In this document: positions 1-64,000 of the stretch, one piece after another
Position numbering within the stretch: the first letter of the stretch is position 1
Layout: each line of letters begins with the position of its first letter
Source: Blastocatellia bacterium
GTDB lineage: Bacteria > Acidobacteriota > Blastocatellia > UBA7656
Direction of reading: 5' to 3'
NCBI GenBank assembly: GCA_045807725.1
Contig: JBJMGV010000089.1
Location: 4,787-68,786, forward strand
DNA length: 64,000 nucleotides
Program-made: the position numbers and the translations under genes
Notes under the pieces: model-generated
What the model saw: the letters and a program-made list of their open reading frames with translations, nothing else
Databases searched by the model: none
What the model was told of the DNA's origin: nothing

Positions 1-1248
1 GGTGTATTCGGGCAGGCGCTCGGCATTCGGCTTCTGGCTTTCAGCCGCGAGCCGCACCAGCGCGCGCGCCACATGGAAGAGGTCGGAGTTGAAGCCCGCG
101 CCGCCTTCGATCAACGAATACTGCCGCGAGTAAGCCGGCAGCGCCTTGCGTCCGCGCGCGATGTTCTCCCACGCGTCGCCATACTCTTTCTGCATTTTCG
201 GATTGGCGGCGACCGCACGGCGCAACGCGTCCTCGGCCTTCTGCTTCTTCGCCATTAGCGTCGCGTCTTTCAAGCCGGCGTACTGGCCGCGATAGGCTTT
301 CAGGCTGTTTTCAATGCCGAACTTATCTTCTTGCGCGCGCCGCGCCTGCTCTTCGCCGAGCGCGCTGTACTTCTCAAGCATCGCGTGCCTGCGTTCGAGC
401 AATCGCAACGTGAAGGGCATCCCGGTGTCGCGCAAGTATTCAAGGTGCGCCACCGTGTTCAAGCGCGCCGTCGAGCCGGGGTGGCCCGACACGAAGACCA
501 GCTCGCCGTCTTTCGCGCCCGTCTTTGACCACTTAAAGTAGTTTTCGCTATGAACCGGCTGGTCGTTTTCGTAGACGCGGAAAAGCGCCATATCGAGGTC
601 GTAGCGCGGGTAGTTGAAGTTGTCGGGGTCGCCGCCGAAGAAAGCGATCTTGAACTCCGGCGCGAAGACCAGCCGCACGTCCGTATATTTTTTATAGCGA
701 TAAAGATTGTACTGGCCGCCTTGATAAAGCGTCACGACATCCGAGCGCAGCCCGGTCTTTTCGGTAGATTCTTTCTCGATGGCGGCAAGGGCAGCGCGGC
801 GCGCGGCGTTGGCCTCGGCCCCGCTCATCTCAGGCTTGACGGCGGCGTTGACGCGGTCGGTCACGTCTTCGAGGCTCATCAGCACGTTCAACTCAAGGTC
901 GGGCGCTTTGACCTCTTTGTCGCGGGTCGGCGCGTAGAAGCCATCTTTGACATAATCCCTTTGCGCCGAGCTGATCTTTTGCAGCGTGTCCGAAGCGACG
1001 TGGTGATTGGTCAGCACCAGGCCGTTGGGCGACACGAACGAACCGCTGCCGCCATTGTTGAAGCGCACAGAACCGAGCTGAACCTTCTTCAGCCAGGCGT
1101 CGGTGATGTCAAAGCCATAACGGTTTTTAATTTCGGCGCGCGGCACGTTGTTGAACGTCCACATGCCTTCGTCGGCGCGCGCGAGCGGCAGGCTCGACAG
1201 GCCGAACAGGGCAACAAACAACAGGCTAAACAATTTTTTTGAGTTCAT
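1..1248 (-). CDS. S46-family serine dipeptidyl-peptidase (DPP7/DPP11-like), first 416 codons; 3' end lies beyond the window start
   Basis: Not in the ORF track because it runs off the window. Own translation of the minus strand from ATG (CAT at 1246-1248): MNSKKLFSLLFVALFGLSSLPLARADEGMWTFNNVPR...GSFVSPNGLVLTNHHVASD... A signal peptide is followed by DEGMW and TNHHV motifs that I associate with peptidase family S46. The frame stays open to position 1. Confidence 0.7.
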   Translation of the reverse strand, partial: MNSKKLFSLLFVALFGLSSLPLARADEGMWTFNNVPRAEIKNRYGFDITDAWLKKVQLGSVRFNNGGSGSFVSPNGLVLTNHHVASDTLQKISSAQRDYVKDGFYAPTRDKEVKAPDLELNVLMSLEDVTDRVNAAVKPEMSGAEANAARRAALAAIEKESTEKTGLRSDVVTLYQGGQYNLYRYKKYTDVRLVFAPEFKIAFFGGDPDNFNYPRYDLDMALFRVYENDQPVHSENYFKWSKTGAKDGELVFVSGHPGSTARLNTVAHLEYLRDTGMPFTLRLLERRHAMLEKYSALGEEQARRAQEDKFGIENSLKAYRGQYAGLKDATLMAKKQKAEDALRRAVAANPKMQKEYGDAWENIARGRKALPAYSRQYSLIEGGAGFNSDLFHVARALVRLAAESQKPNAERLPEYT

Positions 1249-1316
1249 GCAGAATCTCCTTGAAGAAATATCGCAGCGGCTTGATCAACGGTAGCAGCGT
1301 GTCCGACGAGCGCAGC

Positions 1317-1354
1317 AAAAAACGGGGCGAGTCGTTTGCACATCGCCTCGCCCC
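1317..1354 (-). terminator. Rho-independent terminator downstream of mnmG
   Basis: Minus strand reads GGGGCGAG-gcgatgtgcaaacga-CTCGCCCC followed by GTTTTTT; lies about 160 nt after the mnmG stop. Confidence 0.7.
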
Positions 1355-1513
1355 TACCATTCTGCTTACTTGGAGAAGAGATAGCAGTGCTTTGCTGCTA
1401 ATGAAATTCTAGCAGAGTGCAAAGACGGATTGCTAGTGTTTGGACTAAAGCGCCGCCGCCATTGCAACGTGATGGCTTGGCGAATGACCGCGCCCGATCT
1501 CGCCCGCCGCGTC

Positions 1514-3391
1514 TCAGTTTTTGAGCGCTGCGATCAACAGGATCGAAACCGCCGCCGGCGTGACGCCCGGTATGCGCGCCGCCTGGCCAATGGTGCGCGG
1601 GCGCACGCGTCCGAGCTTCTGCACGACCTCGTTCGACAGTCCCGATATGCGCGCGTAGTCGAGGCTGTGAGGAATCTCAAGCTCGTCGTAACGACCGCGC
1701 CGACGCGCCAGCGTCTCCTGGTCTTTCAGATAACCGGCGTAACGCAGGTCGTTCATCGCCACAACGACCTCTTTCTCTTTCACCTCGTCGCCGAGGCTGG
1801 CCGTCACAATCTCAAGCAAGCGCGGCTGCGGGCAATCCGGGCGGCGCGCGAGATAATCCAGCCGCTTGCCGCGATAAGCGTCCCTCCCGCCTTCGAGCCT
1901 CAACTCGTCGAGCACGTCATCACCCAAGTCATTCACTTTCGAGTCGCGCAAACATGCTTTGACGCGCTCAATGTCGCGCTGGCGGCGCTCGAACGCTTTG
2001 TAATCTTCATCGCTCACTGAACCGATCTCGCGCGCAAGCGGCGTCAATCGCTGGTCGGCGTTGTCGTAGCGCAACGACAGGCGCATCTCTGCGCGCGAGG
2101 TGAACATACGATAAGGCTCGTCCGCGCCTTTCGTCACCAGATCATCCACCATCACGCCGATGTAGCTCTGGCTGCGGTCGAGCACGACCGCTTCGCGCCC
2201 AAGCGCCGCGCGCGCCGCGTTGATGCCGGCGACGATGCCTTGCCCGGCGGCCTCTTCGTACCCGGACGTGCCGTTGATCTGGCCGGCGTGAAACAGCCCG
2301 CGCACGCGCCTGGTTTCGAGTGTGGCGTCGAGTTCGCGCGGGTCAACGAAGTCGTACTCGACCGCGTAACCGGGCCGCAGCATCTTGACTGATTCTAGGC
2401 CCGGTATCTTGCGAACGAATGCGAGCTGCACCTCTTCGGGCATACTGGTCGAGATGCCGTTCGGGTAGACTTCGTAAGTTTGATAACCTTCCGGCTCAAG
2501 GAAAATTTGATGGCGCGGTTTGTCGCTGAACTTCACAACCTTGTCTTCAATCGACGGGCAGTAGCGCGGCCCGACGCCGGTGATCTCGCCGCTAAATAAT
2601 GGCGAGCGGTCGAGGTTGCGGCGAATCTCGTCGTGAACCTCTTCGTTCGTGTAGCCGATGAAGCATTCGATCTGCGCCCGCTCAATTCGGTCGGTCTTGA
2701 ACGAAAACGGCACGGGCCGTTCGTCGCCCGGCTGGCGCTCGAACTTCGAGTAGTCAATCGTGCGGCCATCGAGTCGCGGCGGCGTGCCGGTCTTGAGCCG
2801 CCCCATCTGAAATCCGACGGCGCGAATCGAAGCCGCCAGCTTGATGGAGGCCGGGTCGCCGGCGCGGCCCGCTTGAAAGGTCTTCTGCCCGCAATGAATC
2901 AAGCCGTTCAGAAACGTGCCCGTAGTCAAGACTACACATCGACTTTCGATGAACGTCCCGTTCGCAAGCTCGACGCCCGTGATCTGTTCGCCGCGTATGC
3001 GAATCTCTGCCGCCTCGCCTTCGATGATCGTCAGGTTTTCCGTAAGCGATAGTCGGCGGCGCATCTCGGCGCGATAAAGATTGCGGTCGGCCTGCGCGCG
3101 CGGCGACTGCACCGCCGGGCCGCGGCTGCGGTTGAGCAGGCGGAACTGTATGCCGGTGGCGTCGATCACCTCGCCCATAATGCCGCCGAGCGCGTCCACC
3201 TCGCGCACGAGGTGGCCTTTGGCGATGCCGCCGATGGCGGGGTTGCAGCTCATCTGGCCGATGGAGTTGGCATCAATCGTGACCAGCGCGGTCTTCGCGC
3301 CAATGCGCGCCGCAACGTAAGCGGCTTCGCACCCGGCGTGCCCGCCGCCAATGACAATCACATCGTATCTCGTATTCACATTCTCCATCAT
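1514..3391 (-). CDS. mnmG: tRNA uridine-5-carboxymethylaminomethyl modification enzyme MnmG (GidA)
   Basis: 625 aa. N-terminus [16 protein letters not shown] (FAD fold), then [24 protein letters not shown] and [11 protein letters not shown], typical of MnmG. Confidence 0.95.
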
Positions 3392-3410
3392 TCGTGCTCA
3401 ATCGTGTGGA

Positions 3411-4787
3411 TCACTTGCCGATGCAGAAGGTCGAGAAGATTTGACCGAGAATATCATCCGTCAATGTTTCGCCGCTGATCTCGCCGATGCTCTGCAACGC
3501 GCTGTGCAGATTTAACAGGATGATCTCTTCAAGCTCGCGCTCGATCATCAGGTCGCGGGCCTTGTCGATTTGCGCAATGGCTTGCGTCACTGCCGCGTGC
3601 TGACGCGCATCGGTAATCATTATATCATCTCGCTCCAGCGCCGCGTCACCGCTCAGTCGGGCGAGTATCGCCTTAATCAATTCCTCAAAGCCTTCGCCTA
3701 TCACCGCCGAAAGCGTGAGCACATCGCTTTCAACAACCTCTGCAAGCGCTCTCGAATCAATGCACATCGGCAAGTCCGTCTTGTTCATCGCCACAAGGCG
3801 GCGCGCCGACGGCACATCGCCGAGCAGTTGCCGGTCGTCTTCGGTAAGCGGCTCTGAAGCATCGAGCACAAGCAACGTGATGTCGGCATCGGCAATAGCC
3901 GTGCGACTGCGCGTGATGCCGATGCGTTCAACTATGTCGCGGGTCTCGCGTATGCCTGCGGTGTCGATCAAGCGAACCGGAACGCCCGCAATCGATGTGT
4001 TCTCGTAAAGCGCGTCACGCGTCGTGCCCGGCAGCTCTGTGACGATGGCGCGGTCGTGGCCGACGAGCCGGTTGAAGATCGACGACTTGCCGACATTCGG
4101 GCGACCGACGATGGCGAGATCGAAGCCTTCTTTGACGAAGCGCCCGAAAGCGAAGCTGCCGGCGACTTCTTTCAGAGATTCGTTGACGTGCTCAAGCCGC
4201 TCGCGCAAGGCAGATGAAGCTTCAGGTGAGATGTCGTCTTCGACAAATTCGACCGAGGATTCAAGATGAACGATGACTTCAACGAGCGCTTCCTTGATCG
4301 GCATCAGCCGCTTTGACAGCGCGCCTTCAAGCTGCCGCGTCGCCACGCGGGCTTGATATTCAGTCTGCGCGTTAATGCAGTCGCGCACGGCCTGCGCCTG
4401 CGCCAGATCAATGCGGCGATTGAGGAATGCGCGAAAGGTGAACTCGCCCGGCTCCGCAATGCGCGCGCCGCGTTCGACCGTCATCGCCAGCACGCGGCGC
4501 AGAATCACGGGACTGCCGTGACAGCTCAACTCGACGACATCTTCGCCGGTGTACGAGTGCGGCGCTCTGAAGTAAGTCAGCAGCGCCTCGTCAACCGAGT
4601 CATCGGTGGCCGGATCAACGACGCGCCCAAAATGCACACGGCTCGGCGCATCAAGCGTAGCGCGCGATTCAGTGGTAAAGATTACTGAAGCGATTTCGAG
4701 AGCGAGCGGGCCGCTCAAGCGAATGACGCCGATGCCGCCGCGACCGGGCGGCGTCGAGAGAGCGGCGATGGTGTCGTGTCGGAACAT
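3411..4787 (-). CDS. mnmE: tRNA modification GTPase MnmE (TrmE)
   Basis: 458 aa. G-domain GRPNVGKSS / DTAGIR / NKTDL and the C-terminal FCIGK motif. Confidence 0.95.
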
Positions 4788-4885
4788 AGAGGCTAGAGGC
4801 TAGAGGCTAGAGGCTAGAGGCTGGCAGGAGAAAACCGCTGACTCGCTGTCTTCCCGCTAGTCTCTAGCCTCCAGTCTCCAGCCTC
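4788..4885. repeat. Tandem-repeat-armed hairpin H1, CTAG type: (GGCTAGAG)x4 arm / about 30 nt centre / complementary CTCTAGCC-type arm
   Basis: GGCTAGAG copies at 4791-4822. The opposite arm, 4856-4885, reads gctagtctctagcctccagtctccagcctc. Fills the whole gap between the jag stop (4886) and the mnmE start (4787). Confidence 0.9.
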
Positions 4886-5338
4886 TTACTTCGCCGGATA
4901 GATCGTTACCTTGCGATGGTCGCCGCTGCCCTGGCTTTCGCTGCGCACAGAGGCGTCAGTGGAGAGCGCCAGGTGGATGATGCGCCGCTCGCCCGGACTC
5001 ATTGGATCGAAGGTGAAGGGTGCGCGGGTCTGGCGGACGCGCTCGGCGGCTTTCTCGGCCATCAACTGCAACTCTTTTTCGCGCTGCGCGCGGTAGCTGC
5101 CCGAATCGAAGACGAGATGATGCTCTTCGCCGGTGACGTGCGCCAGCATGCGATTGCCGAGATGTTCGAGCGCGTCGAGCATCTCGGCGTTGTGGCTGAG
5201 CAGGATGGCGCGGTCGCCGCCGCGCACCTGCACGCGCACGGCTTCGCCGAGCGGCTCGACGCTGGCACGCAAGTCAAGGTCGCTCTGTTCGAGCACACGA
5301 TTGATAAAGTCCACGACGCTGTTGATGTCACCTTCCAT
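4886..5338 (-). CDS. jag: Jag/KhpB-like RNA-binding protein (KH + R3H domains)
   Basis: 150 aa. C-terminal GERRIIHLAL...R3H-like segment. Conserved position between yidC and mnmE. Confidence 0.8.
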   Translation of the reverse strand: MEGDINSVVDFINRVLEQSDLDLRASVEPLGEAVRVQVRGGDRAILLSHNAEMLDALEHLGNRMLAHVTGEEHHLVFDSGSYRAQREKELQLMAEKAAERVRQTRAPFTFDPMSPGERRIIHLALSTDASVRSESQGSGDHRKVTIYPAK

Positions 5339-5359
5339 CGTTCACATCCTCAATGCGGC

Positions 5360-7240
5360 TCAAGAAAGATCGCTGCTTGGCAATACTGTGCGCTCCTTGC
5401 CGGCTTTCGCTTTCCCTTTTGGCTTGGTCGGCGGCTGCGGCGTGCGCGAACTGGCCGTGCTGCTGCCGGCCACCGCGCCCGCCTCCGGCTCGGCGTTTCG
5501 TTTATTAATCAAAAGCTGTATGCCGACGCCGACCATGTTGCTCACCATCCAGTAAAGCACCAGCCCGCTCGGCGCTGACAGGAAGAAGAAGTAAGTCAGC
5601 ATCACCGGCATCAACCACGTCATCATCACGCGCTGCATCTTCATTGCCGGGTCGGCGCTGGCCGGCTGCGGCGTGAACTTGGTCGAAGCGATCATAGTGA
5701 CACACATTACAATCGGCAGAATCTTGAAAGGGTCGGGTTTCGAGAGGTCGTTGATCCAGCCGAGCCAGTGCGCGTGGCGCACGTCCAGAGACATGCTCAG
5801 GTACATGTAGACCGACCAGAAGATCGGCAGTTGCAGCAGCATCGGCAAACAGCCGCCCAGCGGGTTCGCCTCTTTCATCAAGGCGAGTTGTTCCTGTTGC
5901 AGTTGCTGCAACTCGCGCTCGTACTTTTTCGGGTTCTCCTTGAGCTTCTTCATACGATCTTGAAGCTCTTTCAGGCGCGGCTGGTGCTTGGCCGCCTGTT
6001 TCATCTTCTTCGAGCTTGAAGCGCGCAGCGGCCACATCGCCAGGTTGATGAGCACGGTGACGACGACGATGGCCCAGCCATAATTGTGGAAGAGGCCGTA
6101 GAGCAGGTTGAAGGCCGCCGCCAGCGGGTAGATCAGCGGGCGCACGACGGCTCCGAAGAAACCGTAGTCAATTACCGCGCCGAGATTGGCTTTGATGCGA
6201 TCACCGACTTCAGCCAACAACTCGCGGCCTTTCGGGCCGACAAAAATATGTAGTTCACTACTCGCAGGCACCGCCACCGACGGGTAATCGTGAGCCGGCT
6301 GATTCGGATCAGGCTTGGCTTGCACGTTCGCCGGCGTGATGCCGTTGACCGGCTGCGCGGGGACGGCCAGCATAGCAAAGTAATGATCGGCGACGCCGGC
6401 CCATTGGTAAGTATGAGATGCCGTGCTGGACGGATTTGCCTTTGCGCCCGCCAATTGCTGGCGGCTGCCGTCAGTGGTGTACATTACAATTTGCGGCGGC
6501 GTGCTGTAACTGCCACCGCCTTTATCGCTCTGGTCGCCAAAGCCCGACCCGACGACGATCTGCACCGGCTGATCGCTGCCGGTTACGCTTGCCTTCGCGT
6601 CAAAGACCAGTCGGTCGCCGTAGAAAGTGAACTCTTTGACTGCCGTCGTCGCGCCGCTGGTCGCGCTGAAGGTAATGGTCCGCTGCTCGCCTTGTTGAAT
6701 ATCTATTTTGTCCTGGCTGACATCTACGCCATCCATTTTTATGTGATAGTAGGTTGCCGGCTCTTTCGGATAATTCAACGATTCGGCGACTTCAGGATGA
6801 TCCGGCAAAAGCAGCGCGAGCGGTGCGTCAAGTCCTTCCGGCAGCGGCTGCGGGATGAGTTGCAACGCGCCGCCGGCGGCTCCTTCAATCGACTTGAAAG
6901 CGCCGCCTTCGTGATAGCCTTTGAGAATCCACGAGGTCGCCACCGCGCCGCGATTCGTTAGCGTTACATTCCAGTAAGGCGTTTCAATGACAAGGTCGCG
7001 CGGCGGCACAGGCATCGCGGGCACAGGTGTTCCTGGTGCAGTCGCGATTGCGCGCGGCGCAGGTGTAGCGGCGACGGGCGCGGGCGTTGCAGGCTTCGGA
7101 CTGCTGGCGTCTTGCGATGAAGTAGCGACCGGCTCTGACACAGGCGATGGCGGGAAGAAGCGGTTCATGAGCAGCGAGTAGCCCATCAGAACGACTACGG
7201 AAAGAACCAGCGCCAACAGCAAACGTTTACGATCCATCAA
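5360..7240 (-). CDS. yidC: Membrane protein insertase YidC
   Basis: 626 aa. N-terminal TM helix, large periplasmic domain, then a C-terminal 5-TM core (..KMKQAAKHQPRLKELQ..ANPLGGCLPMLLQLPIFW..). Has a Pro/Ala-rich linker and a basic C-terminal tail. Confidence 0.93.
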   Translation of the reverse strand: MMDRKRLLLALVLSVVVLMGYSLLMNRFFPPSPVSEPVATSSQDASSPKPATPAPVAATPAPRAIATAPGTPVPAMPVPPRDLVIETPYWNVTLTNRGAVATSWILKGYHEGGAFKSIEGAAGGALQLIPQPLPEGLDAPLALLLPDHPEVAESLNYPKEPATYYHIKMDGVDVSQDKIDIQQGEQRTITFSATSGATTAVKEFTFYGDRLVFDAKASVTGSDQPVQIVVGSGFGDQSDKGGGSYSTPPQIVMYTTDGSRQQLAGAKANPSSTASHTYQWAGVADHYFAMLAVPAQPVNGITPANVQAKPDPNQPAHDYPSVAVPASSELHIFVGPKGRELLAEVGDRIKANLGAVIDYGFFGAVVRPLIYPLAAAFNLLYGLFHNYGWAIVVVTVLINLAMWPLRASSSKKMKQAAKHQPRLKELQDRMKKLKENPKKYERELQQLQQEQLALMKEANPLGGCLPMLLQLPIFWSVYMYLSMSLDVRHAHWLGWINDLSKPDPFKILPIVMCVTMIASTKFTPQPASADPAMKMQRVMMTWLMPVMLTYFFFLSAPSGLVLYWMVSNMVGVGIQLLINKRNAEPEAGAVAGSSTASSRTPQPPTKPKGKAKAGKERTVLPSSDLS

Positions 7241-7333
7241 ATCACATCGGGCCGCGTCGGCCCGTCCTTCTATTTATAATGGCACGCGGTAAAGCCCTCG
7301 CCGTTTGGCCAGGTGGCGAGACTTGCACCGGCC

Positions 7334-7543
7334 TTACTTCACCGGGTCGTAGCCGCCGGGATGAAACGGGTGACAACGCAACAGCCGGCGCGCTCCCATA
7401 TACGAGCCGCGCAGTGCGCCGTACCGGCGAATCGCTTCTAATGTGTAGGCGGAGCAGGTGGGCGTGAACCTGCATGACGGCGGAAGCATCGGCGAGATGA
7501 CCAGTTGATAGCCGCGTATCAAAGCGATTAAGACTGCTCTCAC
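7334..7543 (-). CDS. yidD: Membrane protein insertion efficiency factor YidD
   Basis: 69 aa; [22 protein letters not shown]...[13 protein letters not shown] is the YidD signature. 4-nt overlap with the rnpA stop. Confidence 0.92.
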
Positions 7544-7878
7544 TGCTTCCCTGCCCTTTCCAGGAAGGCGATGAAGTCGCCTTCAAGGTCGCCATAAGCC
7601 GCCTCGACCAAAGGCCGCTTCACGTTAAAGACTATATCAACTCCCGCAGGGACTAGCCATTTGTTTTTGCGGAAGGCCTCGCGTAACAACCGGCGCGCGC
7701 GGTTGCGTTCAACGGCGTTGCCGATCTTGCGCGTCGTCGTGATGCCGATGCGCGGTCGCTCGTTCAGACTGGGCAGAATGAACGCCGTGAAGAACCGCGC
7801 GTGCAGCTTGCGGCCTTGCTCGTAGACGCGGCGGAATTCGTCGCGTTTGAGAATGCGGTCTGACTTGGGAAACTTCAT
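7540..7878 (-). CDS. rnpA: RNase P protein component RnpA
   Basis: The ORF track starts at 7926, but those first 16 codons read through hairpin H2. The internal ATG at 7878 gives [22 protein letters not shown]..., 112 aa, a typical RnpA length and N-terminus. Confidence 0.85.
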
Positions 7879-7881
7879 CAG

Positions 7882-7960
7882 CAGTGGCCAGTGGGCAGCA
7901 GCCAGTGACCAGTAGTAAGCGAGCACCTACTGACCACTGACCACTGGCCATTGATCACTG
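7882..7960. repeat. Tandem-repeat-armed hairpin H2 (CCAGTG/GACCAGT-type units)
   Basis: Left arm cagtggccagtgggcagcagccagtgaccagtag (7882-7915). Right arm ctactgaccactgaccactggccattgatcactg (7927-7960), imperfectly complementary. Lies between the rpmH stop (7963) and the rnpA start (7878). Confidence 0.8.
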
Positions 7961-7962
7961 AT

Positions 7963-8109
7963 TTAGTAATGTGCAGGCGTCAGGCGCTTGCGCCCTTTGG
8001 CGCGGCGGCGCTTGAGGACAAGCTGGCCGCCCTTCGTGCTCATGCGGACGCGGAAGCCGTGCGTCTTGGCGCGGCGGCGATTGTTTGGTTGGAAAGTTCT
8101 CTTCGGCAT
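7963..8109 (-). CDS. rpmH: 50S ribosomal protein L34
   Basis: Below the ORF-track size cutoff. Own translation: [48 protein letters not shown] (48 aa), the canonical L34 sequence, upstream of rnpA. Confidence 0.93.
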
Positions 8110-8317
8110 ACGCTACACCTCTCGATAAACGTCTCTACAGAAAAGGGTAAGCCTATCGAAACGGACGGTAGGTTGTCAAGTTGCCGGACACCTGCTCACA
8201 GGCCGGCGCAGAAATCCGTCGCCGAAAGGGCAAGCCGCTCAGGCGCGACACACGCTTTGACGCTGCGGATTTGCTATGATAAGTTGACCAACTTGGAATC
8301 CTGCTTAGGAGGCAGCT

Positions 8318-8662
8318 ATGGACATCAAAGAACGAGTCGTTGACGGAGTGAGCGTGCTTGATCTGGCCGGCAAGATCGTGCTCGGCGAGGGCGATGGGCA
8401 GATTCGTGAGCGCATCAAAGACCTGCTCGCCGACGGCCAGCGCAAAATCCTGTTGAATCTCGGCGACATCACCTACATTGATTCGGCGGGCCTGGGCGCG
8501 CTCATCAGCAGCTATACCACGACCAGGCGCGAAGGCGGACAGTTGAAGCTCGTCAGCCTGACGAAGCGCATTCAAGACCTGCTGGCGATCACCAAATTGA
8601 TCACCGTCTTTGACACCTACGAGACTGAAGCCGAAGCCATTGATTCATTCTCGTCGAAGTAA
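8318..8662 (+). CDS. STAS-domain anti-sigma-factor antagonist (SpoIIAA/RsbV-like)
   Basis: 114 aa; LNLGDITYIDSAGLGALIS with the conserved phosphorylatable Ser context; STAS length. RBS aggagg at 8309-8314. Confidence 0.8.
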   Translation: MDIKERVVDGVSVLDLAGKIVLGEGDGQIRERIKDLLADGQRKILLNLGDITYIDSAGLGALISSYTTTRREGGQLKLVSLTKRIQDLLAITKLITVFDTYETEAEAIDSFSSK

Positions 8663-8673
8663 CGCCTGAAATC

Positions 8674-8769
8674 GAGCGAAGGGCGAAAAGGGAAAAGGCG
8701 AAAGGGAAAAGAAGCTGCTACGTTGGCCGCTGCTTTTCCCCTTTCGCCTTTTCGTTTTTCCTTCTCGCC
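8674..8769. repeat. Tandem-repeat-armed hairpin H3 (GGCGAAAAGGGAAAA-type units)
   Basis: Left arm gagcgaagggcgaaaagggaaaaggcgaaagggaaaag. Right arm cttttcccctttcgccttttcgtttttccttctcgcc. Lies between the convergent STAS gene (stop 8662) and TPR gene (stop 8776). Confidence 0.85.
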
Positions 8770-8775
8770 TTGTCC

Positions 8776-9885
8776 TCAGGGTTGTTGTGAGGCCAGCACT
8801 CGCACACGCTCGACGCTCGCCTTAATGGCCGGGTCATTGGTTGCCGCAAAGGCCCTCTCGTAAATTCGCAAAGCCTGCTGATACTGCTTGTCGCTCTCGT
8901 AGACGTATCCCAGCTCTGACAACGCCGCCACGGAATCGGGCAGTAACTGTAAAGTGATTTCGAGCGCCTCCATCGCTTTGCGCATCTGGCCGCTGCGCGA
9001 CAGCGCGATACCATACAAGAGCCACGCCTGCCCGTTATCCGTGTTCGCTCGTGCGATCTTCTCAAGCGGCGCGACAGCTTTGTCGAATTGCCGCGCCGCG
9101 AAATAAGCGCGGCCTAAAACGTTTGCCGTCTTTTCGTCGTCGCGCAATGCTCGCAACTTTTCGCCGACTTCCGCCGCTTCGAGCCACAGCGCATTGGCGT
9201 TGGTCTTGCGCGCTTTGCGAATCAGGCTCTCGGCCAGCAGATCCATCGCCGCCGCTTCTTCGGGGTTGGCCTTGACCGCTTCGCGCAGAGCCGTGATGGC
9301 GCGGTCGTCGTCTTCGCGCTTGAAGTAGATTGCGCCGAGATAATAGTAATTCGCGCCCGCCTCTTTCGATTTTTCCGCCGAGCCTGACTTGCCATTCGCC
9401 GCCGCGAACGCCGCCTCGGCTTCATCAAAACGTTCGAGTTGATAATAAGCTCGGCCCAACGCCGTGCGCGCCGTCGCGTCTACTTCACGCTTGGCTTTCG
9501 TGTTCAGCTCGATGTAATGCTTGAGCGGTTCGACGGCTTTGTCGTAACGCCCGGCGATGTAATGCGAGATGCCGATGGTGTACCACGCGCCGGCGATTTC
9601 AGCGCTCGCCGGTGATTGCACTTCCATCAGATCAATGGCGCGCGCCATCGGCGTCTCGACGCGGTCGTAATGTTTCAATTTGTATTCGCACAGGCCGATG
9701 TAGTACCACGCGCCCGCCGCGTCAGGCCGCTCTGCGATCAAGTCCTGAAACTCGGCGAGCGCCGCCGCGTAGTCGCCTTTGTTGTAGAGGGCAACGCTGC
9801 GCTCCCAGTCGGACGCTTGCGCGGTTGCGCTCATCAGCGCCATCAACAGCAGTGCGGCGCACCATTTGTTCAGGGTTGACTGCAT
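8776..9885 (-). CDS. Secreted TPR-repeat protein
   Basis: 369 aa; signal peptide MQSTLNKWCAALLLMALMSATAQA; repeated A..Y/W..G...Y..A TPR-like units throughout. Confidence 0.75.
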   Translation of the reverse strand: MQSTLNKWCAALLLMALMSATAQASDWERSVALYNKGDYAAALAEFQDLIAERPDAAGAWYYIGLCEYKLKHYDRVETPMARAIDLMEVQSPASAEIAGAWYTIGISHYIAGRYDKAVEPLKHYIELNTKAKREVDATARTALGRAYYQLERFDEAEAAFAAANGKSGSAEKSKEAGANYYYLGAIYFKREDDDRAITALREAVKANPEEAAAMDLLAESLIRKARKTNANALWLEAAEVGEKLRALRDDEKTANVLGRAYFAARQFDKAVAPLEKIARANTDNGQAWLLYGIALSRSGQMRKAMEALEITLQLLPDSVAALSELGYVYESDKQYQQALRIYERAFAATNDPAIKASVERVRVLASQQP

Positions 9886-10578
9886 CAGTGAGCATTATGG
9901 CATGGGCAGCAGGCCGTGTCGAACATGAAGCTTCGGAGGCAAAGGGTTGGGCGCTGACTTGATTTTGCGGCGAACACTTTCGTGTGCCGCTTCTTGACAG
10001 TCGGCAATGAAGCGCGATAGGCTGGCGCTGTTCGAAACATCTCATACCGTGGGCCGGGCGCCTCAAATGCCACGCAGGACGGCCTTTTTTTCCGACCTAC
10101 TGCAATCGTGTTTCATCTGTCGCGGCTCAGAAATAACGGCAGTGGCCGATTTGTCGCCACGCAAAGAGAACGTCTTCGAGCCGCAAGCCCGAACCGATGT
10201 TATGCACAATGTAGTATCGCTCACTATCGCGCGCTCGCAGGTTGACGCGGCGGCGCGTTGTTCAGCGCGGCTCATCGATCACTGCATCATAGAAGAAGAG
10301 ATTTTTCCAAACCGCCGGCGGCGCGTGGCGGTCTTAACCATATCGTGCGCGCAAAGGTTTCGCCCTTGCGCGGCGCGCGTACCCAATGTTCGAGTGAGTT
10401 CGTGTAATGATGTTGTCCTCCGTTCCTGCGGCGACGCGTTCTGCGGCTGCGAGGCTTGCAAAACACGTCGCCATTTTTATGCAAAATCTTTTCAGAATAA
10501 TTCTCAAACCTTCAGCCGCGCCGCGCTGTCTTACATCTTGTCAACGGACTGCTTCGGGAAAAACCGAAGGGGGAGTTT

Positions 10579-10902
10579 ATGAAGAAACTTTTCAGCCTTA
10601 CGTTGTCAGCCGTGTTTATTCTGGGCCTTGGCGTTGCCGCCTTCGCCCATACGCCTTATATTGATCGCCGCGAACACCGCGAGCAACAACGCATTCGTCA
10701 GGGTGTTCGTAGCGGCGAGTTGACCCGCCGCGAAACCCGCCGGCTTGAGATGGAGCAAGCGCATATTCGCGGGTATGAGTGGTACGCGAAATCCGATGGC
10801 CACGTCAGCCGTGCCGAGCATCGCCGCCTCGACCATATGCTCGACCGCGCTAACCGCGACATTTATCATCAAAAGCACGATGGCCAGGATCGCCTGCCTT
10901 AA
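10579..10902 (+). CDS. Small secreted Arg/Glu-rich protein, paralog 1 (unknown function)
   Basis: 107 aa; signal peptide MKKLFSLTLSAVFILGLGVAAFA; RBS gggggag 7 nt upstream; shares QQRIRQGVRSGELTRRE.RR.E and Y.QKHD.Q with the next gene. Confidence 0.75.
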   Translation: MKKLFSLTLSAVFILGLGVAAFAHTPYIDRREHREQQRIRQGVRSGELTRRETRRLEMEQAHIRGYEWYAKSDGHVSRAEHRRLDHMLDRANRDIYHQKHDGQDRLP

Positions 10903-11040
10903 TCACTGCGCGGTCGCAATGCTGACCTTGCGAATGAAGAAACGCGAAGCCAACGTTGCGACCGCTTTCACTGCGCCGGGCAAGCCATCGCTTGCCGACG
11001 CAAACCAGCAACCTGAATTCAATTCCTTTAGGAGGACCGC

Positions 11041-11361
11041 ATGAAGAGGATCGTCAGTGTGATATTAACCTCAGTTTTCGTGCTCGGCATGAGCGTCGCC
11101 ACGTTCGCGCAGAATACGCCGAGAGTGGACAAGCGCGAGCGCCATCAGCAGAGGCGCATTCGTCAAGGTGTGCGCAGCGGCGAATTGACGCGACGCGAGG
11201 CCAGAAGGATGGAACGCCAGCAGGCCGTGACACACGCCGAAGAGGCAGCGGCCAAGGCTGACGGCAAAGTGACGAAGCGCGAACGCCGCCACTTGAACCG
11301 GCGCGAGAATCGCACCAGCCGTCACGTCTATAGACAGAAGCACGACGCTCAGAAGCGCTAA
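11041..11361 (+). CDS. Small secreted Arg/Glu-rich protein, paralog 2 (unknown function)
   Basis: 106 aa; signal peptide MKRIVSVILTSVFVLGMSVATFA; RBS aggagg at 11030-11035; same motif layout as 10579..10902. Confidence 0.75.
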   Translation: MKRIVSVILTSVFVLGMSVATFAQNTPRVDKRERHQQRRIRQGVRSGELTRREARRMERQQAVTHAEEAAAKADGKVTKRERRHLNRRENRTSRHVYRQKHDAQKR

Positions 11362-11445
11362 GGCTTCGTGAAGTGAGATGAGCCTCTGCGCTTCATTGAT
11401 CATCGAAGTCGGCAGTTGATATTCGCGCATAGGACAAAGGCTGGC

Positions 11446-11480
11446 GACCTGCATCTGATGAGAGCAGGTCGCCAGCCTTT
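11446..11480 (+). terminator. Rho-independent terminator after the paralog pair
   Basis: aaaggctggcgacctgc-atctgatgaga-gcaggtcgccagccttt: a perfect 17-bp stem followed by atcgttt. Confidence 0.8.
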
Positions 11481-11812
11481 ATCGTTTGGCATCACATCTG
11501 AAGCGCGAGCAACCATCCGCCTATCCGCATTCGTTTCAGCAACGCAGTTGGAAATTCTTACACGCCCGGCCTGTAATCTTTACTTGTAAAATCTGCCTTG
11601 ATCGCATTGCCGGCTTTAATTTCGCCGACTTAGACGAATAATGAAATCGGCACGCTCGTTGCAAAAGCATCGGTGGGGCAGAGATACGGGTGATTAAACA
11701 TCATTTCCGGTCTCTATTTGCGGTTGCCGGGGTGAGGACGGCAACCACAATTGGCGATGCGGAGATTATCTCTGCATCGCCATTTATCTTTGAACCAGTG
11801 GGAGACGTGACT

Positions 11813-12529
11813 ATGAAGATCAGACTCGCAGGATTATTCGCTCTGAGCATCTTGTTAGTTCTCGGTTCGGTCGGCTGCGCGACGAAGAAGTACGCGCGCA
11901 ATCGCGTCAACGAACGGATGACGCCGCTCGAACAGCGCGCCGGCTCACTAGAAGAAACGTCGCGCCGCAACACGCAGGACATCGGCCAACTGAACACAGA
12001 CGTAACTGACGTTCGCGGTCGCACCGACCGCGCGCAATCACAGGCCGATGCGGCGCTCGGACGCGCGAACGAAGCCAACACACGCGCCAACTCGACTGAG
12101 CAGTCGGTCAACGACCTGCGCAACAACATTGACAAATACAGCGTCCAGAACACCGCCTCAGTCAACTTCAAATTCGACAGCTATCAACTCACGCCCGAAG
12201 CGAGAGAATCGCTCGATCAACTGGCCTCGCAGATACGGGACCGTGAGAACTTCATTCTCGAAATCGAAGGCTTTGCCGACGCGACCGGAACCGATCAATA
12301 CAACAATCAACTGACGCAACGCCGCGCCACCGCCGTACAGCGATACCTGGCCGAGCAGTATAATATCCCGCTCTACCGCATGCGCATTCTCGGCTTCGGC
12401 GAAGTCCGCCCGGTGGCCGACAACCACACGCGCGAAGGCCGCGCGCAGAATCGCCGCGTCGAGATTCGCCTGATGACCCGCAGCGTCAGCAACAGCGCAG
12501 CCGGCAAGACCGCCGCGTCGCACGAATAG
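11813..12529 (+). CDS. OmpA-family lipoprotein with an N-terminal coiled-coil segment
   Basis: The track ORF starts at 11690. The internal ATG at 11813 has RBS ggaga (11801-11805) and gives MKIRLAGLFALSILLVLGSVGC (lipobox). The C-terminal OmpA domain reads ..EIEGFADATGTDQYNNQLTQRRATAVQRYL...NRRVEIRL. Confidence 0.85.
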   Translation: MKIRLAGLFALSILLVLGSVGCATKKYARNRVNERMTPLEQRAGSLEETSRRNTQDIGQLNTDVTDVRGRTDRAQSQADAALGRANEANTRANSTEQSVNDLRNNIDKYSVQNTASVNFKFDSYQLTPEARESLDQLASQIRDRENFILEIEGFADATGTDQYNNQLTQRRATAVQRYLAEQYNIPLYRMRILGFGEVRPVADNHTREGRAQNRRVEIRLMTRSVSNSAAGKTAASHE

Positions 12530-12608
12530 ATTTTTTGTCCGCGAGGAGTCGAACGCTAGAACCACTCAGCTAGAACCAACTGCCCTCAATGAACACTGCC
12601 TCCGAATC

Positions 12609-12639
12609 AGGCGGGTCGCAAGGCCCGCCTCTTTATTTT
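12609..12639 (+). terminator. Rho-independent terminator after the OmpA-like gene
   Basis: aggcggg-tcgcaagg-cccgcct followed by ctttatttt. Confidence 0.65.
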
Positions 12640-12692
12640 GCGCAGTCGTTGATTCAACGACCGTCAGCCCATCGGTTATAATCAATTCGAGC

Positions 12693-13019
12693 ATGAAACG
12701 AGCGAGACCGAAGCCGCCAGCGTTGCAGCCCGTCACCATATCGGACGACGAACGCGCCTGCGAGTTGTGCCTGCGACACGTCAGCGGCATCTCAAGGCAT
12801 CACCTCGTGCCGAGGTCGGAAGGCGGCACGGCGACCGTATCGCTTTGCGCCGTGTGCCACTCGATGTTGCATCGCTTCTTCACTAATCGGACGCTCGCCA
12901 GAGAACTCAACACCATCGAAGCCTTGCGCCGCACGCCCGAAGTGCAACGTTACCTCGCGTGGGTGCGCAAGCAACCCGACCGCGCCATTCGCGTGCGGCG
13001 CTCGCGCTCGCGGCGCTGA
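12693..13019 (+). CDS. Small HNH-endonuclease-family protein
   Basis: 108 aa; C..C...HHLVPRSEGG....LC..CH..LH matches an HNH/zinc-finger layout. Confidence 0.65.
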   Translation: MKRARPKPPALQPVTISDDERACELCLRHVSGISRHHLVPRSEGGTATVSLCAVCHSMLHRFFTNRTLARELNTIEALRRTPEVQRYLAWVRKQPDRAIRVRRSRSRR

Positions 13020-13043
13020 GCGATAAGCCTGGGAGAACAATGG

Positions 13044-13589
13044 ATGACAGCAAGCAAGAAGAGCAGCAAGGCGGCAGCGAGTAAGTCTTCCGCCAGGAAA
13101 TCGAGCAAGGCCAGTGGCAAGACAGGCGAATCGAAAACGCCTTACTGCTATGAATACCCGCGACCAGCGGTGACGGCGGACATCATTCTGTTTCACCGTG
13201 ACGGCGAGCGCATCGAGGTGCTGTTGATCAAGCGGGCGCGTGATCCATTCAAAGGCGCGTGGGCTTTTCCCGGCGGCTTTGTTGACGAAGACGAATCGCT
13301 TGAGCGGGCAGCGGCGCGCGAGCTGAAAGAAGAGACGGGGCTTGAAGGAATTGCGATGGAGCAACTCGCAGCCTTCGGCGATCCGGGCCGTGACCCGCGC
13401 GGCCACACCGTCAGCGTCGCCTTTGTCGCGCTACTCGACAGACGCGCCGAAGCCGAAGCCGCCGATGACGCTGACGAGGCGCAGTGGCATTCGGCACTAC
13501 GCCCGCCGCGACTCGCGTTCGATCACAAGAAGATTCTGCGCATCGCGCTCAACCACGTTTTCGGCGCGAACGGCAAGGATAGAAAATAA
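13044..13589 (+). CDS. NUDIX hydrolase with a Lys/Ser-rich N-terminal tail
   Basis: 181 aa; Nudix box GAWAFPGGFVDEDESLERAAARELKEETGL; the N-terminal 35 aa are K/S/A low complexity. Confidence 0.85.
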   Translation: MTASKKSSKAAASKSSARKSSKASGKTGESKTPYCYEYPRPAVTADIILFHRDGERIEVLLIKRARDPFKGAWAFPGGFVDEDESLERAAARELKEETGLEGIAMEQLAAFGDPGRDPRGHTVSVAFVALLDRRAEAEAADDADEAQWHSALRPPRLAFDHKKILRIALNHVFGANGKDRK

Positions 13590-13594
13590 GTCGC

Positions 13595-14092
13595 GTGGCT
13601 CACCATTCAAGCACAACTCACAAGCCATCGTCGCCTCTGCACGTGGCATTGATCGAGCCGGAGATTCCGCCGAACACCGGCAACATCGCGCGGCTCTGCG
13701 CGGCCACCTACACGCCGCTGCACCTGATCGGTAAGCTCGGCTTTCGCACAGACGAAAAGGCAGTGCGCCGCGCCGGCCTTGATTACTGGAACGAGGTGGA
13801 AATTCACTATCACCTCAATGTCGAGGCGCTCTACGCGGCATTGCCCGATTGTCGTTTTCTTTACTTTTCCACAAAAGGCGAGCGCGTCTACACCGAGTTT
13901 GAATTTGCGCCGAACGATTGCATGGTCTTCGGGCGCGAGACGCGCGGGCTTCCTGAAGAGTTGCTGCGCGCCAACTGGGAGCGCTGTTTGACCATCCCTA
14001 TGCCCAACCCGCAAGTGCGCTCACTCAACCTGGCGACCTCGGTAGGCATTGTGCTTTATGAAGCACTCAGGCAACTGCGCGACCCGCTTTAA
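13595..14092 (+). CDS. trmL: tRNA (cytidine/uridine-2'-O-)-methyltransferase TrmL (SpoU/TrmH family)
   Basis: VALIEPEIPPNTGNIARLCAAT... closely follows the TrmL N-terminus. The true start may be the in-frame GTG at 13643 rather than the GTG at 13595. Confidence 0.8.
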   Translation: MAHHSSTTHKPSSPLHVALIEPEIPPNTGNIARLCAATYTPLHLIGKLGFRTDEKAVRRAGLDYWNEVEIHYHLNVEALYAALPDCRFLYFSTKGERVYTEFEFAPNDCMVFGRETRGLPEELLRANWERCLTIPMPNPQVRSLNLATSVGIVLYEALRQLRDPL

Positions 14093-14131
14093 TCCCGGCG
14101 CTCTCCCGATTCAAGAACGAACAAAACAAAT

Positions 14132-14168
14132 CGGGCCGACTGTACGATAGATTACGCAGTCGGCCCGC
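14132..14168. terminator. Hairpin between convergent trmL and the M48 peptidase gene; T-rich tail on the minus strand
   Basis: cgggccgactg-(15 nt)-cagtcggcccg: a perfect 11-bp stem. The minus strand continues atttgttttgtt. Confidence 0.7.
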
Positions 14169-14195
14169 AGCTTACGGAGGAGTGATGAGGTGCGC

Positions 14196-15323
14196 TCAGG
14201 GTTTCTTGTCCGGGTCGGGCGGCTTGCCGTCGCTGTCGCGGCGCTTCAGCACGGGCCGGTCTTTCGGCGTCTCGGTGCTGGTCGAATCCGGCGAGGTCGG
14301 ATCTTCAGTGCCATCCTTGCGCCGCTTGAGCGTGGGCCGCTTCGGGCCGGTGTCGCGGTTGCCTGAGCCGTCGAGCACGCGCGCATTCGTCATTGCCAGC
14401 AGACGCGACTTCGCGCGGATGAAGTCCGACGAGGTGATCATATACTCGTCGCGGTCGGGGAAGCGGACCAGCAGATCGTGAACTTTTGTGATGCGATCAG
14501 GAGTTGGCGGATGCGTGCCGAAGAGTTTCGACAACGTGCCCGGCTTGCCCTTCTCTTTCTTCTCCAGCTTCTCAAAGAAGGACAAAAAGTTGTTCGGGTC
14601 ATAGCCGGCGGCCCAGAGATATTGAGCGCCCAGCTTGTCGGCTTCGGCCTCTGCGCCACGGCTGAATTTCAAGAACGCCAGCGGCACGCCGATCTGGTAG
14701 GCCTCATAAGCGAGATAGCCGAGGCCGCCCGTCATAAAGATCAGCGGGATGAAGGCGATGTTGGCCAGGGTTCCTTTCGACGCCTGCTCAACACCGTGAC
14801 GCGCCGCGACGTGGCCGATCTCATGCGCCATTACGCCGGCAAGCTCAGACTCGCTGTCGGCGGTCAGGATAGCGCCCTTGTTGACATAAAGAAAGCCGCC
14901 CGGCAAAGCGAAAGCATTGACGTCGTCTGAGTCAATGACCTTGATCGTGAAGGGAATCTTCGCGTCCGAGTGGAGCGCAATGTTCTGGCCGACGCGGTTG
15001 ACGTACTCTGTGACGATAGGATCGTCAATGAATTTGCCCTGCTGATCAACCTGCGCGGCGAGGCGGCGGCCAAGCGCCACTTCTTTCTCAAGCGAGTAGA
15101 AGTTGATCTGGCGCTTGTTGATGTTGCGCTTGCCGATCAAACGCGGGTCTTCGTCTTCGCTAAGGTTGCCTTTAACGGCAGCAGTCGTCGGCTGCGCGAC
15201 GGCCTGCTGCTTGTCTTTATTGTCTTTGGAATCTTTCTTCTCATCCGCGAACAACGCTGTCGGCATACCGATCAGCGCCGCCAGCAGCAGAACGGTGACG
15301 CGCTTTAACAAATCTAATTTCAT
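14196..15323 (-). CDS. Secreted M48-family zinc metalloprotease
   Basis: 375 aa; signal peptide; HEXXH as MAHEIGHVAARH; a C-terminal tail of about 60 aa rich in K/R/P/D. Confidence 0.85.
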   Translation of the reverse strand: MKLDLLKRVTVLLLAALIGMPTALFADEKKDSKDNKDKQQAVAQPTTAAVKGNLSEDEDPRLIGKRNINKRQINFYSLEKEVALGRRLAAQVDQQGKFIDDPIVTEYVNRVGQNIALHSDAKIPFTIKVIDSDDVNAFALPGGFLYVNKGAILTADSESELAGVMAHEIGHVAARHGVEQASKGTLANIAFIPLIFMTGGLGYLAYEAYQIGVPLAFLKFSRGAEAEADKLGAQYLWAAGYDPNNFLSFFEKLEKKEKGKPGTLSKLFGTHPPTPDRITKVHDLLVRFPDRDEYMITSSDFIRAKSRLLAMTNARVLDGSGNRDTGPKRPTLKRRKDGTEDPTSPDSTSTETPKDRPVLKRRDSDGKPPDPDKKP

Positions 15324-15520
15324 TGGAAGGACTCCTACCGGAAAGAACTTCTTGTAACTGGCACGGGCCAGACTCCTGACACAGGAAGTCTAGCACACGC
15401 CCGCAAGGGTGGGAAGTGCGGCGGCGGTTTTGCCCGGCGGGTCGCCGTGTGCGATTGCGGCTGGCCTGTGCGGGCGTTTATGATCGACGCGGTTGCTCGG
15501 CAACCAGCAACGGCAGGCGT

Positions 15521-16402
15521 ATGAATCAAACGAAGAGGTCGCTTGGATTATCCATCGTCGGCGCGGGCCGGGTCGGGCAGACGCTTGGACGGCTTGGACG
15601 CGAAGCTGGTTATGAGATCGTGGATGTCGTCTGCCGCTCGCGGCGTTCGGCGGCGAAGGCTGCGCGGTTTATCGGCGCGGGCCTGCCGCTTGCAGCGTCC
15701 AGCAAATCACTGCGGCCTGCAAATGTAATTTTCATAACTACGCCGGACGACCGCATTGGCGAAGCCGCTCAGTTGATTTCAGACAGCTCGCAGCAAGCTG
15801 GTCGCTGCGTAATCTTGCATGCGAGCGGCGCAGCTTCAAGCGACGCGCTTGCCGGGCTGCGCGAATCGGGCTTTGTTGTCGGCTCGTGCCATCCGCTGCA
15901 AACGTTTGAGAGTCCGCAGCAGGCGCTTACGGTCATCCGACAAAGTTACTTTTGTATTGAAGGCGACGCCGGGGCCGTGCGAGCCGCGCGGTCTTTCGTT
16001 GAACGAATCGGCGCTCGGTCTTTCGAGATTCCAACCGACAAGAAACCGCTTTATCACGCCGCAGCGGTGCTGGCTTCCGGCGGCGTCACAGCGTTATTGA
16101 GTGTGAGCTTCGATGCATTGCGACGCTGCGGTCTGAGCGAAGCGCAGGCGCGGCGCGTGTTGTTGCCTTTGACAGAAGCGACGGTGGCAAATGTGGGCGC
16201 GGTCGGCCCGCGCCGCGCGCTCACAGGCCCCGTGCGGCGCGCTGACATGGGCACGATTCGCAGCAATATGGAGGCTCTCGCCGCAATCGATCTTCAAGGG
16301 CTTGCCATCTATCGCCTGCTCTCGGCGCAGGGATTGCGGTTGATCGAGCCGCAGATTAATCCCGCTCTGGTTGATGCGTTGCAGGAGTTATTGAAAGACT
16401 GA
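15521..16402 (+). CDS. Rossmann-fold / DUF2520-like putative oxidoreductase
   Basis: The ATG at 15521 gives MNQTKRSLGLSIVGAGRVGQTLG (GxGxxG). The C-terminal LTGPVRRADMGTIRSNMEAL resembles the DUF2520 signature. The upstream extension to 15416 is Arg-rich and looks non-coding. Confidence 0.6.
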   Translation: MNQTKRSLGLSIVGAGRVGQTLGRLGREAGYEIVDVVCRSRRSAAKAARFIGAGLPLAASSKSLRPANVIFITTPDDRIGEAAQLISDSSQQAGRCVILHASGAASSDALAGLRESGFVVGSCHPLQTFESPQQALTVIRQSYFCIEGDAGAVRAARSFVERIGARSFEIPTDKKPLYHAAAVLASGGVTALLSVSFDALRRCGLSEAQARRVLLPLTEATVANVGAVGPRRALTGPVRRADMGTIRSNMEALAAIDLQGLAIYRLLSAQGLRLIEPQINPALVDALQELLKD

Positions 16403-16423
16403 GCGTTGAAGAATAGACACTGA

Positions 16424-17836
16424 CTATCGACCACCGACCATAGTTCGGTTGCGGCGCAGGTCGTCGGTGATGAAGTGGCCGCGAATCAAGTCTATGCCAA
16501 GCGTTGCGCCGTGTGGCGGGCGTAAAGTGAGAGCCGGGTTGGACGTGGCTTCGAGCCATATCTGGCGATAGCCGGTCAAAACCAACACAGCTTTATCGCT
16601 CGACCAGAACGTCGTTTGTTGCAGTAGCTCGACGCGCGAAGCCAGTTGTTGGAGCGGGTGATTGAAATCTGACGGCTTTACTGACGAAAGTTCTGCCGTG
16701 CCGCCGGCGAGGGCAGATGATCCATTGCCTTTTCCTGCCGGCAGCGGTGACTGTTCGTTGCGGTCGGCAACGGCGGTAGCTAATCGCTCAAACAGTTCGA
16801 CCGAGCCTTTGCCAATGATGTCGGCGAACTCGGCGAGATAAGCCGCCAGACTCATTTCATGTTCAGCCTCAAGATAGAGCGCCGATGAGCTGATGCCTTG
16901 ATGAACGCCCTTGAGCCGTATGTCCGCGTGGTTGAGGTGGGTGATTTGGAACTCGCACAGGTGCGCCAGAATCACCGCCCAGACTTCATCGCCGACGCGG
17001 CCTTCGATCAAAACCTGCGCCGTCGGCTTACCGATGATGCCGACGAATGCCTCCTCAATCAAGGCGCGGTCTTCGTGATGATCGTCTATGCCAAGGTCGA
17101 TCCAATCGGCCCAGGCATCATCGAGTTTAACGCCGGCGAATTGAATGTCCCGCAGCTTCGCGCCAGTCAGATTGCAGCCGCGCAGCATTGCCCCTGAGAG
17201 GTTGGCTCCGCGCAGGTTGGCGCGCGTCAGCGTACTGGCCGAAAGATTGGCCCCCATCAGATTCGCGCCCACCAGACAACAACCATCGAGCCGCACGCCT
17301 GACAGGTCTGTGTAAGAGAGGTCAACGCCTTCGAGCATCGCACCTGATAGATTAGCTCCAGCCATTTGTGCCATGCGGACGTAGGCATTTGAGAGGTTCG
17401 CGCCCGTCAGGTCGGTTTCATTGAGGAAGGTGCCGACCAGATAAGCTCCGGCCAGTTCGGCACACTGTAAGTTCGCGCCCGTGAGGTCTGCGCCGCTAAG
17501 GTCGGCTCGACTCAGGTCTGAACCAATCAGCGACGCGCCGATGAGGCTGGCTTCGACCAGATTTGCGCCAACCAGATTGACTTCGTTCAGCATCGCGCCG
17601 CTTAGAAAGCAGCCCGTCAGCCTTGCGTCACGCAGGTCTGAGCGCGACAACTCGGCCATACGCAGATTGGCTTCGCTAAAATCGGCCCGCGCTAAATCAA
17701 GCGCCGAGAGGTCCGCGCGGACAAAGTTTAACCCGCGCAGGCTTTCGCCACACGCAATGCGATCAAGGATTTCGCCTCTGGAAAATTGCGGCATCTCGAT
17801 TCTCGACGGACGCACAAGGAGCGCAGGGGCAGGCAA
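16424..17836 (-). CDS. Pentapeptide-repeat protein with an uncharacterised C-terminal domain of about 230 aa
   Basis: 470 aa; residues about 20-235 are continuous A(D/N)LxG-type pentapeptide repeats (ADLSGADLTGANLQCAELAGAYL...). I recognise no motif in the remainder. Confidence 0.8.
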   Translation of the reverse strand: MPAPALLVRPSRIEMPQFSRGEILDRIACGESLRGLNFVRADLSALDLARADFSEANLRMAELSRSDLRDARLTGCFLSGAMLNEVNLVGANLVEASLIGASLIGSDLSRADLSGADLTGANLQCAELAGAYLVGTFLNETDLTGANLSNAYVRMAQMAGANLSGAMLEGVDLSYTDLSGVRLDGCCLVGANLMGANLSASTLTRANLRGANLSGAMLRGCNLTGAKLRDIQFAGVKLDDAWADWIDLGIDDHHEDRALIEEAFVGIIGKPTAQVLIEGRVGDEVWAVILAHLCEFQITHLNHADIRLKGVHQGISSSALYLEAEHEMSLAAYLAEFADIIGKGSVELFERLATAVADRNEQSPLPAGKGNGSSALAGGTAELSSVKPSDFNHPLQQLASRVELLQQTTFWSSDKAVLVLTGYRQIWLEATSNPALTLRPPHGATLGIDLIRGHFITDDLRRNRTMVGGR

Positions 17837-18060
17837 ACATCAGGCGACCAATCGGCGGTGGAAATCAAAGCATCTCTCAGAAACAACGCCTCAATCCGCT
17901 CGCATCACCCGCAGGCAATGTTAGTCGCTGATCAAAAGAGAGTAAATACTAATCTGGGTTGTGAACAGAGAACTCGCACGTTCACGCATAGCCGTGACGA
18001 ATATCGCCGAAGCGATGCAGAGTAACTTGGCGGGTACGGTCGATTCAGATTAAAGATAAG

Positions 18061-18088
18061 CGACTGGGGGATCAAGGTCCCCCGGTCG
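18061..18088 (-). terminator. Hairpin downstream of the 18102..18830 gene
   Basis: cgactggggga-tcaag-gtcccccggtcg (one mismatch). The minus-strand continuation is AT/T-rich (cttatctttaat). Confidence 0.5.
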
Positions 18089-18101
18089 TTTGTAACAAAT
18101 A

Positions 18102-18830
18102 TTACTTTTTCTTCGCTTCCCACTTGCCGGTCATCTGGCCGGAGAAATCAAAGTCGCCGGAGATCTTGCCGTCTTTCACCGCCCCACTCATGGTAATCGA
18201 GCCTTGTGGCGTGTCGAGGCTAAAGCTCAGCTTATTGCCATCCCATTTGCCGTTGCTGATTGTGGCAGCGCCTTGATCGGATGAAGACGTGCCGGTGACT
18301 TTGTTACCTTCGAGCTTGAGCTTGAGAGTAAAAGGGATTGTCATGCCGCCAGCGTCAGCCGAGCCATCCCAGTCTCCCGAAATCGGGTCGCCTGCGGCGG
18401 CTGCCGGAGCGGGAGCAGACGAAGAAGCCGCCGGGGCTGTGCCGCCGGATTTCTTCAATTCGAGAGTGCCACCGGCTCCACCAAGCTCCCACTTGCCGAC
18501 GATCTTATCACCATTGAGCGTCGCCGTGACGATGCCTTCGTTGCCGCCGGCATCAAATTTGATCGTCACTTTACCGTCTGCGTAAGACCCGTCCGTGATA
18601 TTGGCCGGGCCTTGTGGTGTTTCAATCGTTCCAGAGAGCTTGCCGCTCGTATTTTTCAGATTCACGGTGAGCGGAATTTCGCCGAACGCCTCGCTCTTAG
18701 CGACGCCTTCGTACTTACCTGAGATGTCGGCCTTTTCGTCCAAAGCCAGTCTGTTAAACGGCGCGGCGAATGCGGCTGACGAGATCAACAGCGCAATCGC
18801 AAGCAGTGCAACGCTTCTTCGTAACTGCAT
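18102..18830 (-). CDS. Secreted protein with two homologous halves (unknown function)
   Basis: 242 aa; signal peptide MQLRRSVALLAIALLISSAAFA. Two similar modules (..GKLSGTIETPQGPANITDGSYADGKVTIKF.. and ..NKVTGTSSSDQGAATISNGKWDGNKLSFSL..) are separated by an Ala/Ser/Pro linker. Confidence 0.7.
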   Translation of the reverse strand: MQLRRSVALLAIALLISSAAFAAPFNRLALDEKADISGKYEGVAKSEAFGEIPLTVNLKNTSGKLSGTIETPQGPANITDGSYADGKVTIKFDAGGNEGIVTATLNGDKIVGKWELGGAGGTLELKKSGGTAPAASSSAPAPAAAAGDPISGDWDGSADAGGMTIPFTLKLKLEGNKVTGTSSSDQGAATISNGKWDGNKLSFSLDTPQGSITMSGAVKDGKISGDFDFSGQMTGKWEAKKK

Positions 18831-19088
18831 CTTTCAGTCTCCTAATGGTGGTTTTCAATTTTGAAATCAAGCCAATCTGCAACTTGAGAATGACCAATCT
18901 TCGAGGCCATGTATTTATAACGTAAAATGCGCGTGCATCAAAGCAATTTTATCGTGGTGAAGCCCCGGGGCAGGCTGATCTGCTAGGCAAGGGTTCATCG
19001 AGAATCGCTTGCGAGTCGATATGGAACGAGATTGTCCAAGGGAGGGTCGAAAGGTCGGCACATAAATATAAAAGTAACTAATATTATT

Positions 19089-19949
19089 TTACTGCGTACG
19101 TTGAATCAATAAATCAAATAATCTCGATAGGTCATCGCTTGAGGAAAACTTGATCTCAATAATGCCTCCCTCTTTGAGAAGTTTTATCCGTGCAGGGGCC
19201 GCCAGGCTTTTGCTCAATTTCTGCTCGGCGGCGGCAATATTGGGATCTCTGCGAACCGGGGGTTGGTTCTGTTGGGCGGAGCCATTCGGCTCGCTGACTT
19301 GAGGGTCTCGAACTAGCCGTTCGGTTTCACGGACGCTCAGCGTCTTTTCGATGATCTCGTGAGCAAATAGGAGTTGTTGATCGGCAGTTTCCAGTGACAA
19401 TAGTGCGCGAGCGTGCCCCATTGAAAGTTTCTCATCCTCAACCAACTGTTGAATCTCAGGCGGTAATTTAAGAAGACGGAGGGAATTAGTTACCGAGGAG
19501 CGATCTTTTCCTACTCTTCTTGCCACTTCTTCTTGTGAAAGGGAAAGCACATCAACCAGTCTTTTATAGGCAGTAGCTTCTTCGATTGGATTCAAATCCT
19601 CACGTTGGATATTCTCGATCAGCGAAATCTCCAAAACGTTTTCGTCGGTGATATCTCGCACGATGCAGGGAATTTTACGCAATCCTGCTATCTGTGCTGC
19701 TCGCCACCGACGTTCACCGGCAATGATCTGAAAGCGTTCTCCGTCTCTGCGTGCGACTATCGGCTGAATAACTCCATTCGTCTTTATCGATTCTGCTAAT
19801 TCATTTATTTTTTCTTCTTTGAAATGTTTGCGCGGCTGTGCTTCGGTCGGATAAAGCAGATCAATATCGATATCCATCAAATCAGATTCGCTTGTCTGCA
19901 TCTGCGTAAAGAGGGCACTAAGCCCCCTGCCCAGAGCCTTTCTTGACAT
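19089..19949 (-). CDS. parB: Chromosome partitioning protein ParB (Spo0J)
   Basis: 286 aa; MSRKALGRGLSALF.., QPR.HF, GERRWRAA and an HTH segment. AT-rich codon usage. Confidence 0.93.
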   Translation of the reverse strand: MSRKALGRGLSALFTQMQTSESDLMDIDIDLLYPTEAQPRKHFKEEKINELAESIKTNGVIQPIVARRDGERFQIIAGERRWRAAQIAGLRKIPCIVRDITDENVLEISLIENIQREDLNPIEEATAYKRLVDVLSLSQEEVARRVGKDRSSVTNSLRLLKLPPEIQQLVEDEKLSMGHARALLSLETADQQLLFAHEIIEKTLSVRETERLVRDPQVSEPNGSAQQNQPPVRRDPNIAAAEQKLSKSLAAPARIKLLKEGGIIEIKFSSSDDLSRLFDLLIQRTQ

Positions 19950-20700
19950 TATTTATAACCTCCTTGGCGAGTCTGAGATAGCTTTCAGCTCCCTTCGATT
20001 TAATATCGTAAAGGACAATCGGCTTGCCGTGGCTCGGAGCCTCAGCTAGCCTGACGTTGCGTGGAATGATCGTGCTAAAAACTTGCGACCCCAGAAAATC
20101 TCGCAAATCGGAGACTACTTGATTTGAGAGATTAGTGCGCTCATCGAACATTGTTAAAAGAAATCCCTCGATAGTGAGGCTTGGGTTGAGTGAACGTCGA
20201 ATTTTTACCAATGTATCCCACAACTCGGATACCCCCTCTAGAGCAAAGTACTCACATTGTATCGGAATCAGCACTGAATTTGCTGCGGCAAGCGCATTTA
20301 GCGTCAATAGGCCTAAGCTTGGCGGGCAGTCTATAAGAACATAATCATAGGCACCGACAATTGGCTCTAATAGTCTTTTTAGGCGAAATTCACGTTGATC
20401 TAGATCAACTAATTCAATCTCCGCGGCAACGAGGATTTTCTCTGATGGAACAATTTTGAGGGTTGGAAGTTCCGTCTTTAGAGCAATAGATTCAATCGGC
20501 TCGTTTAGAACGAGACTATGGTAAAAACTTCTATAGAATTTTCCTCTTTGACCTAAGCCGCTCGTGCTGTTGCCTTGAGGGTCTGCATCTATGACTAACA
20601 CCCGCATATCGGCAACAGATAAGCAGGCAGCAAGGTTGATCGTCGTCGTAGTCTTGCCGACACCTCCTTTTTGATTCGCAATCGCTATGATCCTCGCCAT
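19918..20700 (-). CDS. parA: Chromosome partitioning ATPase ParA (Soj)
   Basis: 260 aa; deviant Walker A NQKGGVGKTTT. 32-nt overlap with the parB start. Confidence 0.93.
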   Translation of the reverse strand: MARIIAIANQKGGVGKTTTTINLAACLSVADMRVLVIDADPQGNSTSGLGQRGKFYRSFYHSLVLNEPIESIALKTELPTLKIVPSEKILVAAEIELVDLDQREFRLKRLLEPIVGAYDYVLIDCPPSLGLLTLNALAAANSVLIPIQCEYFALEGVSELWDTLVKIRRSLNPSLTIEGFLLTMFDERTNLSNQVVSDLRDFLGSQVFSTIIPRNVRLAEAPSHGKPIVLYDIKSKGAESYLRLAKEVINNVKKGSGQGA

Positions 20701-20780
20701 TAGGTGCTAACATATCACAAATTGGCCCACGATCAACGAAAAATCTTGCGCAATTCCTGGAATAGACTTTAGTACGAATA

Positions 20781-20796
20781 TGTTTCACGTGAAACC
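20781..20796. promoter_or_regulatory. parS centromere-like site
   Basis: TGTTTCACGTGAAACc matches the widely conserved parS consensus TGTTNCACGTGAAACA at 15/16 positions; about 80 nt upstream of parA. Confidence 0.8.
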
Positions 20797-20837
20797 TGCA
20801 AATAGAGATTCAAGATGTGCTAGAGAAGAAAAGAGGA

Positions 20838-20853
20838 TGTTTCATGTGGAACG
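20838..20853. promoter_or_regulatory. Degenerate parS-like site that also contains a TGTGGAAC DnaA-box-like core
   Basis: TGTTTCATGTGGAACG matches parS at 13/16. TGTGGAAC recurs in the dnaA-dnaN intergenic box cluster. Confidence 0.4.
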
Positions 20854-21082
20854 CACGACATAAAGACCTAAAGCCAATCGCTGAGTATCTAGAAAATTTA
20901 CGTGTCATTCATCAGAGATATTCCCTACGATTCCGCAAGATGGATCAATTCATCCAAATATAGACAGGGAAGTTATCGGATGACCAAAACTCCATCATAA
21001 ACCACTGGCGCATCAATATAAGATCGTGCTATTTTTATCAACTTTGATGATTTTAGATTATTGCAAGCGAGCTTCTAGGTGA

Positions 21083-22609
<1,527 letters not shown>

Positions 22610-22699
22610 TTTTACTAACATAATTACACCGATGTTAGAAAATTACCCTTGAAAGGAAGACCGGCGGCTCAGGACTGAGTCGCCGGCGATATTAAATCT

Positions 22700-23116
22700 A
22701 TGCCAGACAGACTCCACCTTGAAGTAGTAATTCCTGAACGGAGAGTATTTGGAGCCGAAGTGGATCGGGTCGAAGTGCCGGGACTAGACGGGGAATTGGG
22801 TATTCTCCCTGGCCACACGGACTTAATCTCGCAACTGAAGCCAGCAGGTCTCTTGACTTATCATATCGGTGACGAAAAAGGCGAGATTGCAATTAGTGAT
22901 GGCTTTGTCGAGATCAGTCAAGATCGCGTCATCATCCTAGCGGACAGAGCGGAACGGCCTGAGGATATAAATTTGACGGAGGCGCTTAAACTTAAAGATC
23001 AGGCAGAGCACGAATTGCAACAGGCGCTCGCAGACCCGGACAGCGACATAATCCGCGCGAGCGTTGAACTCGAACGCGCCTCCATCATCTTGCAGCTTGC
23101 GGAAAGAGCTCGCTAA
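22700..23116 (+). CDS. atpC: F1 ATP synthase epsilon subunit
   Basis: 138 aa; LHLEVVIPERRVF...VPGLDGELGILPGH; immediately follows atpD. Confidence 0.9.
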   Translation: MPDRLHLEVVIPERRVFGAEVDRVEVPGLDGELGILPGHTDLISQLKPAGLLTYHIGDEKGEIAISDGFVEISQDRVIILADRAERPEDINLTEALKLKDQAEHELQQALADPDSDIIRASVELERASIILQLAERAR

Positions 23117-23367
23117 CACTCCATAAGATATTATAAAAAAGAGACTTAGCCTCTCTTAAGAGATAGGATACAGTCGCTTAAATTGAAAAATATTGGCCTT
23201 TTTTTCAGTACGGATTTGATTGAAAACCGCCGCTCTGTGTGATACTGTTTCCCAGCTTTCAAGCATGCACCTTCGCGGGCACTGGCGTGTTAAAGCATTA
23301 ATGAGTAGGCCTTCGTTGATGACGAGGGTATTGGCACAGGCAATCTTCAATCAGATCATTTTCAACT

Positions 23368-24741
23368 ATGCAAGCCGATTTACTTTCGTCTATTCTTTCT
23401 GCCATCTCGAAACGAGTTAATCACCAGAGCTTCAACACGTGGTTCAAGCCTATCTCACATGCGACAAGGGATGATTCAACAATCTACCTAAAAGTGCCGA
23501 ATGAGATATTCCGTGATTGGATCACTAACAACTACTTTGATGTGATTGAGGAATCCCTCCTCGAACTCAATCTAGACGGCTACACGCTCGACTTTCTCGT
23601 CGAAGAGCAAAAATCTCAGAATGGCAATGGTGAAAGGCTGACGCAGGCCACACGCACTGCCGCACATCCGGTAAAAGAGATGGTCAGCTATGGGATTGCT
23701 AAAGTCATAGACCTTGAGCCCATTGAGCTGCCTCTTAATCCTAAGTATACTTTTGAGACTTTTGTCGTCGGTTCTTGCAATCAGTTCGCCCATGCAGCAT
23801 CGCTAGCGGTCGTTGACATGCCGTCAAAAACCTACAATCCTCTGTATATTTACGGTGGGGTTGGACTTGGAAAAACTCACCTGATGCACGCAATCGGTCA
23901 AGCGATTAAAGTAAGAACTAACAATTTACGTTTGACTTATATTTCATCCGAAAAATTCATGAATGAGTTAATCAACGCGATCCGTTATGACAAAACAATC
24001 TCTTTTAGGGAAAAATATCGCAATATCGATGTCCTTTTAATGGATGACATCCAGTTCCTCGCAGGAAAAGAGAGAACCCAGGAAGAGTTCTTCCACACAT
24101 TCAACGCCCTTTATGACGCTCAGAAACAGATTGTCATTTCGAGCGATTGTCCGCCGCGCGAGATTCCGACACTCGAAGAGCGTCTCCATTCCCGATTTGA
24201 ATGGGGACTGATTGCCGATATCCAGCCCCCGGACCTCGAAACCAAAGTGGCGATATTGAAGCGCAAAGCCGAACTGGAGAAGATAGACTTGCCGGATAAT
24301 GTCGCCTTGTTCATCGCCAGCAAGATCAAATCGAATATACGAGAACTGGAAGGTTCGCTAGTCAGGCTGGTCGCTTATGCTTCGCTTAAGGGACTGCCTA
24401 TTGGCATAGAGTTAGCTCAAGATGTTCTGAGAAACATTATCGAAGAAGATACGGACGGCATTTCTATCGAGTTGATTCAAAAGAAAGTCGCCGGACATTA
24501 CGGATTAAAAGTAGGCGATTTGAAATCGAAGAACAACTCGCGCAATATTGCTGGACCTCGACAGGTGGCAATGTATTTGTGTAAGACCTTAACGAAATCG
24601 AGTCTCCCAGAGATAGGGCGCGAATTTGGCGGCAAACATCATACGACCGTGCTACACAGCATTAACAAAATTGCCGACCTTTATAACAAGGATGGAGTTT
24701 TCCACAAGCTTATCAACAGCTTTATTGCTGAAATAAAATAG
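23368..24741 (+). CDS. dnaA: Chromosomal replication initiator DnaA
   Basis: 457 aa; [18 protein letters not shown], Walker [11 protein letters not shown], and C-terminal domain IV ..[16 protein letters not shown]. Confidence 0.96.
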
Positions 24742-25009
24742 CTTAGCTAAGTTTTCCACATGACCGGGTTGTGGAGCCCTTGTGGAACCTGTTGAAAACT
24801 GTTGAAGTTAGCCAAAGGCTCCACAGGGCAGGCCGCTTTTGCACAGGTTTTGCACAGCCTTTTGCACAGCCTTATTTGATCTTTTATATTGTATTTTAAA
24901 CAATTTGCCATCAGGGTTCCACTTTTCCACAGGCACTACTACTACTACTAGATCATGACATGTAGTGAAAGATTAGAACTACTAGTAAAAGGCAGAATCG
25001 AGGTGAATA
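24742..25009. other. Chromosomal replication origin (oriC): DnaA-box cluster plus AT-rich unwinding element
   Basis: Box-like 9-mers: TTTTCCACA 24752 and 24923; TGTGGAGCC 24770; TGTGGAACC 24781; GGCTCCACA 24817; TTTTGCACA 24837, 24848 and 24860; GGTTCCAC 24915. The AT-rich stretch cttatttgatcttttatattgtattttaaacaatttg lies at 24871-24907. This is the classical dnaA-dnaN position. Confidence 0.8.
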
Positions 25010-26119
25010 ATGCGCTTCAGTTTGAGTAAGGCATCGCTTCTCAGAGAGTTGAATCTTCTTCAAGGCGTAGTCGAGAAGAAGAATACCATTCCTATTCTTT
25101 CAAACGTTCTTATAGAGACTCTGGGTGAATCGCTGGTTTCACTCATCGCTACAGACCTGGATGTGTCGTTGCAAACCGAATGCACAGCGGACGTCAGTCA
25201 CCCAGGCGCGGTGGTCCTGCAAGCCCGGAAACTCTTCGACATTGTCCGCAATCTCCCGGACGCCGAGATCAACTTCTCTAAAGAGGAAAACGACTGGGTG
25301 CGGATTAGCTGTGGCGCATCCGAATTCCGTATCGTCGGCCAAGCCAAAGAGCATTTTCCATCGACACCCGGATTAAAAGAAGGCGGCCAACTGATCCCGA
25401 CTGCCGCGTTGCACGACTTGATCAGCCGGACCATCTACGCCATCACACAGGAAGAATCGCGTTACGCGCTCAACGGCGCATTGTTGCTGCTGGCTGACGG
25501 CAAGCTGCAAATGGTGGCGACCGACGGGCACAGGCTCGCCCTGGCGGCGTTCTCGCTCGAAGGCACGACCGACGAGCAGGTACGCGTGATCATTCCTAAG
25601 AAGGCGCTGGGCGAATTGCTCAAGCTGACCTCCGGGAGCGAAGGCGCGTTGACGTTTGCGAAGGACGAGAACCATCTCTACTTCAAAGTCGATCAGCGGC
25701 TATTGACTTCGAGAATGCTGGCGGGCCAGTTCCCGAATTACGATCTCGTCCTGCCGAAGAATAATGACAAACTGGTTCCGCTGAACACCGAGCGGTTCGC
25801 GCAGGCCATTCGCCGCGCCGCGTTGATGGCTGATGAGCGCAGCCGTGGCATCAAGCTGGAACTGAGCAGCGGCAAGATCAATCTCACAGCGCAGAGCGCG
25901 GATGTGGGCGAAGCGAAAGAAGTCATTCCGGTCGATTATACTGGAGATGCGGTCAATATCGGCTTCAACGCGCAATACATCTCTGACTTTCTCGGCGTCG
26001 TCGGCACCGAGCAGATTGCGCTAGAGGTCAAGGACGAGCAAAGTCCGGCCTTGCTGAAACCGGCTGGGGACGGGCAATATGATTATCGCTATGTGGTCAT
26101 GCCCATGCGGCTGATCTGA
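25010..26119 (+). CDS. dnaN: DNA polymerase III beta sliding clamp
   Basis: 369 aa; ..NTIPILSNVLIE..., ATDGHRLA, ..YVVMPMRL at the C-terminus. Confidence 0.95.
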   Translation: MRFSLSKASLLRELNLLQGVVEKKNTIPILSNVLIETLGESLVSLIATDLDVSLQTECTADVSHPGAVVLQARKLFDIVRNLPDAEINFSKEENDWVRISCGASEFRIVGQAKEHFPSTPGLKEGGQLIPTAALHDLISRTIYAITQEESRYALNGALLLLADGKLQMVATDGHRLALAAFSLEGTTDEQVRVIIPKKALGELLKLTSGSEGALTFAKDENHLYFKVDQRLLTSRMLAGQFPNYDLVLPKNNDKLVPLNTERFAQAIRRAALMADERSRGIKLELSSGKINLTAQSADVGEAKEVIPVDYTGDAVNIGFNAQYISDFLGVVGTEQIALEVKDEQSPALLKPAGDGQYDYRYVVMPMRLI

Positions 26120-26166
26120 TTCTTCGCCGATTTCGGGGCTGTGGCGCACCGAAAGGTTCCGAGCCT

Positions 26167-26877
26167 ATGCCGAACGTTTACGAGAAGCGCGTTCTCATCG
26201 TTGACGACAATAAATCCATTCGCACAACGGTCGTAGACTTCTTGCGCAGCAAAGGCTACGACGTGATTGAAGCCTCTGATGGCATTCAGGGATTAGACAA
26301 AGGACTCTCTACCGCGCCCAGCCTGATCATCCTTGACGTCGTGATGCCGGGCATAGATGGGTTCAAGCTCTGTCAGCTCTTCCGCGAAAAGGGCGTAACC
26401 GCGCCCATCATTATGCTGACAGAGAAGGCGACAATTGAAGATAAAGTCACGGGCTTCTCGTTTGGCGCGGACGATTATCTAGCCAAGCCCTTCAGTCCTC
26501 TTGAGCTTGAGTTGCGCATCCAGGCGTTGTTGCGCCGCACGGTGGGAGAAGCGCCGCCGCCGCCGGAAACCAAACTCCTCAAGCACGGCGACCTGGAGAT
26601 TGATCTGGACCGCCACACGGTGCGTGCAGGTGATCGGGACATCTCACTCACGCCCATCGAGTTCAATATCTTAAAGCTGCTGGCGTCAAATCCCGGCTAC
26701 GTCTATTCCCGCAACGATCTGTTGAGCGTGATCTGGGATACCGCCTACGAAGGCTACAAGCGCAACATCGATCCGCATGTTAATCGGCTCAGGACGAAGC
26801 TCGAAGAGAATCCCAAGCAGCCTAAATACATCCTCACCGTCTGGGGCATCGGCTACAAATTCAACGAGAACCTCTAG
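26167..26877 (+). CDS. OmpR/PhoB-family response regulator (no adjacent kinase)
   Basis: 236 aa; receiver domain (VLIVDDN..., LDVVMPGIDG, K at ..YLAKPF) plus a winged helix (LTPIEFNILKLL...TVWGIGYKF). Confidence 0.9.
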   Translation: MPNVYEKRVLIVDDNKSIRTTVVDFLRSKGYDVIEASDGIQGLDKGLSTAPSLIILDVVMPGIDGFKLCQLFREKGVTAPIIMLTEKATIEDKVTGFSFGADDYLAKPFSPLELELRIQALLRRTVGEAPPPPETKLLKHGDLEIDLDRHTVRAGDRDISLTPIEFNILKLLASNPGYVYSRNDLLSVIWDTAYEGYKRNIDPHVNRLRTKLEENPKQPKYILTVWGIGYKFNENL

Positions 26878-27017
26878 CCGACTTCTGTAGGCCGCTGTGC
26901 TTAGCCGCTGGCTGCGAGACGCGACTAAGATGATTGCCCGTCCGCTATCCTCACCGACTTCACGCTGATTGTAACGTTGATGCTCCTCGCTCAATACGTT
27001 ATCCTTTTAGGAGGTTG

Positions 27018-28019
27018 ATGACCGGCGAGCAGCATATGCATGATCTGATTATTATCGGCAGCGGACCGGCGGGCCTTGCGGCGGCGCTGGCTGCCAAACG
27101 CCATCAGTTGGACTGCCTCATCCTTGAGCGCGGTGTGATAGGCAATACGGTTTATCATTACCCGATTGCGCGCCCGCTGTTTTCGACCTCGAACGAAGTC
27201 GAGCTAGAGGCTGGCGCATTGCCGCGCGAACGCAAGCCGACGCGCGAAGAAGTGCTGGCGCATTATGCGTATCTGGTCATACGCGAGCAGCTTGATCTCC
27301 GCACGGGCGAGCTTGTAGAAACGGTCACGCGCGCGGGCGACAGCTTCACGGTTCGCACGACGAAGAATCATTATCGCAGCCGCGCCGTGCTCGTCGCTAC
27401 CGGCGGCTTTGGCTGTCAGCGAAAGCTGAACGTCGCCGGCGAATCTCCTGAGCGCGTCTCTTATCGCTTCTCAGAAGCGCACCCATACGCGACCAAGCGC
27501 GTGCTCGTGGTGGGGGGTGGCAATTCGGCAGCCGAGGCGGCGTTGTTTCTTCTCGATTCCGGCGCGCACGTCACGCTTGCGATCCGTCGCTACGCGCTTG
27601 ACGCGCCTTCGCGTATGAACGCAGCCAAGATCAAGCCCTGGGTGCGTGAGCCGCTTGAGCAGGCACAGGCCGAAGGACGCCTTGACGTTCTCACGTCATC
27701 CGAGATTGTCGAGATATTACCTGATTCGGCTTTGCTACAAATGTTCGATGGCGAATCGCCGCGCATTGTTGACGTAGCGTGCGATCACATCTTTGCGTTG
27801 ATCGGCGCAGACCCTGATGTGCGGTTACTTGAAGAGGCAGGGGCCGAGATTGCCGCCGACGGTCGCCCCGTCTATTCCGATCAATTCGAGACTACCGTTC
27901 CCGGTCTTTTTGTTGCGGGCCACCTCACCAGGGAGCTGCATATGAAAAAGGCTATCGAGGTTGGAACTGTGGTTATGCAATATATCGGTGAGCGCCTTCT
28001 TGAACCGGCTGCCGTTTGA
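27018..28019 (+). CDS. FAD-dependent pyridine-nucleotide disulfide oxidoreductase, YpdA-like
   Basis: AGGAGG at 27009-27014, then ATG 27018 (MTGEQHMHDLIIIGSGPAGLAAAL). A second dinucleotide motif VLVVGGGNSAAEAA. The overall layout resembles YpdA/thioredoxin-reductase-like enzymes. The track start at 26934 is probably an over-extension. Confidence 0.7.
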   Translation: MTGEQHMHDLIIIGSGPAGLAAALAAKRHQLDCLILERGVIGNTVYHYPIARPLFSTSNEVELEAGALPRERKPTREEVLAHYAYLVIREQLDLRTGELVETVTRAGDSFTVRTTKNHYRSRAVLVATGGFGCQRKLNVAGESPERVSYRFSEAHPYATKRVLVVGGGNSAAEAALFLLDSGAHVTLAIRRYALDAPSRMNAAKIKPWVREPLEQAQAEGRLDVLTSSEIVEILPDSALLQMFDGESPRIVDVACDHIFALIGADPDVRLLEEAGAEIAADGRPVYSDQFETTVPGLFVAGHLTRELHMKKAIEVGTVVMQYIGERLLEPAAV

Positions 28020-28068
28020 CAGCCCGACGCGGGAAGCGCATCAACAGTTTGTTAGCAGCCGAAACGCG

Positions 28069-29877
28069 ATGCCGTATAGCGAAGAACAATCAGCGCGGCG
28101 AGAGACAGCGGAGCCGGACGTAGAGGCGCAGATCGTCGCGGTCGGCGACAGTGCGGCGCGCAGCCGCGCGATCAACACGGTAACGACTGCCACATCGCCC
28201 AACACGGTTTCGCAACCGCCGGTCAATCGCGGTGGGCCGCGCCATCTCGGCACGCGCTGGTGGATGCTGGCGGCAGGCTCGGCGCTGCTGCTAACGCTAC
28301 TGACCGCTGCCGCTGTCTACCTCCTGACGCGAAAGCCCTCGACCGTTGACCAGTTGATTATCTTGACCGTGCCGTCAGGGGCCAACGTCAAGCTCGACGC
28401 CAAAGACTATGGCCACACGCCGGTCAAGCTCGAACAACTGGTCGCCGGCACGTACACGCTGACCATCGAGAAAGAGAATTACGAGCCGGTCAGCGATCAG
28501 ATCACCATCACCGATGCTCAGACGCTCGAATATAAATTGAAAGTCCTGCCATCGCCTGATGCAGCAGCCGGATCACCGGAAGAAGCAATTAGAAAGTCAC
28601 AGGATAAGGCGAATGAAGCGTTGGCGCGGAATCAGTACCTTATCCCCTATGAAAACAGCGCCTTCTACTGGGCACAACAGATTCAGCGTTACGATGAGTC
28701 GAATGCCTTTGCCGCCGAGATCATCGAACGCGTGCGTCATACCGAACTGCAAATCGCCCGCGAAGCCAGCGCCAGCAATGACATCGGCAAAGCGCGGGAA
28801 ATTTACAACGCCTTGAGCGCGAACTATCCCGATAATGAAGAAGTGCGCGCCGCCGTCGCTAAGTTTGAAAATCAAATTTCACAACATCGTGGCGAAGTCA
28901 CCGACCTTGTAAAAAAAGCTACAGACGCTTTGCAGGCTGGCAGCTTGATTGACCCGGACCGTGCGAGCGCCTATTACTTCGCCAAGCGCGCGCTGGCCAT
29001 TGATAGACAGAATACGCAGGCCCGCGCCGTTTACAATCAAGTGAAAGAGACGCTCACCGCACGGGCCGATGATGCTTACCGGCGCGGCGACGTGGACGTG
29101 GCGATCAGACAGTTCAGTCGCGTCGTTCAGCTTTTCCCTGATGACAAAGCGTTGCGTCTGCACGCGCGCGAGATTGAGGAAAAGCGGGCCGGCGACATTG
29201 CCAGAGAGAATGACGCCGCCCACCGCCGCCTCGAAGGGCTGAGTAAGTATCAACGCGGCGATTACGAAGGGGCAATCCCTGACCTTCAGTTCGCGGTCAA
29301 CAAAGGTCTGGTCGCCCCGGAAATCCTGTTCGCCTTGGGGCGCTCGCATATGATGCAGGGCGATCTCGACCAGGCGGCCCATTACTTCAAACAAATACGC
29401 CCTTCGGCTGATGACCAGTACCGTTCGGCTATCGCCGCGCTCGGTGATATTGCCAGAGAACGCGGTGACTATGCCGGCGCGTTGGATCGGTACAAAGAAG
29501 CGAAGCAGCTCGGCGGCAGCACCCTCTACTCAATTGCCAAACTCGACGACCGCATCGAGCAGATCGAAAAGCGCGAGCGCGCCAAGGCGGCTGAACCCGT
29601 GCCGATCACGCTACGCGTCAAGCACCTGCACGGCGGCTTGATGGGCGGCTCGTGCAATGGCACGCTGGCCATCACTTCGACCGGCGTGCGTTACGACGGA
29701 ACCGAGCACACCTTCTCAGCGAACTTGCTGGCCGCCGGCGTGCGCGTTGTGAAGGATGAGATGGTCGTGAAGTTTCAGGACAAGAACGAAAAATTCAAAG
29801 TGCCGCGCGCCGAGGCCGAGCGCTTCAACGAAACGCTATCGCGCTTCCAACAATTCTATTCGCCTGCCAATAAGTGA
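28069..29877 (+). CDS. Membrane-anchored PEGA-domain / TPR-like repeat protein
   Basis: ATG 28069 (MPYSEEQSA..). One TM helix (WWMLAAGSALLLTLLTAAAVYLL), a PEGA-like beta domain (LTVPSGANVKLDAKDYGHTPVKLEQLVAGTYTLTIEKENYEP), then helical TPR-like repeats. Confidence 0.65.
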   Translation: MPYSEEQSARRETAEPDVEAQIVAVGDSAARSRAINTVTTATSPNTVSQPPVNRGGPRHLGTRWWMLAAGSALLLTLLTAAAVYLLTRKPSTVDQLIILTVPSGANVKLDAKDYGHTPVKLEQLVAGTYTLTIEKENYEPVSDQITITDAQTLEYKLKVLPSPDAAAGSPEEAIRKSQDKANEALARNQYLIPYENSAFYWAQQIQRYDESNAFAAEIIERVRHTELQIAREASASNDIGKAREIYNALSANYPDNEEVRAAVAKFENQISQHRGEVTDLVKKATDALQAGSLIDPDRASAYYFAKRALAIDRQNTQARAVYNQVKETLTARADDAYRRGDVDVAIRQFSRVVQLFPDDKALRLHAREIEEKRAGDIARENDAAHRRLEGLSKYQRGDYEGAIPDLQFAVNKGLVAPEILFALGRSHMMQGDLDQAAHYFKQIRPSADDQYRSAIAALGDIARERGDYAGALDRYKEAKQLGGSTLYSIAKLDDRIEQIEKRERAKAAEPVPITLRVKHLHGGLMGGSCNGTLAITSTGVRYDGTEHTFSANLLAAGVRVVKDEMVVKFQDKNEKFKVPRAEAERFNETLSRFQQFYSPANK

Positions 29878-30020
29878 TCGCCTTATCTTTTCTGAAAAAA
29901 CTACCCACGCAGGGAATTGATTTATAGATTCTTTGCGGTATAGTCGCAGGTGTCACTGCTTCGAGGTGACGAACGAGCGAAATCGAACCGGGCGCTCAAG
30001 CTTCCGTTTAAAAAACAAAA

Positions 30021-31337
30021 CTAAGACTGACCCTGCGCGCTGCTCATTTCGCTTACGTATTGGCCGGCGAGTTGCGACATCGCTTCGCTCACTTCGATAG
30101 GGAAGCAGATGCGGTCAATGCGATAGCCGCGCATACCGCGCACGACTTCCGACACTTCGCTGATCTCACGTATCTCAGGGCGCGGCCAGCCCGATTCAAT
30201 ATAAATCAGACTCTCCGTATCAACGCCCACTGGCGAATAGTAGCCGTAATACGGCACGTCGGCGGCGCGGTCCAGCACTAGGTAATAAGCCGGATCGAAG
30301 CCTGCCTGTCGCACGACTTCTTCGGCTTGCATCCAGAAAGACTTCGCCGCGTCGGCGACGAATTCCAGATCAATCGTCTTAAACAGCTTGCGGTCGATGA
30401 AACGCGTCGAGAGGTCAGCCAGCGTAGCGTCCGCGTCGCGCGTCCACTGCTTCAGGTGAAACACCAGATCGGTGTCGTCGAGCTGCAAGTACTCCTGCGT
30501 GGTGACGGGCTGGCCGAGCAGCATTTTTTCAAAGACCGAATCGCGCATACGAAACCGCAGCCGGTCCTGCTCGATCAACTCTCTGGCTCGCGTCAGCGCC
30601 GAAATCAAGACCGCCTCGGCTGACCGCAACGTGCGGTGGAAGTAGACCTGCCGGAACATGTAGTAGCGCGCCTGCAAATATTCTTCGACCGCGTACAGCC
30701 CTTTTGATTCGACGTAGACGCGACCTGACGCGTCGTCAATCTTGAGCGCGTGCAGCACCCACTCCAGATCATAGATGCCATACTTCGCGCCGGTCATCAG
30801 GCTGTCACGCAGCAGGTAATCCATACGGTCGCAATCGAGCTGCGACGAGACAAGCTGGGTGACAAAGGCCGGCGAGTAATTATGCTTATAAAGCGAGGCG
30901 AGCCGGGCGGGGAGTTGCGCGTCGTGCTGGCGTAGTATCTGGTTGACTTCGGTGCTTTCGTCTTCGACGATGCGGCACGTCCAGTCTTCGTGATGATAGC
31001 GGAAGACTTTCTCCATCACGTGTGAGAACGGCCCGTGTCCGAGGTCGTGTAGCAACGCGCCGGCGCGACCGACGACGCGCGCCTCATCGCTGATCGAATG
31101 ATGAGCCGCGAGCAAGTTCAATGCCCGCGTCATCAAGTGCATCACGCCGATGGAATGTGTGAAGCGGCTGTGCTCGGCTCCTTGGTAGGTGAACAGCGCG
31201 ATGCCGAGTTGCTTGATGCGGCGCAGCCGCTGGAACTCTGCCGAATCAATCAGCGCAATGATCAAACGGTCATCGGCCAGCGACTCGTCGAGCGAGATCA
31301 TGTTGTGAAGGGGATCGCGATAATTCCGCTGCGGCAA
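30021..31337 (-). CDS. HD-domain phosphohydrolase (SAMHD1/dNTPase-like, COG1078-type)
   Basis: 438 aa; [11 protein letters not shown].....[10 protein letters not shown]...[12 protein letters not shown]...[12 protein letters not shown]. Confidence 0.8.
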
Positions 31338-31354
31338 CGCGCACCTCTGTCAAA

Positions 31355-31388
31355 CTATGATGATCATTCCACGTGGATATTATCATAG
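31355..31388. promoter_or_regulatory. Inverted repeat / candidate operator between divergent genes
   Basis: CTATGATGAT-cattCCACGTGGat-ATTATCATAG: the outer arms match at 9/10, and the centre is the 8-bp palindrome CCACGTGG. Confidence 0.45.
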
Positions 31389-31445
31389 CTCAGACTTGCG
31401 AAGTTAGATATACTCGTGCCGAATTTTGAGTGATGGAGAAGAGTT

Positions 31446-31907
31446 ATGGCAAAACGATTTCGCGCAACTCTCGAACAAAGCGAAAGCAGCACGGCGACCG
31501 CAATCACTATCCCCTTTGATGTGCCGAAGGTGTACGGCAAACGTGGCCGCGTCGCCGTGCGCGGCACGATCAATGGCGTGCCCTTCCGCAGCTCCGTCTT
31601 CAAGATGGGCGATGCGCCGTACTTTATGGTGGTCAACCGGCAGATGCGCGAAGCCGGCGGCCTTTCCGCAGGGCAAACCGTATCGGTGGTGATGGAACGC
31701 GACGATGAGCCTCGCTCAGTTGAAGTGCCGGCTGACCTGCAAGCGGCGCTCGCGGCGAGCCAGGGCGCGCAAGAGGCGTGGGCGCGACTCAGCTTCACAC
31801 ATCAGCGCGAAGACGTTGAAGCCATCACGGGAGCCAAGCGGCCAGAAACGCGGGCGCGGCGAATAGCCAAGGCCGTCGAGCAACTTTTGTCAGGCAAGAG
31901 GTCGTGA
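31446..31907 (+). CDS. DUF1905 / YdeI-like protein
   Basis: 153 aa; ITIPFDVPKVYGKRGRVAVRGTINGVPFRSSVFKMGD..YFMVVN resembles DUF1905. The C-terminal ..RPETRARRIAKAVEQL is YdeI-like. Confidence 0.65.
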   Translation: MAKRFRATLEQSESSTATAITIPFDVPKVYGKRGRVAVRGTINGVPFRSSVFKMGDAPYFMVVNRQMREAGGLSAGQTVSVVMERDDEPRSVEVPADLQAALAASQGAQEAWARLSFTHQREDVEAITGAKRPETRARRIAKAVEQLLSGKRS

Positions 31908-31962
31908 TTAAAACAGCCCGCTACCTTGTGCGATGCGAACCGACGGTCGCACCTTGTTGATT

Positions 31963-32059
31963 GGCGAGCGGCCTGTCCTTGCGCGAATCATCGAAGCCGT
32001 GACCAATCCCGCTGAACCATCACCGCTGTTCGTGACCGCGCAAGGACAGGCCGCTCGCC
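31963..32059. repeat. Perfect 23-bp inverted repeat with a 51-nt spacer
   Basis: ggcgagcggcctgtccttgcgcg (31963-31985) and its exact reverse complement cgcgcaaggacaggccgctcgcc (32037-32059). Lies between convergent genes; the right arm ends 4 nt before the permease stop. Confidence 0.85.
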
Positions 32060-32063
32060 TTCA

Positions 32064-33611
32064 TCAATCCGCTTCGGCGCGTAGCGGCGCGCTCACGGAT
32101 GAAGCAGCCGCTTCGTCTATCTCGATGACCTTTCGATTCAACAGACTGTGGCGGCGGCCATAAGCGAAGTAGATTACAAAGCCGATCAGCAGCCACACGC
32201 CGAGCCGCAGCCAGTTCTCCGCCGGCAGCGAAAACATCAGCAGCAAGCACGTCGCAATGCCGAGTATCGGCACGAGCGGCACAAAGGGAGCGCGAAATGG
32301 GCGCTCGGCATCGGGGTGTGTGCGCCGCATCACCAGCACGGCGGCGCAGACAATGACGAATGCCGACAGCGTGCCGATGCTGACTAAGTCAGCGAGAATC
32401 CGCAGCGGCAGGAACGCCGTCGCCACGCCGACGAACATGCCTGTGACGATGGTTGACTTCCACGGCGTGCGGAACTTCTCGTGTACTGCACCGAAAAACT
32501 TTCTCGGCAATAAGCCGTCGCGCGCCATTGCCAGCAGAATGCGCGCCTGGCTCGAAATCGAAACCAGCACGACCGAAGTGATGCCCGCGAGCGCGCCGAA
32601 CGAAATCAAGAACTGCGCCCACGTCAGCCCCTTCTGCTTGAAGGCATTCGACACCGGCGCGTTGGTGTCGAGATGGTCGTAACGAATCATCCCGGTCAGC
32701 ACAGCCGTTACTGCAATGTAAAGTACCGTACAAATCAGCAGCGAAGCGATAATGCTCAGCGGCACGTCGCGGCGCGGGTTGCGGGCTTCTTCAGAATTGG
32801 TCGAAACCGAATCGAAGCCGATGTAGGCGAAGAAGATGATCGCGGCAGCGGCGAGCATACCGAGCGGCTGGCCGCCCGCGTCCGCGCCGCCGAGCACAGG
32901 CTTGCCGAAGAAGCTGACGCCGGCAAATCCAAACGGCGCGAACGGATGCCAGTTCTTCGGGTCAACATAAAATGCGCCGACGCCGATGACCAGCAACACG
33001 ACGGCGACTTTCAGAATGACCATTGCCGTGTTGAACCGCGCGCTCTCTTTGATGCCGACGATGAGGATTGTCGTGACGAGAACAGCGATGAGGATGGCGG
33101 GCAGATCGAGCACCGTGCCAGTGGCGACGAGCTTGCCGAGCTTGGGATCGTAATCCATCGGCGCGCGGCTGATGGCGTCCGGCAGCTTGAGGCCGAAGAT
33201 GCTAATCAAATCCTGAAAGTAATGCGAAGCGCCGACGGCGACCGTCGATGCGCTGACGGCGTATTCAAGAATCAAGTCCCAGCCGATGATCCACGCGAAC
33301 AACTCGCCGAGCGTGGCGAACGCGTAGGTGTAGGCTGAGCCGGCGACCGGCACCATCGCCGCGAACTCGGCATAACAGAGCGCCGCGAAGACACAAGCAA
33401 TGCCGGAGACGATGAACGACAGCATCAACGCCGGGCCGGCTTTGCTGTTGGCAGCGACGCCCGTGAGCACGAAGATGCCCGTGCCGATGGTCGCGCCGAC
33501 GCCGAGACTGGTCAGTTGCAGCGGGCCAAGCACGCGGCGCAAGCGGCCTTCGCCGCTCATCTCTTTGAGCAGCAGTTCGAGCGGTTTCTTTCTGAGCAGG
33601 CTATTAGCCAT
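32064..33611 (-). CDS. APC-superfamily amino-acid permease (cationic amino acid transporter-like)
   Basis: ATG at 33611 preceded by GGAGG (minus strand); MANSLLRKKPLELLLKE...; about 12-14 TM segments; LTSLGVGATIGTGIFVLTG motif. The track start at 33728 is probably an over-extension. Confidence 0.85.
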   Translation of the reverse strand: MANSLLRKKPLELLLKEMSGEGRLRRVLGPLQLTSLGVGATIGTGIFVLTGVAANSKAGPALMLSFIVSGIACVFAALCYAEFAAMVPVAGSAYTYAFATLGELFAWIIGWDLILEYAVSASTVAVGASHYFQDLISIFGLKLPDAISRAPMDYDPKLGKLVATGTVLDLPAILIAVLVTTILIVGIKESARFNTAMVILKVAVVLLVIGVGAFYVDPKNWHPFAPFGFAGVSFFGKPVLGGADAGGQPLGMLAAAAIIFFAYIGFDSVSTNSEEARNPRRDVPLSIIASLLICTVLYIAVTAVLTGMIRYDHLDTNAPVSNAFKQKGLTWAQFLISFGALAGITSVVLVSISSQARILLAMARDGLLPRKFFGAVHEKFRTPWKSTIVTGMFVGVATAFLPLRILADLVSIGTLSAFVIVCAAVLVMRRTHPDAERPFRAPFVPLVPILGIATCLLLMFSLPAENWLRLGVWLLIGFVIYFAYGRRHSLLNRKVIEIDEAAASSVSAPLRAEAD

Positions 33612-33851
33612 CGGTACACCTCCACAAGAACGGTGATGTGAGAGCGGCTCCGCCACTCGCGCGCGATGCCCATTGTCTCGACCCGCATCTGATGAACCCT
33701 CTTCAAGTCGTCCACTCACAGACCGCAAAGGCTCACGAACGCGAACGGTGCGACCACTGTAAGGGCGAACACAACAGCGGACAATGATTATGGCCCGAAG
33801 GCATTGATGGGCGGCTTGAATGGTCGGTGAAGGGGAACGAACGGCGGCGGG

Positions 33852-34628
33852 TTAAAGCGCGTTGCCGAGCAATTCGCCGAGCCGCTTGCGACAACTGCGG
33901 CTCAACATCAACTCGGTCCCGTCGCGCAGAATGACGCGGTAGTCGTTATGAAACCACGGTTGCAGCTCGCGCACGCGGTCGAGGTTGACGATTGTGGAGC
34001 GGTGTATGCGCAGAAAGCGTTTAGGGTCGAGTTGCGCTTCGACCTGGCTGATGGCTTCGCGGACGAGGTAAGACTCACGGCCTACGTGCAGGCGGACATA
34101 CTTGCCTTCGGCTTCGACCCAATCAATCTCGTCGGTCTTCAAAAAGAATGCGCGCCCGCCGGCTTTAATCACCATGCGCTCAACGTGGCTCTGTTGCGCG
34201 CGCAACTCTTCGAGCAGGGCGATGGTGCGCTGGCTCACGTCGCTGCGCTCGTTAGCGAGCCGCGACCTGACCCGCTGCATCGCCATATCAAAGCGGCGGC
34301 GGTCAAACGGCTTGAGCAGGTAATCAAGCGCGTGGACCTCGAATGCCCGCAGCGCATATTGATCGTAAGCGGTGACGAAGATGACGAGCGGCATCTCACC
34401 TGCCGCGACCGCGCCGAGCACGGCGAAGCCATCCACTTCCGGCATCTGCACGTCCAGGAAGACGAGCGCGGGCTGTTGTTCATTGATCGCCGCGATGGCT
34501 TCACGACCATTGCCGCATTCGCCGATCACTTCAATGTCAGGATGGCGCGCCAGCATGCGGCGTATGCGCCGACGCGCCAGCGGCTCGTCATCCACGATCA
34601 ACGTGCGTATGGCTTTCGTCGAAGTCAT
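33852..34628 (-). CDS. LytTR-family response regulator
   Basis: 258 aa; receiver domain (TLIVDDEPLAR..., FLDVQMPEVDG, YLLKPF) plus a LytTR DNA-binding domain (IDWVEAEGKYVRLH...FLRIHRSTIVNL). Confidence 0.92.
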   Translation of the reverse strand: MTSTKAIRTLIVDDEPLARRRIRRMLARHPDIEVIGECGNGREAIAAINEQQPALVFLDVQMPEVDGFAVLGAVAAGEMPLVIFVTAYDQYALRAFEVHALDYLLKPFDRRRFDMAMQRVRSRLANERSDVSQRTIALLEELRAQQSHVERMVIKAGGRAFFLKTDEIDWVEAEGKYVRLHVGRESYLVREAISQVEAQLDPKRFLRIHRSTIVNLDRVRELQPWFHNDYRVILRDGTELMLSRSCRKRLGELLGNAL

Positions 34629-35767
34629 CCGATAGCCGCTTTCTGTTGAGTCATGGACTCAGCCTTCTCGAAAGGAATTTCGAGCGTAACCTGCAAGCCG
34701 CCTTCGCGGGCGTCGGCCATCTCGAAGCGTTGCGCCGTGCCGTAGAGATGTTCCAGCCGCGCCCGCGTGTTGCTAAGACCGACGCCGCCGCGCCAACGGC
34801 TCGAAGAGTCCTGCGCCGACGCCAGCCCCGGCCCATTGTCTTGCACCTGCAAGCTGAGTGTGTCGTTCAGGTGCGAGACGCGAACCTCGATGTGGCCCGG
34901 CCCCGATTGCATCACGACGCCGTGACGGATGGCGTTTTCAACAATCGGTTGCAGGATCAAGTTCGGAACCATCGCATCGAGCGCGTCGGGCGCGATGGTG
35001 TAGCTCACGGTCAGGCGGTCTTGAAAGCGCACCTGCTCGATTTCGAGATAACAGCGCAGGAACTCCATCTCCTCGTGCAAGGTCACGCGCTGCGCGCCGG
35101 AGTTTTGTAATGTCATTCGCAAAAAGTCGCCGAGCCGCGCGAGCATCTCGTCCGCCGCGTCTACATCTTCATCGAGCAAGGCCGAGATCGAGTTGAGGGT
35201 GTTGAACAGGAAGTGCGGCTGAAGCTGCATCTTCAATGCCTGAAGCTGCGCCTGCGCGAGTTCAGCTTTGAGGCGCGAGGCGCGCAGCTCTTCGCGTTGA
35301 TAACGGCGATAATAATCCAGCACCAGGCTGATGAGCATGAACGTGCCATAGCTCATATAGCCGGTCGGCAGGTTGAAGAGAATGTCGGACTGGTACAGCT
35401 CGCGTATGGACGAGTACTGGCGATAGACGGCGACGTGCAGCGCCCAGCCGACGATCAGGTAGATCGCTCGGTGAAAGAAGGCCAGCGTCAAGCACGCGAC
35501 GATATGAATGATCGAATTACGCAGCCAGTGCTCGCGCCCTATGCGGAACCAGCGCGTCAGTTGAAAGATCAGCGGCGCAAGCATCGCCCACAAGAACCAG
35601 TAGGGCAGCTCCCACACGAGCATGCCGCCGACCGTCGGCTGGTGCTTGAAGATGGCGACGTAATGGCCGGCGAAAAAATAGTAGTTGAGCGTGAAGGAGA
35701 GGCCGACGAGCGTCCACGCGACAAGGACGGCTATCCATAATATCCAACCACGCTTCGGCATTCGCAT
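34625..35767 (-). CDS. LytS/YehU-type sensor histidine kinase
   Basis: 380 aa; N-terminal TM bundle; QLQPHFLFNTLNSISAL (His-kinase PF06580-type H box); ATPase N and G boxes (ENAIRHG, DNGPG). 4-nt overlap with the regulator gene. Confidence 0.9.
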   Translation of the reverse strand: MRMPKRGWILWIAVLVAWTLVGLSFTLNYYFFAGHYVAIFKHQPTVGGMLVWELPYWFLWAMLAPLIFQLTRWFRIGREHWLRNSIIHIVACLTLAFFHRAIYLIVGWALHVAVYRQYSSIRELYQSDILFNLPTGYMSYGTFMLISLVLDYYRRYQREELRASRLKAELAQAQLQALKMQLQPHFLFNTLNSISALLDEDVDAADEMLARLGDFLRMTLQNSGAQRVTLHEEMEFLRCYLEIEQVRFQDRLTVSYTIAPDALDAMVPNLILQPIVENAIRHGVVMQSGPGHIEVRVSHLNDTLSLQVQDNGPGLASAQDSSSRWRGGVGLSNTRARLEHLYGTAQRFEMADAREGGLQVTLEIPFEKAESMTQQKAAIG

Positions 35768-35856
35768 CTCCTCAAAAGTTTCAGCGTATTTCTATCATAA
35801 CGCGAAACGGCGAGCGCGGGCATCGGTTTTATCGCGCCCTGAAGCGAGCAGAGATT

Positions 35857-35902
35857 AACACGCAGACACGGAGGCACAGAGACACAGCGAACTCTTCGTG
35901 TT
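35857..35902. repeat. Solo tandem-octamer array resembling one arm of hairpin H8
   Basis: aacacg-cagacacggaggcacagagacacagcg-aactcttcgtgtt. Has a CACAGAG-type 8-nt periodicity, but only a 6-bp complementary clamp (aacacg/cgtgtt). Confidence 0.5.
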
Positions 35903-35935
35903 ATCTTCTTGCTTTCTTGAAAGAGGCAAACACGG

Positions 35936-36358
35936 ATGACCAGAATGAGCGCGCAGGAATTGGAAGACTTTCTCTATTCGCACTTCTCGGAAATGGATGA
36001 GCGGTTGTTTCATGTCGAGCGCGTCGAAGAGAACTTCGCGCAGATTCGCATGACGTATCACCCGCGCCACTTGCGACCGGGCGGGACGATCTCCGGCCCG
36101 GCCCTGATGATGCTGGCCGACACCGCGATGTATCTAGTGCTGCTGGCGATGATCGGCCCGGTTGCGCTGGCCGTCACTACCAATTTGAACATCAACTTTC
36201 TGCGCAAGCCTGTGGCCCGCGACGTGATCGCTAAGACGAGCCTGCTCAAGCTCGGCAAGCGGCTCGCGGTCGGCGAAGTGACAATGTTTTCCGATGGCGA
36301 CGCGCAGCCGGTCGCGCACGCGACGGTGACTTACTCCATCCCCGCCGAGCGAACGTAA
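35936..36358 (+). CDS. PaaI/hotdog-fold thioesterase
   Basis: 140 aa; ..RPGGTISGPALMMLADTAMYLVLL.. and ..GKRLAVGEVTMF.. are typical of PaaI-family thioesterases. Confidence 0.8.
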   Translation: MTRMSAQELEDFLYSHFSEMDERLFHVERVEENFAQIRMTYHPRHLRPGGTISGPALMMLADTAMYLVLLAMIGPVALAVTTNLNINFLRKPVARDVIAKTSLLKLGKRLAVGEVTMFSDGDAQPVAHATVTYSIPAERT

Positions 36359-36613
36359 CCTCGACCGCCAGCCAGTTGGCAGTTCTCATTTAAATTGAAA
36401 CCGAAATGTTGATGGACGCGTCTTAGGATTGTGTTCATTCGCAGAAGTGTTTTTGGCGAACTTTCCGTGATTGCTGGCAAAAAGGGCGAGGATGAGGATG
36501 ATTCCTGTAGCTTGCTTATAGCAAACCCTGATTGAATTGTCTTTGCGCTTTTGCCATGCTGCTTGATCTGCTGTCTCGTGCCATATTTTGTTCTGTCTTT
36601 TTGGAAAGAGAGG

Positions 36614-38731
36614 ATGATGAACCATTCTGCGCTCGTCACCGAGTCTCCCCTCATCAACACAAAACCTCAGTCACAAAAGCTCTCATCTCACGCGCAATGG
36701 GCGCGGCGGCTGGTCCTCTGCCTCGCCTGGGCGCTGGCGCTCGCCTTTGTCGCGTCGGCGCAGGAGTTGAGTAACGACCGCCTGACCTTGCAACTCGGCG
36801 TTTCAGGCGAAGGCATTCCGATCATCAAAGAGGCAGTCTGGAAAGATACGGGCCTGTCGGCTTTCCGTGATGCAGGCACGCCCGATGGTCTCAGCGCCTG
36901 GGTCCCTGAGTCGCTGATTCCTGCCGACGCCGGTGAAGCGCCGGCTTGGGCCGTCAGCGAAAGCGACGAGATGATTACCGCTGAAGCGACGCGCCCGCTC
37001 GCCGCCAAGATGCGCATCACCTGGATTATCGACCTGCCGAAACAGGGGCCGCTGTTTCGCCTGCGCGTGCGGTTGACCGGCGGCAAGCAGGCGCGCGACG
37101 TGGAGTGGTTCCCGTCGTGGTCGGCCAACTGGCAGGTCGGCGGCGGCGCACAATGGGTGCGCTGGTGGCGTGCGCTGGAGTTCGACCGCAACGAGCAAAA
37201 CTTGAGTGCCGACTCCTCGATTCGTCTGGGCAGCCGCTTGCACAGCTCCGATGATGGCGATGGCGGCGTCAACCCTTACTGGATCGTTGGCGGGCCGTCG
37301 AGCCGCACCTATTTCAGCTTGCAGTGGAGCGGCGGCTGGAGCGCGCAGCTCAAGGGGCTGGATAACGGCTTTGCCTTCTCGGTGAACCTGCCGCCGGCAG
37401 AGACCCAACTGACGCTCAACAAGCGCAAGGAGATTGAAGGGCCGGCGCTGCTGGTGACGCTCGTCGAGGGGAGCGACGAGGCAGAAGGCCGCGCCCAGTG
37501 GATGCGACAGCGGCACGCGCTTGGCCAGATACTTTATGGCGGCCCGCGTCCGTCCTTTCCGCTGACCTACAATCACTGGTACGCGATTCGGAAGGATTTC
37601 AATGCCGACTTCCTGGCTCGGCAAGTGGCGGCAATGTCGCCATACGGTTTCGACGCCTTCATCGCTGACGCCGGCTGGTTCGCCAGTGGGCGCTGGAAGC
37701 CCGACCCGGCGAAGTTCCCTGCGGGCGAGCTGACCAAGGCGCTGGCTTCAATGAAAGCCGCCGGCATCAAGCCGGGTTTGTGGTCTACGCCACAATTTGT
37801 CAGCCGCGACGATGACACCTCGGCGTTGACATTTGAAGACCCGGCAATCTTCTCTAATTTTATTGACGGCTACCTCATCGATCTGTCGCAACCGAGCTTC
37901 GTCACACACTTGCTTGATCACGTGTCGGCGCTGCGCAGCAAGTATTCGATGGATTATTGGAAGTACGACCAGCTCTTCTTCTCCGAACAGACCCACGAGG
38001 GCGAGATGAAGAATGTCGTCGGGTTTCAGTCGGCTTTGCAGTCTGTGCGCCTGGCCAACTCCGACCTGACGATTGAGAACTGCCTGAACGGCGGGCGTAT
38101 GCTTAACGATTTCACGCTGCTGCTGACGCAGACGAGCTGGTTGAGGGATTACGGCAAGACCAGCGATGACGTGCCGCAGCTCAACATTCACAGCGCGCTG
38201 TATGCGCTGGAGATGGTCTTCCCGTGGTCGGCGCTGCGGTTCTCGGTCAACTTCGACCAGTCCGACCCGAATGACGATGAGCTGACGCGGCTCAGTTGTC
38301 GCAGCGCGATGATCGGCGCGTGGGGACTCTCGACCGACCTGTCACTGGTCAGCGAACATCAGCAGGCGATCATCTTGAAAGAGATCGTCAACTACCGGCG
38401 GTTGAACCGCATGAAGTATTCGTGCCTCTACGACCTCTACCTGCCGAGCGAAACGGCGGATGCGGCGGGCGTAACCTTCTACAGCCCGAAGCGGCTCTAT
38501 GCCGGCGTGTTGCTCTACCGATGGCAGCGCAACGGCGCATTCAAACAGCCGCTCGCGTTAGCGAAGCTGAGGCCGGAGGTGATGTATGTCGTCACTGACG
38601 CTGATACGGGCGAGGTGATCACTGCCAGCGGCAGCGACTTGATTGCCAATGGCGTCAGCGTGTCGTTCAGCGGCGGTCGGCGGTCGGCCCTGCTCTTCAT
38701 CGAGCCGGCTGACACGACCACAACGCCTTAA
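36614..38731 (+). CDS. Secreted glycoside hydrolase, GH36-like alpha-galactosidase family
   Basis: ATG 36614 (MMNHSALV.., signal-like LVLCLAWALALAFVASAQE). YWKYDQ (compare the Y-x-K-W-D nucleophile motif) and IENCLNGGRMLND (compare ENCSSGGGR-x-D). Confidence 0.6.
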   Translation: MMNHSALVTESPLINTKPQSQKLSSHAQWARRLVLCLAWALALAFVASAQELSNDRLTLQLGVSGEGIPIIKEAVWKDTGLSAFRDAGTPDGLSAWVPESLIPADAGEAPAWAVSESDEMITAEATRPLAAKMRITWIIDLPKQGPLFRLRVRLTGGKQARDVEWFPSWSANWQVGGGAQWVRWWRALEFDRNEQNLSADSSIRLGSRLHSSDDGDGGVNPYWIVGGPSSRTYFSLQWSGGWSAQLKGLDNGFAFSVNLPPAETQLTLNKRKEIEGPALLVTLVEGSDEAEGRAQWMRQRHALGQILYGGPRPSFPLTYNHWYAIRKDFNADFLARQVAAMSPYGFDAFIADAGWFASGRWKPDPAKFPAGELTKALASMKAAGIKPGLWSTPQFVSRDDDTSALTFEDPAIFSNFIDGYLIDLSQPSFVTHLLDHVSALRSKYSMDYWKYDQLFFSEQTHEGEMKNVVGFQSALQSVRLANSDLTIENCLNGGRMLNDFTLLLTQTSWLRDYGKTSDDVPQLNIHSALYALEMVFPWSALRFSVNFDQSDPNDDELTRLSCRSAMIGAWGLSTDLSLVSEHQQAIILKEIVNYRRLNRMKYSCLYDLYLPSETADAAGVTFYSPKRLYAGVLLYRWQRNGAFKQPLALAKLRPEVMYVVTDADTGEVITASGSDLIANGVSVSFSGGRRSALLFIEPADTTTTP

Positions 38732-38964
38732 GCCAAAGGCTAAGCCAAAAGCGCGTGGCGTCGCGCGCCTTTGGCGCGTAAAATCATGCGTAGACTTTCC
38801 GGCGGTAATCTGCTAGGATAATACTGTTCGTTAGGCAGCGCGAACGCTGCCGTTGACTTAGGATTTCAGGAGTTTCCCGCTACTGCTTGGAGAGCGTTTG
38901 ATTCAGTTTTCTCATTCCTTTCCCAAAGCCTCGGAAGTTCCTCTTAACACATTCAGGAGACACG

Positions 38965-39345
38965 ATGAAAAGAATCTATGTTGGCAACCTGTCGTACCAA
39001 ACGACGGAGGCCGATCTCTCTGACCTGTTCGAGCAAGTCGGCCAGGTTGAATCCGTGAACATCATCACAGACCGTGACACGGGACGTTCCAAGGGCTTTG
39101 GGTTTGTCGAGATGAACGACGAGGACGCTGAGAAAGCGATCGCGCAGTTCAACGGCACCGAGGTGAACGGTCGCTCGGTAACTGTCAATGAAGCGCGGCC
39201 CCGCGAAGAGCGCGGCGGCGGACGCGGCGGCTTTGGTGGCAATCGCGGCGGCGGTGGCGGCGGCGGTCGTGGCGGCTTCGGCGGTAATCGCGGTGGCGGC
39301 GGCGGCGGCGGTGGTCGCGGCGGCTACGGCGGCAACCGTTACTAA
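38965..39345 (+). CDS. RRM-type RNA-binding protein with an RGG/Gly-rich tail
   Basis: 126 aa; RNP2 IYVGNL and RNP1 KGFGFVEM. The C-terminal 45 aa are RGGGGGGRGGFGGN repeats. RBS aggaga. Confidence 0.92.
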   Translation: MKRIYVGNLSYQTTEADLSDLFEQVGQVESVNIITDRDTGRSKGFGFVEMNDEDAEKAIAQFNGTEVNGRSVTVNEARPREERGGGRGGFGGNRGGGGGGGRGGFGGNRGGGGGGGGRGGYGGNRY

Positions 39346-39361
39346 GCCTGGCCTGGGATTT

Positions 39362-39389
39362 GGGATGAGCGAGGCTTCTCGTTCATCCC
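39362..39389 (+). terminator. Stem-loop after the RRM gene (no clear T tract)
   Basis: gggatgagcgag-gctt-ctcgttcatccc, 11/12 complementary. Confidence 0.45.
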
Positions 39390-39516
39390 ACCTGCTTACC
39401 GTTAGGCGAAGGAATCAGAGCGCCTCTGTTCAATCTGCGCCCTTCATCAACATCCTCTCAACAACCATTGCCGCAACGGCAGCCTTTGGCCGGCCCGCGC
39501 GGCGGAAGAAAGTTTC

Positions 39517-40740
39517 ATGAATTCAGATAATTTCCACAAGCTTGGCCTGAGTGCGCCGCTTGTTAAGGTCATCGAACGGCTCGGCCTCGTTGTGCCGACC
39601 GACATCCAGACAAAAGCCATCCCGCCGGCGCTCGCCGGTCAAAACGTGATGGCGACAGCCGAAACCGGATCGGGCAAAACGGCGGCGTTTCTGCTGCCGA
39701 TCATTGAACGGTTGAAACAGCGCGGCGCGGCCCGCGCGCTGGTGCTGGCTCCGACGCGCGAGCTGGCTTTGCAAATCGAAGTGAACGCGCGCGACTTCAG
39801 TCGCGCCGCTGGCCTGCGCACGGTCTCGGTCGTGGGCGGCGAAAGCATAGGCCGGCAGACCAAGTCGCTCGGCGACGGCGTTGACATCATCATCGCCACG
39901 CCCGGACGCTTGAACGATTTGATCGAGCGCCGCGCTGTGCGGCTCAACCAGATTGAAGCGCTGGTGCTTGACGAAGCCGACCGCATGCTCGATATGGGAT
40001 TCTTGCCGCAGGTGCGGCGCATCATCGCGCACATTCCGAAGCAGCGACAGACGATGATGTTCACGGCGACGATGTCGCGTCCCGTCGAGTTGTTGGCGCG
40101 CGAACTGTTAAGCGACTGTGTTCGCGTCGCAGCGGCGCGCACGCAATCAACCACGGCGACGCTGACGCAGACCGCCTTTCCTGTGCTGGCACACGCGAAG
40201 ACGCCGCTGCTGTTGGCGCTGCTCAAGCAGAAGACCGATGGCGCGATCCTCGTCTTCACGCAGACGCGGCGCGGCGCTGACCGCCTGGCGCACATACTGA
40301 CCGCCAATAAACACGAAGTCGCCACGCTGCATTCCGACCGCAGTCAGTCGCAGCGTAACCGCGCGCTCCAGAGCTTCCGCTCCGGCGACGTGCGCGTGCT
40401 GGTCGCTACGGACGTTGCGGCGCGCGGCATTGACGTGGACGACATCGCTTATGTCATCAACTACGAAGTGCCGGCGTCCGCCGACGACTACATCCACCGC
40501 GTCGGACGTACGGCGCGGGCTGGCCGCAACGGCGAGGCGATGACGCTCGTGAGTCCCGAAGAAGAGTCGATGCTTTCGGTCATCGAACAGACCACAGGCA
40601 TTAAGCTCGGCAGGGAACGCCTGCATGGGTTTTCTGACGGAAGGTCGGACGAGCAGATTCGCCTGGCTAGCGAGATCGCCAAACTGCGCTCGATGTCGCG
40701 CCGCTCGTTCAACTCGGGGGGCCGCGCCGCGCGCCGTTAG
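39517..40740 (+). CDS. DEAD-box ATP-dependent RNA helicase (RhlE-like)
   Basis: 407 aa; Q motif, AETGSGKT, DEAD (VLDEADRM), SAT-like TAT, HRVGRTARAG. Confidence 0.93.
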   Translation: MNSDNFHKLGLSAPLVKVIERLGLVVPTDIQTKAIPPALAGQNVMATAETGSGKTAAFLLPIIERLKQRGAARALVLAPTRELALQIEVNARDFSRAAGLRTVSVVGGESIGRQTKSLGDGVDIIIATPGRLNDLIERRAVRLNQIEALVLDEADRMLDMGFLPQVRRIIAHIPKQRQTMMFTATMSRPVELLARELLSDCVRVAAARTQSTTATLTQTAFPVLAHAKTPLLLALLKQKTDGAILVFTQTRRGADRLAHILTANKHEVATLHSDRSQSQRNRALQSFRSGDVRVLVATDVAARGIDVDDIAYVINYEVPASADDYIHRVGRTARAGRNGEAMTLVSPEEESMLSVIEQTTGIKLGRERLHGFSDGRSDEQIRLASEIAKLRSMSRRSFNSGGRAARR

Positions 40741-40756
40741 GGATCATCACCATTTG

Positions 40757-40795
40757 CAGAGCGAGCGGGCGACTGCCGCGTTCGCTCTGTTTATC
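40757..40795 (+). terminator. Rho-independent terminator after the helicase gene
   Basis: cagagcga-(17 nt)-tcgctctg followed by tttatcc. Confidence 0.55.
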
Positions 40796-40849
40796 CTTAG
40801 ACGCACAACCGCGCGGTCCTTCCACAAGCCGCGCTGAAAGAGAGACTAA

Positions 40850-41071
40850 ATGCCAAGAGAAGATATGATCGCGGTGGACGGCACGGTGGTCGAGTGTAAA
40901 GGCAATGCGACTTTCAAGGTCAAGGTGGCGCAGGGCCATGAAGTGCTGGCCCACCTGGCCGGCAAGATGCGCAAGCATTACATCAAAGTGCTGGCCGGTG
41001 ACCGCGTGACGGTTGAACTATCGCCTTATGATTTGACCAAAGGCCGCATCACCTACCGCCATCGCAGCTAG
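40850..41071 (+). CDS. infA: Translation initiation factor IF-1
   Basis: 73 aa; ..[60 protein letters not shown]. Confidence 0.95.
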
Positions 41072-41142
41072 CGCGCGACCGCGGCACGAGAGTGTGCCGC
41101 GCCGCCTGTTGTACGGCGCGATGATCCATTTAGTAAAGTGAA

Positions 41143-41409
41143 GTGATGGAGATGAGCACGCTCGATCAAAAAGCCATTCACGCCATATTGCGTGAGATCG
41201 ACACACGCCTGAGCCAGGGACTCGTGCCCGTGCATAACGAGCATCTGCAACATCTGGTCGAAGGCGATACTGTCGAATACCTGCTCTACCTGAAAAGGCT
41301 CGGCTTGATTAGCGGCGATCTGGTGACGCGAGGTCTGGACAGCACGCCGCATCGAATGACCAACATCCGCCTGACCTTCATCGGCATCCGCACGCTCAGG
41401 GCCGGCTAA
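41143..41409 (+). CDS. Small hypothetical protein (possibly a winged-helix, DUF2513-like)
   Basis: 88 aa. YLLYLKRLGLISG...LTFIGIRTL is reminiscent of DUF2513, but this is a weak call. Confidence 0.4.
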   Translation: MMEMSTLDQKAIHAILREIDTRLSQGLVPVHNEHLQHLVEGDTVEYLLYLKRLGLISGDLVTRGLDSTPHRMTNIRLTFIGIRTLRAG

Positions 41410-41415
41410 ACCTTC

Positions 41416-42384
41416 TCACCCGTCGGCGCGATTGAATACGGCAGCATTCAGCGCGCCGATGCGGCTCGACATCGTGAACAGCGCCCGCACCGGCACAAAG
41501 CCAAATAATCGATAATCGCCAATCGCCTGCAATCCCGCCGAAGCCATACAGCCGCATTGCGTGCAGTCGGGCGTGCCGCCGAACTGGCAAGGCGTGATCT
41601 TTCCCTTCAAGTCTGCCGTCAGATTCAACGTCGTCCGCGAGAAGATGCAATCCGCAGGCGTCTGCGGCGGCTTCATATACCCTTTAATCACCGAGTCGGG
41701 CAGAAAGAGTTTCGGATAAGCGGGGCGCATCGCGGCAAGCTCTCGCAGGACGCTCTCGCGCTCCTGCGGCGTCAGTATCTCAGCATCCTGTGCGCCGACC
41801 TGCGGCGTGAAGAGGCTGAACCATATCTGCTTGATCTCGTCCCGCGTCGACCAGAAGCGCACGAACTCTTCGAGGTAGCCTGCGCGCCCGGCCATCTGCG
41901 CCGTGACGGTGCTATGCACGGTGATCTGGTGGCCGGCGATGCTCTTCAGGATGCGCTCGTAGGTGGCCGGCTTTCTGCGCTCGTCGTGCTCCGGCTGCAA
42001 GCCGTCAATCGAGACGACTAGATGAAGATTGTTAATATCATTCCAGGCTTTCGGGATTTCGCGGACGGCGCTGGTCACGAGTTGAACGGTGACGCCCATC
42101 TGACTCAATCGGGGCAGCAACAGGTTCAACTCGCGGAAGCGCACTAGCGGCTCGCCGCCGACGATAGAAAGATGCAGCGGGCGATAGCGACGCACCAGCG
42201 CCAGCACACCATCAACCAGTTGTTCGCCTTTATAGTCCGATAGCGTTCTAAGCGGCCCGAGCTGATGCAGGTGCTCCGGTTCGTAAGCATAGCAGCCGGG
42301 GCAGCGCAGCGGACACTCGCGGGTGATTTCAATAGACAGGGATGGATAATGGCCGCGCAAGATGCGACCCCATGCGCGCACCAC
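41416..42384 (-). CDS. Radical SAM enzyme with a Cys-rich C-terminal region
   Basis: 322 aa; CPLRCPGCYA (CxxxCxxC), GGEPL, and C-terminal ..PCQFGGTPDCTQCGCMAS. Substrate unknown. Confidence 0.8.
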   Translation of the reverse strand: MVRAWGRILRGHYPSLSIEITRECPLRCPGCYAYEPEHLHQLGPLRTLSDYKGEQLVDGVLALVRRYRPLHLSIVGGEPLVRFRELNLLLPRLSQMGVTVQLVTSAVREIPKAWNDINNLHLVVSIDGLQPEHDERRKPATYERILKSIAGHQITVHSTVTAQMAGRAGYLEEFVRFWSTRDEIKQIWFSLFTPQVGAQDAEILTPQERESVLRELAAMRPAYPKLFLPDSVIKGYMKPPQTPADCIFSRTTLNLTADLKGKITPCQFGGTPDCTQCGCMASAGLQAIGDYRLFGFVPVRALFTMSSRIGALNAAVFNRADG

Positions 42385-42738
42385 GTCATTCTTTTTCAGG
42401 AGAGCCTCTTTCTACCCGATCAGAAATCAGATTACGTTGACTCCGTCCACGCTTACAACCTTAACACTTGTGATAGGGCGAGGCCAAATCGTAGCGACGG
42501 ATCAAACCGAGCAGCGCGTCAGAAAAATGAGCGGCCACTTAGCGCCAACATCCGCGCACACTTCAACGAGGCATAGGAGCAATTGTGACATCGCCGTTTG
42601 ACACGCCTCGTAGCCCTATGCTAAAAGCAAGTACGAAAGTAGCTTATATTAGAAGCATCTCATTCCTAGCCACTGCCGATTAATCTTGCTTTCAGTGCAG
42701 CATTGGTGTCTTTGCGAAAACTGTAGCGGGGCGCACAA

Positions 42739-43794
42739 ATGGCAGACGATCCGAAAAACACCCTGACCGACCGCAGCGGTGATCAATCCGAGCCGACCGG
42801 CAGCGACGATTCCACCACCGTCTCACCTGAACAACCCGGGAAGCCACAGCCATCATCATCTGAAACCGTCGGCGCAGACGTGCCGGAGAAGGCACAGCCA
42901 TTGCCACCAATAGCCGGCTCCGTTTCGCCTGCTGATGAAGCCGAAGCGAAAGCAAAAGCCAATCTACCTGCCGGCGAGAAGCTCAAGACGGAAGCGAAGG
43001 ATGAAGTGGCGTTGCCGGGCACGGCCAAGCCATCGAAGACGCCTTCGGTCGAAGGCGCGTCCGCAAGCGGCGAGCCGGCTACTCCGCAAAAGACAATCCC
43101 GACACCACCGGCGACTGGCCCGGCTGCCGTTAAGCCGACACCCCCACGCGCGCCTGCCGGTGACAAGGCTGCTCCCCCGAAAGCCACGCCTGCCGCAGGC
43201 GCGAAGCCCGCGCCGCCCGCGCGCAAAGCGCCTTCGATCACGACCGAGATCACCGATGACCCGTTCATTGATCGCATCAAAAAACAATTCGGCGCAGCCA
43301 TCACCGAGGCCGTCGCCACGCTCGGCCAGCAGATCGTGCGCGTCAAACGCGAATCTTATCTCGCGCTCTGCCGCTTTCTGCGCGATGACAACGAAGCGCG
43401 CTTCGATATGTGCAACGACCTGACGGCGGTTCACTGGCCTGAGCGCAAGGGCGAAGAGTTCGATGTCGTCGTCAATCTCTACTCAGTCGCAGGGAACCGG
43501 CGGCTGCGCGTCAAGGTCGCGCTGGCCGATGGCGAAACCTGTCCGAGCGTCACGCCGCTCTGGACGGGTGCGAACTGGATGGAGCGCGAGGTCTATGATT
43601 TGTTCGGGCTGCGCTTTGATGGCCACCCTGATTTGCGGCGCATCCTGCTGCCGGTGGATTGGCCCGGCCACCCGCTGCGCAAAGAGTACCCGATTGAATA
43701 CCGCGACAACGAGTGGACCGATAAACACCTCGACTATCTCGAAGTCGATTACGACACGAGCTTGATCGACGTGAAGTACCGCGAGCGCCGTTAG
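42739..43794 (+). CDS. nuoC: NADH-quinone oxidoreductase subunit C with an N-terminal Pro/Ala/Lys-rich extension of about 170 aa
   Basis: C-terminal 180 aa: ..FDMCNDLTAVHWPE...NWMEREVYDLFGLRFDGHPDLRRILL. There is no in-frame ATG between 42739 and the conserved domain. The only alternative start I saw is the GTG at 43006. Confidence 0.8.
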   Translation: MADDPKNTLTDRSGDQSEPTGSDDSTTVSPEQPGKPQPSSSETVGADVPEKAQPLPPIAGSVSPADEAEAKAKANLPAGEKLKTEAKDEVALPGTAKPSKTPSVEGASASGEPATPQKTIPTPPATGPAAVKPTPPRAPAGDKAAPPKATPAAGAKPAPPARKAPSITTEITDDPFIDRIKKQFGAAITEAVATLGQQIVRVKRESYLALCRFLRDDNEARFDMCNDLTAVHWPERKGEEFDVVVNLYSVAGNRRLRVKVALADGETCPSVTPLWTGANWMEREVYDLFGLRFDGHPDLRRILLPVDWPGHPLRKEYPIEYRDNEWTDKHLDYLEVDYDTSLIDVKYRERR

Positions 43795-43860
43795 CGCACC
43801 GACTCGAATTCGCCATCGCCGGTTCGAGATTGATGGTGGCAGGCAACACTCAGGTTTGAT

Positions 43861-44994
43861 ATGCAAGACCAGGAAGTGATCAACGACCGCGAGACGCTCT
43901 TTGACACCGAAGAGATGGTGCTCAACATGGGGCCGCAGCATCCGAGCACGCACGGCGTGCTGCGCGTCATTCTGAAGCTCGACGGCGAGACCGTCACCGG
44001 CCTCGATTGCGACATCGGCTACCTGCATCGCGGCGTCGAGAAGATCGCCGAGCACGACACCTACGCGATGATCACGCCTTACTGGGATCGGCTCGATTAC
44101 GTCGCCGCCGTGTCGAACGACCTGCTTTACGTCGAAGCGGTCGAGAAGCTGTTGCAGGTCGAAGTGCCCAAACGCGCACAGTACCTTCGCGTCATCCTCA
44201 CAGAGCTTCAACGCATCGCCTCGCACCTGCTCTGGCTCGGCACGCACGCGATGGACATTGGCGCGGTGACGGTCTTGTTGTACTGCTTTCGCGAGCGCGA
44301 AGAGATACTGAAGATATTCGAGGACTTCATCGGCGCGCGTCTGACCGCGCACGCCTTCCGCATCGGCGGCCTCTGGTGGGACGCTTACCCCGAATTCGAG
44401 CAGCGCGTCCGCGACTTCTTAAAGATTCTGCCTGAGCGCATCGAAGAGTATGAAACATTACTGAACGCCAATCGCATCTGGCTGCAACGCACGGTCGGCA
44501 TCGGCATCATTTCGGCAGAAGACGCCATTGATTTGAGCCTGACAGGGCCGTGCCTGCGCGGGTCTGGCGTCAAGTACGACGTGCGCAAGGCGACGCCTTA
44601 CGCGGCCTATTCCGATTTCAACTTCGAGATTCCCATCGGCGAGAACGGCGATACCTATGACCGTTACCTCGTCCGCATGGAAGAGCTGAAGCAGTCTGCG
44701 CTGATCATCGAGCAGGCGCTCGACGGATTGCCGGAAGGCGCGGTGATGGCCAAAGTGCCGAAGATCATCAAGCCACCGGCGGGCGACATTTATCACACCA
44801 TCGAAGCGCCCAAAGGCGAGCTTGGCGTTTATCTGGTGAGCGACGGCACGGGCAAGCCTTACCGCATGCGCATTCGCCCGGCGTCATATATCAACTTGCA
44901 GTCGCTCAAAACTATGAGCATTGGCCATCTGGTTGCTGACGTGGTCGCCATCATCGGCACGCTCGACATCGTGCTTGGCGAAGTGGACAGATAA
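43861..44994 (+). CDS. nuoD: NADH-quinone oxidoreductase subunit D
   Basis: 377 aa; [15 protein letters not shown]..., [13 protein letters not shown]-terminal ..[13 protein letters not shown]. Confidence 0.95.
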
Positions 44995-44999
44995 TCATT

Positions 45000-46511
45000 A
45001 TGCCTGGACTCATCACATCGCTTCTGTTTGCCGCGCCGGAGTGGGTGCGGACGCTGATCACTCACGAAAGGCAGCCGAACGTCTTCTGGTCGGAGTACAT
45101 CATCTGGCCGATGATTCAGATCATCATCGTGCTGTTCATCGTGCTCACGGTCGTCGCCTATCTGGTCTGGGTCGAGCGCAAGGTGTCGGCCTTTATGCAG
45201 GCGCGGCTCGGCCCGATGCGAGTTGGCCTATGGGGATTGTTGCAGCCGCTCGCCGATGGCTTGAAGCTGCTGCTCAAGGAAGACATCATCCCGCTCAAAT
45301 CCGATCAAGCGGTCTTCACGATTGCGCCGATCATCTCGGTCGTCGCCGCCTTCGTCGTGCTGGCGGTGATGCCGTGGGGTTCGACGTGGGCGACGATTGC
45401 CAACATCAACATCGGCCTCTTGTTCGTCCTCGCCGTCTCATCCATAGGCGTGCTGGGATTGGTGCTGGCCGGCTGGTCGTCGAATTCCAAGTACTCGCTG
45501 CTTGGCGCGCTGCGCTCGTCGGCGCAGATGGTCAGTTACGAAGTCGGCCTCGGCATTTCAATCATCGGCGCGCTGATGTTTGCGCGCACGTTGTCGCTCA
45601 ACGGCATCATCGAAGCGCAACAGACCGATGGCGTCTGGTACGTGCTCTTTCAACCCGTAGGCTTTCTGGTCTACATCGTCAGCGCGCTTGGCGAGACCAA
45701 CCGCGCGCCGTTCGATCTGCCCGAAGCCGAATCGGAACTCGTCGCCGGCTATCACACCGAATACTCCGGCTTTCGCTGGGCGCTCTTCTTTATGGCTGAA
45801 TACACGTCTGTGATCGTGACCTCGGCCATCGCGGTGACGCTCTTTCTGGGCGGCTGGACATTGTTCGGATTAGAAAATCGCGTGACGCCGCTGGCGTTCA
45901 GCATCATCGTTGCCGCGATGCTCCTGTTGCTGGCGCTGTTGATTGTCTGGCGCGGCGTGATCACCGAGCCGCCTTCGATAGCGCGCAAGGTCGGCATCGT
46001 CGCGGCGGCGGTCTTCATTCTACTGGCTATCGTCGTGGTGGCGACGCGCCCGTTCAACGATCAAGGCGCGCACGTCTTGTTCAGCGTCGGCGTCTTTGTC
46101 GGCAAGATTCTCGTGTTGATCTACGCCTTCATGTGGTTCCGCTGGACGTGGCCGCGTTACCGCTATGACCAGTTGATGGCGTTGGGATGGAAGTGGATGA
46201 TCCCGGCGGGGCTGGCTAACATCGTGCTGACGGCCATCTGGTTGGTGCTGGCGCTGCCGAAACCGCAGGGCGTCTTCGGATTGATGCGCGAGCAGGCGAC
46301 CCGCTTAGTGCCGACAGGTCGCGGCATCGCGTATTTCATCGGCACGGCCTTCTTGCTGACTCTTCCTATAACGTGGGCCTTGCTTGCGACGATCAACCGC
46401 CGCACACGCGACTTCAACCTGGCCGAGCAGCGCCAGTTGCAGATGCGCCTGCGCCGCGAACGGCTCGAAAGGCAGTTGCAGAAGCCCGCGCCGGATGCCG
46501 AGCAAGTATAA
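45000..46511 (+). CDS. nuoH: NADH-quinone oxidoreductase subunit H (enlarged, 503 aa)
   Basis: ERKVSAFMQARLGP, LQPLADGLKLLLKED, GETNRAPFDLPEAESELVAGYHTEYSG. Extra hydrophobic segments and a charged C-terminal tail. Confidence 0.92.
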   Translation: MPGLITSLLFAAPEWVRTLITHERQPNVFWSEYIIWPMIQIIIVLFIVLTVVAYLVWVERKVSAFMQARLGPMRVGLWGLLQPLADGLKLLLKEDIIPLKSDQAVFTIAPIISVVAAFVVLAVMPWGSTWATIANINIGLLFVLAVSSIGVLGLVLAGWSSNSKYSLLGALRSSAQMVSYEVGLGISIIGALMFARTLSLNGIIEAQQTDGVWYVLFQPVGFLVYIVSALGETNRAPFDLPEAESELVAGYHTEYSGFRWALFFMAEYTSVIVTSAIAVTLFLGGWTLFGLENRVTPLAFSIIVAAMLLLLALLIVWRGVITEPPSIARKVGIVAAAVFILLAIVVVATRPFNDQGAHVLFSVGVFVGKILVLIYAFMWFRWTWPRYRYDQLMALGWKWMIPAGLANIVLTAIWLVLALPKPQGVFGLMREQATRLVPTGRGIAYFIGTAFLLTLPITWALLATINRRTRDFNLAEQRQLQMRLRRERLERQLQKPAPDAEQV

Positions 46512-46540
46512 GTTTGATATTCAATTCGATAAGGTGACGT

Positions 46541-47086
46541 ATGCCAGTAGTGACCACACAGGCGAAGAAACGAACACTGGGCCAGATCGTCAGGCGATTG
46601 TTGCTGATCGATCTATTCAAAGGACTGGCGCTGACGTTTCGCTACAACGCGCGGGCGCTTTACGAGCCGCGCGACGGCGGCAATCCGTTGCAAGCCATCT
46701 ACACCGAGCAGTACCCGAAAGAGCCTGCGCGGGTGTCTGAGCGTTTTCGCGGCGCGCCGCGCTTGAACCTCGACCCGGAGAACGGCGCGTCGCTGTGCAT
46801 CGCCTGCGACCTTTGCGCGCAGGTGTGCCCGGTGGATTGCATCGAGGTCGGCTCGATTCGCCGCGAAGTCCGCGACGGTCAGAAGGTCAACAAGAAAAAA
46901 GTGCTGACGACATTCATCTACGACACGTCGCGCTGTATGTTTTGCAACCTCTGCGTCGAAGCCTGTCCGACCGACTGCCTTGAGCTGACGCAGAGCTTCG
47001 AGCTGGCGGTTTATCACCGCGCCGGTTTTCGCTGGGACCGCGAGATGCTTGAAAAGGGCATCAACTACGTGCGCTACACGAAGTAG
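46541..47086 (+). CDS. nuoI: NADH-quinone oxidoreductase subunit I (2x[4Fe-4S])
   Basis: 181 aa; CIACDLCAQVCP and CMFCNLCVEACP. Confidence 0.93.
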   Translation: MPVVTTQAKKRTLGQIVRRLLLIDLFKGLALTFRYNARALYEPRDGGNPLQAIYTEQYPKEPARVSERFRGAPRLNLDPENGASLCIACDLCAQVCPVDCIEVGSIRREVRDGQKVNKKKVLTTFIYDTSRCMFCNLCVEACPTDCLELTQSFELAVYHRAGFRWDREMLEKGINYVRYTK

Positions 47087-47177
47087 AGACTAGAGACTAG
47101 AGACTAGGGGCTAGCGGGGAACAGTCGCAATCAACGCCTTGTTCCTGCTAGTCCCTAGCCCCTAGTCTCCAGCCTCT
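47084..47177. repeat. Tandem-repeat-armed hairpin H4, CTAG type ((GACTAGAG)n / GGCTAG)
   Basis: The left arm tagagactagagactagagactaggggctagcgggg starts on the nuoI TAG stop. The right arm is cctgctagtccctagcccctagtctccagcctct. The nuoJ ATG is at 47189. Confidence 0.9.
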
Positions 47178-47188
47178 GCCGGAGGGCT

Positions 47189-47785
47189 ATGCAATTACAC
47201 GGTTGGGAAGGCGTGCTGTTTTACGTGCTGGCGATTATGACGCTGTTTATGGCGGTCTTCGTGGTGACGGCGCGAGTTGCTGTTCATTCGGCGTTGTTCT
47301 TGATCGCCACGCTCGTCAACGTAGCGTTGTTGTTCATCCTGTTGCGCGCAGAGTTTGTCGCCGGCGTGCAGATACTGGTTTATGTCGGCGGCGTGATGGT
47401 GCTCTTCCTGTTCGTCATTATGCTGGTCGAGACACGCGCCGAAGAAGAGGCCCGCGTCGCGCTCTACACCAAACAAACATGGCCGGCGGTTATCGTCGCG
47501 CTGTTGCTGGCTGTGTCGTTCTACTTTGCGATGAACCCGGCGCAAGCGGCTTTTCGACAGCCGTCGGATCAGGCGAACGCGGTGGCGACGGCATCCGTAG
47601 ACGCGGGCGAACGCAGCGACGCCGGCGCAGGCTCTATCATCTCGACGGATACGGAGACGGTCGGCGACGCGCTCTACCGCAACGCCGCGCTGCCGTTTGA
47701 AATTGCTTCCGTGCTGCTGCTGGTGGCGATGGTCGGCGCGGTGCTGCTGGCGCGCGGGACCAAGCAAGAGAAGTATTACGAATAA
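47189..47785 (+). CDS. nuoJ: NADH-quinone oxidoreductase subunit J
   Basis: 198 aa; ..AEFVAGVQILVYVGGVMVLFLFVIML.. Confidence 0.9.
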   Translation: MQLHGWEGVLFYVLAIMTLFMAVFVVTARVAVHSALFLIATLVNVALLFILLRAEFVAGVQILVYVGGVMVLFLFVIMLVETRAEEEARVALYTKQTWPAVIVALLLAVSFYFAMNPAQAAFRQPSDQANAVATASVDAGERSDAGAGSIISTDTETVGDALYRNAALPFEIASVLLLVAMVGAVLLARGTKQEKYYE

Positions 47786-47884
47786 TGATGAGCGATGAAT
47801 GATGAATGATGAATGAAAGAGACAAGTCCCATTGCGGTGGGCGCAAGCGCCGGCAGTTCGTCATTCATCATTCATACTTCATTG
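47786..47884. repeat. Tandem-repeat-armed hairpin H5 ((ATGAATG)n units)
   Basis: tgatgagcgatgaatgatgaatgatgaatgaaag ... tcgtcattcatcattcatacttcattg. Starts 1 nt after the nuoJ TAA. Confidence 0.85.
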
Positions 47885-47903
47885 TTTAATTGTGGAGGTT
47901 GCC

Positions 47904-48329
47904 GTGAGTGGTTTTCTTCTGGGCGCGCTAACGCTTATCACCCCTCTGTTGCTGCAAGCGCAAACATCTGCGCTCAAGCGCTTCGAGCCGTCGCTCGTCA
48001 ACTTTCTTATGCTGAGCTTTCTGCTCTTCGTCGTCGGCGTCGCCGGTGTGCTGTCGCGCCGCAACATCATCATCATCTTTATGTCTATCGAGTTGATCTT
48101 GAATGCGGTCAACCTGAACCTGATCGCCTTCTCGCGCTACCTGTCGATGAATCAGGCGGCGCTGGCCAACGCCAAGCTCTTCGTCGAGCCGCTGACCGGG
48201 CCGGTCTTCACGATCTTCATCATCGTCGTGGCCGCTGCTGAAGCGGCGGTCGGCTTAGGCATCGTCATCGCTATGTTCCGCAACCGCGAAACCATCGCGA
48301 TTGACGAGATTGATTTACTGAAATGGTAA
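47904..48329 (+). CDS. nuoK: NADH-quinone oxidoreductase subunit K (with an extra N-terminal segment of about 35 aa)
   Basis: GGAGG at 47894-47898, then GTG 47904. Conserved core ..[19 protein letters not shown]...[20 protein letters not shown]. The track start at 47832 runs through hairpin H5. Confidence 0.8.
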
Positions 48330-48334
48330 AACGA

Positions 48335-48412
48335 AGTGATGAGTGATGAGTTGGAAGTGATGAGTTAAAATGCGGCTCATCACTCATCACTCATCACTTA
48401 TCACTTATCACT
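48335..48412. repeat. Tandem-repeat-armed hairpin H6 ((GTGATGA)n units)
   Basis: agtgatgagtgatgagttggaagtgatgagtt-aaaatgcgg-ctcatcactcatcactcatcacttatcacttatcact. Ends 5 nt before the nuoL ATG. Confidence 0.9.
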
Positions 48413-48417
48413 GACTT

Positions 48418-50820
48418 ATGCTTAAACTCGTCTGGCTCATTCCCGTCTTCCCGCTCCTCGGCTTTCTCGTCAATTTCATACTTGGCCGCAAGCTGCGTCT
48501 GAGCGAGCGCGTCGTCAGCCTGATCGGCTGCGGCGTCATCGCGTTGTCGCTGCTGCTCACGGTCGGCGCGTTTTATGAATACGGCACGAGCTACGCGCCG
48601 GCGCATAACAACGACCCGTATGTGACGAGCGGCGGCTTCCCGCAATCCTTCGAGTTCATACCCGGCGGGCTGGCGCATATGACGTTTGGCAAGACAGCCG
48701 GTCATCTCGCCGATTTCAAAGTCGAATGGAGCTATCAAATCGATCAGCTCTCGCTCGTGATGATGTTCGTCGTCACCTTCGTCGGATTCTGGATTCATCT
48801 ATTCGCTGTCGGGTATATGCGTGGCGACAAGGGCTTCTACAGGTTCTTCGCTTACCTGAACCTGTTTATGTTCATGATGCTCACGCTGGTGATGGCGTCG
48901 AACTTTGTCGTGATGTTCGTCGGCTGGGAAGGCGTCGGCCTCTGTTCATACTTGCTCATCGGGTATTACTTCGACCGCAAGGAGGCCGGCGATGCGTCGA
49001 AGAAAGCGTTCGTCGTCAACCGCATCGGCGACTTCGGATTTACACTGGCGATCTTCGGCGTCTTCGCTACGTTCGGCACGCTGAACTTCGCCGAGTTGCG
49101 CACGGCCATCTCGGCTTACCCGGTCGAGCAGTTGTGGGTGTGGGGCTTGATGTCGTGGATTGCGCTCGGGCTATTCATCGGCGCGACCGGCAAGAGCGCG
49201 CAGATACCGCTCTACATCTGGCTGCCTGACGCGATGGCCGGCCCGACGCCTGTGTCCGCATTGATCCACGCCGCGACGATGGTCACGGCGGGCGTCTTTA
49301 TGGTGACGCGGACGAATTACATCTTCCAGCGCTCGGTGACGATGATGATGGTCGTCGCGGTGGTCGGCTGCCTGACCGCGTTCGTCGCCGCCACCATCGG
49401 CATCACGCAGACCGACATCAAGAAAGTACTCGCCTATTCGACCGTCTCGCAGCTCGGCTACATGTTTTTAGGCGCGGGCGTCGGCGCATTCATCGCGGCA
49501 ATCTTTCACGTCTTCACGCACGCCTTCTTCAAGGCGTTGTTGTTCCTCGGCTCAGGCTCGGTGATTCACGGTATGCACCACGAGCAGGAGATGCCGCGAA
49601 TGGGCGGCTTGAAGAAATATATGCCGGTGACGTTCAAAACGATGATGGCAGGCTGGCTGGCCATCTGCGGCATCGTGCCGTTCGCGGGCTTCTTCTCGAA
49701 AGACGAGATTCTCTGGAATGCGTTCAACACGGGCCTGTTCCCCGGCTCGAAGGTCTTGTGGTTTGCGGGCCTGTTGACCGCAGGCATCACGGCGTTCTAT
49801 ATGACGCGGTTGATGTGGATGACCTTCTACGGCGAAGAACGCTTTCGCAAAATCCACGCCGGCGGCGAAGCCGATGAAGCATTCGCTTCGGCGCACGACA
49901 AGGGCTTGCGCCCGCACGACGCGATGGTGGCGTCGGCAGGCGACCGCCCGCATCATCAGCCCGGCGAACACGTCGGCGCGCACGATGCAACGGATCGGCT
50001 CGACGCGCACGGCGTCGCGCACGCTCACTTCGAGCCGCACGAATCGCCGCGCAGTATGACCTTGCCGCTCATCGTGCTCGCGGTCGGCTCGCTCGTCGTC
50101 GGCTTCGTCGGCATCCCGCACTATAGCGCCTTCGAGCGCTGGCTTGAGCCGGTGATCGCCAGAGTCGAAACCGCACCAGTTGAAAGCTCAACTTTAAGCG
50201 CGCCGCGCGCTGAATCAACATCGGCTGAACACGCGACGGCCACGCAGGCCGAAGGCGCAACGGCAACGCACGCGACCACGCAGGCCGCCGCCGAACACTC
50301 GGAAGCCGAGCACAAAGCCCTGAGCGGCATCGAGCTTGGATTGATGGCCTTGTCACTTGCGGTCGCGGCGCTCGGCATCTTTGTTGGTATTACCTTTTAC
50401 AGCAAGCGCCCGGACTTGCCGAAGCAATGGGCCGCGCGATTGAAACCGCTTTACCGGCTCAGCTTCAACAAGTGGTACTGGGACTGGCTGCTTGATGTGA
50501 AAGGCCTCGAAGGCGGCAAGGCGCTCAACAACGCACTGTGGCGCGTAGACACGAGCGTCGTTGATGGCGGCGTCAACGGCGCGGGCTGGATGACGCGAGC
50601 CGGCGCAACGATCAGCGGCTGGTGGGATAAGTGGATCGTTGACGGATTGGTGAACGCGACGGGCTGGGTGATGCGCGCCGGTTCAGCCGTCCTGCGCACG
50701 GCGCAGACCGGGTTCTGGCAGAACTACGCGCTGCTGTTCGTGCTTGGCCTCTTCCTGATCTTCATCTGGTATCTCTACCCGGCAATCCCGGTGGCGATCA
50801 AAGGATTTTTAAACAAGTAA
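48418..50820 (+). CDS. nuoL: NADH-quinone oxidoreductase subunit L (enlarged, 800 aa)
   Basis: MLKLVWLIPVFPLLGFL.., WEGVGLCSYLLIGY, and other antiporter-like subunit motifs. Has His/Asp-rich and Ala/Thr/Glu-rich inserts in the C-terminal third. Confidence 0.93.
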   Translation: MLKLVWLIPVFPLLGFLVNFILGRKLRLSERVVSLIGCGVIALSLLLTVGAFYEYGTSYAPAHNNDPYVTSGGFPQSFEFIPGGLAHMTFGKTAGHLADFKVEWSYQIDQLSLVMMFVVTFVGFWIHLFAVGYMRGDKGFYRFFAYLNLFMFMMLTLVMASNFVVMFVGWEGVGLCSYLLIGYYFDRKEAGDASKKAFVVNRIGDFGFTLAIFGVFATFGTLNFAELRTAISAYPVEQLWVWGLMSWIALGLFIGATGKSAQIPLYIWLPDAMAGPTPVSALIHAATMVTAGVFMVTRTNYIFQRSVTMMMVVAVVGCLTAFVAATIGITQTDIKKVLAYSTVSQLGYMFLGAGVGAFIAAIFHVFTHAFFKALLFLGSGSVIHGMHHEQEMPRMGGLKKYMPVTFKTMMAGWLAICGIVPFAGFFSKDEILWNAFNTGLFPGSKVLWFAGLLTAGITAFYMTRLMWMTFYGEERFRKIHAGGEADEAFASAHDKGLRPHDAMVASAGDRPHHQPGEHVGAHDATDRLDAHGVAHAHFEPHESPRSMTLPLIVLAVGSLVVGFVGIPHYSAFERWLEPVIARVETAPVESSTLSAPRAESTSAEHATATQAEGATATHATTQAAAEHSEAEHKALSGIELGLMALSLAVAALGIFVGITFYSKRPDLPKQWAARLKPLYRLSFNKWYWDWLLDVKGLEGGKALNNALWRVDTSVVDGGVNGAGWMTRAGATISGWWDKWIVDGLVNATGWVMRAGSAVLRTAQTGFWQNYALLFVLGLFLIFIWYLYPAIPVAIKGFLNK

Positions 50821-50921
50821 GCTGCGGTTTCGCCGAGCGGGCGCTACAGACTGCTGGAATGCGTCGTCGGCGAGCGTGCCTGAACGGGCAATGGATAGTT
50901 TGAAACAGGAGACGCTCTCGT

Positions 50922-52703
50922 ATGCCTGAGATCAGATTTTTCGGCATTGGCATTCTGTCGTGGGTGACGTGGCTGCCGGCAGTCGGCGCAATCATTCTGC
51001 TCTTCTTCAACAAGGTGAGGAGCGACCGCATTCGCTGGTTTGCGAATCTCTGGATCGTGGTCTGCTTTCTCATCTCCATCCCGCTCGTCACCGGCTTTCC
51101 GGGGCGCGGCGCGGGCTACGACCGCACGCTTGGCGGCCTCCAGTTCATCGAAGACTACGACTGGATTCCTTTCATCGGCGCGCGCTATCAGTTGGGCGTT
51201 GACGGCCTGGCGCTGGTGCTGGTGATGCTGACGACGCTGATCGGCGTCGTCGCGGTGATCTGTTCGTGGAACTACATACGCGACAAAGGACGCGAGAAGG
51301 AATACTACGTCATGCTGCTGCTGTTGCAGACCGGCATGCTCGGCGCGTTCGTGGCGGCTGATCTATTTCTCTTCTTCGTCTTCTGGGAAGTGATGCTGGT
51401 GCCGATGTATTTCTTAATTGGCATATGGGGCGGCAAGAACCGGCTTTACTCGGCCATCAAGTTCTTCCTCTACACGCTGGTCGGCTCGCTGGTGATGCTG
51501 CTGGCGGTGCTGAAACTCTTCTTCGTCTTCCCGACCGTCGTCGCCGCCGACCGTCCCGCCGTCGAAGCAACGGCGCGACAACTCGCCACCAATGGCGAAA
51601 CCAGCCGCTTCAACAGCGGGATGTATAACTTGATTGATAACGCGCTGGCGCGTGTGGATGGCAAAGACAAAGCCAACAACCAGCCGTTGCCGCAGGAATA
51701 CTCGCACAGCTCATTCAACATCGCCGCGCTGACGGCCATCGGCCCGCACATCAAAACCGTCTATGGCCTTAGCCTCGTCATCTGGTTGTTCGTCGGCTTC
51801 GCGCTGTCGTTCGCCATCAAAGTGCCGATGTTCCCCTTCCACACCTGGCTGCCCGACGCGCACTACGACGCGCCGACCGCCGGCTCGGTGATTCTGGCCG
51901 GCATCCTGCTGAAGATGGGAACCTATGGCTTTATGCGATTCTCTTTGCCGATCTTTCCCGACGCGGCGATGCACCCGACTGTGCGCGCGGTGATGGTCAC
52001 GCTGGCGATTATCGGCATCGTCTATGGCGCGCTGGTGGCGATGGCGCAGAAGGACGTGAAGAAGCTGATCGCTTATTCTTCAGTCTCGCACCTGGGGCTT
52101 GTGATGCTGGGTTTGTTTGCGCTGAACCCGAACGGCATCAACGGCGCGGTGATGCAGATGATCAATCACGGCATCTCGACGGGCGCGCTGTTTATGTTGG
52201 CCGGCATTCTTTACGAGCGCCGGCACACTTACGAGATCAAAGAATTCAGCGGCCTTGCGCACGTGATGCCGGTTTACGCAACGATCTTTTTGATCGTTAC
52301 GCTGTCGTCGTTAGGCTTGCCGCTGATGAACAACTTCATCGGCGAATTCCTGGCGCTGGCCGGCGCGTTCCAGGCGCGTCCATTGTGGGCAGGGTTCGGC
52401 GCTATCGGAGTCATACTGGGCGCGGCTTATATGCTGTGGCTTTACCAGCGCGTCTTCTTCGGCCAGACGACCAACGAAGCGAATCGTAACCTCGCGGACT
52501 TGAACCGCCGCGAAGCGTGGCAGTTCGCGCCGCTGATCTTCCTGATCTTCTGGATCGGCATCTACCCGAAGCCCTTGCTGTCATACATTCAGCCGCAGAC
52601 CAATGTGGTCGTGGCGCAGGTGCAGCCGGATTACTTTAAGGCCGCGCCGCCCGCCGAAAAAGTGGCCGAAGAGAAAGCGCCGTCGGCTGAATCAACGCGA
52701 TAA
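50922..52703 (+). CDS. nuoM: NADH-quinone oxidoreductase subunit M
   Basis: 593 aa; ..FFVFWEVMLVPMYFLIGIWGG.., ..PFHTWLPDAH... RBS aggaga. Confidence 0.92.
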   Translation: MPEIRFFGIGILSWVTWLPAVGAIILLFFNKVRSDRIRWFANLWIVVCFLISIPLVTGFPGRGAGYDRTLGGLQFIEDYDWIPFIGARYQLGVDGLALVLVMLTTLIGVVAVICSWNYIRDKGREKEYYVMLLLLQTGMLGAFVAADLFLFFVFWEVMLVPMYFLIGIWGGKNRLYSAIKFFLYTLVGSLVMLLAVLKLFFVFPTVVAADRPAVEATARQLATNGETSRFNSGMYNLIDNALARVDGKDKANNQPLPQEYSHSSFNIAALTAIGPHIKTVYGLSLVIWLFVGFALSFAIKVPMFPFHTWLPDAHYDAPTAGSVILAGILLKMGTYGFMRFSLPIFPDAAMHPTVRAVMVTLAIIGIVYGALVAMAQKDVKKLIAYSSVSHLGLVMLGLFALNPNGINGAVMQMINHGISTGALFMLAGILYERRHTYEIKEFSGLAHVMPVYATIFLIVTLSSLGLPLMNNFIGEFLALAGAFQARPLWAGFGAIGVILGAAYMLWLYQRVFFGQTTNEANRNLADLNRREAWQFAPLIFLIFWIGIYPKPLLSYIQPQTNVVVAQVQPDYFKAAPPAEKVAEEKAPSAESTR

Positions 52704-52726
52704 CCAAGAACTGGAAACTGCCTTTT

Positions 52727-54421
52727 ATGCTCGCACTACTTCAAGCTACGCCTGACCTTTCAGCCATCGCGCGGCAGACCGTGCAATACATCACGCCCGA
52801 AGTCATCTTGACGCTCTTCGCCTGCGGCGCGCTCGTTCTGGACGTGCTGTTGCCGCGCCAGCACAAGCGATGGGTGGCGTGGACAAGTCTCGGCGGCCTG
52901 GCCTTCTCGTTCGTCTCGCTCGGCATTCTCTATACAGACATCGTGCGCCGGGGCACGCCGCGCACGGCCTTCTTCGATATGATCGTGCTCGATAACTACG
53001 CCGTGACCTTCAAAGCCATCTTTCTTGTTGGCGCGGCGCTCTCGATCCTGCTGTCGATCAAGTACCTCGAAACCGAAGGCGAGCAGCGCGGCGAATATTA
53101 CGCGCTGATCCTCTTCTCGGTCGTTGGCATGATGTTTATGGCGTCGAGCGTTGACCTGCTGTCGCTGTTCATCTCGCTTGAATTGATGGCGGTTTCGGTC
53201 TACATCCTGGTCGGCTATCTCAGGCGCGACAAGCGGTCGAACGAAGCCTCGATGAAATACTTCCTGCTCGGCGCGTTCTCGTCGGGCGTGTTGTTGTACG
53301 GCATCTCGATGATCTATGGCTTGACCGGCACGACCAATCTGGCGAAGATCGCTGCCAATCTGCCCATCGTGGCGACGGCCAGCTTCAATCCGTTCAATAC
53401 CAGCGCCGCCGCCGATATGCGCTACCTCGTCTTGATGGCGATGATCCTGATGGCCGCCGGCATGTTCTTCAAGATCGCCGCCGTGCCTTTTCATATGTGG
53501 GCGCCCGACGCTTACGAAGGCGCGCCGACTTCGGTGACGGCCTTTATGTCCGTAGCCGTCAAAGCCGCCAGCTTTGCTATGTTCGGTCGCATCTTTCTGT
53601 ATGGCCTGCCTGACCTGCGCAATACCATGGCCGGCGACCCGACGACCGGCGCGACGGCCTTGCCGGGCTGGGCCTTGCTGCTCGGCGTTGTAGCGGCCAT
53701 TACAATTGTCTGGGGCAACCTCGCCGCCTTGACTCAGCAAAACACCAAGCGGCTGCTCGCCTACTCGTCCATCGCGCACGCGGGCTACACGCTGACGGGA
53801 CTGGTCGCCGGCAATCAGACCGGCTACACCGGCTTCATCATCTATATGGTTGTTTATACGCTGACGAACCTCGGCGTCTTCGGTTGTATCATCGCACTCA
53901 GGCGGCGCGGCATCGCCGGCGACCGAATCGAAGACTTGAACGGCTTGATGAAGAAAGCGCCTGCACTCACCGTGATGATGACGATCTTCTTACTGTCGCT
54001 CGGCGGCATACCGGCGACCGCCGGCTTCATCGGCAAGTTCTATCTCTTCGCTGGCCTGATCGAAAGCGGCAGCCCGTGGCTGGTGCGGCTGGCCATTCTC
54101 GCGGTAGTGATGAGCGTCGTGTCGCTGTATTACTACATACGCTTCATCCGCGCGATGTACATCGAAGCCGAAACCGAGCCGCAGGCCGTCGTGATGGCCG
54201 CGCCCTTGCGCGTGGCGATGGTCGCCGCCGCGTTGCTGGTCGTCTTCATCGGCGTCTACCCGCAGCCGGCCATCACCTTCACGCAACGCGCTGCCGCGAC
54301 GCCGGGCTTCCGCACCTTCGACAAGCCGCAGCCGTCAGCGAATCCGCCGGCCCCGCCCAACAATGCCCCGCGCCCCGCGCCGCCGGCAACCGGCAACCCG
54401 ACAAGCCCAGGGCCGCGATAG
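52727..54421 (+). CDS. nuoN: NADH-quinone oxidoreductase subunit N
   Basis: 564 aa; ..SLELMAVSVYILVGY.., ..VPFHMWAPDAYEGAPT..; Pro-rich C-terminal tail. Confidence 0.92.
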   Translation: MLALLQATPDLSAIARQTVQYITPEVILTLFACGALVLDVLLPRQHKRWVAWTSLGGLAFSFVSLGILYTDIVRRGTPRTAFFDMIVLDNYAVTFKAIFLVGAALSILLSIKYLETEGEQRGEYYALILFSVVGMMFMASSVDLLSLFISLELMAVSVYILVGYLRRDKRSNEASMKYFLLGAFSSGVLLYGISMIYGLTGTTNLAKIAANLPIVATASFNPFNTSAAADMRYLVLMAMILMAAGMFFKIAAVPFHMWAPDAYEGAPTSVTAFMSVAVKAASFAMFGRIFLYGLPDLRNTMAGDPTTGATALPGWALLLGVVAAITIVWGNLAALTQQNTKRLLAYSSIAHAGYTLTGLVAGNQTGYTGFIIYMVVYTLTNLGVFGCIIALRRRGIAGDRIEDLNGLMKKAPALTVMMTIFLLSLGGIPATAGFIGKFYLFAGLIESGSPWLVRLAILAVVMSVVSLYYYIRFIRAMYIEAETEPQAVVMAAPLRVAMVAAALLVVFIGVYPQPAITFTQRAAATPGFRTFDKPQPSANPPAPPNNAPRPAPPATGNPTSPGPR

Positions 54422-54448
54422 CAATTAAGCCATAGCATCAGCCAGAAC

Positions 54449-54492
54449 GCCGCCGTGATTTGCGCGATGAGCGATCACGGCGGCGCTTTTGT
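54449..54492 (+). terminator. Canonical Rho-independent terminator after nuoN
   Basis: gccgccgtgat-(14 nt)-atcacggcggc: a perfect 11-bp stem followed by gcttttgttg. Confidence 0.75.
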
Positions 54493-54532
54493 TGCTATTG
54501 CAAATCGCGCGCTTCTGTTGCTCAATAGCGAT

Positions 54533-54769
54533 ATGCCTACGAATGATGACAACGACGATGGCGGCATCAGTTGGCGCGCAGCGACGGCGACGGTCGGGTT
54601 GGCGCTGGCGATTCCTTCGATGCTCTTCGTGCCGGCGCTGGTCGGCTATTGGATAGACAGCAAGTACGGCACGTCGCCGCTGTGGCTCATCGTCGGCCTC
54701 GTCATCGGATTGGCCGGCACGGCCTTCGATGTCTACCGCCTGCTCAAGCGCCTCGGACAGCTCAAGTAG
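54533..54769 (+). CDS. AtpZ/AtpI-family small membrane protein (putative F0F1-ATPase accessory protein)
   Basis: SWRAATATVGLALAIPSMLFVPALVGYWIDSKYGTSPLWLIVGLVIGLAGTAFDVYRLL fits the two-TM G-Y-W-(L/I)-D...G...P...G...YR pattern I associate with Pfam ATPase_gene1. I chose the start at 54533 because the upstream part of the track ORF overlaps the nuoN terminator. Confidence 0.6.
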   Translation: MPTNDDNDDGGISWRAATATVGLALAIPSMLFVPALVGYWIDSKYGTSPLWLIVGLVIGLAGTAFDVYRLLKRLGQLK

Positions 54770-54861
54770 AGGCTAGGGACTAGGGGCTAGGGACTAGAGA
54801 AAGCCAGGAGCGTTGATGACTTCCGTTTCTTGCCAGCCCCTAGCCCCTAGCCTCTAGTCCC
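54767..54861. repeat. Tandem-repeat-armed hairpin H7, CTAG type (GGCTAGGG/GACTAGGG units)
   Basis: tagaggctagggactaggggctagggactagag ... ccagcccctagcccctagcctctagtccc. Starts on the TAG stop of the AtpZ-like gene. Confidence 0.9.
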
Positions 54862-54901
54862 TTGTATAGTTTCCTTTTCGTCAATCATCACAGGGGAGCG
54901 C

Positions 54902-55672
54902 ATGCTAGATTTTGCTATTCGAGTGGCGCAGGACGCGGGGCGGCTGTTGCGCGACCGCGTCGGCACGACCCTTGACATCGGTCTCAAAGGAGCCATCAAC
55001 ATTGTTACTGACGTTGATCTGGCCAGCGAACGTTTGATTCGTGAGGCCATCGCTTCGCACTATCCGCGCCATCAGGTCTTAGGCGAAGAGGGCGGGCTGG
55101 ACGATCACGGCTCGGATTATCGCTGGGTAGTCGATCCGCTCGATGGCACGACCAACTTCGCGCACGGCTTCCCGATGTTTGCCGTCTCCATCGCGCTCGA
55201 ATATAAGAGCGAGACGATTGTAGGCGTCGTCTACGACCCGATGCGCGACGAGTTGTTTGCCGCCGAAAAGGGCGCGGGCGCGACGCTCAACCGCCGCCCG
55301 CTTCGCGTCTCGCAGACGGCGGAGTTGTCGAAGAGCCTGTTGTCCACCGGCTTCCCTTACGACATCCGCACGTCGAGCCTGAACAACCTGGATCACTGGC
55401 GCAACTTTGCGATGAACGCGCAGGCGTTGCGCCGCATCGGCTCGGCGGCGCTTGATCTGTGTTATGTTGCGGCGGGCCGCTTCGACGGATTCTGGGAGCT
55501 GAACCTCGGCGCGTGGGACAGCGCCGCCGGCGCGTTGATCGTTGAAGAGGCTGGCGGGCAAGTGACCGATTTTTCCGGCGGCCCGTTTTCAAAGTACGAG
55601 CCGGAGATTTTAGCCAGCAACGGGCTGATTCATCCGCAGATGATGAACATATTAGCAATGCCGAAAGGCTGA
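54902..55672 (+). CDS. Inositol monophosphatase family protein (SuhB-like)
   Basis: 256 aa; GEEGG, WVVDPLDGTTNFAHG, AAGRFDGFWE. Confidence 0.88.
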   Translation: MLDFAIRVAQDAGRLLRDRVGTTLDIGLKGAINIVTDVDLASERLIREAIASHYPRHQVLGEEGGLDDHGSDYRWVVDPLDGTTNFAHGFPMFAVSIALEYKSETIVGVVYDPMRDELFAAEKGAGATLNRRPLRVSQTAELSKSLLSTGFPYDIRTSSLNNLDHWRNFAMNAQALRRIGSAALDLCYVAAGRFDGFWELNLGAWDSAAGALIVEEAGGQVTDFSGGPFSKYEPEILASNGLIHPQMMNILAMPKG

Positions 55673-55683
55673 ACGGTGATTGG

Positions 55684-55749
55684 CCACAGAGGCACAAAGA
55701 CACAGAGGAAAATAATCTAAAAGCTCTGTGTCTCTGTGCCTCTGTGGCA
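55684..55749. repeat. Tandem-repeat-armed hairpin H8 (CACAGAG-type octamers)
   Basis: gccacagaggcacaaagacacagag-gaaaataatctaaaag-ctctgtgtctctgtgcctctgtggc: 24/25 complementary. Lies between the IMPase stop (55672) and the thrB ATG (55761). Confidence 0.92.
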
Positions 55750-55760
55750 ATTCTGGGCGC

Positions 55761-56693
55761 ATGCGAACTGAGATTACCATTCCCGCTTCGACTTCAAATC
55801 TGGGCGCGAGCTTTGATGCGGTCGGGCTGGCGCTGGCGCTTTATCTGCGCGTCGCGGTCGAAGCCGCCGCAGAGCATTTTGTAATCAATCCCACAGGCGA
55901 AGGCGCAGAGACGATTGAGCGCGGCGAAGCGAATTTGATTGCTCGTGTTGCTCGCTTTGTCGCCGAACGTCGCGGGCGCGCAATCAGCGGCGCGCGTTTG
56001 TCTGTCACCAGCGAGATTCCGCTGGCGCGAGGACTCGGCAGCAGCAGCTCGGCCATCATCGCCGGCATATCGGTCTACGAAGCGCTCGCCGGCGAACGCT
56101 TGAACGAGGAAGAAATCTTCCGCTACGCGCTGCACTTTGAAGGGCACGGCGACAATCTCGCGCCGAGCTTACTAGGCGGGCTGGTCGTCGCCTGCGTTGT
56201 TGAAGGTGACGAAGACCAATCGCTCGTTACCATCAAACGCGCGTGGCCTGACGATGTGAAGATCGTGCTGGCCGTGCCCGATTACGAGATGAACACCGCC
56301 GAGATGCGCCGCGCCTTGCCGCAACAAATCGCGCTCGCTGACGCCGTGTTCAACGTGCAGCGCGCCGCGCTGTTGCAAGCCGCAATTACGGAGCGGCGCT
56401 TTGAATTGTTGAGCGAAGCCTTGCGCGACCGCCTGCATCAGCCGCACCGCGCGCCTTACGGGCCGGGCTTGAGCGAGGTGTTAGAGTTGAACAACGAGAC
56501 GCGCCAACATCCCGGCTTGCTCGGCGTTGCCATCAGCGGCGCGGGTTCAACCGTCATCGCCTTTGCCAATGATCGCTTCGCCGAGATTGCCGCCTTGCTC
56601 GCCACAAGGATGGCGCGTGTGGGTGTGCGCGCCCGCACCTTCGCCGTTGCGGTTGACAATCGCGGGCGCATCGTTAAGAGTTTCGATTCGTGA
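55761..56693 (+). CDS. thrB: Homoserine kinase
   Basis: ATG 55761 ([19 protein letters not shown]..); GHMP motif [13 protein letters not shown]; [14 protein letters not shown]. The track start at 55728 lies inside hairpin H8. Confidence 0.85.
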
Positions 56694-56789
56694 GTCGTGA
56701 GTTTTGAAAAGCAGTAGCCCCTCACCTCGCTCTGCTCGTTTAAGCTGGAAGTTCAACACCGCTCAAGCTGTTTTCAGTGAGGTTCATCC

Positions 56790-57782
56790 GTGCGCATTCG
56801 TGTCTTCATTCTTCTGTCGTTGCTCGCTCTGTACTCGGTCGCATGCAGAGGCGTCGCCGTGCGCGAACACGTTGCCGGCGTTGCCGCCGATCAACCGTCT
56901 GAACAAACACCAGCCGCGCCGCAGGTCAGCGGCGAATTTCAACCGGCCCTCGCGCAACTGGCGGCGGAAGGCTTGCGCTTGAAAGAGGCCAGGGAGGCCA
57001 GTTTGGAGGCCGGCGCGCGTCACCTGGCGGCGACCTTCGAGCGCGCGGGCGCGAAAGACTCCGCGCAGCGTTACGAGTTCCGCATCCTTGAAAGCGATGG
57101 CCGCGCGGCACGTACCATCTTTCGCCGCACAGACTTTTTCTTCTCTTTCGCGGCGACCGGCGAGTTGCAGGAGCTGAACGGCACGGACATCAACGGCGAC
57201 GGCCTTAAAGAGATCATCGTGCAGAGTTCGAGCGGCGGCAATTGCTGGAGCTGTAATCCGACAGAGGTCTATCAAGTCCGCAATCATAGAGGCGAGCTGA
57301 TCGCTGCCGGCCCGATTCAGCACGTCGCCGACCTGGATGGCGACGGCACGCGCGAATTGATCGTCGCCGACACGCGCTGGGAATCTTACGACGACCTTTC
57401 GCACGCCGCTTCGCCGACCGCGTTGATGGTCTACGCGTGGCGCGGCGGGCGCTACGTTTACGCGTCGAAAGATTTCGCCGACTTCTATCGTGGCGAGATC
57501 AATCGCCTGCGCTCGGCGATTGACGAAGCGAAGGCCGACATCACGGCTGAAGACTTTTCCGACGAAGCTTATGTCGGGATGTCGCTGGCGCTGGCGATCA
57601 CCTACGCGCACGCAGGCCAAACCGAGCGCGGCATCAAAGAGCTTGAAACGTTATTCAACGCCAACGCGCTTTCCGCCGCGCAGACGAAACACCGCGCTCA
57701 GATGCTCGAAGATTTTCGCAACGGTGAAAGCGCCAAGAAGCTGCGCGAGATGAAAGCGGGCAATGCGATGCCGATCAGTTAA
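56790..57782 (+). CDS. Lipoprotein with FG-GAP/VCBS-like DxDGDG motifs (unknown function)
   Basis: GTG start; MRIRVFILLSLLALYSVAC lipobox; TDINGDGLKEIIV and ADLDGDGTRELIV. Confidence 0.6.
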   Translation: MRIRVFILLSLLALYSVACRGVAVREHVAGVAADQPSEQTPAAPQVSGEFQPALAQLAAEGLRLKEAREASLEAGARHLAATFERAGAKDSAQRYEFRILESDGRAARTIFRRTDFFFSFAATGELQELNGTDINGDGLKEIIVQSSSGGNCWSCNPTEVYQVRNHRGELIAAGPIQHVADLDGDGTRELIVADTRWESYDDLSHAASPTALMVYAWRGGRYVYASKDFADFYRGEINRLRSAIDEAKADITAEDFSDEAYVGMSLALAITYAHAGQTERGIKELETLFNANALSAAQTKHRAQMLEDFRNGESAKKLREMKAGNAMPIS

Positions 57783-58501
57783 TCGGCTTGATGAGGAGCC
57801 GTGGCGGGTTCGGTTGATGCGAGATGGCTTTCGACCGCCGCCGACGAGTCGCCGCTTTTGTCAGGCAGCATATCGGGCGCGACGGCGCTGGCGACGGCAG
57901 CGAAGGTTTGACGCGCCAGCTCGCGCGCCTTTGATTTCAATTCCAATCGGCTCGTGCCTTCGGGCAAGCGTTCTACCGCGATGGGCGGGTGATAGGTGAC
58001 GATGAGCTTGGCGGCGCGCGGGAAGAAACGGCCTACCGGCCATATTTTTTCGCCGCCGTTGATTGACACGGGAACGACCGGCACGCCATAGGTCAGCGCA
58101 AAACGGAACGCGCCCATCTTGAACGGCATCAGCTTGCCGTTGCGCGTGCGCCCGCCTTCGGGAAAGATCACCAGCGCGCGTCCGGCCTGTAACACCTCGT
58201 GCGCGGCGCGCTGTGCCGACGCATCGACGCCATCGAGACTCACAGGGAATGCGCCGAAGACGCGCATCATCTGGCCGAGCACCGGAATCTTGAACGGCTT
58301 GTCCCAGGCCATATAATAAATCCGCCGGCGAATCGGCACGGTGATCCAGATCGGGTCGGCGTAGGTCGCGTGATTGGGCGTAATCAGACACGCGCCTTCA
58401 GCCGGGATGTTTTCGACGCCACGAAATTCGGCCTTGAACCAGATGCGGCACAGCCAGCCAACCAACGGTCTGAGCAGATCAATGATGAATTTCATGGCCA
58501 T
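57779..58501 (-). CDS. Lysophospholipid (1-acyl-sn-glycerol-3-phosphate) acyltransferase family protein
   Basis: 240 aa; HX4D block NHATYADP and an FPEGGRT block. Confidence 0.8.
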   Translation of the reverse strand: MAMKFIIDLLRPLVGWLCRIWFKAEFRGVENIPAEGACLITPNHATYADPIWITVPIRRRIYYMAWDKPFKIPVLGQMMRVFGAFPVSLDGVDASAQRAAHEVLQAGRALVIFPEGGRTRNGKLMPFKMGAFRFALTYGVPVVPVSINGGEKIWPVGRFFPRAAKLIVTYHPPIAVERLPEGTSRLELKSKARELARQTFAAVASAVAPDMLPDKSGDSSAAVESHLASTEPATAPHQAD

Positions 58502-58626
58502 TGATGTTTACCCGCGAGGCGCTGAACGACAACCGAAGTCGAAGTCATTAAACACTGTCATCCGTCGCCCGCGCAAGCGGCGCTCTCGCGTAACGCTGAC
58601 GCGCTTCTTGAAGCCGTGAGTCGCGC

Positions 58627-59256
58627 TTGTTAAATTGGAATATGGTTTACGAACGCACCTACGACCATCTTAAAGATGCGCTCTCGCCGCATCTCGACGC
58701 CGACGCGCTCGCCTTCATCCGCCGGGCGTACGAGCTTGCCGCCGCCGTTCACGCGACGCAGATGCGCGACGAAGGCACGCCCTACATCCTTCATCCGCTG
58801 CGCGTAGCGATGTCGCTGGTCGATGAGTTAAAGATTACCTCGCCGACCTTGATCAGCGCGGCCCTGCTGCACGATGTGATCGAAGACAGCCGGGAGCATT
58901 ACGCGCATGGCCAAGTCACGCGCGAAGACATCGCCGCCGCGTTGGGCGAAGAGGTCGCCGAGATCGTCTGGCTGTTGAGCAAATTTGAAGACGTGACGTT
59001 GCCCGCTTACCTCGCCGCGATTGAAGCCGCGGCTTCGACGGGTGCGCCTCTGGTCAAGCTTGCCGACCGCCTCGATAACCTGCGCTTCCTGACGCACTCG
59101 CCGAAAACGGGCAAGATTCACAACTACATTCGCACCACCGAAATCTTCTACTTGCCGATGGCGCGGCGCACCAATCGCTACCTTTACGACGAGCTTGCGC
59201 GCCTTGTCGAAGAGGCTCGCCGCCACCTCGCCGAGATCACCCGCCAGAGGCTCTAA
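58627..59256 (+). CDS. HD-domain protein related to the RelA/SpoT hydrolase domain (small alarmone hydrolase-like)
   Basis: ..GTPYILHPLRVAMSL...AALLHDVIEDS...KLADRLDNLR. The start could be TTG 58627 or ATG 58642. Confidence 0.75.
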   Translation: MLNWNMVYERTYDHLKDALSPHLDADALAFIRRAYELAAAVHATQMRDEGTPYILHPLRVAMSLVDELKITSPTLISAALLHDVIEDSREHYAHGQVTREDIAAALGEEVAEIVWLLSKFEDVTLPAYLAAIEAAASTGAPLVKLADRLDNLRFLTHSPKTGKIHNYIRTTEIFYLPMARRTNRYLYDELARLVEEARRHLAEITRQRL

Positions 59257-59259
59257 AAA

Positions 59260-59292
59260 TCTGCGAAATGGTCGATTTTTCGCAGACTTTTT
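59260..59292 (+). terminator. Rho-independent terminator
   Basis: tctgcgaaa-tggtcgatt-tttcgcaga followed by ctttttg. Confidence 0.75.
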
Positions 59293-59541
59293 GCCCTTTT
59301 CTGGTTTGCGAAAAGGGGCCGAAATAGGGTAAAATTAAGCTTGTAGAAAAAGGCGAAATTGATCCCGCACGCCTCCTTTGCGGCCCACTCAACACGGCAG
59401 CAGGAATGCCGAGCCGAGCGCTCGCTTCGGCCCGTGTTGTGCAGTAGGAGCACGTGGTGGCTGGCCGAGCGGCGGCAGCGAGCCGCCGGGCCAAGAGACC
59501 CCTTAATCATCCGAAGCAGCATTTGACGAAAGAGATAAACC

Positions 59542-62007
59542 ATGGCTGAAGCAGCACAGAAGATACCGATCAATATCGAAGAAGAGATGCGGCGTAGTTA
59601 CCTTGACTATGCCATGAGCGTCATTATTGGACGCGCGCTCCCGGACGCGCGCGATGGCTTGAAGCCCGTGCACCGGCGCATCCTCTACGCCATGCATGAA
59701 ATGGGACTCACCCCAAACAAGCCGTACAAGAAATCTGCCACGGTGGTTGGCGACGTGTTAGGCAAATATCATCCGCACGGCGACTCGGCGGTCTATGACG
59801 CGATGGTGCGTATGGCGCAGGACTTTTCGCTGCGTTACCCGCTCGTCAAAGGGCAGGGCAATTTCGGCTCGGTGGACGGCGACGCGGCGGCGGCCTATCG
59901 CTACACCGAAGCGCGGCTGACGCACATCGCCACAGAGATGCTCGCCGACATCGACAAAGAGACGGTGGACTTCGTGCCGAACTATGACGAGTCGCGCGTC
60001 GAGCCGACCGTCTTGCCAACGCGCTTTCCGAATCTTTTAGTCAACGGTTCGGGCGGCATCGCCGTCGGTATGGCGACCAACATTCCGCCGCACAATTTGA
60101 CCGAAGTCGTCGAAGCGGCGATCTTCCTGATTCAGAATCCCAACGCGCGGCTTTCGACGTTGATGGAGAGAGTGCCCGGCCCGGACTTCCCGACAGGCGG
60201 CTTCATCTACGGGCGCGAAGGCATACGGCAAGCGTACGAGACCGGGCGCGGCACGATCATTATGCGCGCCAAAGCTTCGATAGATCGCGCCGGTCGTAGC
60301 GCCGAGCGTATGGCCATCGTCATCACAGAGATTCCTTACCAAGTCAACAAGGCCAAGTTGATCGAGCGCATCGCCGAGTTGGTTAACGATAAGAAGATCG
60401 AAGGCATCTCGGACCTGCGCGACGAATCGGACCGCGAAGGCATGCGCATTATGATCGAGCTGAAGCGCGATGCTATTCCCGACATCGTGCTCAACAACCT
60501 CTACAAGCTGACGCCGATGCAGCAGACCTTCGGCATGATTAACCTGGCCATCATCAACGGTCAGCCGCGCGAGTTGAAACTGGTTGACACGCTCAACATC
60601 TTCATCGAGCACCGCCGCGAGGTCGTCATCCGCCGCACGCGCTTTGAATTGAAGAAGGCCGAAGCGCGCGCGCACATCCTGGAAGGCTTGAAGAGGGCGC
60701 TCGATCATCTCGACGAAGTCATCTCGATCATCCGCAAGGCGAAGGCGACGGTCGAGGCGCGCGAGGCGTTGATGCTGCGCTTCAAGTTCTCCGAATTGCA
60801 GGCGCGGGCGATTCTCGAAATGCAGTTGCAGAAGCTGACGGGCCTCGAACGTCAGAAGCTGATCGACGAGTACAAGGGGATCATCCAGCTCATCGCCGAG
60901 CTTCAGGAGATTCTCGCCAACGAGTCTGTGCTGCGTAACCTCATCATCAAAGAACTGCGCGAAGTGCAGCGCGAGTACGGCGACGAGCGGCGCACGCAGA
61001 TCATCGAAGCCGGCGCAGAGCTGACGCTCGAAGACTTGATCGCCGACGAAGATATGGCCATCACGGTGACGCATTCGGGCTACATCAAGCGCACGCCGGT
61101 TTCGGTCTACCGCGCGCAACGGCGCGGCGGCACGGGCCGCAAGGGCGCTTCGCTCAAGACCGAGGACGTAGTGGATCACCTGTTCGTCGCCTCGACGCAC
61201 AGCTACGTGATGATCTTCACCAACAACGGCCAGGTCTATAAGCTGAAGGTGCATGAGATACCTGACGCGGCGGCGGCAGGCAAGGGCAAAGCCATCGTCA
61301 ATCTCTTGAATATGCCCAAAGGCGAGAAGGTCGCCGGCATTATTCCCGTGCGCGACTTTGAAGAAGGCCGCTATGTCGTGATGGCGACGCGCAAAGGCAC
61401 GATCAAGAAGACGGCGCTATCGGATTTCGCCAACATCCGACCGAGCGGCATCAACGCGATGGGCATCGATGACGGCGACGAGTTGATCGCGGTCGAACTG
61501 ACCGACGGCAAGAAGAAGATCTTCCTGGCGACGCACGAAGGCATGGCCATCTGCTTTGAAGAGTCGGGCGTGCGCTCGATGGGCCGCCCGGCTTACGGCG
61601 TGCGCGGCATCACGCTCGACAAAGATGATTATGTCATCAGCGTCGCCGCCGTGCCCGATGACATCGAGATGTTATCGATTTCGGAAAACGGTTTCGGCAA
61701 GCGCACGAAGCTCGAAGAGTACCGCTTCCAGTCGCGCGGCGGCAAAGGCGTCATCAACATGAAGACGAGCGACCGCAATGGTCTGGTCGTCGCCGTGCTG
61801 CCGGTCAACGACGAGAGTCAGTTGATGATGATCACCCACCAGGGCAAGATGATCCGCATTGATGCCAGGACCATTCGCGTGTCGGGTCGCTCAACGCAAG
61901 GCGTCAAGCTGATCGATACGTCGGATGGCGATATGGTTTCGTCCGCCTCGTTGATCGAACGTCAGCAGGACGCGACTGAGAACGGCAACGGTGTGGTGGT
62001 CGCTTAA
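59542..62007 (+). CDS. gyrA: DNA gyrase subunit A
   Basis: 821 aa; ..[32 protein letters not shown].., active-site region [10 protein letters not shown], and C-terminal beta-pinwheel repeats. Confidence 0.97.
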
Positions 62008-62148
62008 CGTGACGCGGCGACACGGGGACGCGGGGAAAGACGACGCGGCAACGCGGCGACACAGCGACGCGGCGAGGGAAGGACAGAAGAGAGTCGAACC
62101 GCTCCTCTTTCCCCGCGTCGCCGTGTCGCCGCGTCGCCGCGTCGCCCC
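62008..62148. repeat. Tandem-repeat-armed hairpin H9 (GACGCGGC/GACACGGG octamers)
   Basis: About 8 octamer copies on the left (cgtgacgcggcgacacggggacgcggggaaag...). The right arm is ctttccccgcgtcgccgtgtcgccgcgtcgccgcgtcgcccc. Starts 1 nt after the gyrA TAA and ends 10 nt before the next ATG. Confidence 0.88.
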
Positions 62149-62158
62149 ATCAGTCTGT

Positions 62159-62935
62159 ATGTTGATCGTCGTGCTCGCGCTCGCGGTGGCGTGCAAGCGC
62201 GATGCGACGAGCACGCTGGAGCAAGCGACGGCGGCTTGGGACGCGGGCGATTATGCGCAAGCCGCCGAAGCATACGAACGTTACCTCTACCAACACCCCA
62301 CCGGCGAGCTATCGCTAACAGCGCGCTTCAAGCTGGCGAACATTTATTACTTTAACCTGCACCGTTACGAGCAGGCGCGCGCGCATTATCAGGAACTGCT
62401 GCGCCAGGACGCTTCGCATGCGGATGCGGCTGTCGTGCGCGAGCGCCTCGCCGAAGTGCTGGCCGAGCTTGGCCGCATCTATGAAGCGGTCGCTGAGTAT
62501 GAGAATCTCAACCCGTCCAACCCCGACGAACGCCGCCGCATTCGTTTGAAGATCGCCAGCCTCTACTTCGATCAGAAGGACTTCAGCCAGGCGCTCACCG
62601 AATATCAAAAAGTCATTGACACGGCTGAATACGACGAGCTTTCAGAGCAAGCGTATTCACGGCAGGCATCGATCTACGTCACGCGCAGCCAGTATCAGCC
62701 GGCGCTCGACGTGTATCAGAAGCTCGCCGCTAACAGCGCCGACGCGCAGGTGCGGACGCGCGCGCAGTTCGGGCTAGCCGATTGCTACGCCAACCTGTCA
62801 CAGTACGACGAAGCGATCAAGGCGCTGCACACCATCAAAGACGAGCGCGAACACGCTCACGTCGCGCAGCGCATCAATGAGCTTGAACAGCAGAAGCGTG
62901 AAGCGGCGCAGGCCCGCAGCGGATTGCAGCGTTGA
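62159..62935 (+). CDS. TPR-repeat lipoprotein
   Basis: ATG 62159 gives MLIVVLALAVAC (lipobox), followed by TPR-like repeats (..GDYAQAAEAYERYL.., ..QALTEYQKVI..). The track start at 61991 reads through hairpin H9. Confidence 0.7.
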   Translation: MLIVVLALAVACKRDATSTLEQATAAWDAGDYAQAAEAYERYLYQHPTGELSLTARFKLANIYYFNLHRYEQARAHYQELLRQDASHADAAVVRERLAEVLAELGRIYEAVAEYENLNPSNPDERRRIRLKIASLYFDQKDFSQALTEYQKVIDTAEYDELSEQAYSRQASIYVTRSQYQPALDVYQKLAANSADAQVRTRAQFGLADCYANLSQYDEAIKALHTIKDEREHAHVAQRINELEQQKREAAQARSGLQR

Positions 62936-63053
62936 TTGTCGGGTCAGTCATCGCCGAATGAATCGCTTCATTTCTTGACGCCTCCGAGATCGCTGGCCTA
63001 TAGTTGCCAACCGTCATCTCAGGAATCCACCCGCATCGAAACGGAGGCACGCT

Positions 63054-64000
63054 TTGCTCATCAACAGAACCACAAGGCCGCTCCTTGTCGTCGCTCTTTT
63101 TCTCTGCTTTGTGCTGTCGGCGTTTGGTCAGGATAAACAGCCCGCCGCGCCGCAGACAACGCCAGCGCGTCCGAGCAATGCGGCGGGCGTGCAGCTCCCT
63201 TCATCCGCTGATTTCAAAGCGCCGGACAACATCGATTTCCGCGTCGCCAATGTGATGAGCGAAGGCGTGCGGTTGCACGCTGAACTCTTCTCGCTGAAAT
63301 CGCTTTCGGGCAAGCCGCTGCCGACTGTGATTATGGCGCACGGGTGGGGCGGGACGGCGGCGAACTTCCGCCGCGACGCCATTGAGTTTGCCAACGCCGG
63401 TTATCTCGCCATCACGTTCGACTATCGCGGCTGGGGCGAGAGCGATTCGTGCTTGATCCTGGTTGGGCCATCGCCGGTGAAGCCGATTTCGGGACAGAAT
63501 CAAAAGTTCACGGCTGAAGTCACAGAGGTGCGCGAAGTGGTTGATCCGCTCGAACAGACGACCGACTGGTTCAACGTTATCGCGTGGGCGGTGGGCGAGC
63601 CGATGGTGGATAAAGACCGCATAGGCTTGCGCGGCTCCAGCTATTCGGGCGGCCACGTCTTTTACGTTGCGGCGCGCGACCCGCGCGTCAAGGCTGTCGT
63701 CAGTCAGGTGGGCGCATTCAATTCGCGCCTTGTCATTAGCGACGAGCAGCAATGGGCGCTGACCTACAGCGAAGCTACACGGCGAGCGCGCGGCGATATC
63801 GGCTATCCGCCGCCGCGCGCCAAAGTCATCGGCAACCTGATCGGCGCGCCGATCCGCGACAAGATGCTGCAATACGCGCCCGTCGAAGAAGCGGCGAAGG
63901 TGAAAGATTGCGCCGTGCTCTTTATCGTCGCCGAAAAGGAAGAGCTGTTTGATAACAAAGATCACGCCCAGCTTGCTTATGATCGAATGCCGGGGACGAA
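63054..64000 (+). CDS. Secreted alpha/beta-hydrolase-fold protein (partial; continues past the window end)
   Basis: Not in the ORF track. GGAGG at 63043-63047, then TTG 63054. Own translation: LLINRTTRPLLVVALFLCFVLSAFGQ..., HGWGG, nucleophile elbow GSSYSGG. The frame is open to position 64000. Confidence 0.65.
   Translation, partial: MLINRTTRPLLVVALFLCFVLSAFGQDKQPAAPQTTPARPSNAAGVQLPSSADFKAPDNIDFRVANVMSEGVRLHAELFSLKSLSGKPLPTVIMAHGWGGTAANFRRDAIEFANAGYLAITFDYRGWGESDSCLILVGPSPVKPISGQNQKFTAEVTEVREVVDPLEQTTDWFNVIAWAVGEPMVDKDRIGLRGSSYSGGHVFYVAARDPRVKAVVSQVGAFNSRLVISDEQQWALTYSEATRRARGDIGYPPPRAKVIGNLIGAPIRDKMLQYAPVEEAAKVKDCAVLFIVAEKEELFDNKDHAQLAYDRMPGT

Follow-up and report, generated by a model that had tools for sequence, protein, structure and literature searches.

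Inverted tandem heptamer arrays between stop and start codons in a Blastocatellia clade

What kind of element keeps one hairpin shape while its sequence varies from one intergenic gap to the next? The question was raised by a window of 64 kb (the whole stretch of Blastocatellia DNA that was analysed, 64,000 nucleotides), a chromosome segment near the replication origin of a soil acidobacterium. An initial annotation had described in it nine hairpin loci (H1-H9, here called zippers), each composed of an arm of tandem units, a centre and an arm of complementary units, and had considered that they fit neither REP/BIME elements nor CRISPR nor ordinary terminators.

Nine hairpins with repetitive arms

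All nine loci were present at the coordinates first reported, all were intergenic and they shared the architecture ascribed to them (Table 1). Their tandem period was 7 nt in H1-H7 and 8 nt in H8 and H9 (TRF), and on either strand the minimum free energies (MFE) lay between -38 and -102 kcal/mol (RNAfold). Nearly all of the 25 longest inverted repeats of the window, as returned by an inverted-repeat scan, corresponded to these loci. Likewise, the multi-register hairpins found in the window by our own antidiagonal detector were exactly H1-H9, and none was detected in 8 dinucleotide-shuffled windows. The suggestion that the arms can pair in several registers was confirmed, with 2-9 registers per locus spaced by 7 or 8 nt, except for H8, which displayed a single register yet an 8-nt periodicity in both arms.

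The repeat units needed revision. Eight-letter units such as GGCTAGAG turned out to be one unit plus one base, the true unit GGCTAGA being a rotation of TAGAGGC. The view that each locus uses a different unit was also overstated: H1, H4 and H7 belong to one family (CTAGRGR), the units of H5 (TGATGAA) and H6 (TGATGAG) are one base apart, the 8-mer of H8 occurs again in a lone array of the same window, and families recur both within and between genomes.

On the transcribed strand, the proximity to stop codons held for H1-H9, three of which begin on the stop codon itself. Elements had also been said to fill the intergenic gap up to the next start, and this was borne out, hairpins taking up 87% of the gap at nuo junctions of the clade. 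The weight formerly given to a low-GC block devoid of elements (the parAB/dnaA/oriC region) could not be retained, because only about one element is expected in its ~6 kb at a density of 1.4 per 10 kb.

Table 1. Zippers and one lone array in the 64-kb window, with distances (nt) from the upstream stop codon to the hairpin and from the hairpin to the next start codon
Element	Coordinates	Strand	Unit	Registers	Upstream gene	Stop to hairpin	Downstream gene	Hairpin to start	Remarks
H1	4788..4886	-	TAGAGGC (7 nt)	5	jag (R3H), -, stop 4886-4888	0	mnmE, -, start 4785-4787	0	arms 4788-4829 and 4852-4886
H2	7882..7961	-	CAGTGRC (7 nt)		rpmH, -, stop 7963-7965	3	rnpA, -, start 7876-7878	3	
H3	8682..8775	.	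GAAAAGG / 14-mer GGCGAAAAGGGAAAA		STAS, +, stop 8660-8662	12-20	TPR protein, -, stop 8776-8778		convergent genes; far end adjoins the stop of the convergent gene
H4	47084..47177	+	TAGAGAC/TAGGGGC		nuoI, stop TAG	on stop	nuoJ, ATG 47189	11	first base on stop; SD GGAGG before start
H5	47784..47882	+	TGATGAA		nuoJ, stop TAA 47783-47785	on stop	nuoK, GTG 47904	21	overlaps stop; SD GGAGG before start
H6	48334..48412	+	GTGATGA	5	nuoK	4	nuoL, ATG 48418	5	SD sequence absent before nuoL ATG
H7	54767..54862	+	TAGGGRC/TAGAGGC		AtpI-like gene 54455-54769, stop TAG	on stop	inositol monophosphatase gene	39	
H8	55678..55753	+	CACAGAGR (8 nt)		inositol monophosphatase, stop 55670-55672	6-11	GHMP kinase, ATG 55761	12	
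H9	62011..62146	+	GACGCGGC/GACACGGG (8 nt)	9	gyrA, stop 62005-62007	3	TPR protein, ATG 62159	12	
Lone array	35858..35887	.	8-mer of the H8 family		histidine kinase, -		thioesterase, +		divergent gap; no clear complementary arm

Distribution, arm symmetry and turnover in the clade

The survey covered 1.36 Mb of clade loci from Blastocatellia/Acidobacteriota MAGs, a sample biased to the nuo operon. It yielded 170 distinct elements, 159 of which (94%) had a period of 7. Outgroup loci (L050-L064, ~290 kb) gave one borderline call (L062, period 5, single register). Zippers occur widely across the clade and are all but missing from the outgroups. The anchoring to stop codons that the initial annotation had noticed in a single window extended to these relatives, with medians of 2-3 nt after the stop: in 79 of 92 clade cases the start of the element fell within -3 to +15 nt of the upstream stop (median +3), and at nuo junctions median distances were 2 nt from stop to hairpin and 8 nt from hairpin to start. 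Flanking genes were co-oriented in 86 cases, convergent in 3 and genuinely divergent in none, figures to be read with the nuo bias of the sample in mind. From nuoI to nuoN, ~90% of the clade junctions were expanded by over 35 nt, with strong folding in much of the added sequence, and ~10% were of 35 nt or less; in most outgroups the equivalent junctions measured 1-16 nt or the genes overlapped. At nuo junctions, MFE per nucleotide reached -0.48 in zippers and -0.46 in other hairpins, compared with -0.33 in the remainder.

The 5' arm was the G-rich one (G>C) in 146 of 160 elements and the opposite was found in 14, a polarity of about 10:1 compared with only about 2:1 for ordinary hairpins in the same loci. 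Per 100 nt, the 5' arm contained 9.1 ATG, GTG or TTG triplets and the 3' arm 0.8. Read in sense, the 3' arm was longer in 51 elements and shorter in 18 (p=2.6e-6).

Resemblance is closer across the two arms than between neighbouring units, cross-arm identity reaching 0.894 against 0.847 between units of the same arm (cross-arm value higher in 113 elements, lower in 36, p=4e-14). Orthologous gaps contained differing units that were always matched across the two arms, so that, as the initial annotation had envisaged, the arms of relatives change together and stay complementary. This complementarity is strand-symmetric. In the 76 elements whose sense is known, G-U did not exceed A-C on the sense strand (64 G:T against 74 A:C mismatches, p=0.44), and the more stable fold was on the sense strand in 36 and on the antisense strand in 40. 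Centres behaved differently from arms: none of 86 matched any non-orthologous site in the 1.36 Mb, 11 matches being recorded at orthologous sites, and they were unrelated even among elements of one family.

Both the number of copies and the sequence of the unit evolve rapidly. The occupants of a junction turned over among strains at 96-98% identity, which at one junction carried zippers of different families or a doublet of REPIN type (GTCCGACAAACTTCAGTTTGTCGGAC). The two arms counted 4/6 units in L081 and 3/7 in L083, an element present in L003 was cleanly absent from L070, and a 56-nt deletion, bounded by direct repeats, distinguished L026 and L107. Cleanly empty junctions occurred in close relatives (L070 and L135 at J-K, L015 at I-J); where the zipper was missing, another palindrome often stood in the same place. 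The comparison of orthologous gaps thus showed differences in copy number between strains and, in addition, that whole occupants were gained, lost or replaced.

Known repeat classes and closest precedents

The exclusion of CRISPR, classical REP/BIME and canonical terminators by the initial annotation was upheld. Units of 7-8 nt are contiguous and one unique centre separates arms of opposite orientation, which does not correspond to the 24-48 nt repeats and spacers of a CRISPR array. REP, BIME or REPIN membership was rejected because no imperfect palindrome of 20-40 nt is common to the loci, whose units differ and whose centres are unrelated. Integron attC sites were dismissed since the nine loci contained no match to the core sites RYYYAAC/GTTRRRY on either strand and are flanked by core housekeeping genes, and MITEs since copies have no internal sequence in common and filled versus empty junctions revealed no target-site duplication. 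No Rfam family matched at gathering threshold in the whole window. None of H1-H9 scored terminator-like in a terminator scan and most of them lie inside operons. The remark that most copies lack a T tract was also correct, the 12 nt after the stem containing 1-7 T without a clean tract. H3 is the only copy that looks terminator-compatible and the only plausible case, since its 5' arm contains A-runs and T-runs therefore appear in the 3' arm whichever strand is read.

A broader claim that zippers fit no known class did not stand, since cyanobacterial STRR and the Xanthomonas/Nostoc GGGNATC repeats are close precedents. Repeats of a similar kind have been described in cyanobacteria and Xanthomonas, though apparently not within Acidobacteriota. 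In the hupS-hupL intergenic region, hairpins formed by STRR repeats of 7 bp were reported, and the functions proposed for them are transcript stability or translational coupling (PMC2670836). ATTGCGA repeats were described in Nostoc (csR4, PMC2408588). Like STRR, zippers are multi-copy, intergenic tandem arrays of 7-nt units that can form hairpins between co-transcribed genes. The units of STRR1, STRR2 and STRR3 (Mazel et al. 1990) are reportedly CCCCAGT, TTGGTCA and CAACAGT; most zippers do not match the named units and overlap is only occasional (TTGGTCA-like in L039 and L040, ATTGCGR). Zippers further differ by their hosts, which are Acidobacteriota instead of heterocystous or filamentous cyanobacteria, by many more unit families and by their systematic siting at stop-start junctions of core operons. 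A Nostoc array (AATTGCG) was recorded in L065, and the first 50 kb of the Nostoc plasmid pCC7120alpha held only lone direct arrays and no zipper, unlike the zipper clade, where among arrays of at least three copies 86% or more were paired into hairpins.

The GGGNATC heptamers of Xanthomonas and Nostoc were described as 'tandemly inverted repeats' with stem-loop potential, forming 70-75 convergent pairs per genome; their G-rich strand immediately follows the stop codon, and the C-rich strand immediately precedes the following ORF (PMC4692102, Rehm et al. 2015). Zippers resemble these heptamer SSRs, in which about 4 units are found, share their polarity and are likewise enriched between co-oriented ORFs, with none in genuine divergent gaps of our nuo-biased sample. 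Yet, Xanthomonas harbours one family with G3 tracts, which was studied for its formation of G-quadruplexes (G4), whereas zippers comprise dozens, most of them unable to form G4, and neither arm co-variation nor strain turnover nor ~90% junction occupancy in one operon was described for GGGNATC.

REP, BIME and REPIN elements are comparable as genome-specific intergenic palindromes that follow stop codons, lie inside operons and were proposed to stabilise mRNA, and the REPIN-like doublet mentioned above occupies the very junction that zippers use in relatives. Unlike REP, zippers are tandem arrays without a common core, with unique centres and a slippage-type change in copy number. Other heptamers are more remote. 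In the hmw 5'-UTR of Haemophilus influenzae, the transcribed SSR (ATCTTTC)n makes up one arm of a long RNA hairpin that RNase III cleaves, and changes in repeat number need the hairpin, transcription and RNase III (PMC12721329); unlike zippers, it is a single locus with one repetitive arm, the other being a G-rich region, and is involved in adhesin phase variation. TAACTGA repeats of Beggiatoaceae and cyanobacteria are intergenic, at a fixed short distance from start codons, and in Beggiatoaceae almost all direct (1 inverted among 170 sets; PMC4679880). Tandem hepta- and octanucleotide sites of Geobacter metallireducens were read by their authors as binding sites of global regulators, the four classes of putative sites, some of them built of such repeats, occurring mostly as pairs (PMC2700814). 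Both are intergenic tandem heptamers like zippers, but each has one conserved unit and was interpreted as regulator or translation sites.

Possible origin and role of zippers

We consider it probable that zippers are clade-specific inverted tandem heptamer microsatellites, kept up at the DNA level and tolerated since the folded RNA keeps stop and start adjacent, and, as part of the same judgement, that they are of one kind with STRR hairpins and GGGNATC 'tandemly inverted repeats'. Short spacers between stop and RBS or start would have been filled by zippers in the Blastocatellia lineage. Replication slippage would make arrays grow and shrink, fold-back or template switching inside the palindrome would copy one arm from the other or correct it against the other at the DNA level, and ectopic conversion may spread unit variants among nearby arrays. 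The arrays, presumably transcribed within operon mRNAs, would be retained only if the insert forms a self-contained stem-loop, so that an effective stop-start spacer of ~10 nt is left. A ribosome terminating upstream could then open the base of the stem and hand over to the adjacent start (translational coupling), and the G-poor 3' arm would offer almost no false start codons before the real one. Stems of 25-50 bp may protect 3' ends and at the same time be RNase III substrates. Zippers would not act as terminators, H3 being a possible exception.

This slippage-plus-templating model leaves unexplained the period of 7, the strong polarity, the presence of one family at several junctions when centres are unique, and the turnover of occupants as if they were cassettes. 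Lone direct arrays, which would be the precursors, are rare (at most 33 of 241), and this also counts against it. Finally, the absence of G-U bias weakens the idea of tolerance through folding, unless DNA-level homogenisation outruns selection.

The same absence argues against pairing being maintained by selection on RNA, and therefore bears on the possible but less likely reading of zippers as selected mRNA stabilisers, RNase III sites or coupling clamps that set subunit stoichiometry (nuo), with sequence free as long as the stem is kept. Such a role would suit the structured inserts at ~90% of clade nuo junctions, the replacement of a zipper by another palindrome at the same spot, the precise placement relative to stop and start codons and the co-varying arms, as well as the action of RNase III on the H. 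influenzae heptamer hairpin (PMC12721329) and the stability or coupling roles proposed for STRR hairpins (PMC2670836). Besides the lack of G-U excess or stability advantage on the sense strand, it has to accommodate clean empty junctions in close relatives, outgroups that cope with junctions of 1-16 nt and replacement among strains at 96-98% identity, which is quicker than a tuned regulatory element would lead one to expect.

Cassette-like swaps at one junction and a niche identical to that of REP elements recall mobility, as does the sharing of unit families, which concerned 13.9% of element pairs from the same locus against 0.9% for random heptamers; three junctions of L038 held the identical two unit variants. 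We nevertheless regard it as unlikely that zippers are non-autonomous mobile elements acted upon in trans by a REPIN/RAYT-like or IS200/IS605-like enzyme recognising a folded single strand, each genome having families of its own inserted between stop and start: their centres are unique, they show neither terminal inverted repeats apart from the arms nor target-site duplication at filled versus empty sites, their copy number differs between arms and strains as slippage predicts, and no transposase was tied to them in the clade loci sampled, which come from incomplete genomes. Somewhat more doubtful still is a dedicated system that builds or re-targets zippers, by telomerase- or retron-like addition of a genome-specific 7-nt unit from an internal template or by a structure-specific recombinase seeding arrays at stop-start junctions. 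The register-sliding stem with surplus C-rich 3' units would then be a heritable coupling rheostat tunable by copy number, for instance for nuo subunit ratios. Such a system would account for the fixed period, the 10:1 polarity, the families shared despite unique centres and the cassette-like turnover.

A function in the DNA itself, as protein-binding iterons or as G-quadruplex or cruciform sequences acting on supercoiling, replication or nucleoid structure, appears very unlikely. It would agree with the strand-symmetric complementarity, with the Geobacter repeat sites, mostly in pairs, read as regulator sites (PMC2700814), and with the G3-4-tract units of some families (GGGATGA, GGGTTCA, GGGGCTA), given that G4 formation was shown for Xanthomonas units (PMC4692102). 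Only some families have such tracts, however; G3 tracts are absent from H2, H5, H6 and H8 (CAGTGGC, TGATGAA, GTGATGA, CACAGAGR) and from the ATTGCGG, ATGCGTG and AGTCCTG families. A binding protein could hardly tolerate dozens of unrelated units, and the tight stop/start anchoring with sense-specific arm length points to transcript or translation. Unusual intrinsic terminators without a U tract are highly improbable: very stable stems right behind stop codons, H3 between convergent genes and the excess of transcript starts or stops that Xanthomonas shows at putative G4 repeats relative to control ones (PMC4692102) would speak for them, but the terminator scan called none of the nine, and at the sites between consecutive nuo genes (three zippers), rpmH and rnpA, or jag and mnmE, termination would shut off essential genes downstream.

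Inverted heptamer microsatellites have been noted for decades in cyanobacteria and Xanthomonas without a mechanism. In density and diversity, the natural experiment provided by the Blastocatellia clade goes far beyond these cases, with dozens of families, ~90% of the junctions of one essential operon expanded, and filled and empty alleles or different occupants among strains only 2-4% apart. Questions that become testable are the reason for a period of 7 and for the leading position of the G-rich arm, whether pairing results from DNA templating or from RNA selection, and whether hairpins of 100 nt between translationally coupled genes are free of cost. In Acidobacteriota genomes these elements will mislead terminator predictors, gene-start callers and short-read assemblers, and they could serve as strain-typing markers.

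Structure and gene context of the nine window loci

The nine loci H1-H9, previously described as hairpins whose arms consist of tandem 7-8 nt units ("zippers"), were all confirmed upon reading each of them. TRF arrays displayed period 7 on both sides of H1-H7 and period 8 in H8 and H9, so that the initial annotation needs correcting at H1-H7, where the unit measures 7 nt and not 8. Nearly all of the longest inverted repeats of the window corresponded to these loci, and each of the nine gaps folded into a long stem, whichever strand was considered (-38 to -102 kcal/mol). A stricter detector, based on the pairing of tandem arrays, recovered one locus out of nine; a search for complementary antidiagonals recurring at a fixed offset was used instead. 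It returned exactly H1-H9 in the window, with the several pairing registers that had been proposed (2-9, spaced by 7 or 8 nt), and no zipper in eight dinucleotide-shuffled windows. The claim that each locus uses a different unit did not hold: H1, H4 and H7 share CTAGRGR, the units of H5 (TGATGAA) and H6 (TGATGAG) are one base apart and the 8-mer of H8 recurs in a lone array.

Flanking genes were co-oriented at eight of the nine loci, mostly within obvious operons (see table). On the transcribed strand, elements started 0-12 nt past the upstream stop codon, three of them on the stop itself, in agreement with the initial annotation, and 0-39 nt separated the stem end from the next start. At H1, H2 and H6 the start codon was located 0-5 nt off the stem base and lacked a Shine-Dalgarno sequence. 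Rfam gave no match at the gathering threshold across the whole window.

Outside the zippers, the low-GC block corresponded to the chromosomal partition and origin region and not to an obvious foreign island. The cluster of DnaA-box-like matches and the neighbouring 12-mer repeat suggest that oriC lies at the dnaA end and in the dnaA-dnaN gap.

Zipper loci and other features of the window. Genes flanking H1-H9 were assigned by Pfam.
Feature	Position	Strand or orientation	Flanking genes or description
H1		minus	jag(R3H) / mnmE
H2		minus	rpmH / rnpA
H3		convergent	STAS gene / TPR gene
H4			nuoI / nuoJ
H5			nuoJ / nuoK
H6			nuoK / nuoL
H7			AtpI-like gene / inositol monophosphatase
H8			inositol monophosphatase / GHMP kinase
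H9			gyrA / TPR protein
Ordinary hairpin	11436-11480		17-bp stem, then TTTATCGTTTG; not called by terminator scan
Ordinary hairpin	11752-11782		~14-bp stem, then T-rich tail (TTTATCTTTG); scored terminator-like
Low-GC block	18100-26200
parB	19089-19949	-	low-GC block
parA	19918-20700	-	low-GC block
ATP-synthase beta/epsilon-like genes	21092-23116	+	low-GC block
dnaA	23368-24741	+	low-GC block
DnaA-box-like cluster	24698-24931		four of the nine matches in the window
12-mer repeat	24836-24873		CTTTTGCACAGC, 3.2 copies
dnaN	25010-26119	+	low-GC block
Inverted repeat	31963-32059		perfect, 23 bp (GGCGAGCGGCCTGTCCTTGCGCG), non-periodic, arms 51 nt apart; convergent flanking ORFs 31446-31907 (+) and 32064-33728 (-)
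Lone 8-mer array	35858-35887		ACACGGAG GCACAGAG ACACAG; unit family of H8 and of L034:3194 in a relative; no clear complementary arm; sole array in a divergent, promoter-type gap
Tandem repeats	39211-39335		GGC/GCG-rich, 27-48 nt, within ORF 38965-39345; probably encode a glycine/arginine-rich low-complexity protein segment
nuoK	47904-48329		141 aa; ~33 aa N-terminal extension ahead of the Pfam Oxidored_q2 domain
nuoL-nuoM gap	50821-50921		101 nt, structured (-37 kcal/mol), not periodic

Distribution and the stop-start niche

NuoJ-anchored comparison loci were drawn from species-representative genomes and metagenomes. They place the window in a clade of Blastocatellia (Acidobacteriota), NuoJ identity reaching 89% and 96% in the best matches. 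The detector found 97 elements in the window and loci L001-L049; with metagenome loci added, 170 distinct elements were recorded in 1.36 Mb, a density which, like all context counts, is biased by the centring of these loci on the nuo operon. Period 7 was observed in 159 of them and period 8 in nine. The outgroup loci L050-L064 (~290 kb from distant Acidobacteriota, Actinomycetota and Bacillus) gave one borderline call with period 5 and a single register (L062).

In a context survey of 92 cases, based on crude gene calls, 79 elements started between -3 and +15 nt from the upstream stop (median +3) and no genuine divergent-gap element was found. At nuo junctions, i.e. the gaps from stop to next start between neighbouring nuo genes, median distances were 2 nt from stop to hairpin and 8 nt from hairpin to start, the hairpin occupying 87% of the gap; removal of the stem would thus leave a spacer of ~10 nt. 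The outgroup counterparts measured 1-16 nt or overlapped in most cases, and only ~10% of the clade I-J, J-K, K-L, L-M and M-N junctions were 35 nt or shorter. Zippers occurred in 117 of 374 distinct clade junctions (~1/3) and other hairpins in ~1/7, the detector being conservative: it missed degenerate copies, and many of the remaining gaps, scored as 'none', are visibly degenerate zippers. The L-M junction, devoid of periodicity in the window, displayed zippers or other hairpins in some relatives. The GTG start of nuoK, together with its GGAGG, was conserved in relatives.

Co-varying arms, polarity and turnover

Orthologous junctions of different genomes displayed wholly different heptamers (e.g. 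GGTGTTG, TTTTAGA, GATTGCG, TCATTTG, CCGTAGT, AGATGTC), and the two arms always matched. Identity across arms (0.894) exceeded that between neighbouring units within an arm (0.847), 113 elements following this trend and 36 the opposite one (p=4e-14); the arms thus mirror the order of variants and do not merely contain the same unit. This mirrored order and the strand symmetry of complementarity point to a DNA-level process in which one arm is copied from, or corrected against, its partner, rather than to RNA selection via G-U intermediates.

A selected RNA element was considered as a rival explanation. The test for RNA-level selection was negative, with balanced G:T and A:C mismatches (64 and 74) and balanced strand stability, folding being more favourable on the sense strand in 36 elements and on the antisense strand in 40. 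The arms were clearly asymmetric in composition: G exceeded C in the 5' arm of 146 elements and the reverse was true for 14 (p=7e-29), a polarity which is intrinsic to the element since a palindrome reads alike on either strand, and which reached only 57:30 in non-periodic hairpins of the same loci. On the nuo sense strand, the C-rich 3' arm was the longer of the two in 51 elements and the shorter one in 18 (p=2.6e-6), and arrays without a surviving partner were mostly of the C-rich type. Per 100 nt, the 5' arm contained 9.1 ATG, GTG or TTG triplets and the 3' arm 0.8, a scarcity that we take as a sign that spurious start codons are selected against directly ahead of the genuine one. Two candidate unifying properties were rejected: stops in all frames as a general rule of the 5' arm (three-frame stops in 49/145, none in 46/145) and G-quadruplexes, as most families are devoid of G-tracts.

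A DNA-level site is a further, unlikely rival. Core sites of attC were found at none of the zipper loci.

A transposase-driven element would be a third possibility, and units did recur within loci: 13.9% of element pairs from different junctions of one locus were within one mismatch, versus 0.9% for random heptamers, and L038 displayed the same two unit variants at three junctions. MITE-style copy-and-paste was nevertheless rejected on account of the centres, which never matched a non-orthologous site (0/86 in 1.36 Mb) and were unrelated within a family, even when a junction of the window was compared with its L003 orthologue. Finally, zippers as terminators found no support, since the terminator scan called none of the nine, terminator-like sites overall not exceeding shuffle expectation, and no locus displayed a clean T tract, as the initial annotation had largely indicated. 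The two ordinary hairpins of the table show examples of canonical terminator-type hairpins in this genome.

Turnover was observed between close relatives. Presence was opposed to clean absence in L003 and L070 (96% nuoJ nucleotide identity) and in L015 and L082 (97.6%), and L026 was distinguished from L107 by the deletion of 56 nt lying between direct repeats. In one cluster (96-98% identity), the occupant of a single junction was one of two distinct zipper families or else a REPIN-like doublet of palindromes. The I-J unit changed from GRGRCTA to GGGGCCR in both arms of L066 (96% NuoJ identity to the window), and copy number varied between strains, with 4/6 units in the two arms of L081 and 3/7 in those of L083. 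Non-periodic palindromes were also encountered at zipper junctions: nuoJ-nuoK in L008, L021, L080 and L083, and nuoK-nuoL in L081. The REPIN-like element of relatives is an inverted doublet of GTCCGACAAACTTCAGTTTGTCGGAC, absent from the window; the long L081 palindrome differs from it.

Zippers as probable palindromic microsatellites, and known heptamer repeats

We think that zippers are inverted tandem heptamer repeats behaving as fast-evolving palindromic microsatellites. Slippage would produce per-arm copy-number changes and repeat-bounded deletions, and fold-back or template switching inside the palindrome would be the likely route by which one arm templates the other. Their confinement to the stop-start spacer, and the fact that the ~10 nt left beside the stem correspond to the length of outgroup junctions, suggest how they are tolerated. 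The functional steps of this model we infer throughout: a self-contained stem-loop would hold the stop next to the following start; the footprint of the terminating ribosome would reach the first turns of the stem and open its base beside the start, thereby preserving translational coupling; and stems of 25-50 bp, a length within the RNase III substrate range, may block 3' exonucleases.

Comparable repeats are known elsewhere. In filamentous cyanobacteria, 7-bp repeats of the STRR type reportedly fold into hairpins in the hupS-hupL spacer; roles in stability or coupling were proposed for them, their function being unknown (PMC2670836). GGGNATC heptamers of Xanthomonas and Nostoc (Rehm et al.) show enrichment in gaps separating co-oriented ORFs; the sense strand is the G-rich one at the stop codon, the antisense strand ahead of the next ORF, and each genome contains 70-75 'tandemly inverted' pairs in convergent arrangement (PMC4692102). 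In H. influenzae, the hmw heptamer hairpin is cut by RNase III, and changes in repeat number require both transcription and RNase III (PMC12721329). Zippers match the GGGNATC repeats in architecture and polarity. In contrast to them, zipper unit families are numerous and unrelated, the majority being unable to form G4, and, unlike both STRR and GGGNATC repeats, zippers occur in another phylum, Acidobacteriota, for which our literature searches found no description of such elements. Zipper arrays of the Blastocatellia loci were also near-exclusively paired (at least 86%), whereas in Nostoc pCC7120alpha only lone heptamer arrays and no zipper were observed over the first 50 kb. Also new with respect to STRR and GGGNATC repeats are the saturation of the junctions of an essential operon, the documented co-variation of the arms and a turnover at the level of strains.

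Follow-up and report, generated by a model that had tools for sequence, protein, structure and literature searches.

Why should a segment of about 6.3 kb that carries the replication initiator and partition genes of a Blastocatellia bacterium (Acidobacteriota) differ so strongly in base composition from the DNA around it? In the 64-kb window, by which we mean the whole stretch of DNA analysed, positions 18831-25140 have 46.0% GC against 59.3% in the rest, which places this block at z = -16.7 relative to 92 other 6.31-kb windows (57.3-60.7%, sd 0.8%). When the whole 64 kb was scanned, all 1-kb windows below 52% GC fell between 18.5 and 25.5 kb. The low-GC block described in an earlier, sequence-only reading is therefore real by computed GC and GC3, but the mean drop is 13 points and not the ~20 that it had given; its hand counts on 60-nt lines could be reproduced (30, 40, 41.7 and 36.7% inside; 63.3, 53.3 and 66.7% outside), and these lines were extreme ones.

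The shift extends to codon usage and dinucleotides. GC3 of the block genes shows no overlap with that of the 30 other genes in the window (0.599-0.823; Mann-Whitney p = 4e-4), and the change in codon usage claimed earlier was borne out, with AAA at 63% in the block vs 39% outside, AGA at 25 vs 5%, GGC at 35 vs 70% and CTG at 14 vs 35%; TTA and ATA are, like AGA, commoner in the block. At four-fold sites, the block uses the four bases almost evenly (A.25, T.25, G.23, C.27), and its dinucleotide distance is 0.122 (delta*) vs at most 0.057 for other segments. The AT shift spans both transcription orientations and intergenic DNA. As had been noted before, no zipper hairpin occurs inside the block, an absence that weighs little given its mere 4-5 intergenic regions.

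Sliding GC and GC3 profiles place the borders where the sequence-only reading had drawn them, at 18831 and about 25140, and NCBIfam profiles identify the same genes that it had described. The features of the locus are:

18831-19088, no strand: left boundary, intergenic between the gene at 18102-18830 and parB; GC falls from ~0.57 to ~0.41 (100-bp profile)
19089-19949, minus strand: parB, Spo0J-type partition protein (TIGR00180, 200.6 bits, cut-off 58; GC 0.474, GC3 0.456)
19918-20700, minus strand: parA, partition ATPase (family-level NCBIfam ParA matches; GC 0.458, GC3 0.448)
20781-20796, no strand: parS, TGTTTCACGTGAAACC, one mismatch to the consensus, in the divergent parA/atpD spacer
21119-22609, plus strand: atpD, F1 beta subunit (TIGR01039, 820 bits; GC3 0.490)
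22700-23116, plus strand: atpC, F1 epsilon subunit (TIGR01216, 105 bits, cut-off 67; GC3 0.518)
23368-24741, plus strand: dnaA, replication initiator (TIGR00362, 556 bits, cut-off 344; GC 0.448, GC3 0.507)
24742-25009, no strand: oriC-like dnaA-dnaN spacer, by sequence and position
25010-26119, plus strand: dnaN (TIGR00663, 314 bits, above cut-off)
25010-25145, plus strand: right boundary, the first ~45 codons of dnaN; sliding GC3 0.45-0.50

On the left, the block abuts a gene for a secreted repeat protein (18102-18830) that is host-like in composition (GC3 0.64); on the right, dnaN has a GC3 of 0.68-0.85 past its first ~45 codons. The parA and parB genes overlap by 32 nt. The mechanical ORF of atpD opens at a GTG at 21092, and the ATG at 21119, with GGAG upstream, gives a protein of 496 aa, matching the AtpD gene calls of 496 aa in all relatives. 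A second, weaker parS copy lies at 20838-20853, and the window holds 3 parS matches in all vs 0.20 expected (at least 3 in 0 of 100 shuffles). The dnaA-dnaN spacer contains TTTTCCACA three times, TTATCAACA, TGTGGAACC, TGTGGAGCC and GGCTCCACA; it also has TTTTGCACAG three times in tandem and, at 24872-24907, a candidate unwinding element of 36 nt with 14% GC. A DnaA-box-like cluster at 24698-24931 accounts for 4 of the 9 one-mismatch DnaA boxes in the 64 kb, with more variants visible by eye. Judging from these motifs, the spacer is probably the replication origin. GC skew is weak, with a negative cumulative skew that gradually turns positive at some point between 12 and 20 kb, and gene strand switches at the parA/atpD spacer. 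The DnaA-box cluster with its AT-rich stretch in the dnaA-dnaN spacer, the consensus parS next to parAB and the genes typically found close to an origin are all familiar from bacterial oriC and parABS systems. However, the AT-rich origin elements known so far are non-coding and tens to a few hundred bp long, while the shift reported here covers ~6.3 kb and includes coding sequence.

As a sharp-edged multi-kilobase segment of atypical GC, codon usage and dinucleotide signature, the block resembles a horizontally acquired genomic island. Unlike such islands, it is without an integrase, tRNA, IS element or att-like repeat. The lack of an integrase, tRNA, IS element and flanking direct repeats reported earlier is thus upheld: there is no tRNA or tmRNA in the 64-kb window, ORFs of at least 80 aa in the block other than the core genes are shadow ORFs only, and no convincing direct repeats flank it, only imperfect 14-21-nt chance repeats. 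Also unlike islands, its cargo consists of essential core genes found in every relative, the phylogeny of that cargo is the phylogeny of the flanks, and its composition is stationary, with no amelioration. Presence/absence polymorphism was not seen, the same genes standing in the same order in all long-enough loci except the rearranged L171 and L175.

DnaA of this organism is 77-94% identical to Blastocatellia DnaA, and the closest DnaA relatives fall in the Blastocatellia lineage to which the flanks also belong. Independent assemblies, a 2.9-Mb contig among them, share the order parB-parA / atpD-atpC-dnaA-dnaN-response regulator. In neighbor-joining trees of block (AtpD+AtpC+DnaA) and flank (DnaN plus response regulator) proteins, the group of the window with L091, L002, L001, L085, L086 and L087 received 100% bootstrap in both trees, as did the inner group of the window, L091 and L002. 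Block DnaA and more distant flank genes also rank the relatives alike by dN, and the clade's DnaA is 75-79% identical to that of the sister clade and only 57-59% to that of Pyrinomonadaceae. Phylogenies of block against flank proteins, which the sequence-only reading had called for, are thus congruent and point to the same lineage. This congruence, with 100% support, rules out a recent foreign replacement, and the earlier proposal that a low-GC donor replaced the module is not supported, given the identical branching of block and flank proteins. The block is native.

The compositional steps are found in relatives as well. In L089 (82-85% nucleotide identity), GC3 falls from 0.65 and 0.58 in two left-flank genes to 0.44 in ParB and 0.46 in ParA. 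In L091 (DnaA 93% identical), it is 0.62-0.69 in the left flank, 0.40-0.51 in the block, 0.61 in DnaN and 0.60 in the regulator, and in L092 the left step lies at the same gene border as in the window. The left step is therefore reproduced in three independent metagenome assemblies, and the right step also in L091. More broadly, among 11 loci whose DnaA is at least 82% identical, 10 have flanks that are 0.07 to 0.19 higher in GC than the block; in all 12 loci of the sister clade with the same synteny, the difference is only 0.02 to 0.05 (Mann-Whitney p = 5e-4). In the sampled relatives, flanks are at 0.51-0.60 and blocks at 0.40-0.47 GC; GC1 and GC2 are reduced in the taxa with the dip too, more weakly than third positions, and the dip reaches ~9 kb in relatives such as L001. 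The dip is thus a trait of the clade, the outcome that had been named beforehand as counting against transfer. L002, sister to the window plus L091 inside the clade, is without it (GC3 0.63-0.72), which means that the regime can be lost or that its history is more complex. In L171, dnaA is separated from parAB-atpDC yet still low (GC3 0.41), along with the 1.1-kb spacer upstream of it and the adjacent acetyltransferase gene (0.44), with values of 0.58-0.66 further out; this hints that the dip depends on position at dnaA.

We then turn to silent sites. In block genes, the window differs from seven relatives at a proportion of 0.76-0.95 of synonymous sites, and most relatives with the dip differ from one another at 0.78-0.91. 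Silent sites are saturated between clade members, and AT-richness is not inherited site by site. For changes in L086 and L172 polarised with L175 as outgroup, atpC through dnaA showed 67 W->S vs 59 S->W changes (GC 0.38, GC* 0.41), third positions of dnaN 9 vs 24 (GC* 0.31) and those of the response regulator 10 vs 8 (GC* 0.67). At the L172 and L173 tips, the block showed 8 vs 8 and the flank 7 vs 23, giving a flank mutational GC* of 0.30, near block GC. These counts are small (Fisher p 0.10-0.12 for block-vs-flank contrasts) and stem from L086, L172 and L173, relatives outside the window's own lineage. In the block of these three relatives, the net AT->GC excess that marks amelioration was absent; the block is compositionally stationary there, not ameliorating.

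Silent change is also faster in the block, with dS 1.5-2 times that of the flank in four independent pairs. Mean values in two pairs of relatives were ~0.30 vs ~0.165 and ~0.46 vs ~0.31; between the window and L089, we obtained 0.97 and 1.26 in the block vs 0.50 and 0.54 in the flank, and between the window and L091 the block was saturated, with flanks at 0.68-1.37. A simple fixation-bias model predicts a ratio of only ~1.3, so a further factor is needed, such as a higher mutation rate, added selection on codons in the flanks or a biased NG86 estimate.

Three explanations had been offered from the sequence: replacement from a donor, a chimeric assembly, and strong local selection for AT-richness around the origin. 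Only the last stands in part, as local, origin-linked AT-richness. 'Strong selection' is one possible cause of it, but the silent rate of the block is raised, not lowered, and this fits a weakened or missing fixation bias towards GC, or mutation that differs locally, at least equally well. Selection acting directly on AT-richness throughout the origin domain, whether for unwinding, for ParB loading and sliding from parS or for an AT-preferring nucleoid protein, would agree with a dip that is centred on parS and oriC, has sharp borders, covers both strands and intergenic DNA, lasts over saturating divergence and tracks dnaA in the rearranged L171. We nevertheless consider it unlikely. Such selection should lower the silent rate, which is instead higher, and the window shows no bias at four-fold sites; in the sister clade and L002, the genes, parS and origin layout are the same but the dip is missing, and the length that known unwinding elements require is tens of base pairs rather than 6 kb. 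If selection acted on codons, for example through rare codons that tune the expression of origin genes, the enrichment of TTA, AGA and ATA would be accounted for, but intergenic DNA is just as AT-rich, GC1 and GC2 are shifted too, the highly expressed atpD shows the same pattern as the low-abundance dnaA and parAB, and the regime changes midway in dnaN, which makes this account scarcely credible.

Explanations that bring in outside DNA fare no better. Repeated homologous exchange in which alleles of lower-GC relatives replace the origin module, so that the block mirrors a wider gene pool, could produce the excess of block over flank dS in 4 of 4 pairs and would suit the recombination peak reported near origins in many species (PMC11879095). 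We regard it as improbable, since block and flank trees agree with 100% support, divergence is even along L086/L172 and L001/L085 with no sharply bounded divergent tracts, and zero sampled relatives have flanks as low as the blocks, leaving no visible donor pool. A single ancient low-GC replacement at the base of the clade, now slowly ameliorating, would explain why the dip starts at one tree node and is absent from the sister clade, and block GC does differ among descendants. Yet silent sites are saturated among these descendants, the AT->GC excess is absent (67 vs 59; 8 vs 8), dnaN is still losing GC (9 vs 24) and the block proteins of this clade branch from inside the family, so that we judge it highly improbable. 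Conserved gene order could in principle let an assembler switch species and join the conserved block of a lower-GC relative into the contig; this earlier option of a chimera has a negligible chance, as the same step with the same borders occurs in non-identical genomes from other samples and assemblers (L089, L091 on a 323-kb contig, L092, L169, L170, L001 on the 2.9-Mb contig, L085 and L086), and the left border adjoins a poorly conserved gene.

The reading that we favor, at a probability of roughly 0.7, is that the block is native and vertically inherited and is subject to a persistent local substitution regime centred on the origin. The parBA-parS-atpDC-dnaA-oriC module of one clade of soil Blastocatellia would then evolve apart from the rest of the chromosome, its silent sites changing 1.5-2 times faster and tending to an AT-richer equilibrium (GC* ~0.3-0.4, as measured in the L086/L172 lineage), while the response-regulator gene, which starts ~1.4 kb beyond dnaA, has a third-position GC* of ~0.67. 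Local GC3 has been proposed to reflect a balance of AT-biased mutation and GC-favouring fixation (Lassalle et al., 2015, PMC4450053; NAR 2024, PMC11879095), and the AT bias of recent flank substitutions (7 vs 23) is in line with this framework. These studies describe gene-to-gene GC trends of a few points, with recombination highest near origins; in contrast, we observe a discrete, heritable domain of 12-19 points at the origin, opposite in sign. We found no earlier description of such a domain in the literature searched.

As the likeliest mechanism, we tentatively suggest that the force that raises GC in this ~59% GC genome, whether GC-biased gene conversion or selection acting on GC or on codon usage, is absent or overridden near parS and oriC. 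Without it, sites would drift to the equilibrium set by AT-biased mutation, and a higher local mutation rate may contribute. We infer that the origin may escape this force as a recombination cold spot, as a protein-occupied ParB/DnaA domain, or because AT-richness itself is selected there. In bacteria at large, recombination reportedly peaks close to the origin and is positively correlated with GC (PMC11879095). An origin cold for recombination would reverse this trend, which counts against the cold-spot version. A bolder and more doubtful proposal is that the DNA within a few kilobases of parS and oriC makes up a heritable 'substitution microdomain', in which the occupancy or handling of origin DNA, through a ParB/SMC/DnaA nucleoprotein complex or the exclusion of recombination, would switch the GC-raising force off and the silent rate up. 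Such a regime would have arisen once in a Blastocatellia clade and been lost in, for example, L002. If this is true, the block would show, within a GC-rich genome, the composition at which mutation alone settles.

The low-GC block that the sequence-only reading had placed at 18831-25140 was borne out on computation. It has 46.0% GC against 59.3% for the rest of the window, a deviation of z = -16.7 relative to 92 other 6.31-kb windows (range 57.3-60.7%), and all 1-kb windows below 52% GC in a scan of the 64 kb lie within 18.5-25.5 kb. GC counts made by hand on 60-nt lines proved exact, but those lines were extreme ones, and the mean drop is 13 points rather than the ~20 claimed. NCBIfam profiles confirmed the described gene content, and third-position GC (GC3) separated the five block genes from the others.

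Genes of the block and its right border, with GC3
19089-19949, minus strand, ParB (NCBIfam), GC3 0.456
19918-20700, minus strand, ParA (NCBIfam), GC3 0.448
21092 (ORF start; likely true start ATG 21119), AtpD (NCBIfam), GC3 0.490
22700-23116, AtpC (NCBIfam), GC3 0.518
23368-24741, DnaA (NCBIfam), GC3 0.507
25010-26119, DnaN (NCBIfam)
after DnaN, OmpR-type response regulator
30 other window genes, GC3 0.599-0.823, zero overlap with the five block genes

Read from ATG 21119, AtpD has 496 aa, the length common to all relatives. The left GC step falls within the 258-bp spacer between gene 18102-18830 and parB, and the right step lies inside dnaN, where GC3 is 0.45-0.50 over the first ~45 codons and 0.68-0.85 over the remainder. 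Genes on both strands are equally shifted, with strand asymmetry absent, and in the window the four-fold sites of the block are unbiased (A.25, T.25, G.23, C.27; flank GC4 0.75-0.77). AT-richness extends to the spacers, and taxa with the dip have lower GC1 and GC2 in their block genes than taxa without it. Together, these observations point to a DNA-level pressure rather than codon-level tuning. High expression was rejected as a cause of the dip: GC3 is 0.72-0.81 in the window's NuoL, GyrA, YidC and MnmG.

A near-consensus parS lies at 20781-20796 in the divergent parA-atpD spacer, with a second, weaker copy 57 nt further. Between dnaA and dnaN, DnaA-box variants form a cluster, and a 36-nt stretch has 14% GC; TTTTGCACAG(G/CC) occurs there as three tandem units, along with a series of ACT/CTA triplets directly after a pair of DnaA-box-like motifs (24835-24869 and 24936-24950). 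Judged by these motifs, the spacer would be an oriC-like arrangement; GC skew in the window is weak, and the origin cannot be placed by it. Beyond the block, ~9.7 kb to the right of the main parS, the HD-domain gene contains a third parS-like site, TGCTTCAGGTGAAACA (30448-30463, two mismatches). An Rfam scan of 17-27 kb returned zero RNA families, and promoter and terminator scans revealed nothing remarkable. The block was said to lack an integrase, tRNA, IS element or flanking repeats, and our counts agree (tRNA 0, mobility genes 0, att-like repeats 0). Zipper hairpins, also said to be missing, are indeed not found in it. Elsewhere in the window, long intergenic zippers occur at 4788-4886, 7882-7953, 8685-8760, 47085-47177, 47788-47882, 48334-48412, 54767-54862, 55678-55753 and 62011-62151. 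Their arms are tandem short repeats opposite their complements, such as (AGAGGCT)n, (GACGCGGC)n, (AGTGATG)n and (GGGAAAA)n; the repeat unit varies by site and the architecture is constant.

We compared the block with homologous loci (L numbers) on contigs of relatives from independent assemblies. The closest DnaA proteins are 77-94% identical, the named ones belonging to Blastocatellia or Acidobacteriota MAGs. An exact-sequence look-up of the window's DnaA matched no record. A contig scan with DnaA was dominated by generic DnaA motifs; the best among the matches listed was 59% identical (Pyrinomonadales) and gave outgroup context, with close relatives absent. The relatives' contigs, which come from different projects and include the 2.9-Mb ERZ25039485:contig_4703 and several of 200-400 kb, carry the same order as the window (parB-parA / atpD-atpC-dnaA-dnaN-regulator-oxidoreductase-PEGA/TPR-HD-permease), so the module and its right flank are ancestral to the family. 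Plasmid or chromid kinship was ruled out, as a search of a plasmid collection returned generic atpD similarity alone. The atpD-atpC pair (21119-23116) is separated from the other ATP synthase genes, wedged between parAB and dnaA, and transcribed toward the dnaA-dnaN origin spacer; this placement is kept across the dip and sister clades defined below (L001, L003, L085-L087, L091, L169, L170) and Pyrinomonadaceae loci, L007 and L009 among them, lack it. On the left, gene 16424-17836 encodes a 470-aa pentapeptide-repeat protein, and 18102-18830 a 242-aa secreted protein with two similar halves and no Pfam or NCBIfam match. Homologues of the latter adjoin parB in many, not all, relatives, which makes the left block border a point where synteny breaks.

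The sequence-only reading had offered a chimeric assembly and replacement from a low-GC donor among its explanations, and neither was upheld. A metagenome scan with the poorly conserved 18102-18830 protein returned 80 loci. In L089, from another JGI sample and 82-85% identical in nucleotides, left-flank GC3 is 0.65 and 0.58 against 0.44 in ParB and 0.46 in ParA; the related contig L092 has 0.65 against 0.48 and 0.48. On the 323-kb contig of L091, Ga0307468_100000007 (DnaA 93% identical), GC3 is 0.62-0.69 in the left flank, 0.40-0.51 from ParB through DnaA, and 0.61 and 0.60 in DnaN and the regulator to the right. The junctions thus recur in different species, samples and assemblers, which for practical purposes excludes an assembly artefact. 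As for a donor, neighbour-joining trees on few genes, of block proteins (AtpD, AtpC and DnaA; 1086 columns) and of adjacent flank proteins (DnaN and regulator; 592 columns), recovered the same clades, with 100% bootstrap in both for the group of the window, L091, L002, L001, L085, L086 and L087 and for the window, L091 and L002; within the latter, L002, which lacks the dip, is sister to the window and L091 in both trees. By dN, the relatives fall in one order whether the block gene DnaA or flank genes further away (HD, permease) are used. Trees and dN ranking therefore reject recent import of the block, be it from outside or from a different branch of the family. Sliding divergence profiles revealed no imported tracts, divergence along the alignments being even. 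The dinucleotide signature sets the block apart from the rest of the window, but the no-dip block of L003 resembles it, so gene content confounds the signal, which is no evidence for foreign origin. The block resembles a genomic island in composition, and in no other island criterion.

We measured flank GC minus block GC for every locus with enough sequence, using ~20 kb per relative. In the dip clade (DnaA at least 82% identical to the window; n = 11 loci), the difference is +0.121 in the window and +0.116, +0.115, +0.188, +0.152, +0.108, +0.173, +0.069, +0.123 and +0.108 in others, with L002 (+0.036) as the exception. In the sister clade, with the same gene order and DnaA 74-79% identical, it is +0.021 to +0.048 in 12/12 loci (Mann-Whitney p = 5e-4). 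From this comparison, ~4 points of the dip come from the make-up of the proteins, and the other 7-15 points are a clade-specific trait. The dip ends in the dnaN 5' end in the window, L091 and L169; in the group of L001, L085 and L087 it extends further, as a gradient across dnaN and the regulator on the right. The sole dip-clade member without a dip, L002 (ERZ1759591 AH_forest_Scaff0842873, 209-5999; GC3 0.72 in AtpD and 0.67 in DnaA), is a natural 'revertant' for comparison. In L171 (8000-12000), from sample ERZ922866, dnaA has a 1.1-kb upstream spacer and has lost its parAB-atpDC neighbours, and a low-GC zone still surrounds it, taking in an unrelated acetyltransferase gene (GC3 0.44 versus 0.58-0.66 further out); this single case hints that position rather than gene identity matters.

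Several relatives have the parA-atpD spacer, which bears parS in the window, enlarged by transposase fragments (Y1_Tnp, Transposase_mut, HTH_Tnp_4), at L086 5469-7555, L172 5573-6833, L087 6185-7829 and the 5' ends of L173 and L174. In L175 (130-459, 5305-6342), an HNH gene replaces atpD, and the response regulator is followed by an rve transposase. These insertions give the AT-rich origin block the look of a hot spot.

Synonymous differences in the genes of the block reach proportions of 0.76-0.95 when the window is set against seven relatives, and 0.78-0.91 among most dip-bearing relatives. With silent sites saturated, individual sites do not preserve the common low GC3; it must be held low in each lineage. 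We polarised AT-to-GC (W->S) and GC-to-AT (S->W) substitutions between L086 and L172 (93-94% identical; outgroup L175), which are relatives and not the window's own lineage, and estimated equilibrium GC (GC*); the regulator gene starts ~1.4 kb beyond dnaA.

Polarised substitutions, L086 and L172
atpC to dnaA, all sites: W->S 67, S->W 59, current GC 0.38, GC* 0.41
dnaN third positions: W->S 9, S->W 24, current GC 0.54, GC* 0.31
response regulator third positions: W->S 10, S->W 8, current GC 0.62, GC* 0.67

On these small counts, atpC-dnaA is stationary, without amelioration, in L086 and L172, and dnaN is still losing GC. On the tips of L172 and L173 (99.3% identical), W->S versus S->W counts are 8 versus 8 in the block and 7 versus 23 in the flank, again small (Fisher p ~0.1); the raw mutational GC* of the flank, ~0.30, is near the block GC. 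Synonymous divergence (dS) is higher in the block than in the flank in 4/4 usable pairs.

dS in block and flank
L086 vs L172: block ~0.30 (mean), flank ~0.165 (mean)
L001 vs L085: block ~0.46 (mean), flank ~0.31 (mean)
window vs L089: block 0.97, 1.26 (ParB, ParA), flank 0.50, 0.54
window vs L091: block at least 2.2, up to saturated, flank 0.68-1.37

These results fit a local regime with an AT-richer equilibrium and a higher silent rate in the block. In the simplest account, the GC-favouring fixation force of the rest of the genome, be it selection or biased gene conversion, would be weak or absent around parS and oriC, and the block would lie near the AT-biased mutational equilibrium. A back-of-envelope model with this change alone gives a dS ratio of only ~1.3, so a locally higher mutation rate, or bias in the estimator, probably contributes too. 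Selection acting directly for AT-rich DNA is a possible cause, but it fits less easily with the raised silent rate, or with L002 and the sister clade, which share the origin layout yet lack the dip.

The block contains a textbook oriC/parABS region, but its AT-rich zone, most of it coding, is 20-100 times the length of known unwinding elements. In bacteria, small positive correlations between GC and recombination have been reported, with recombination highest near origins (PMC11879095; PMC4450053), so one would not expect a discrete origin domain of low GC. In the literature searched, which covered subscription journals poorly, no account of native genes forming an AT-rich origin domain of several kilobases came up.

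Horizontal transfer is the routine reading of a sharp compositional island in a bacterial genome. In this case the genes under an island-like signal are essential, native and inherited vertically, so island callers that rely on composition, and chimera filters for MAGs, would mislabel the block. If the local regime holds up, the clade provides a natural contrast within one genome, in the same cell and with the same mutational machinery (GC3 ~0.35-0.5 in the block versus 0.6-0.8 beside it), with close relatives that have and lack the dip (L002, the sister clade) at hand. Population and mutation-accumulation data could then directly test the long-standing question of what keeps bacterial GC high, whether mutation bias, selection or biased gene conversion. 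The contrast may also expose a physical property of the origin and partition domain that leaves an evolutionary footprint.
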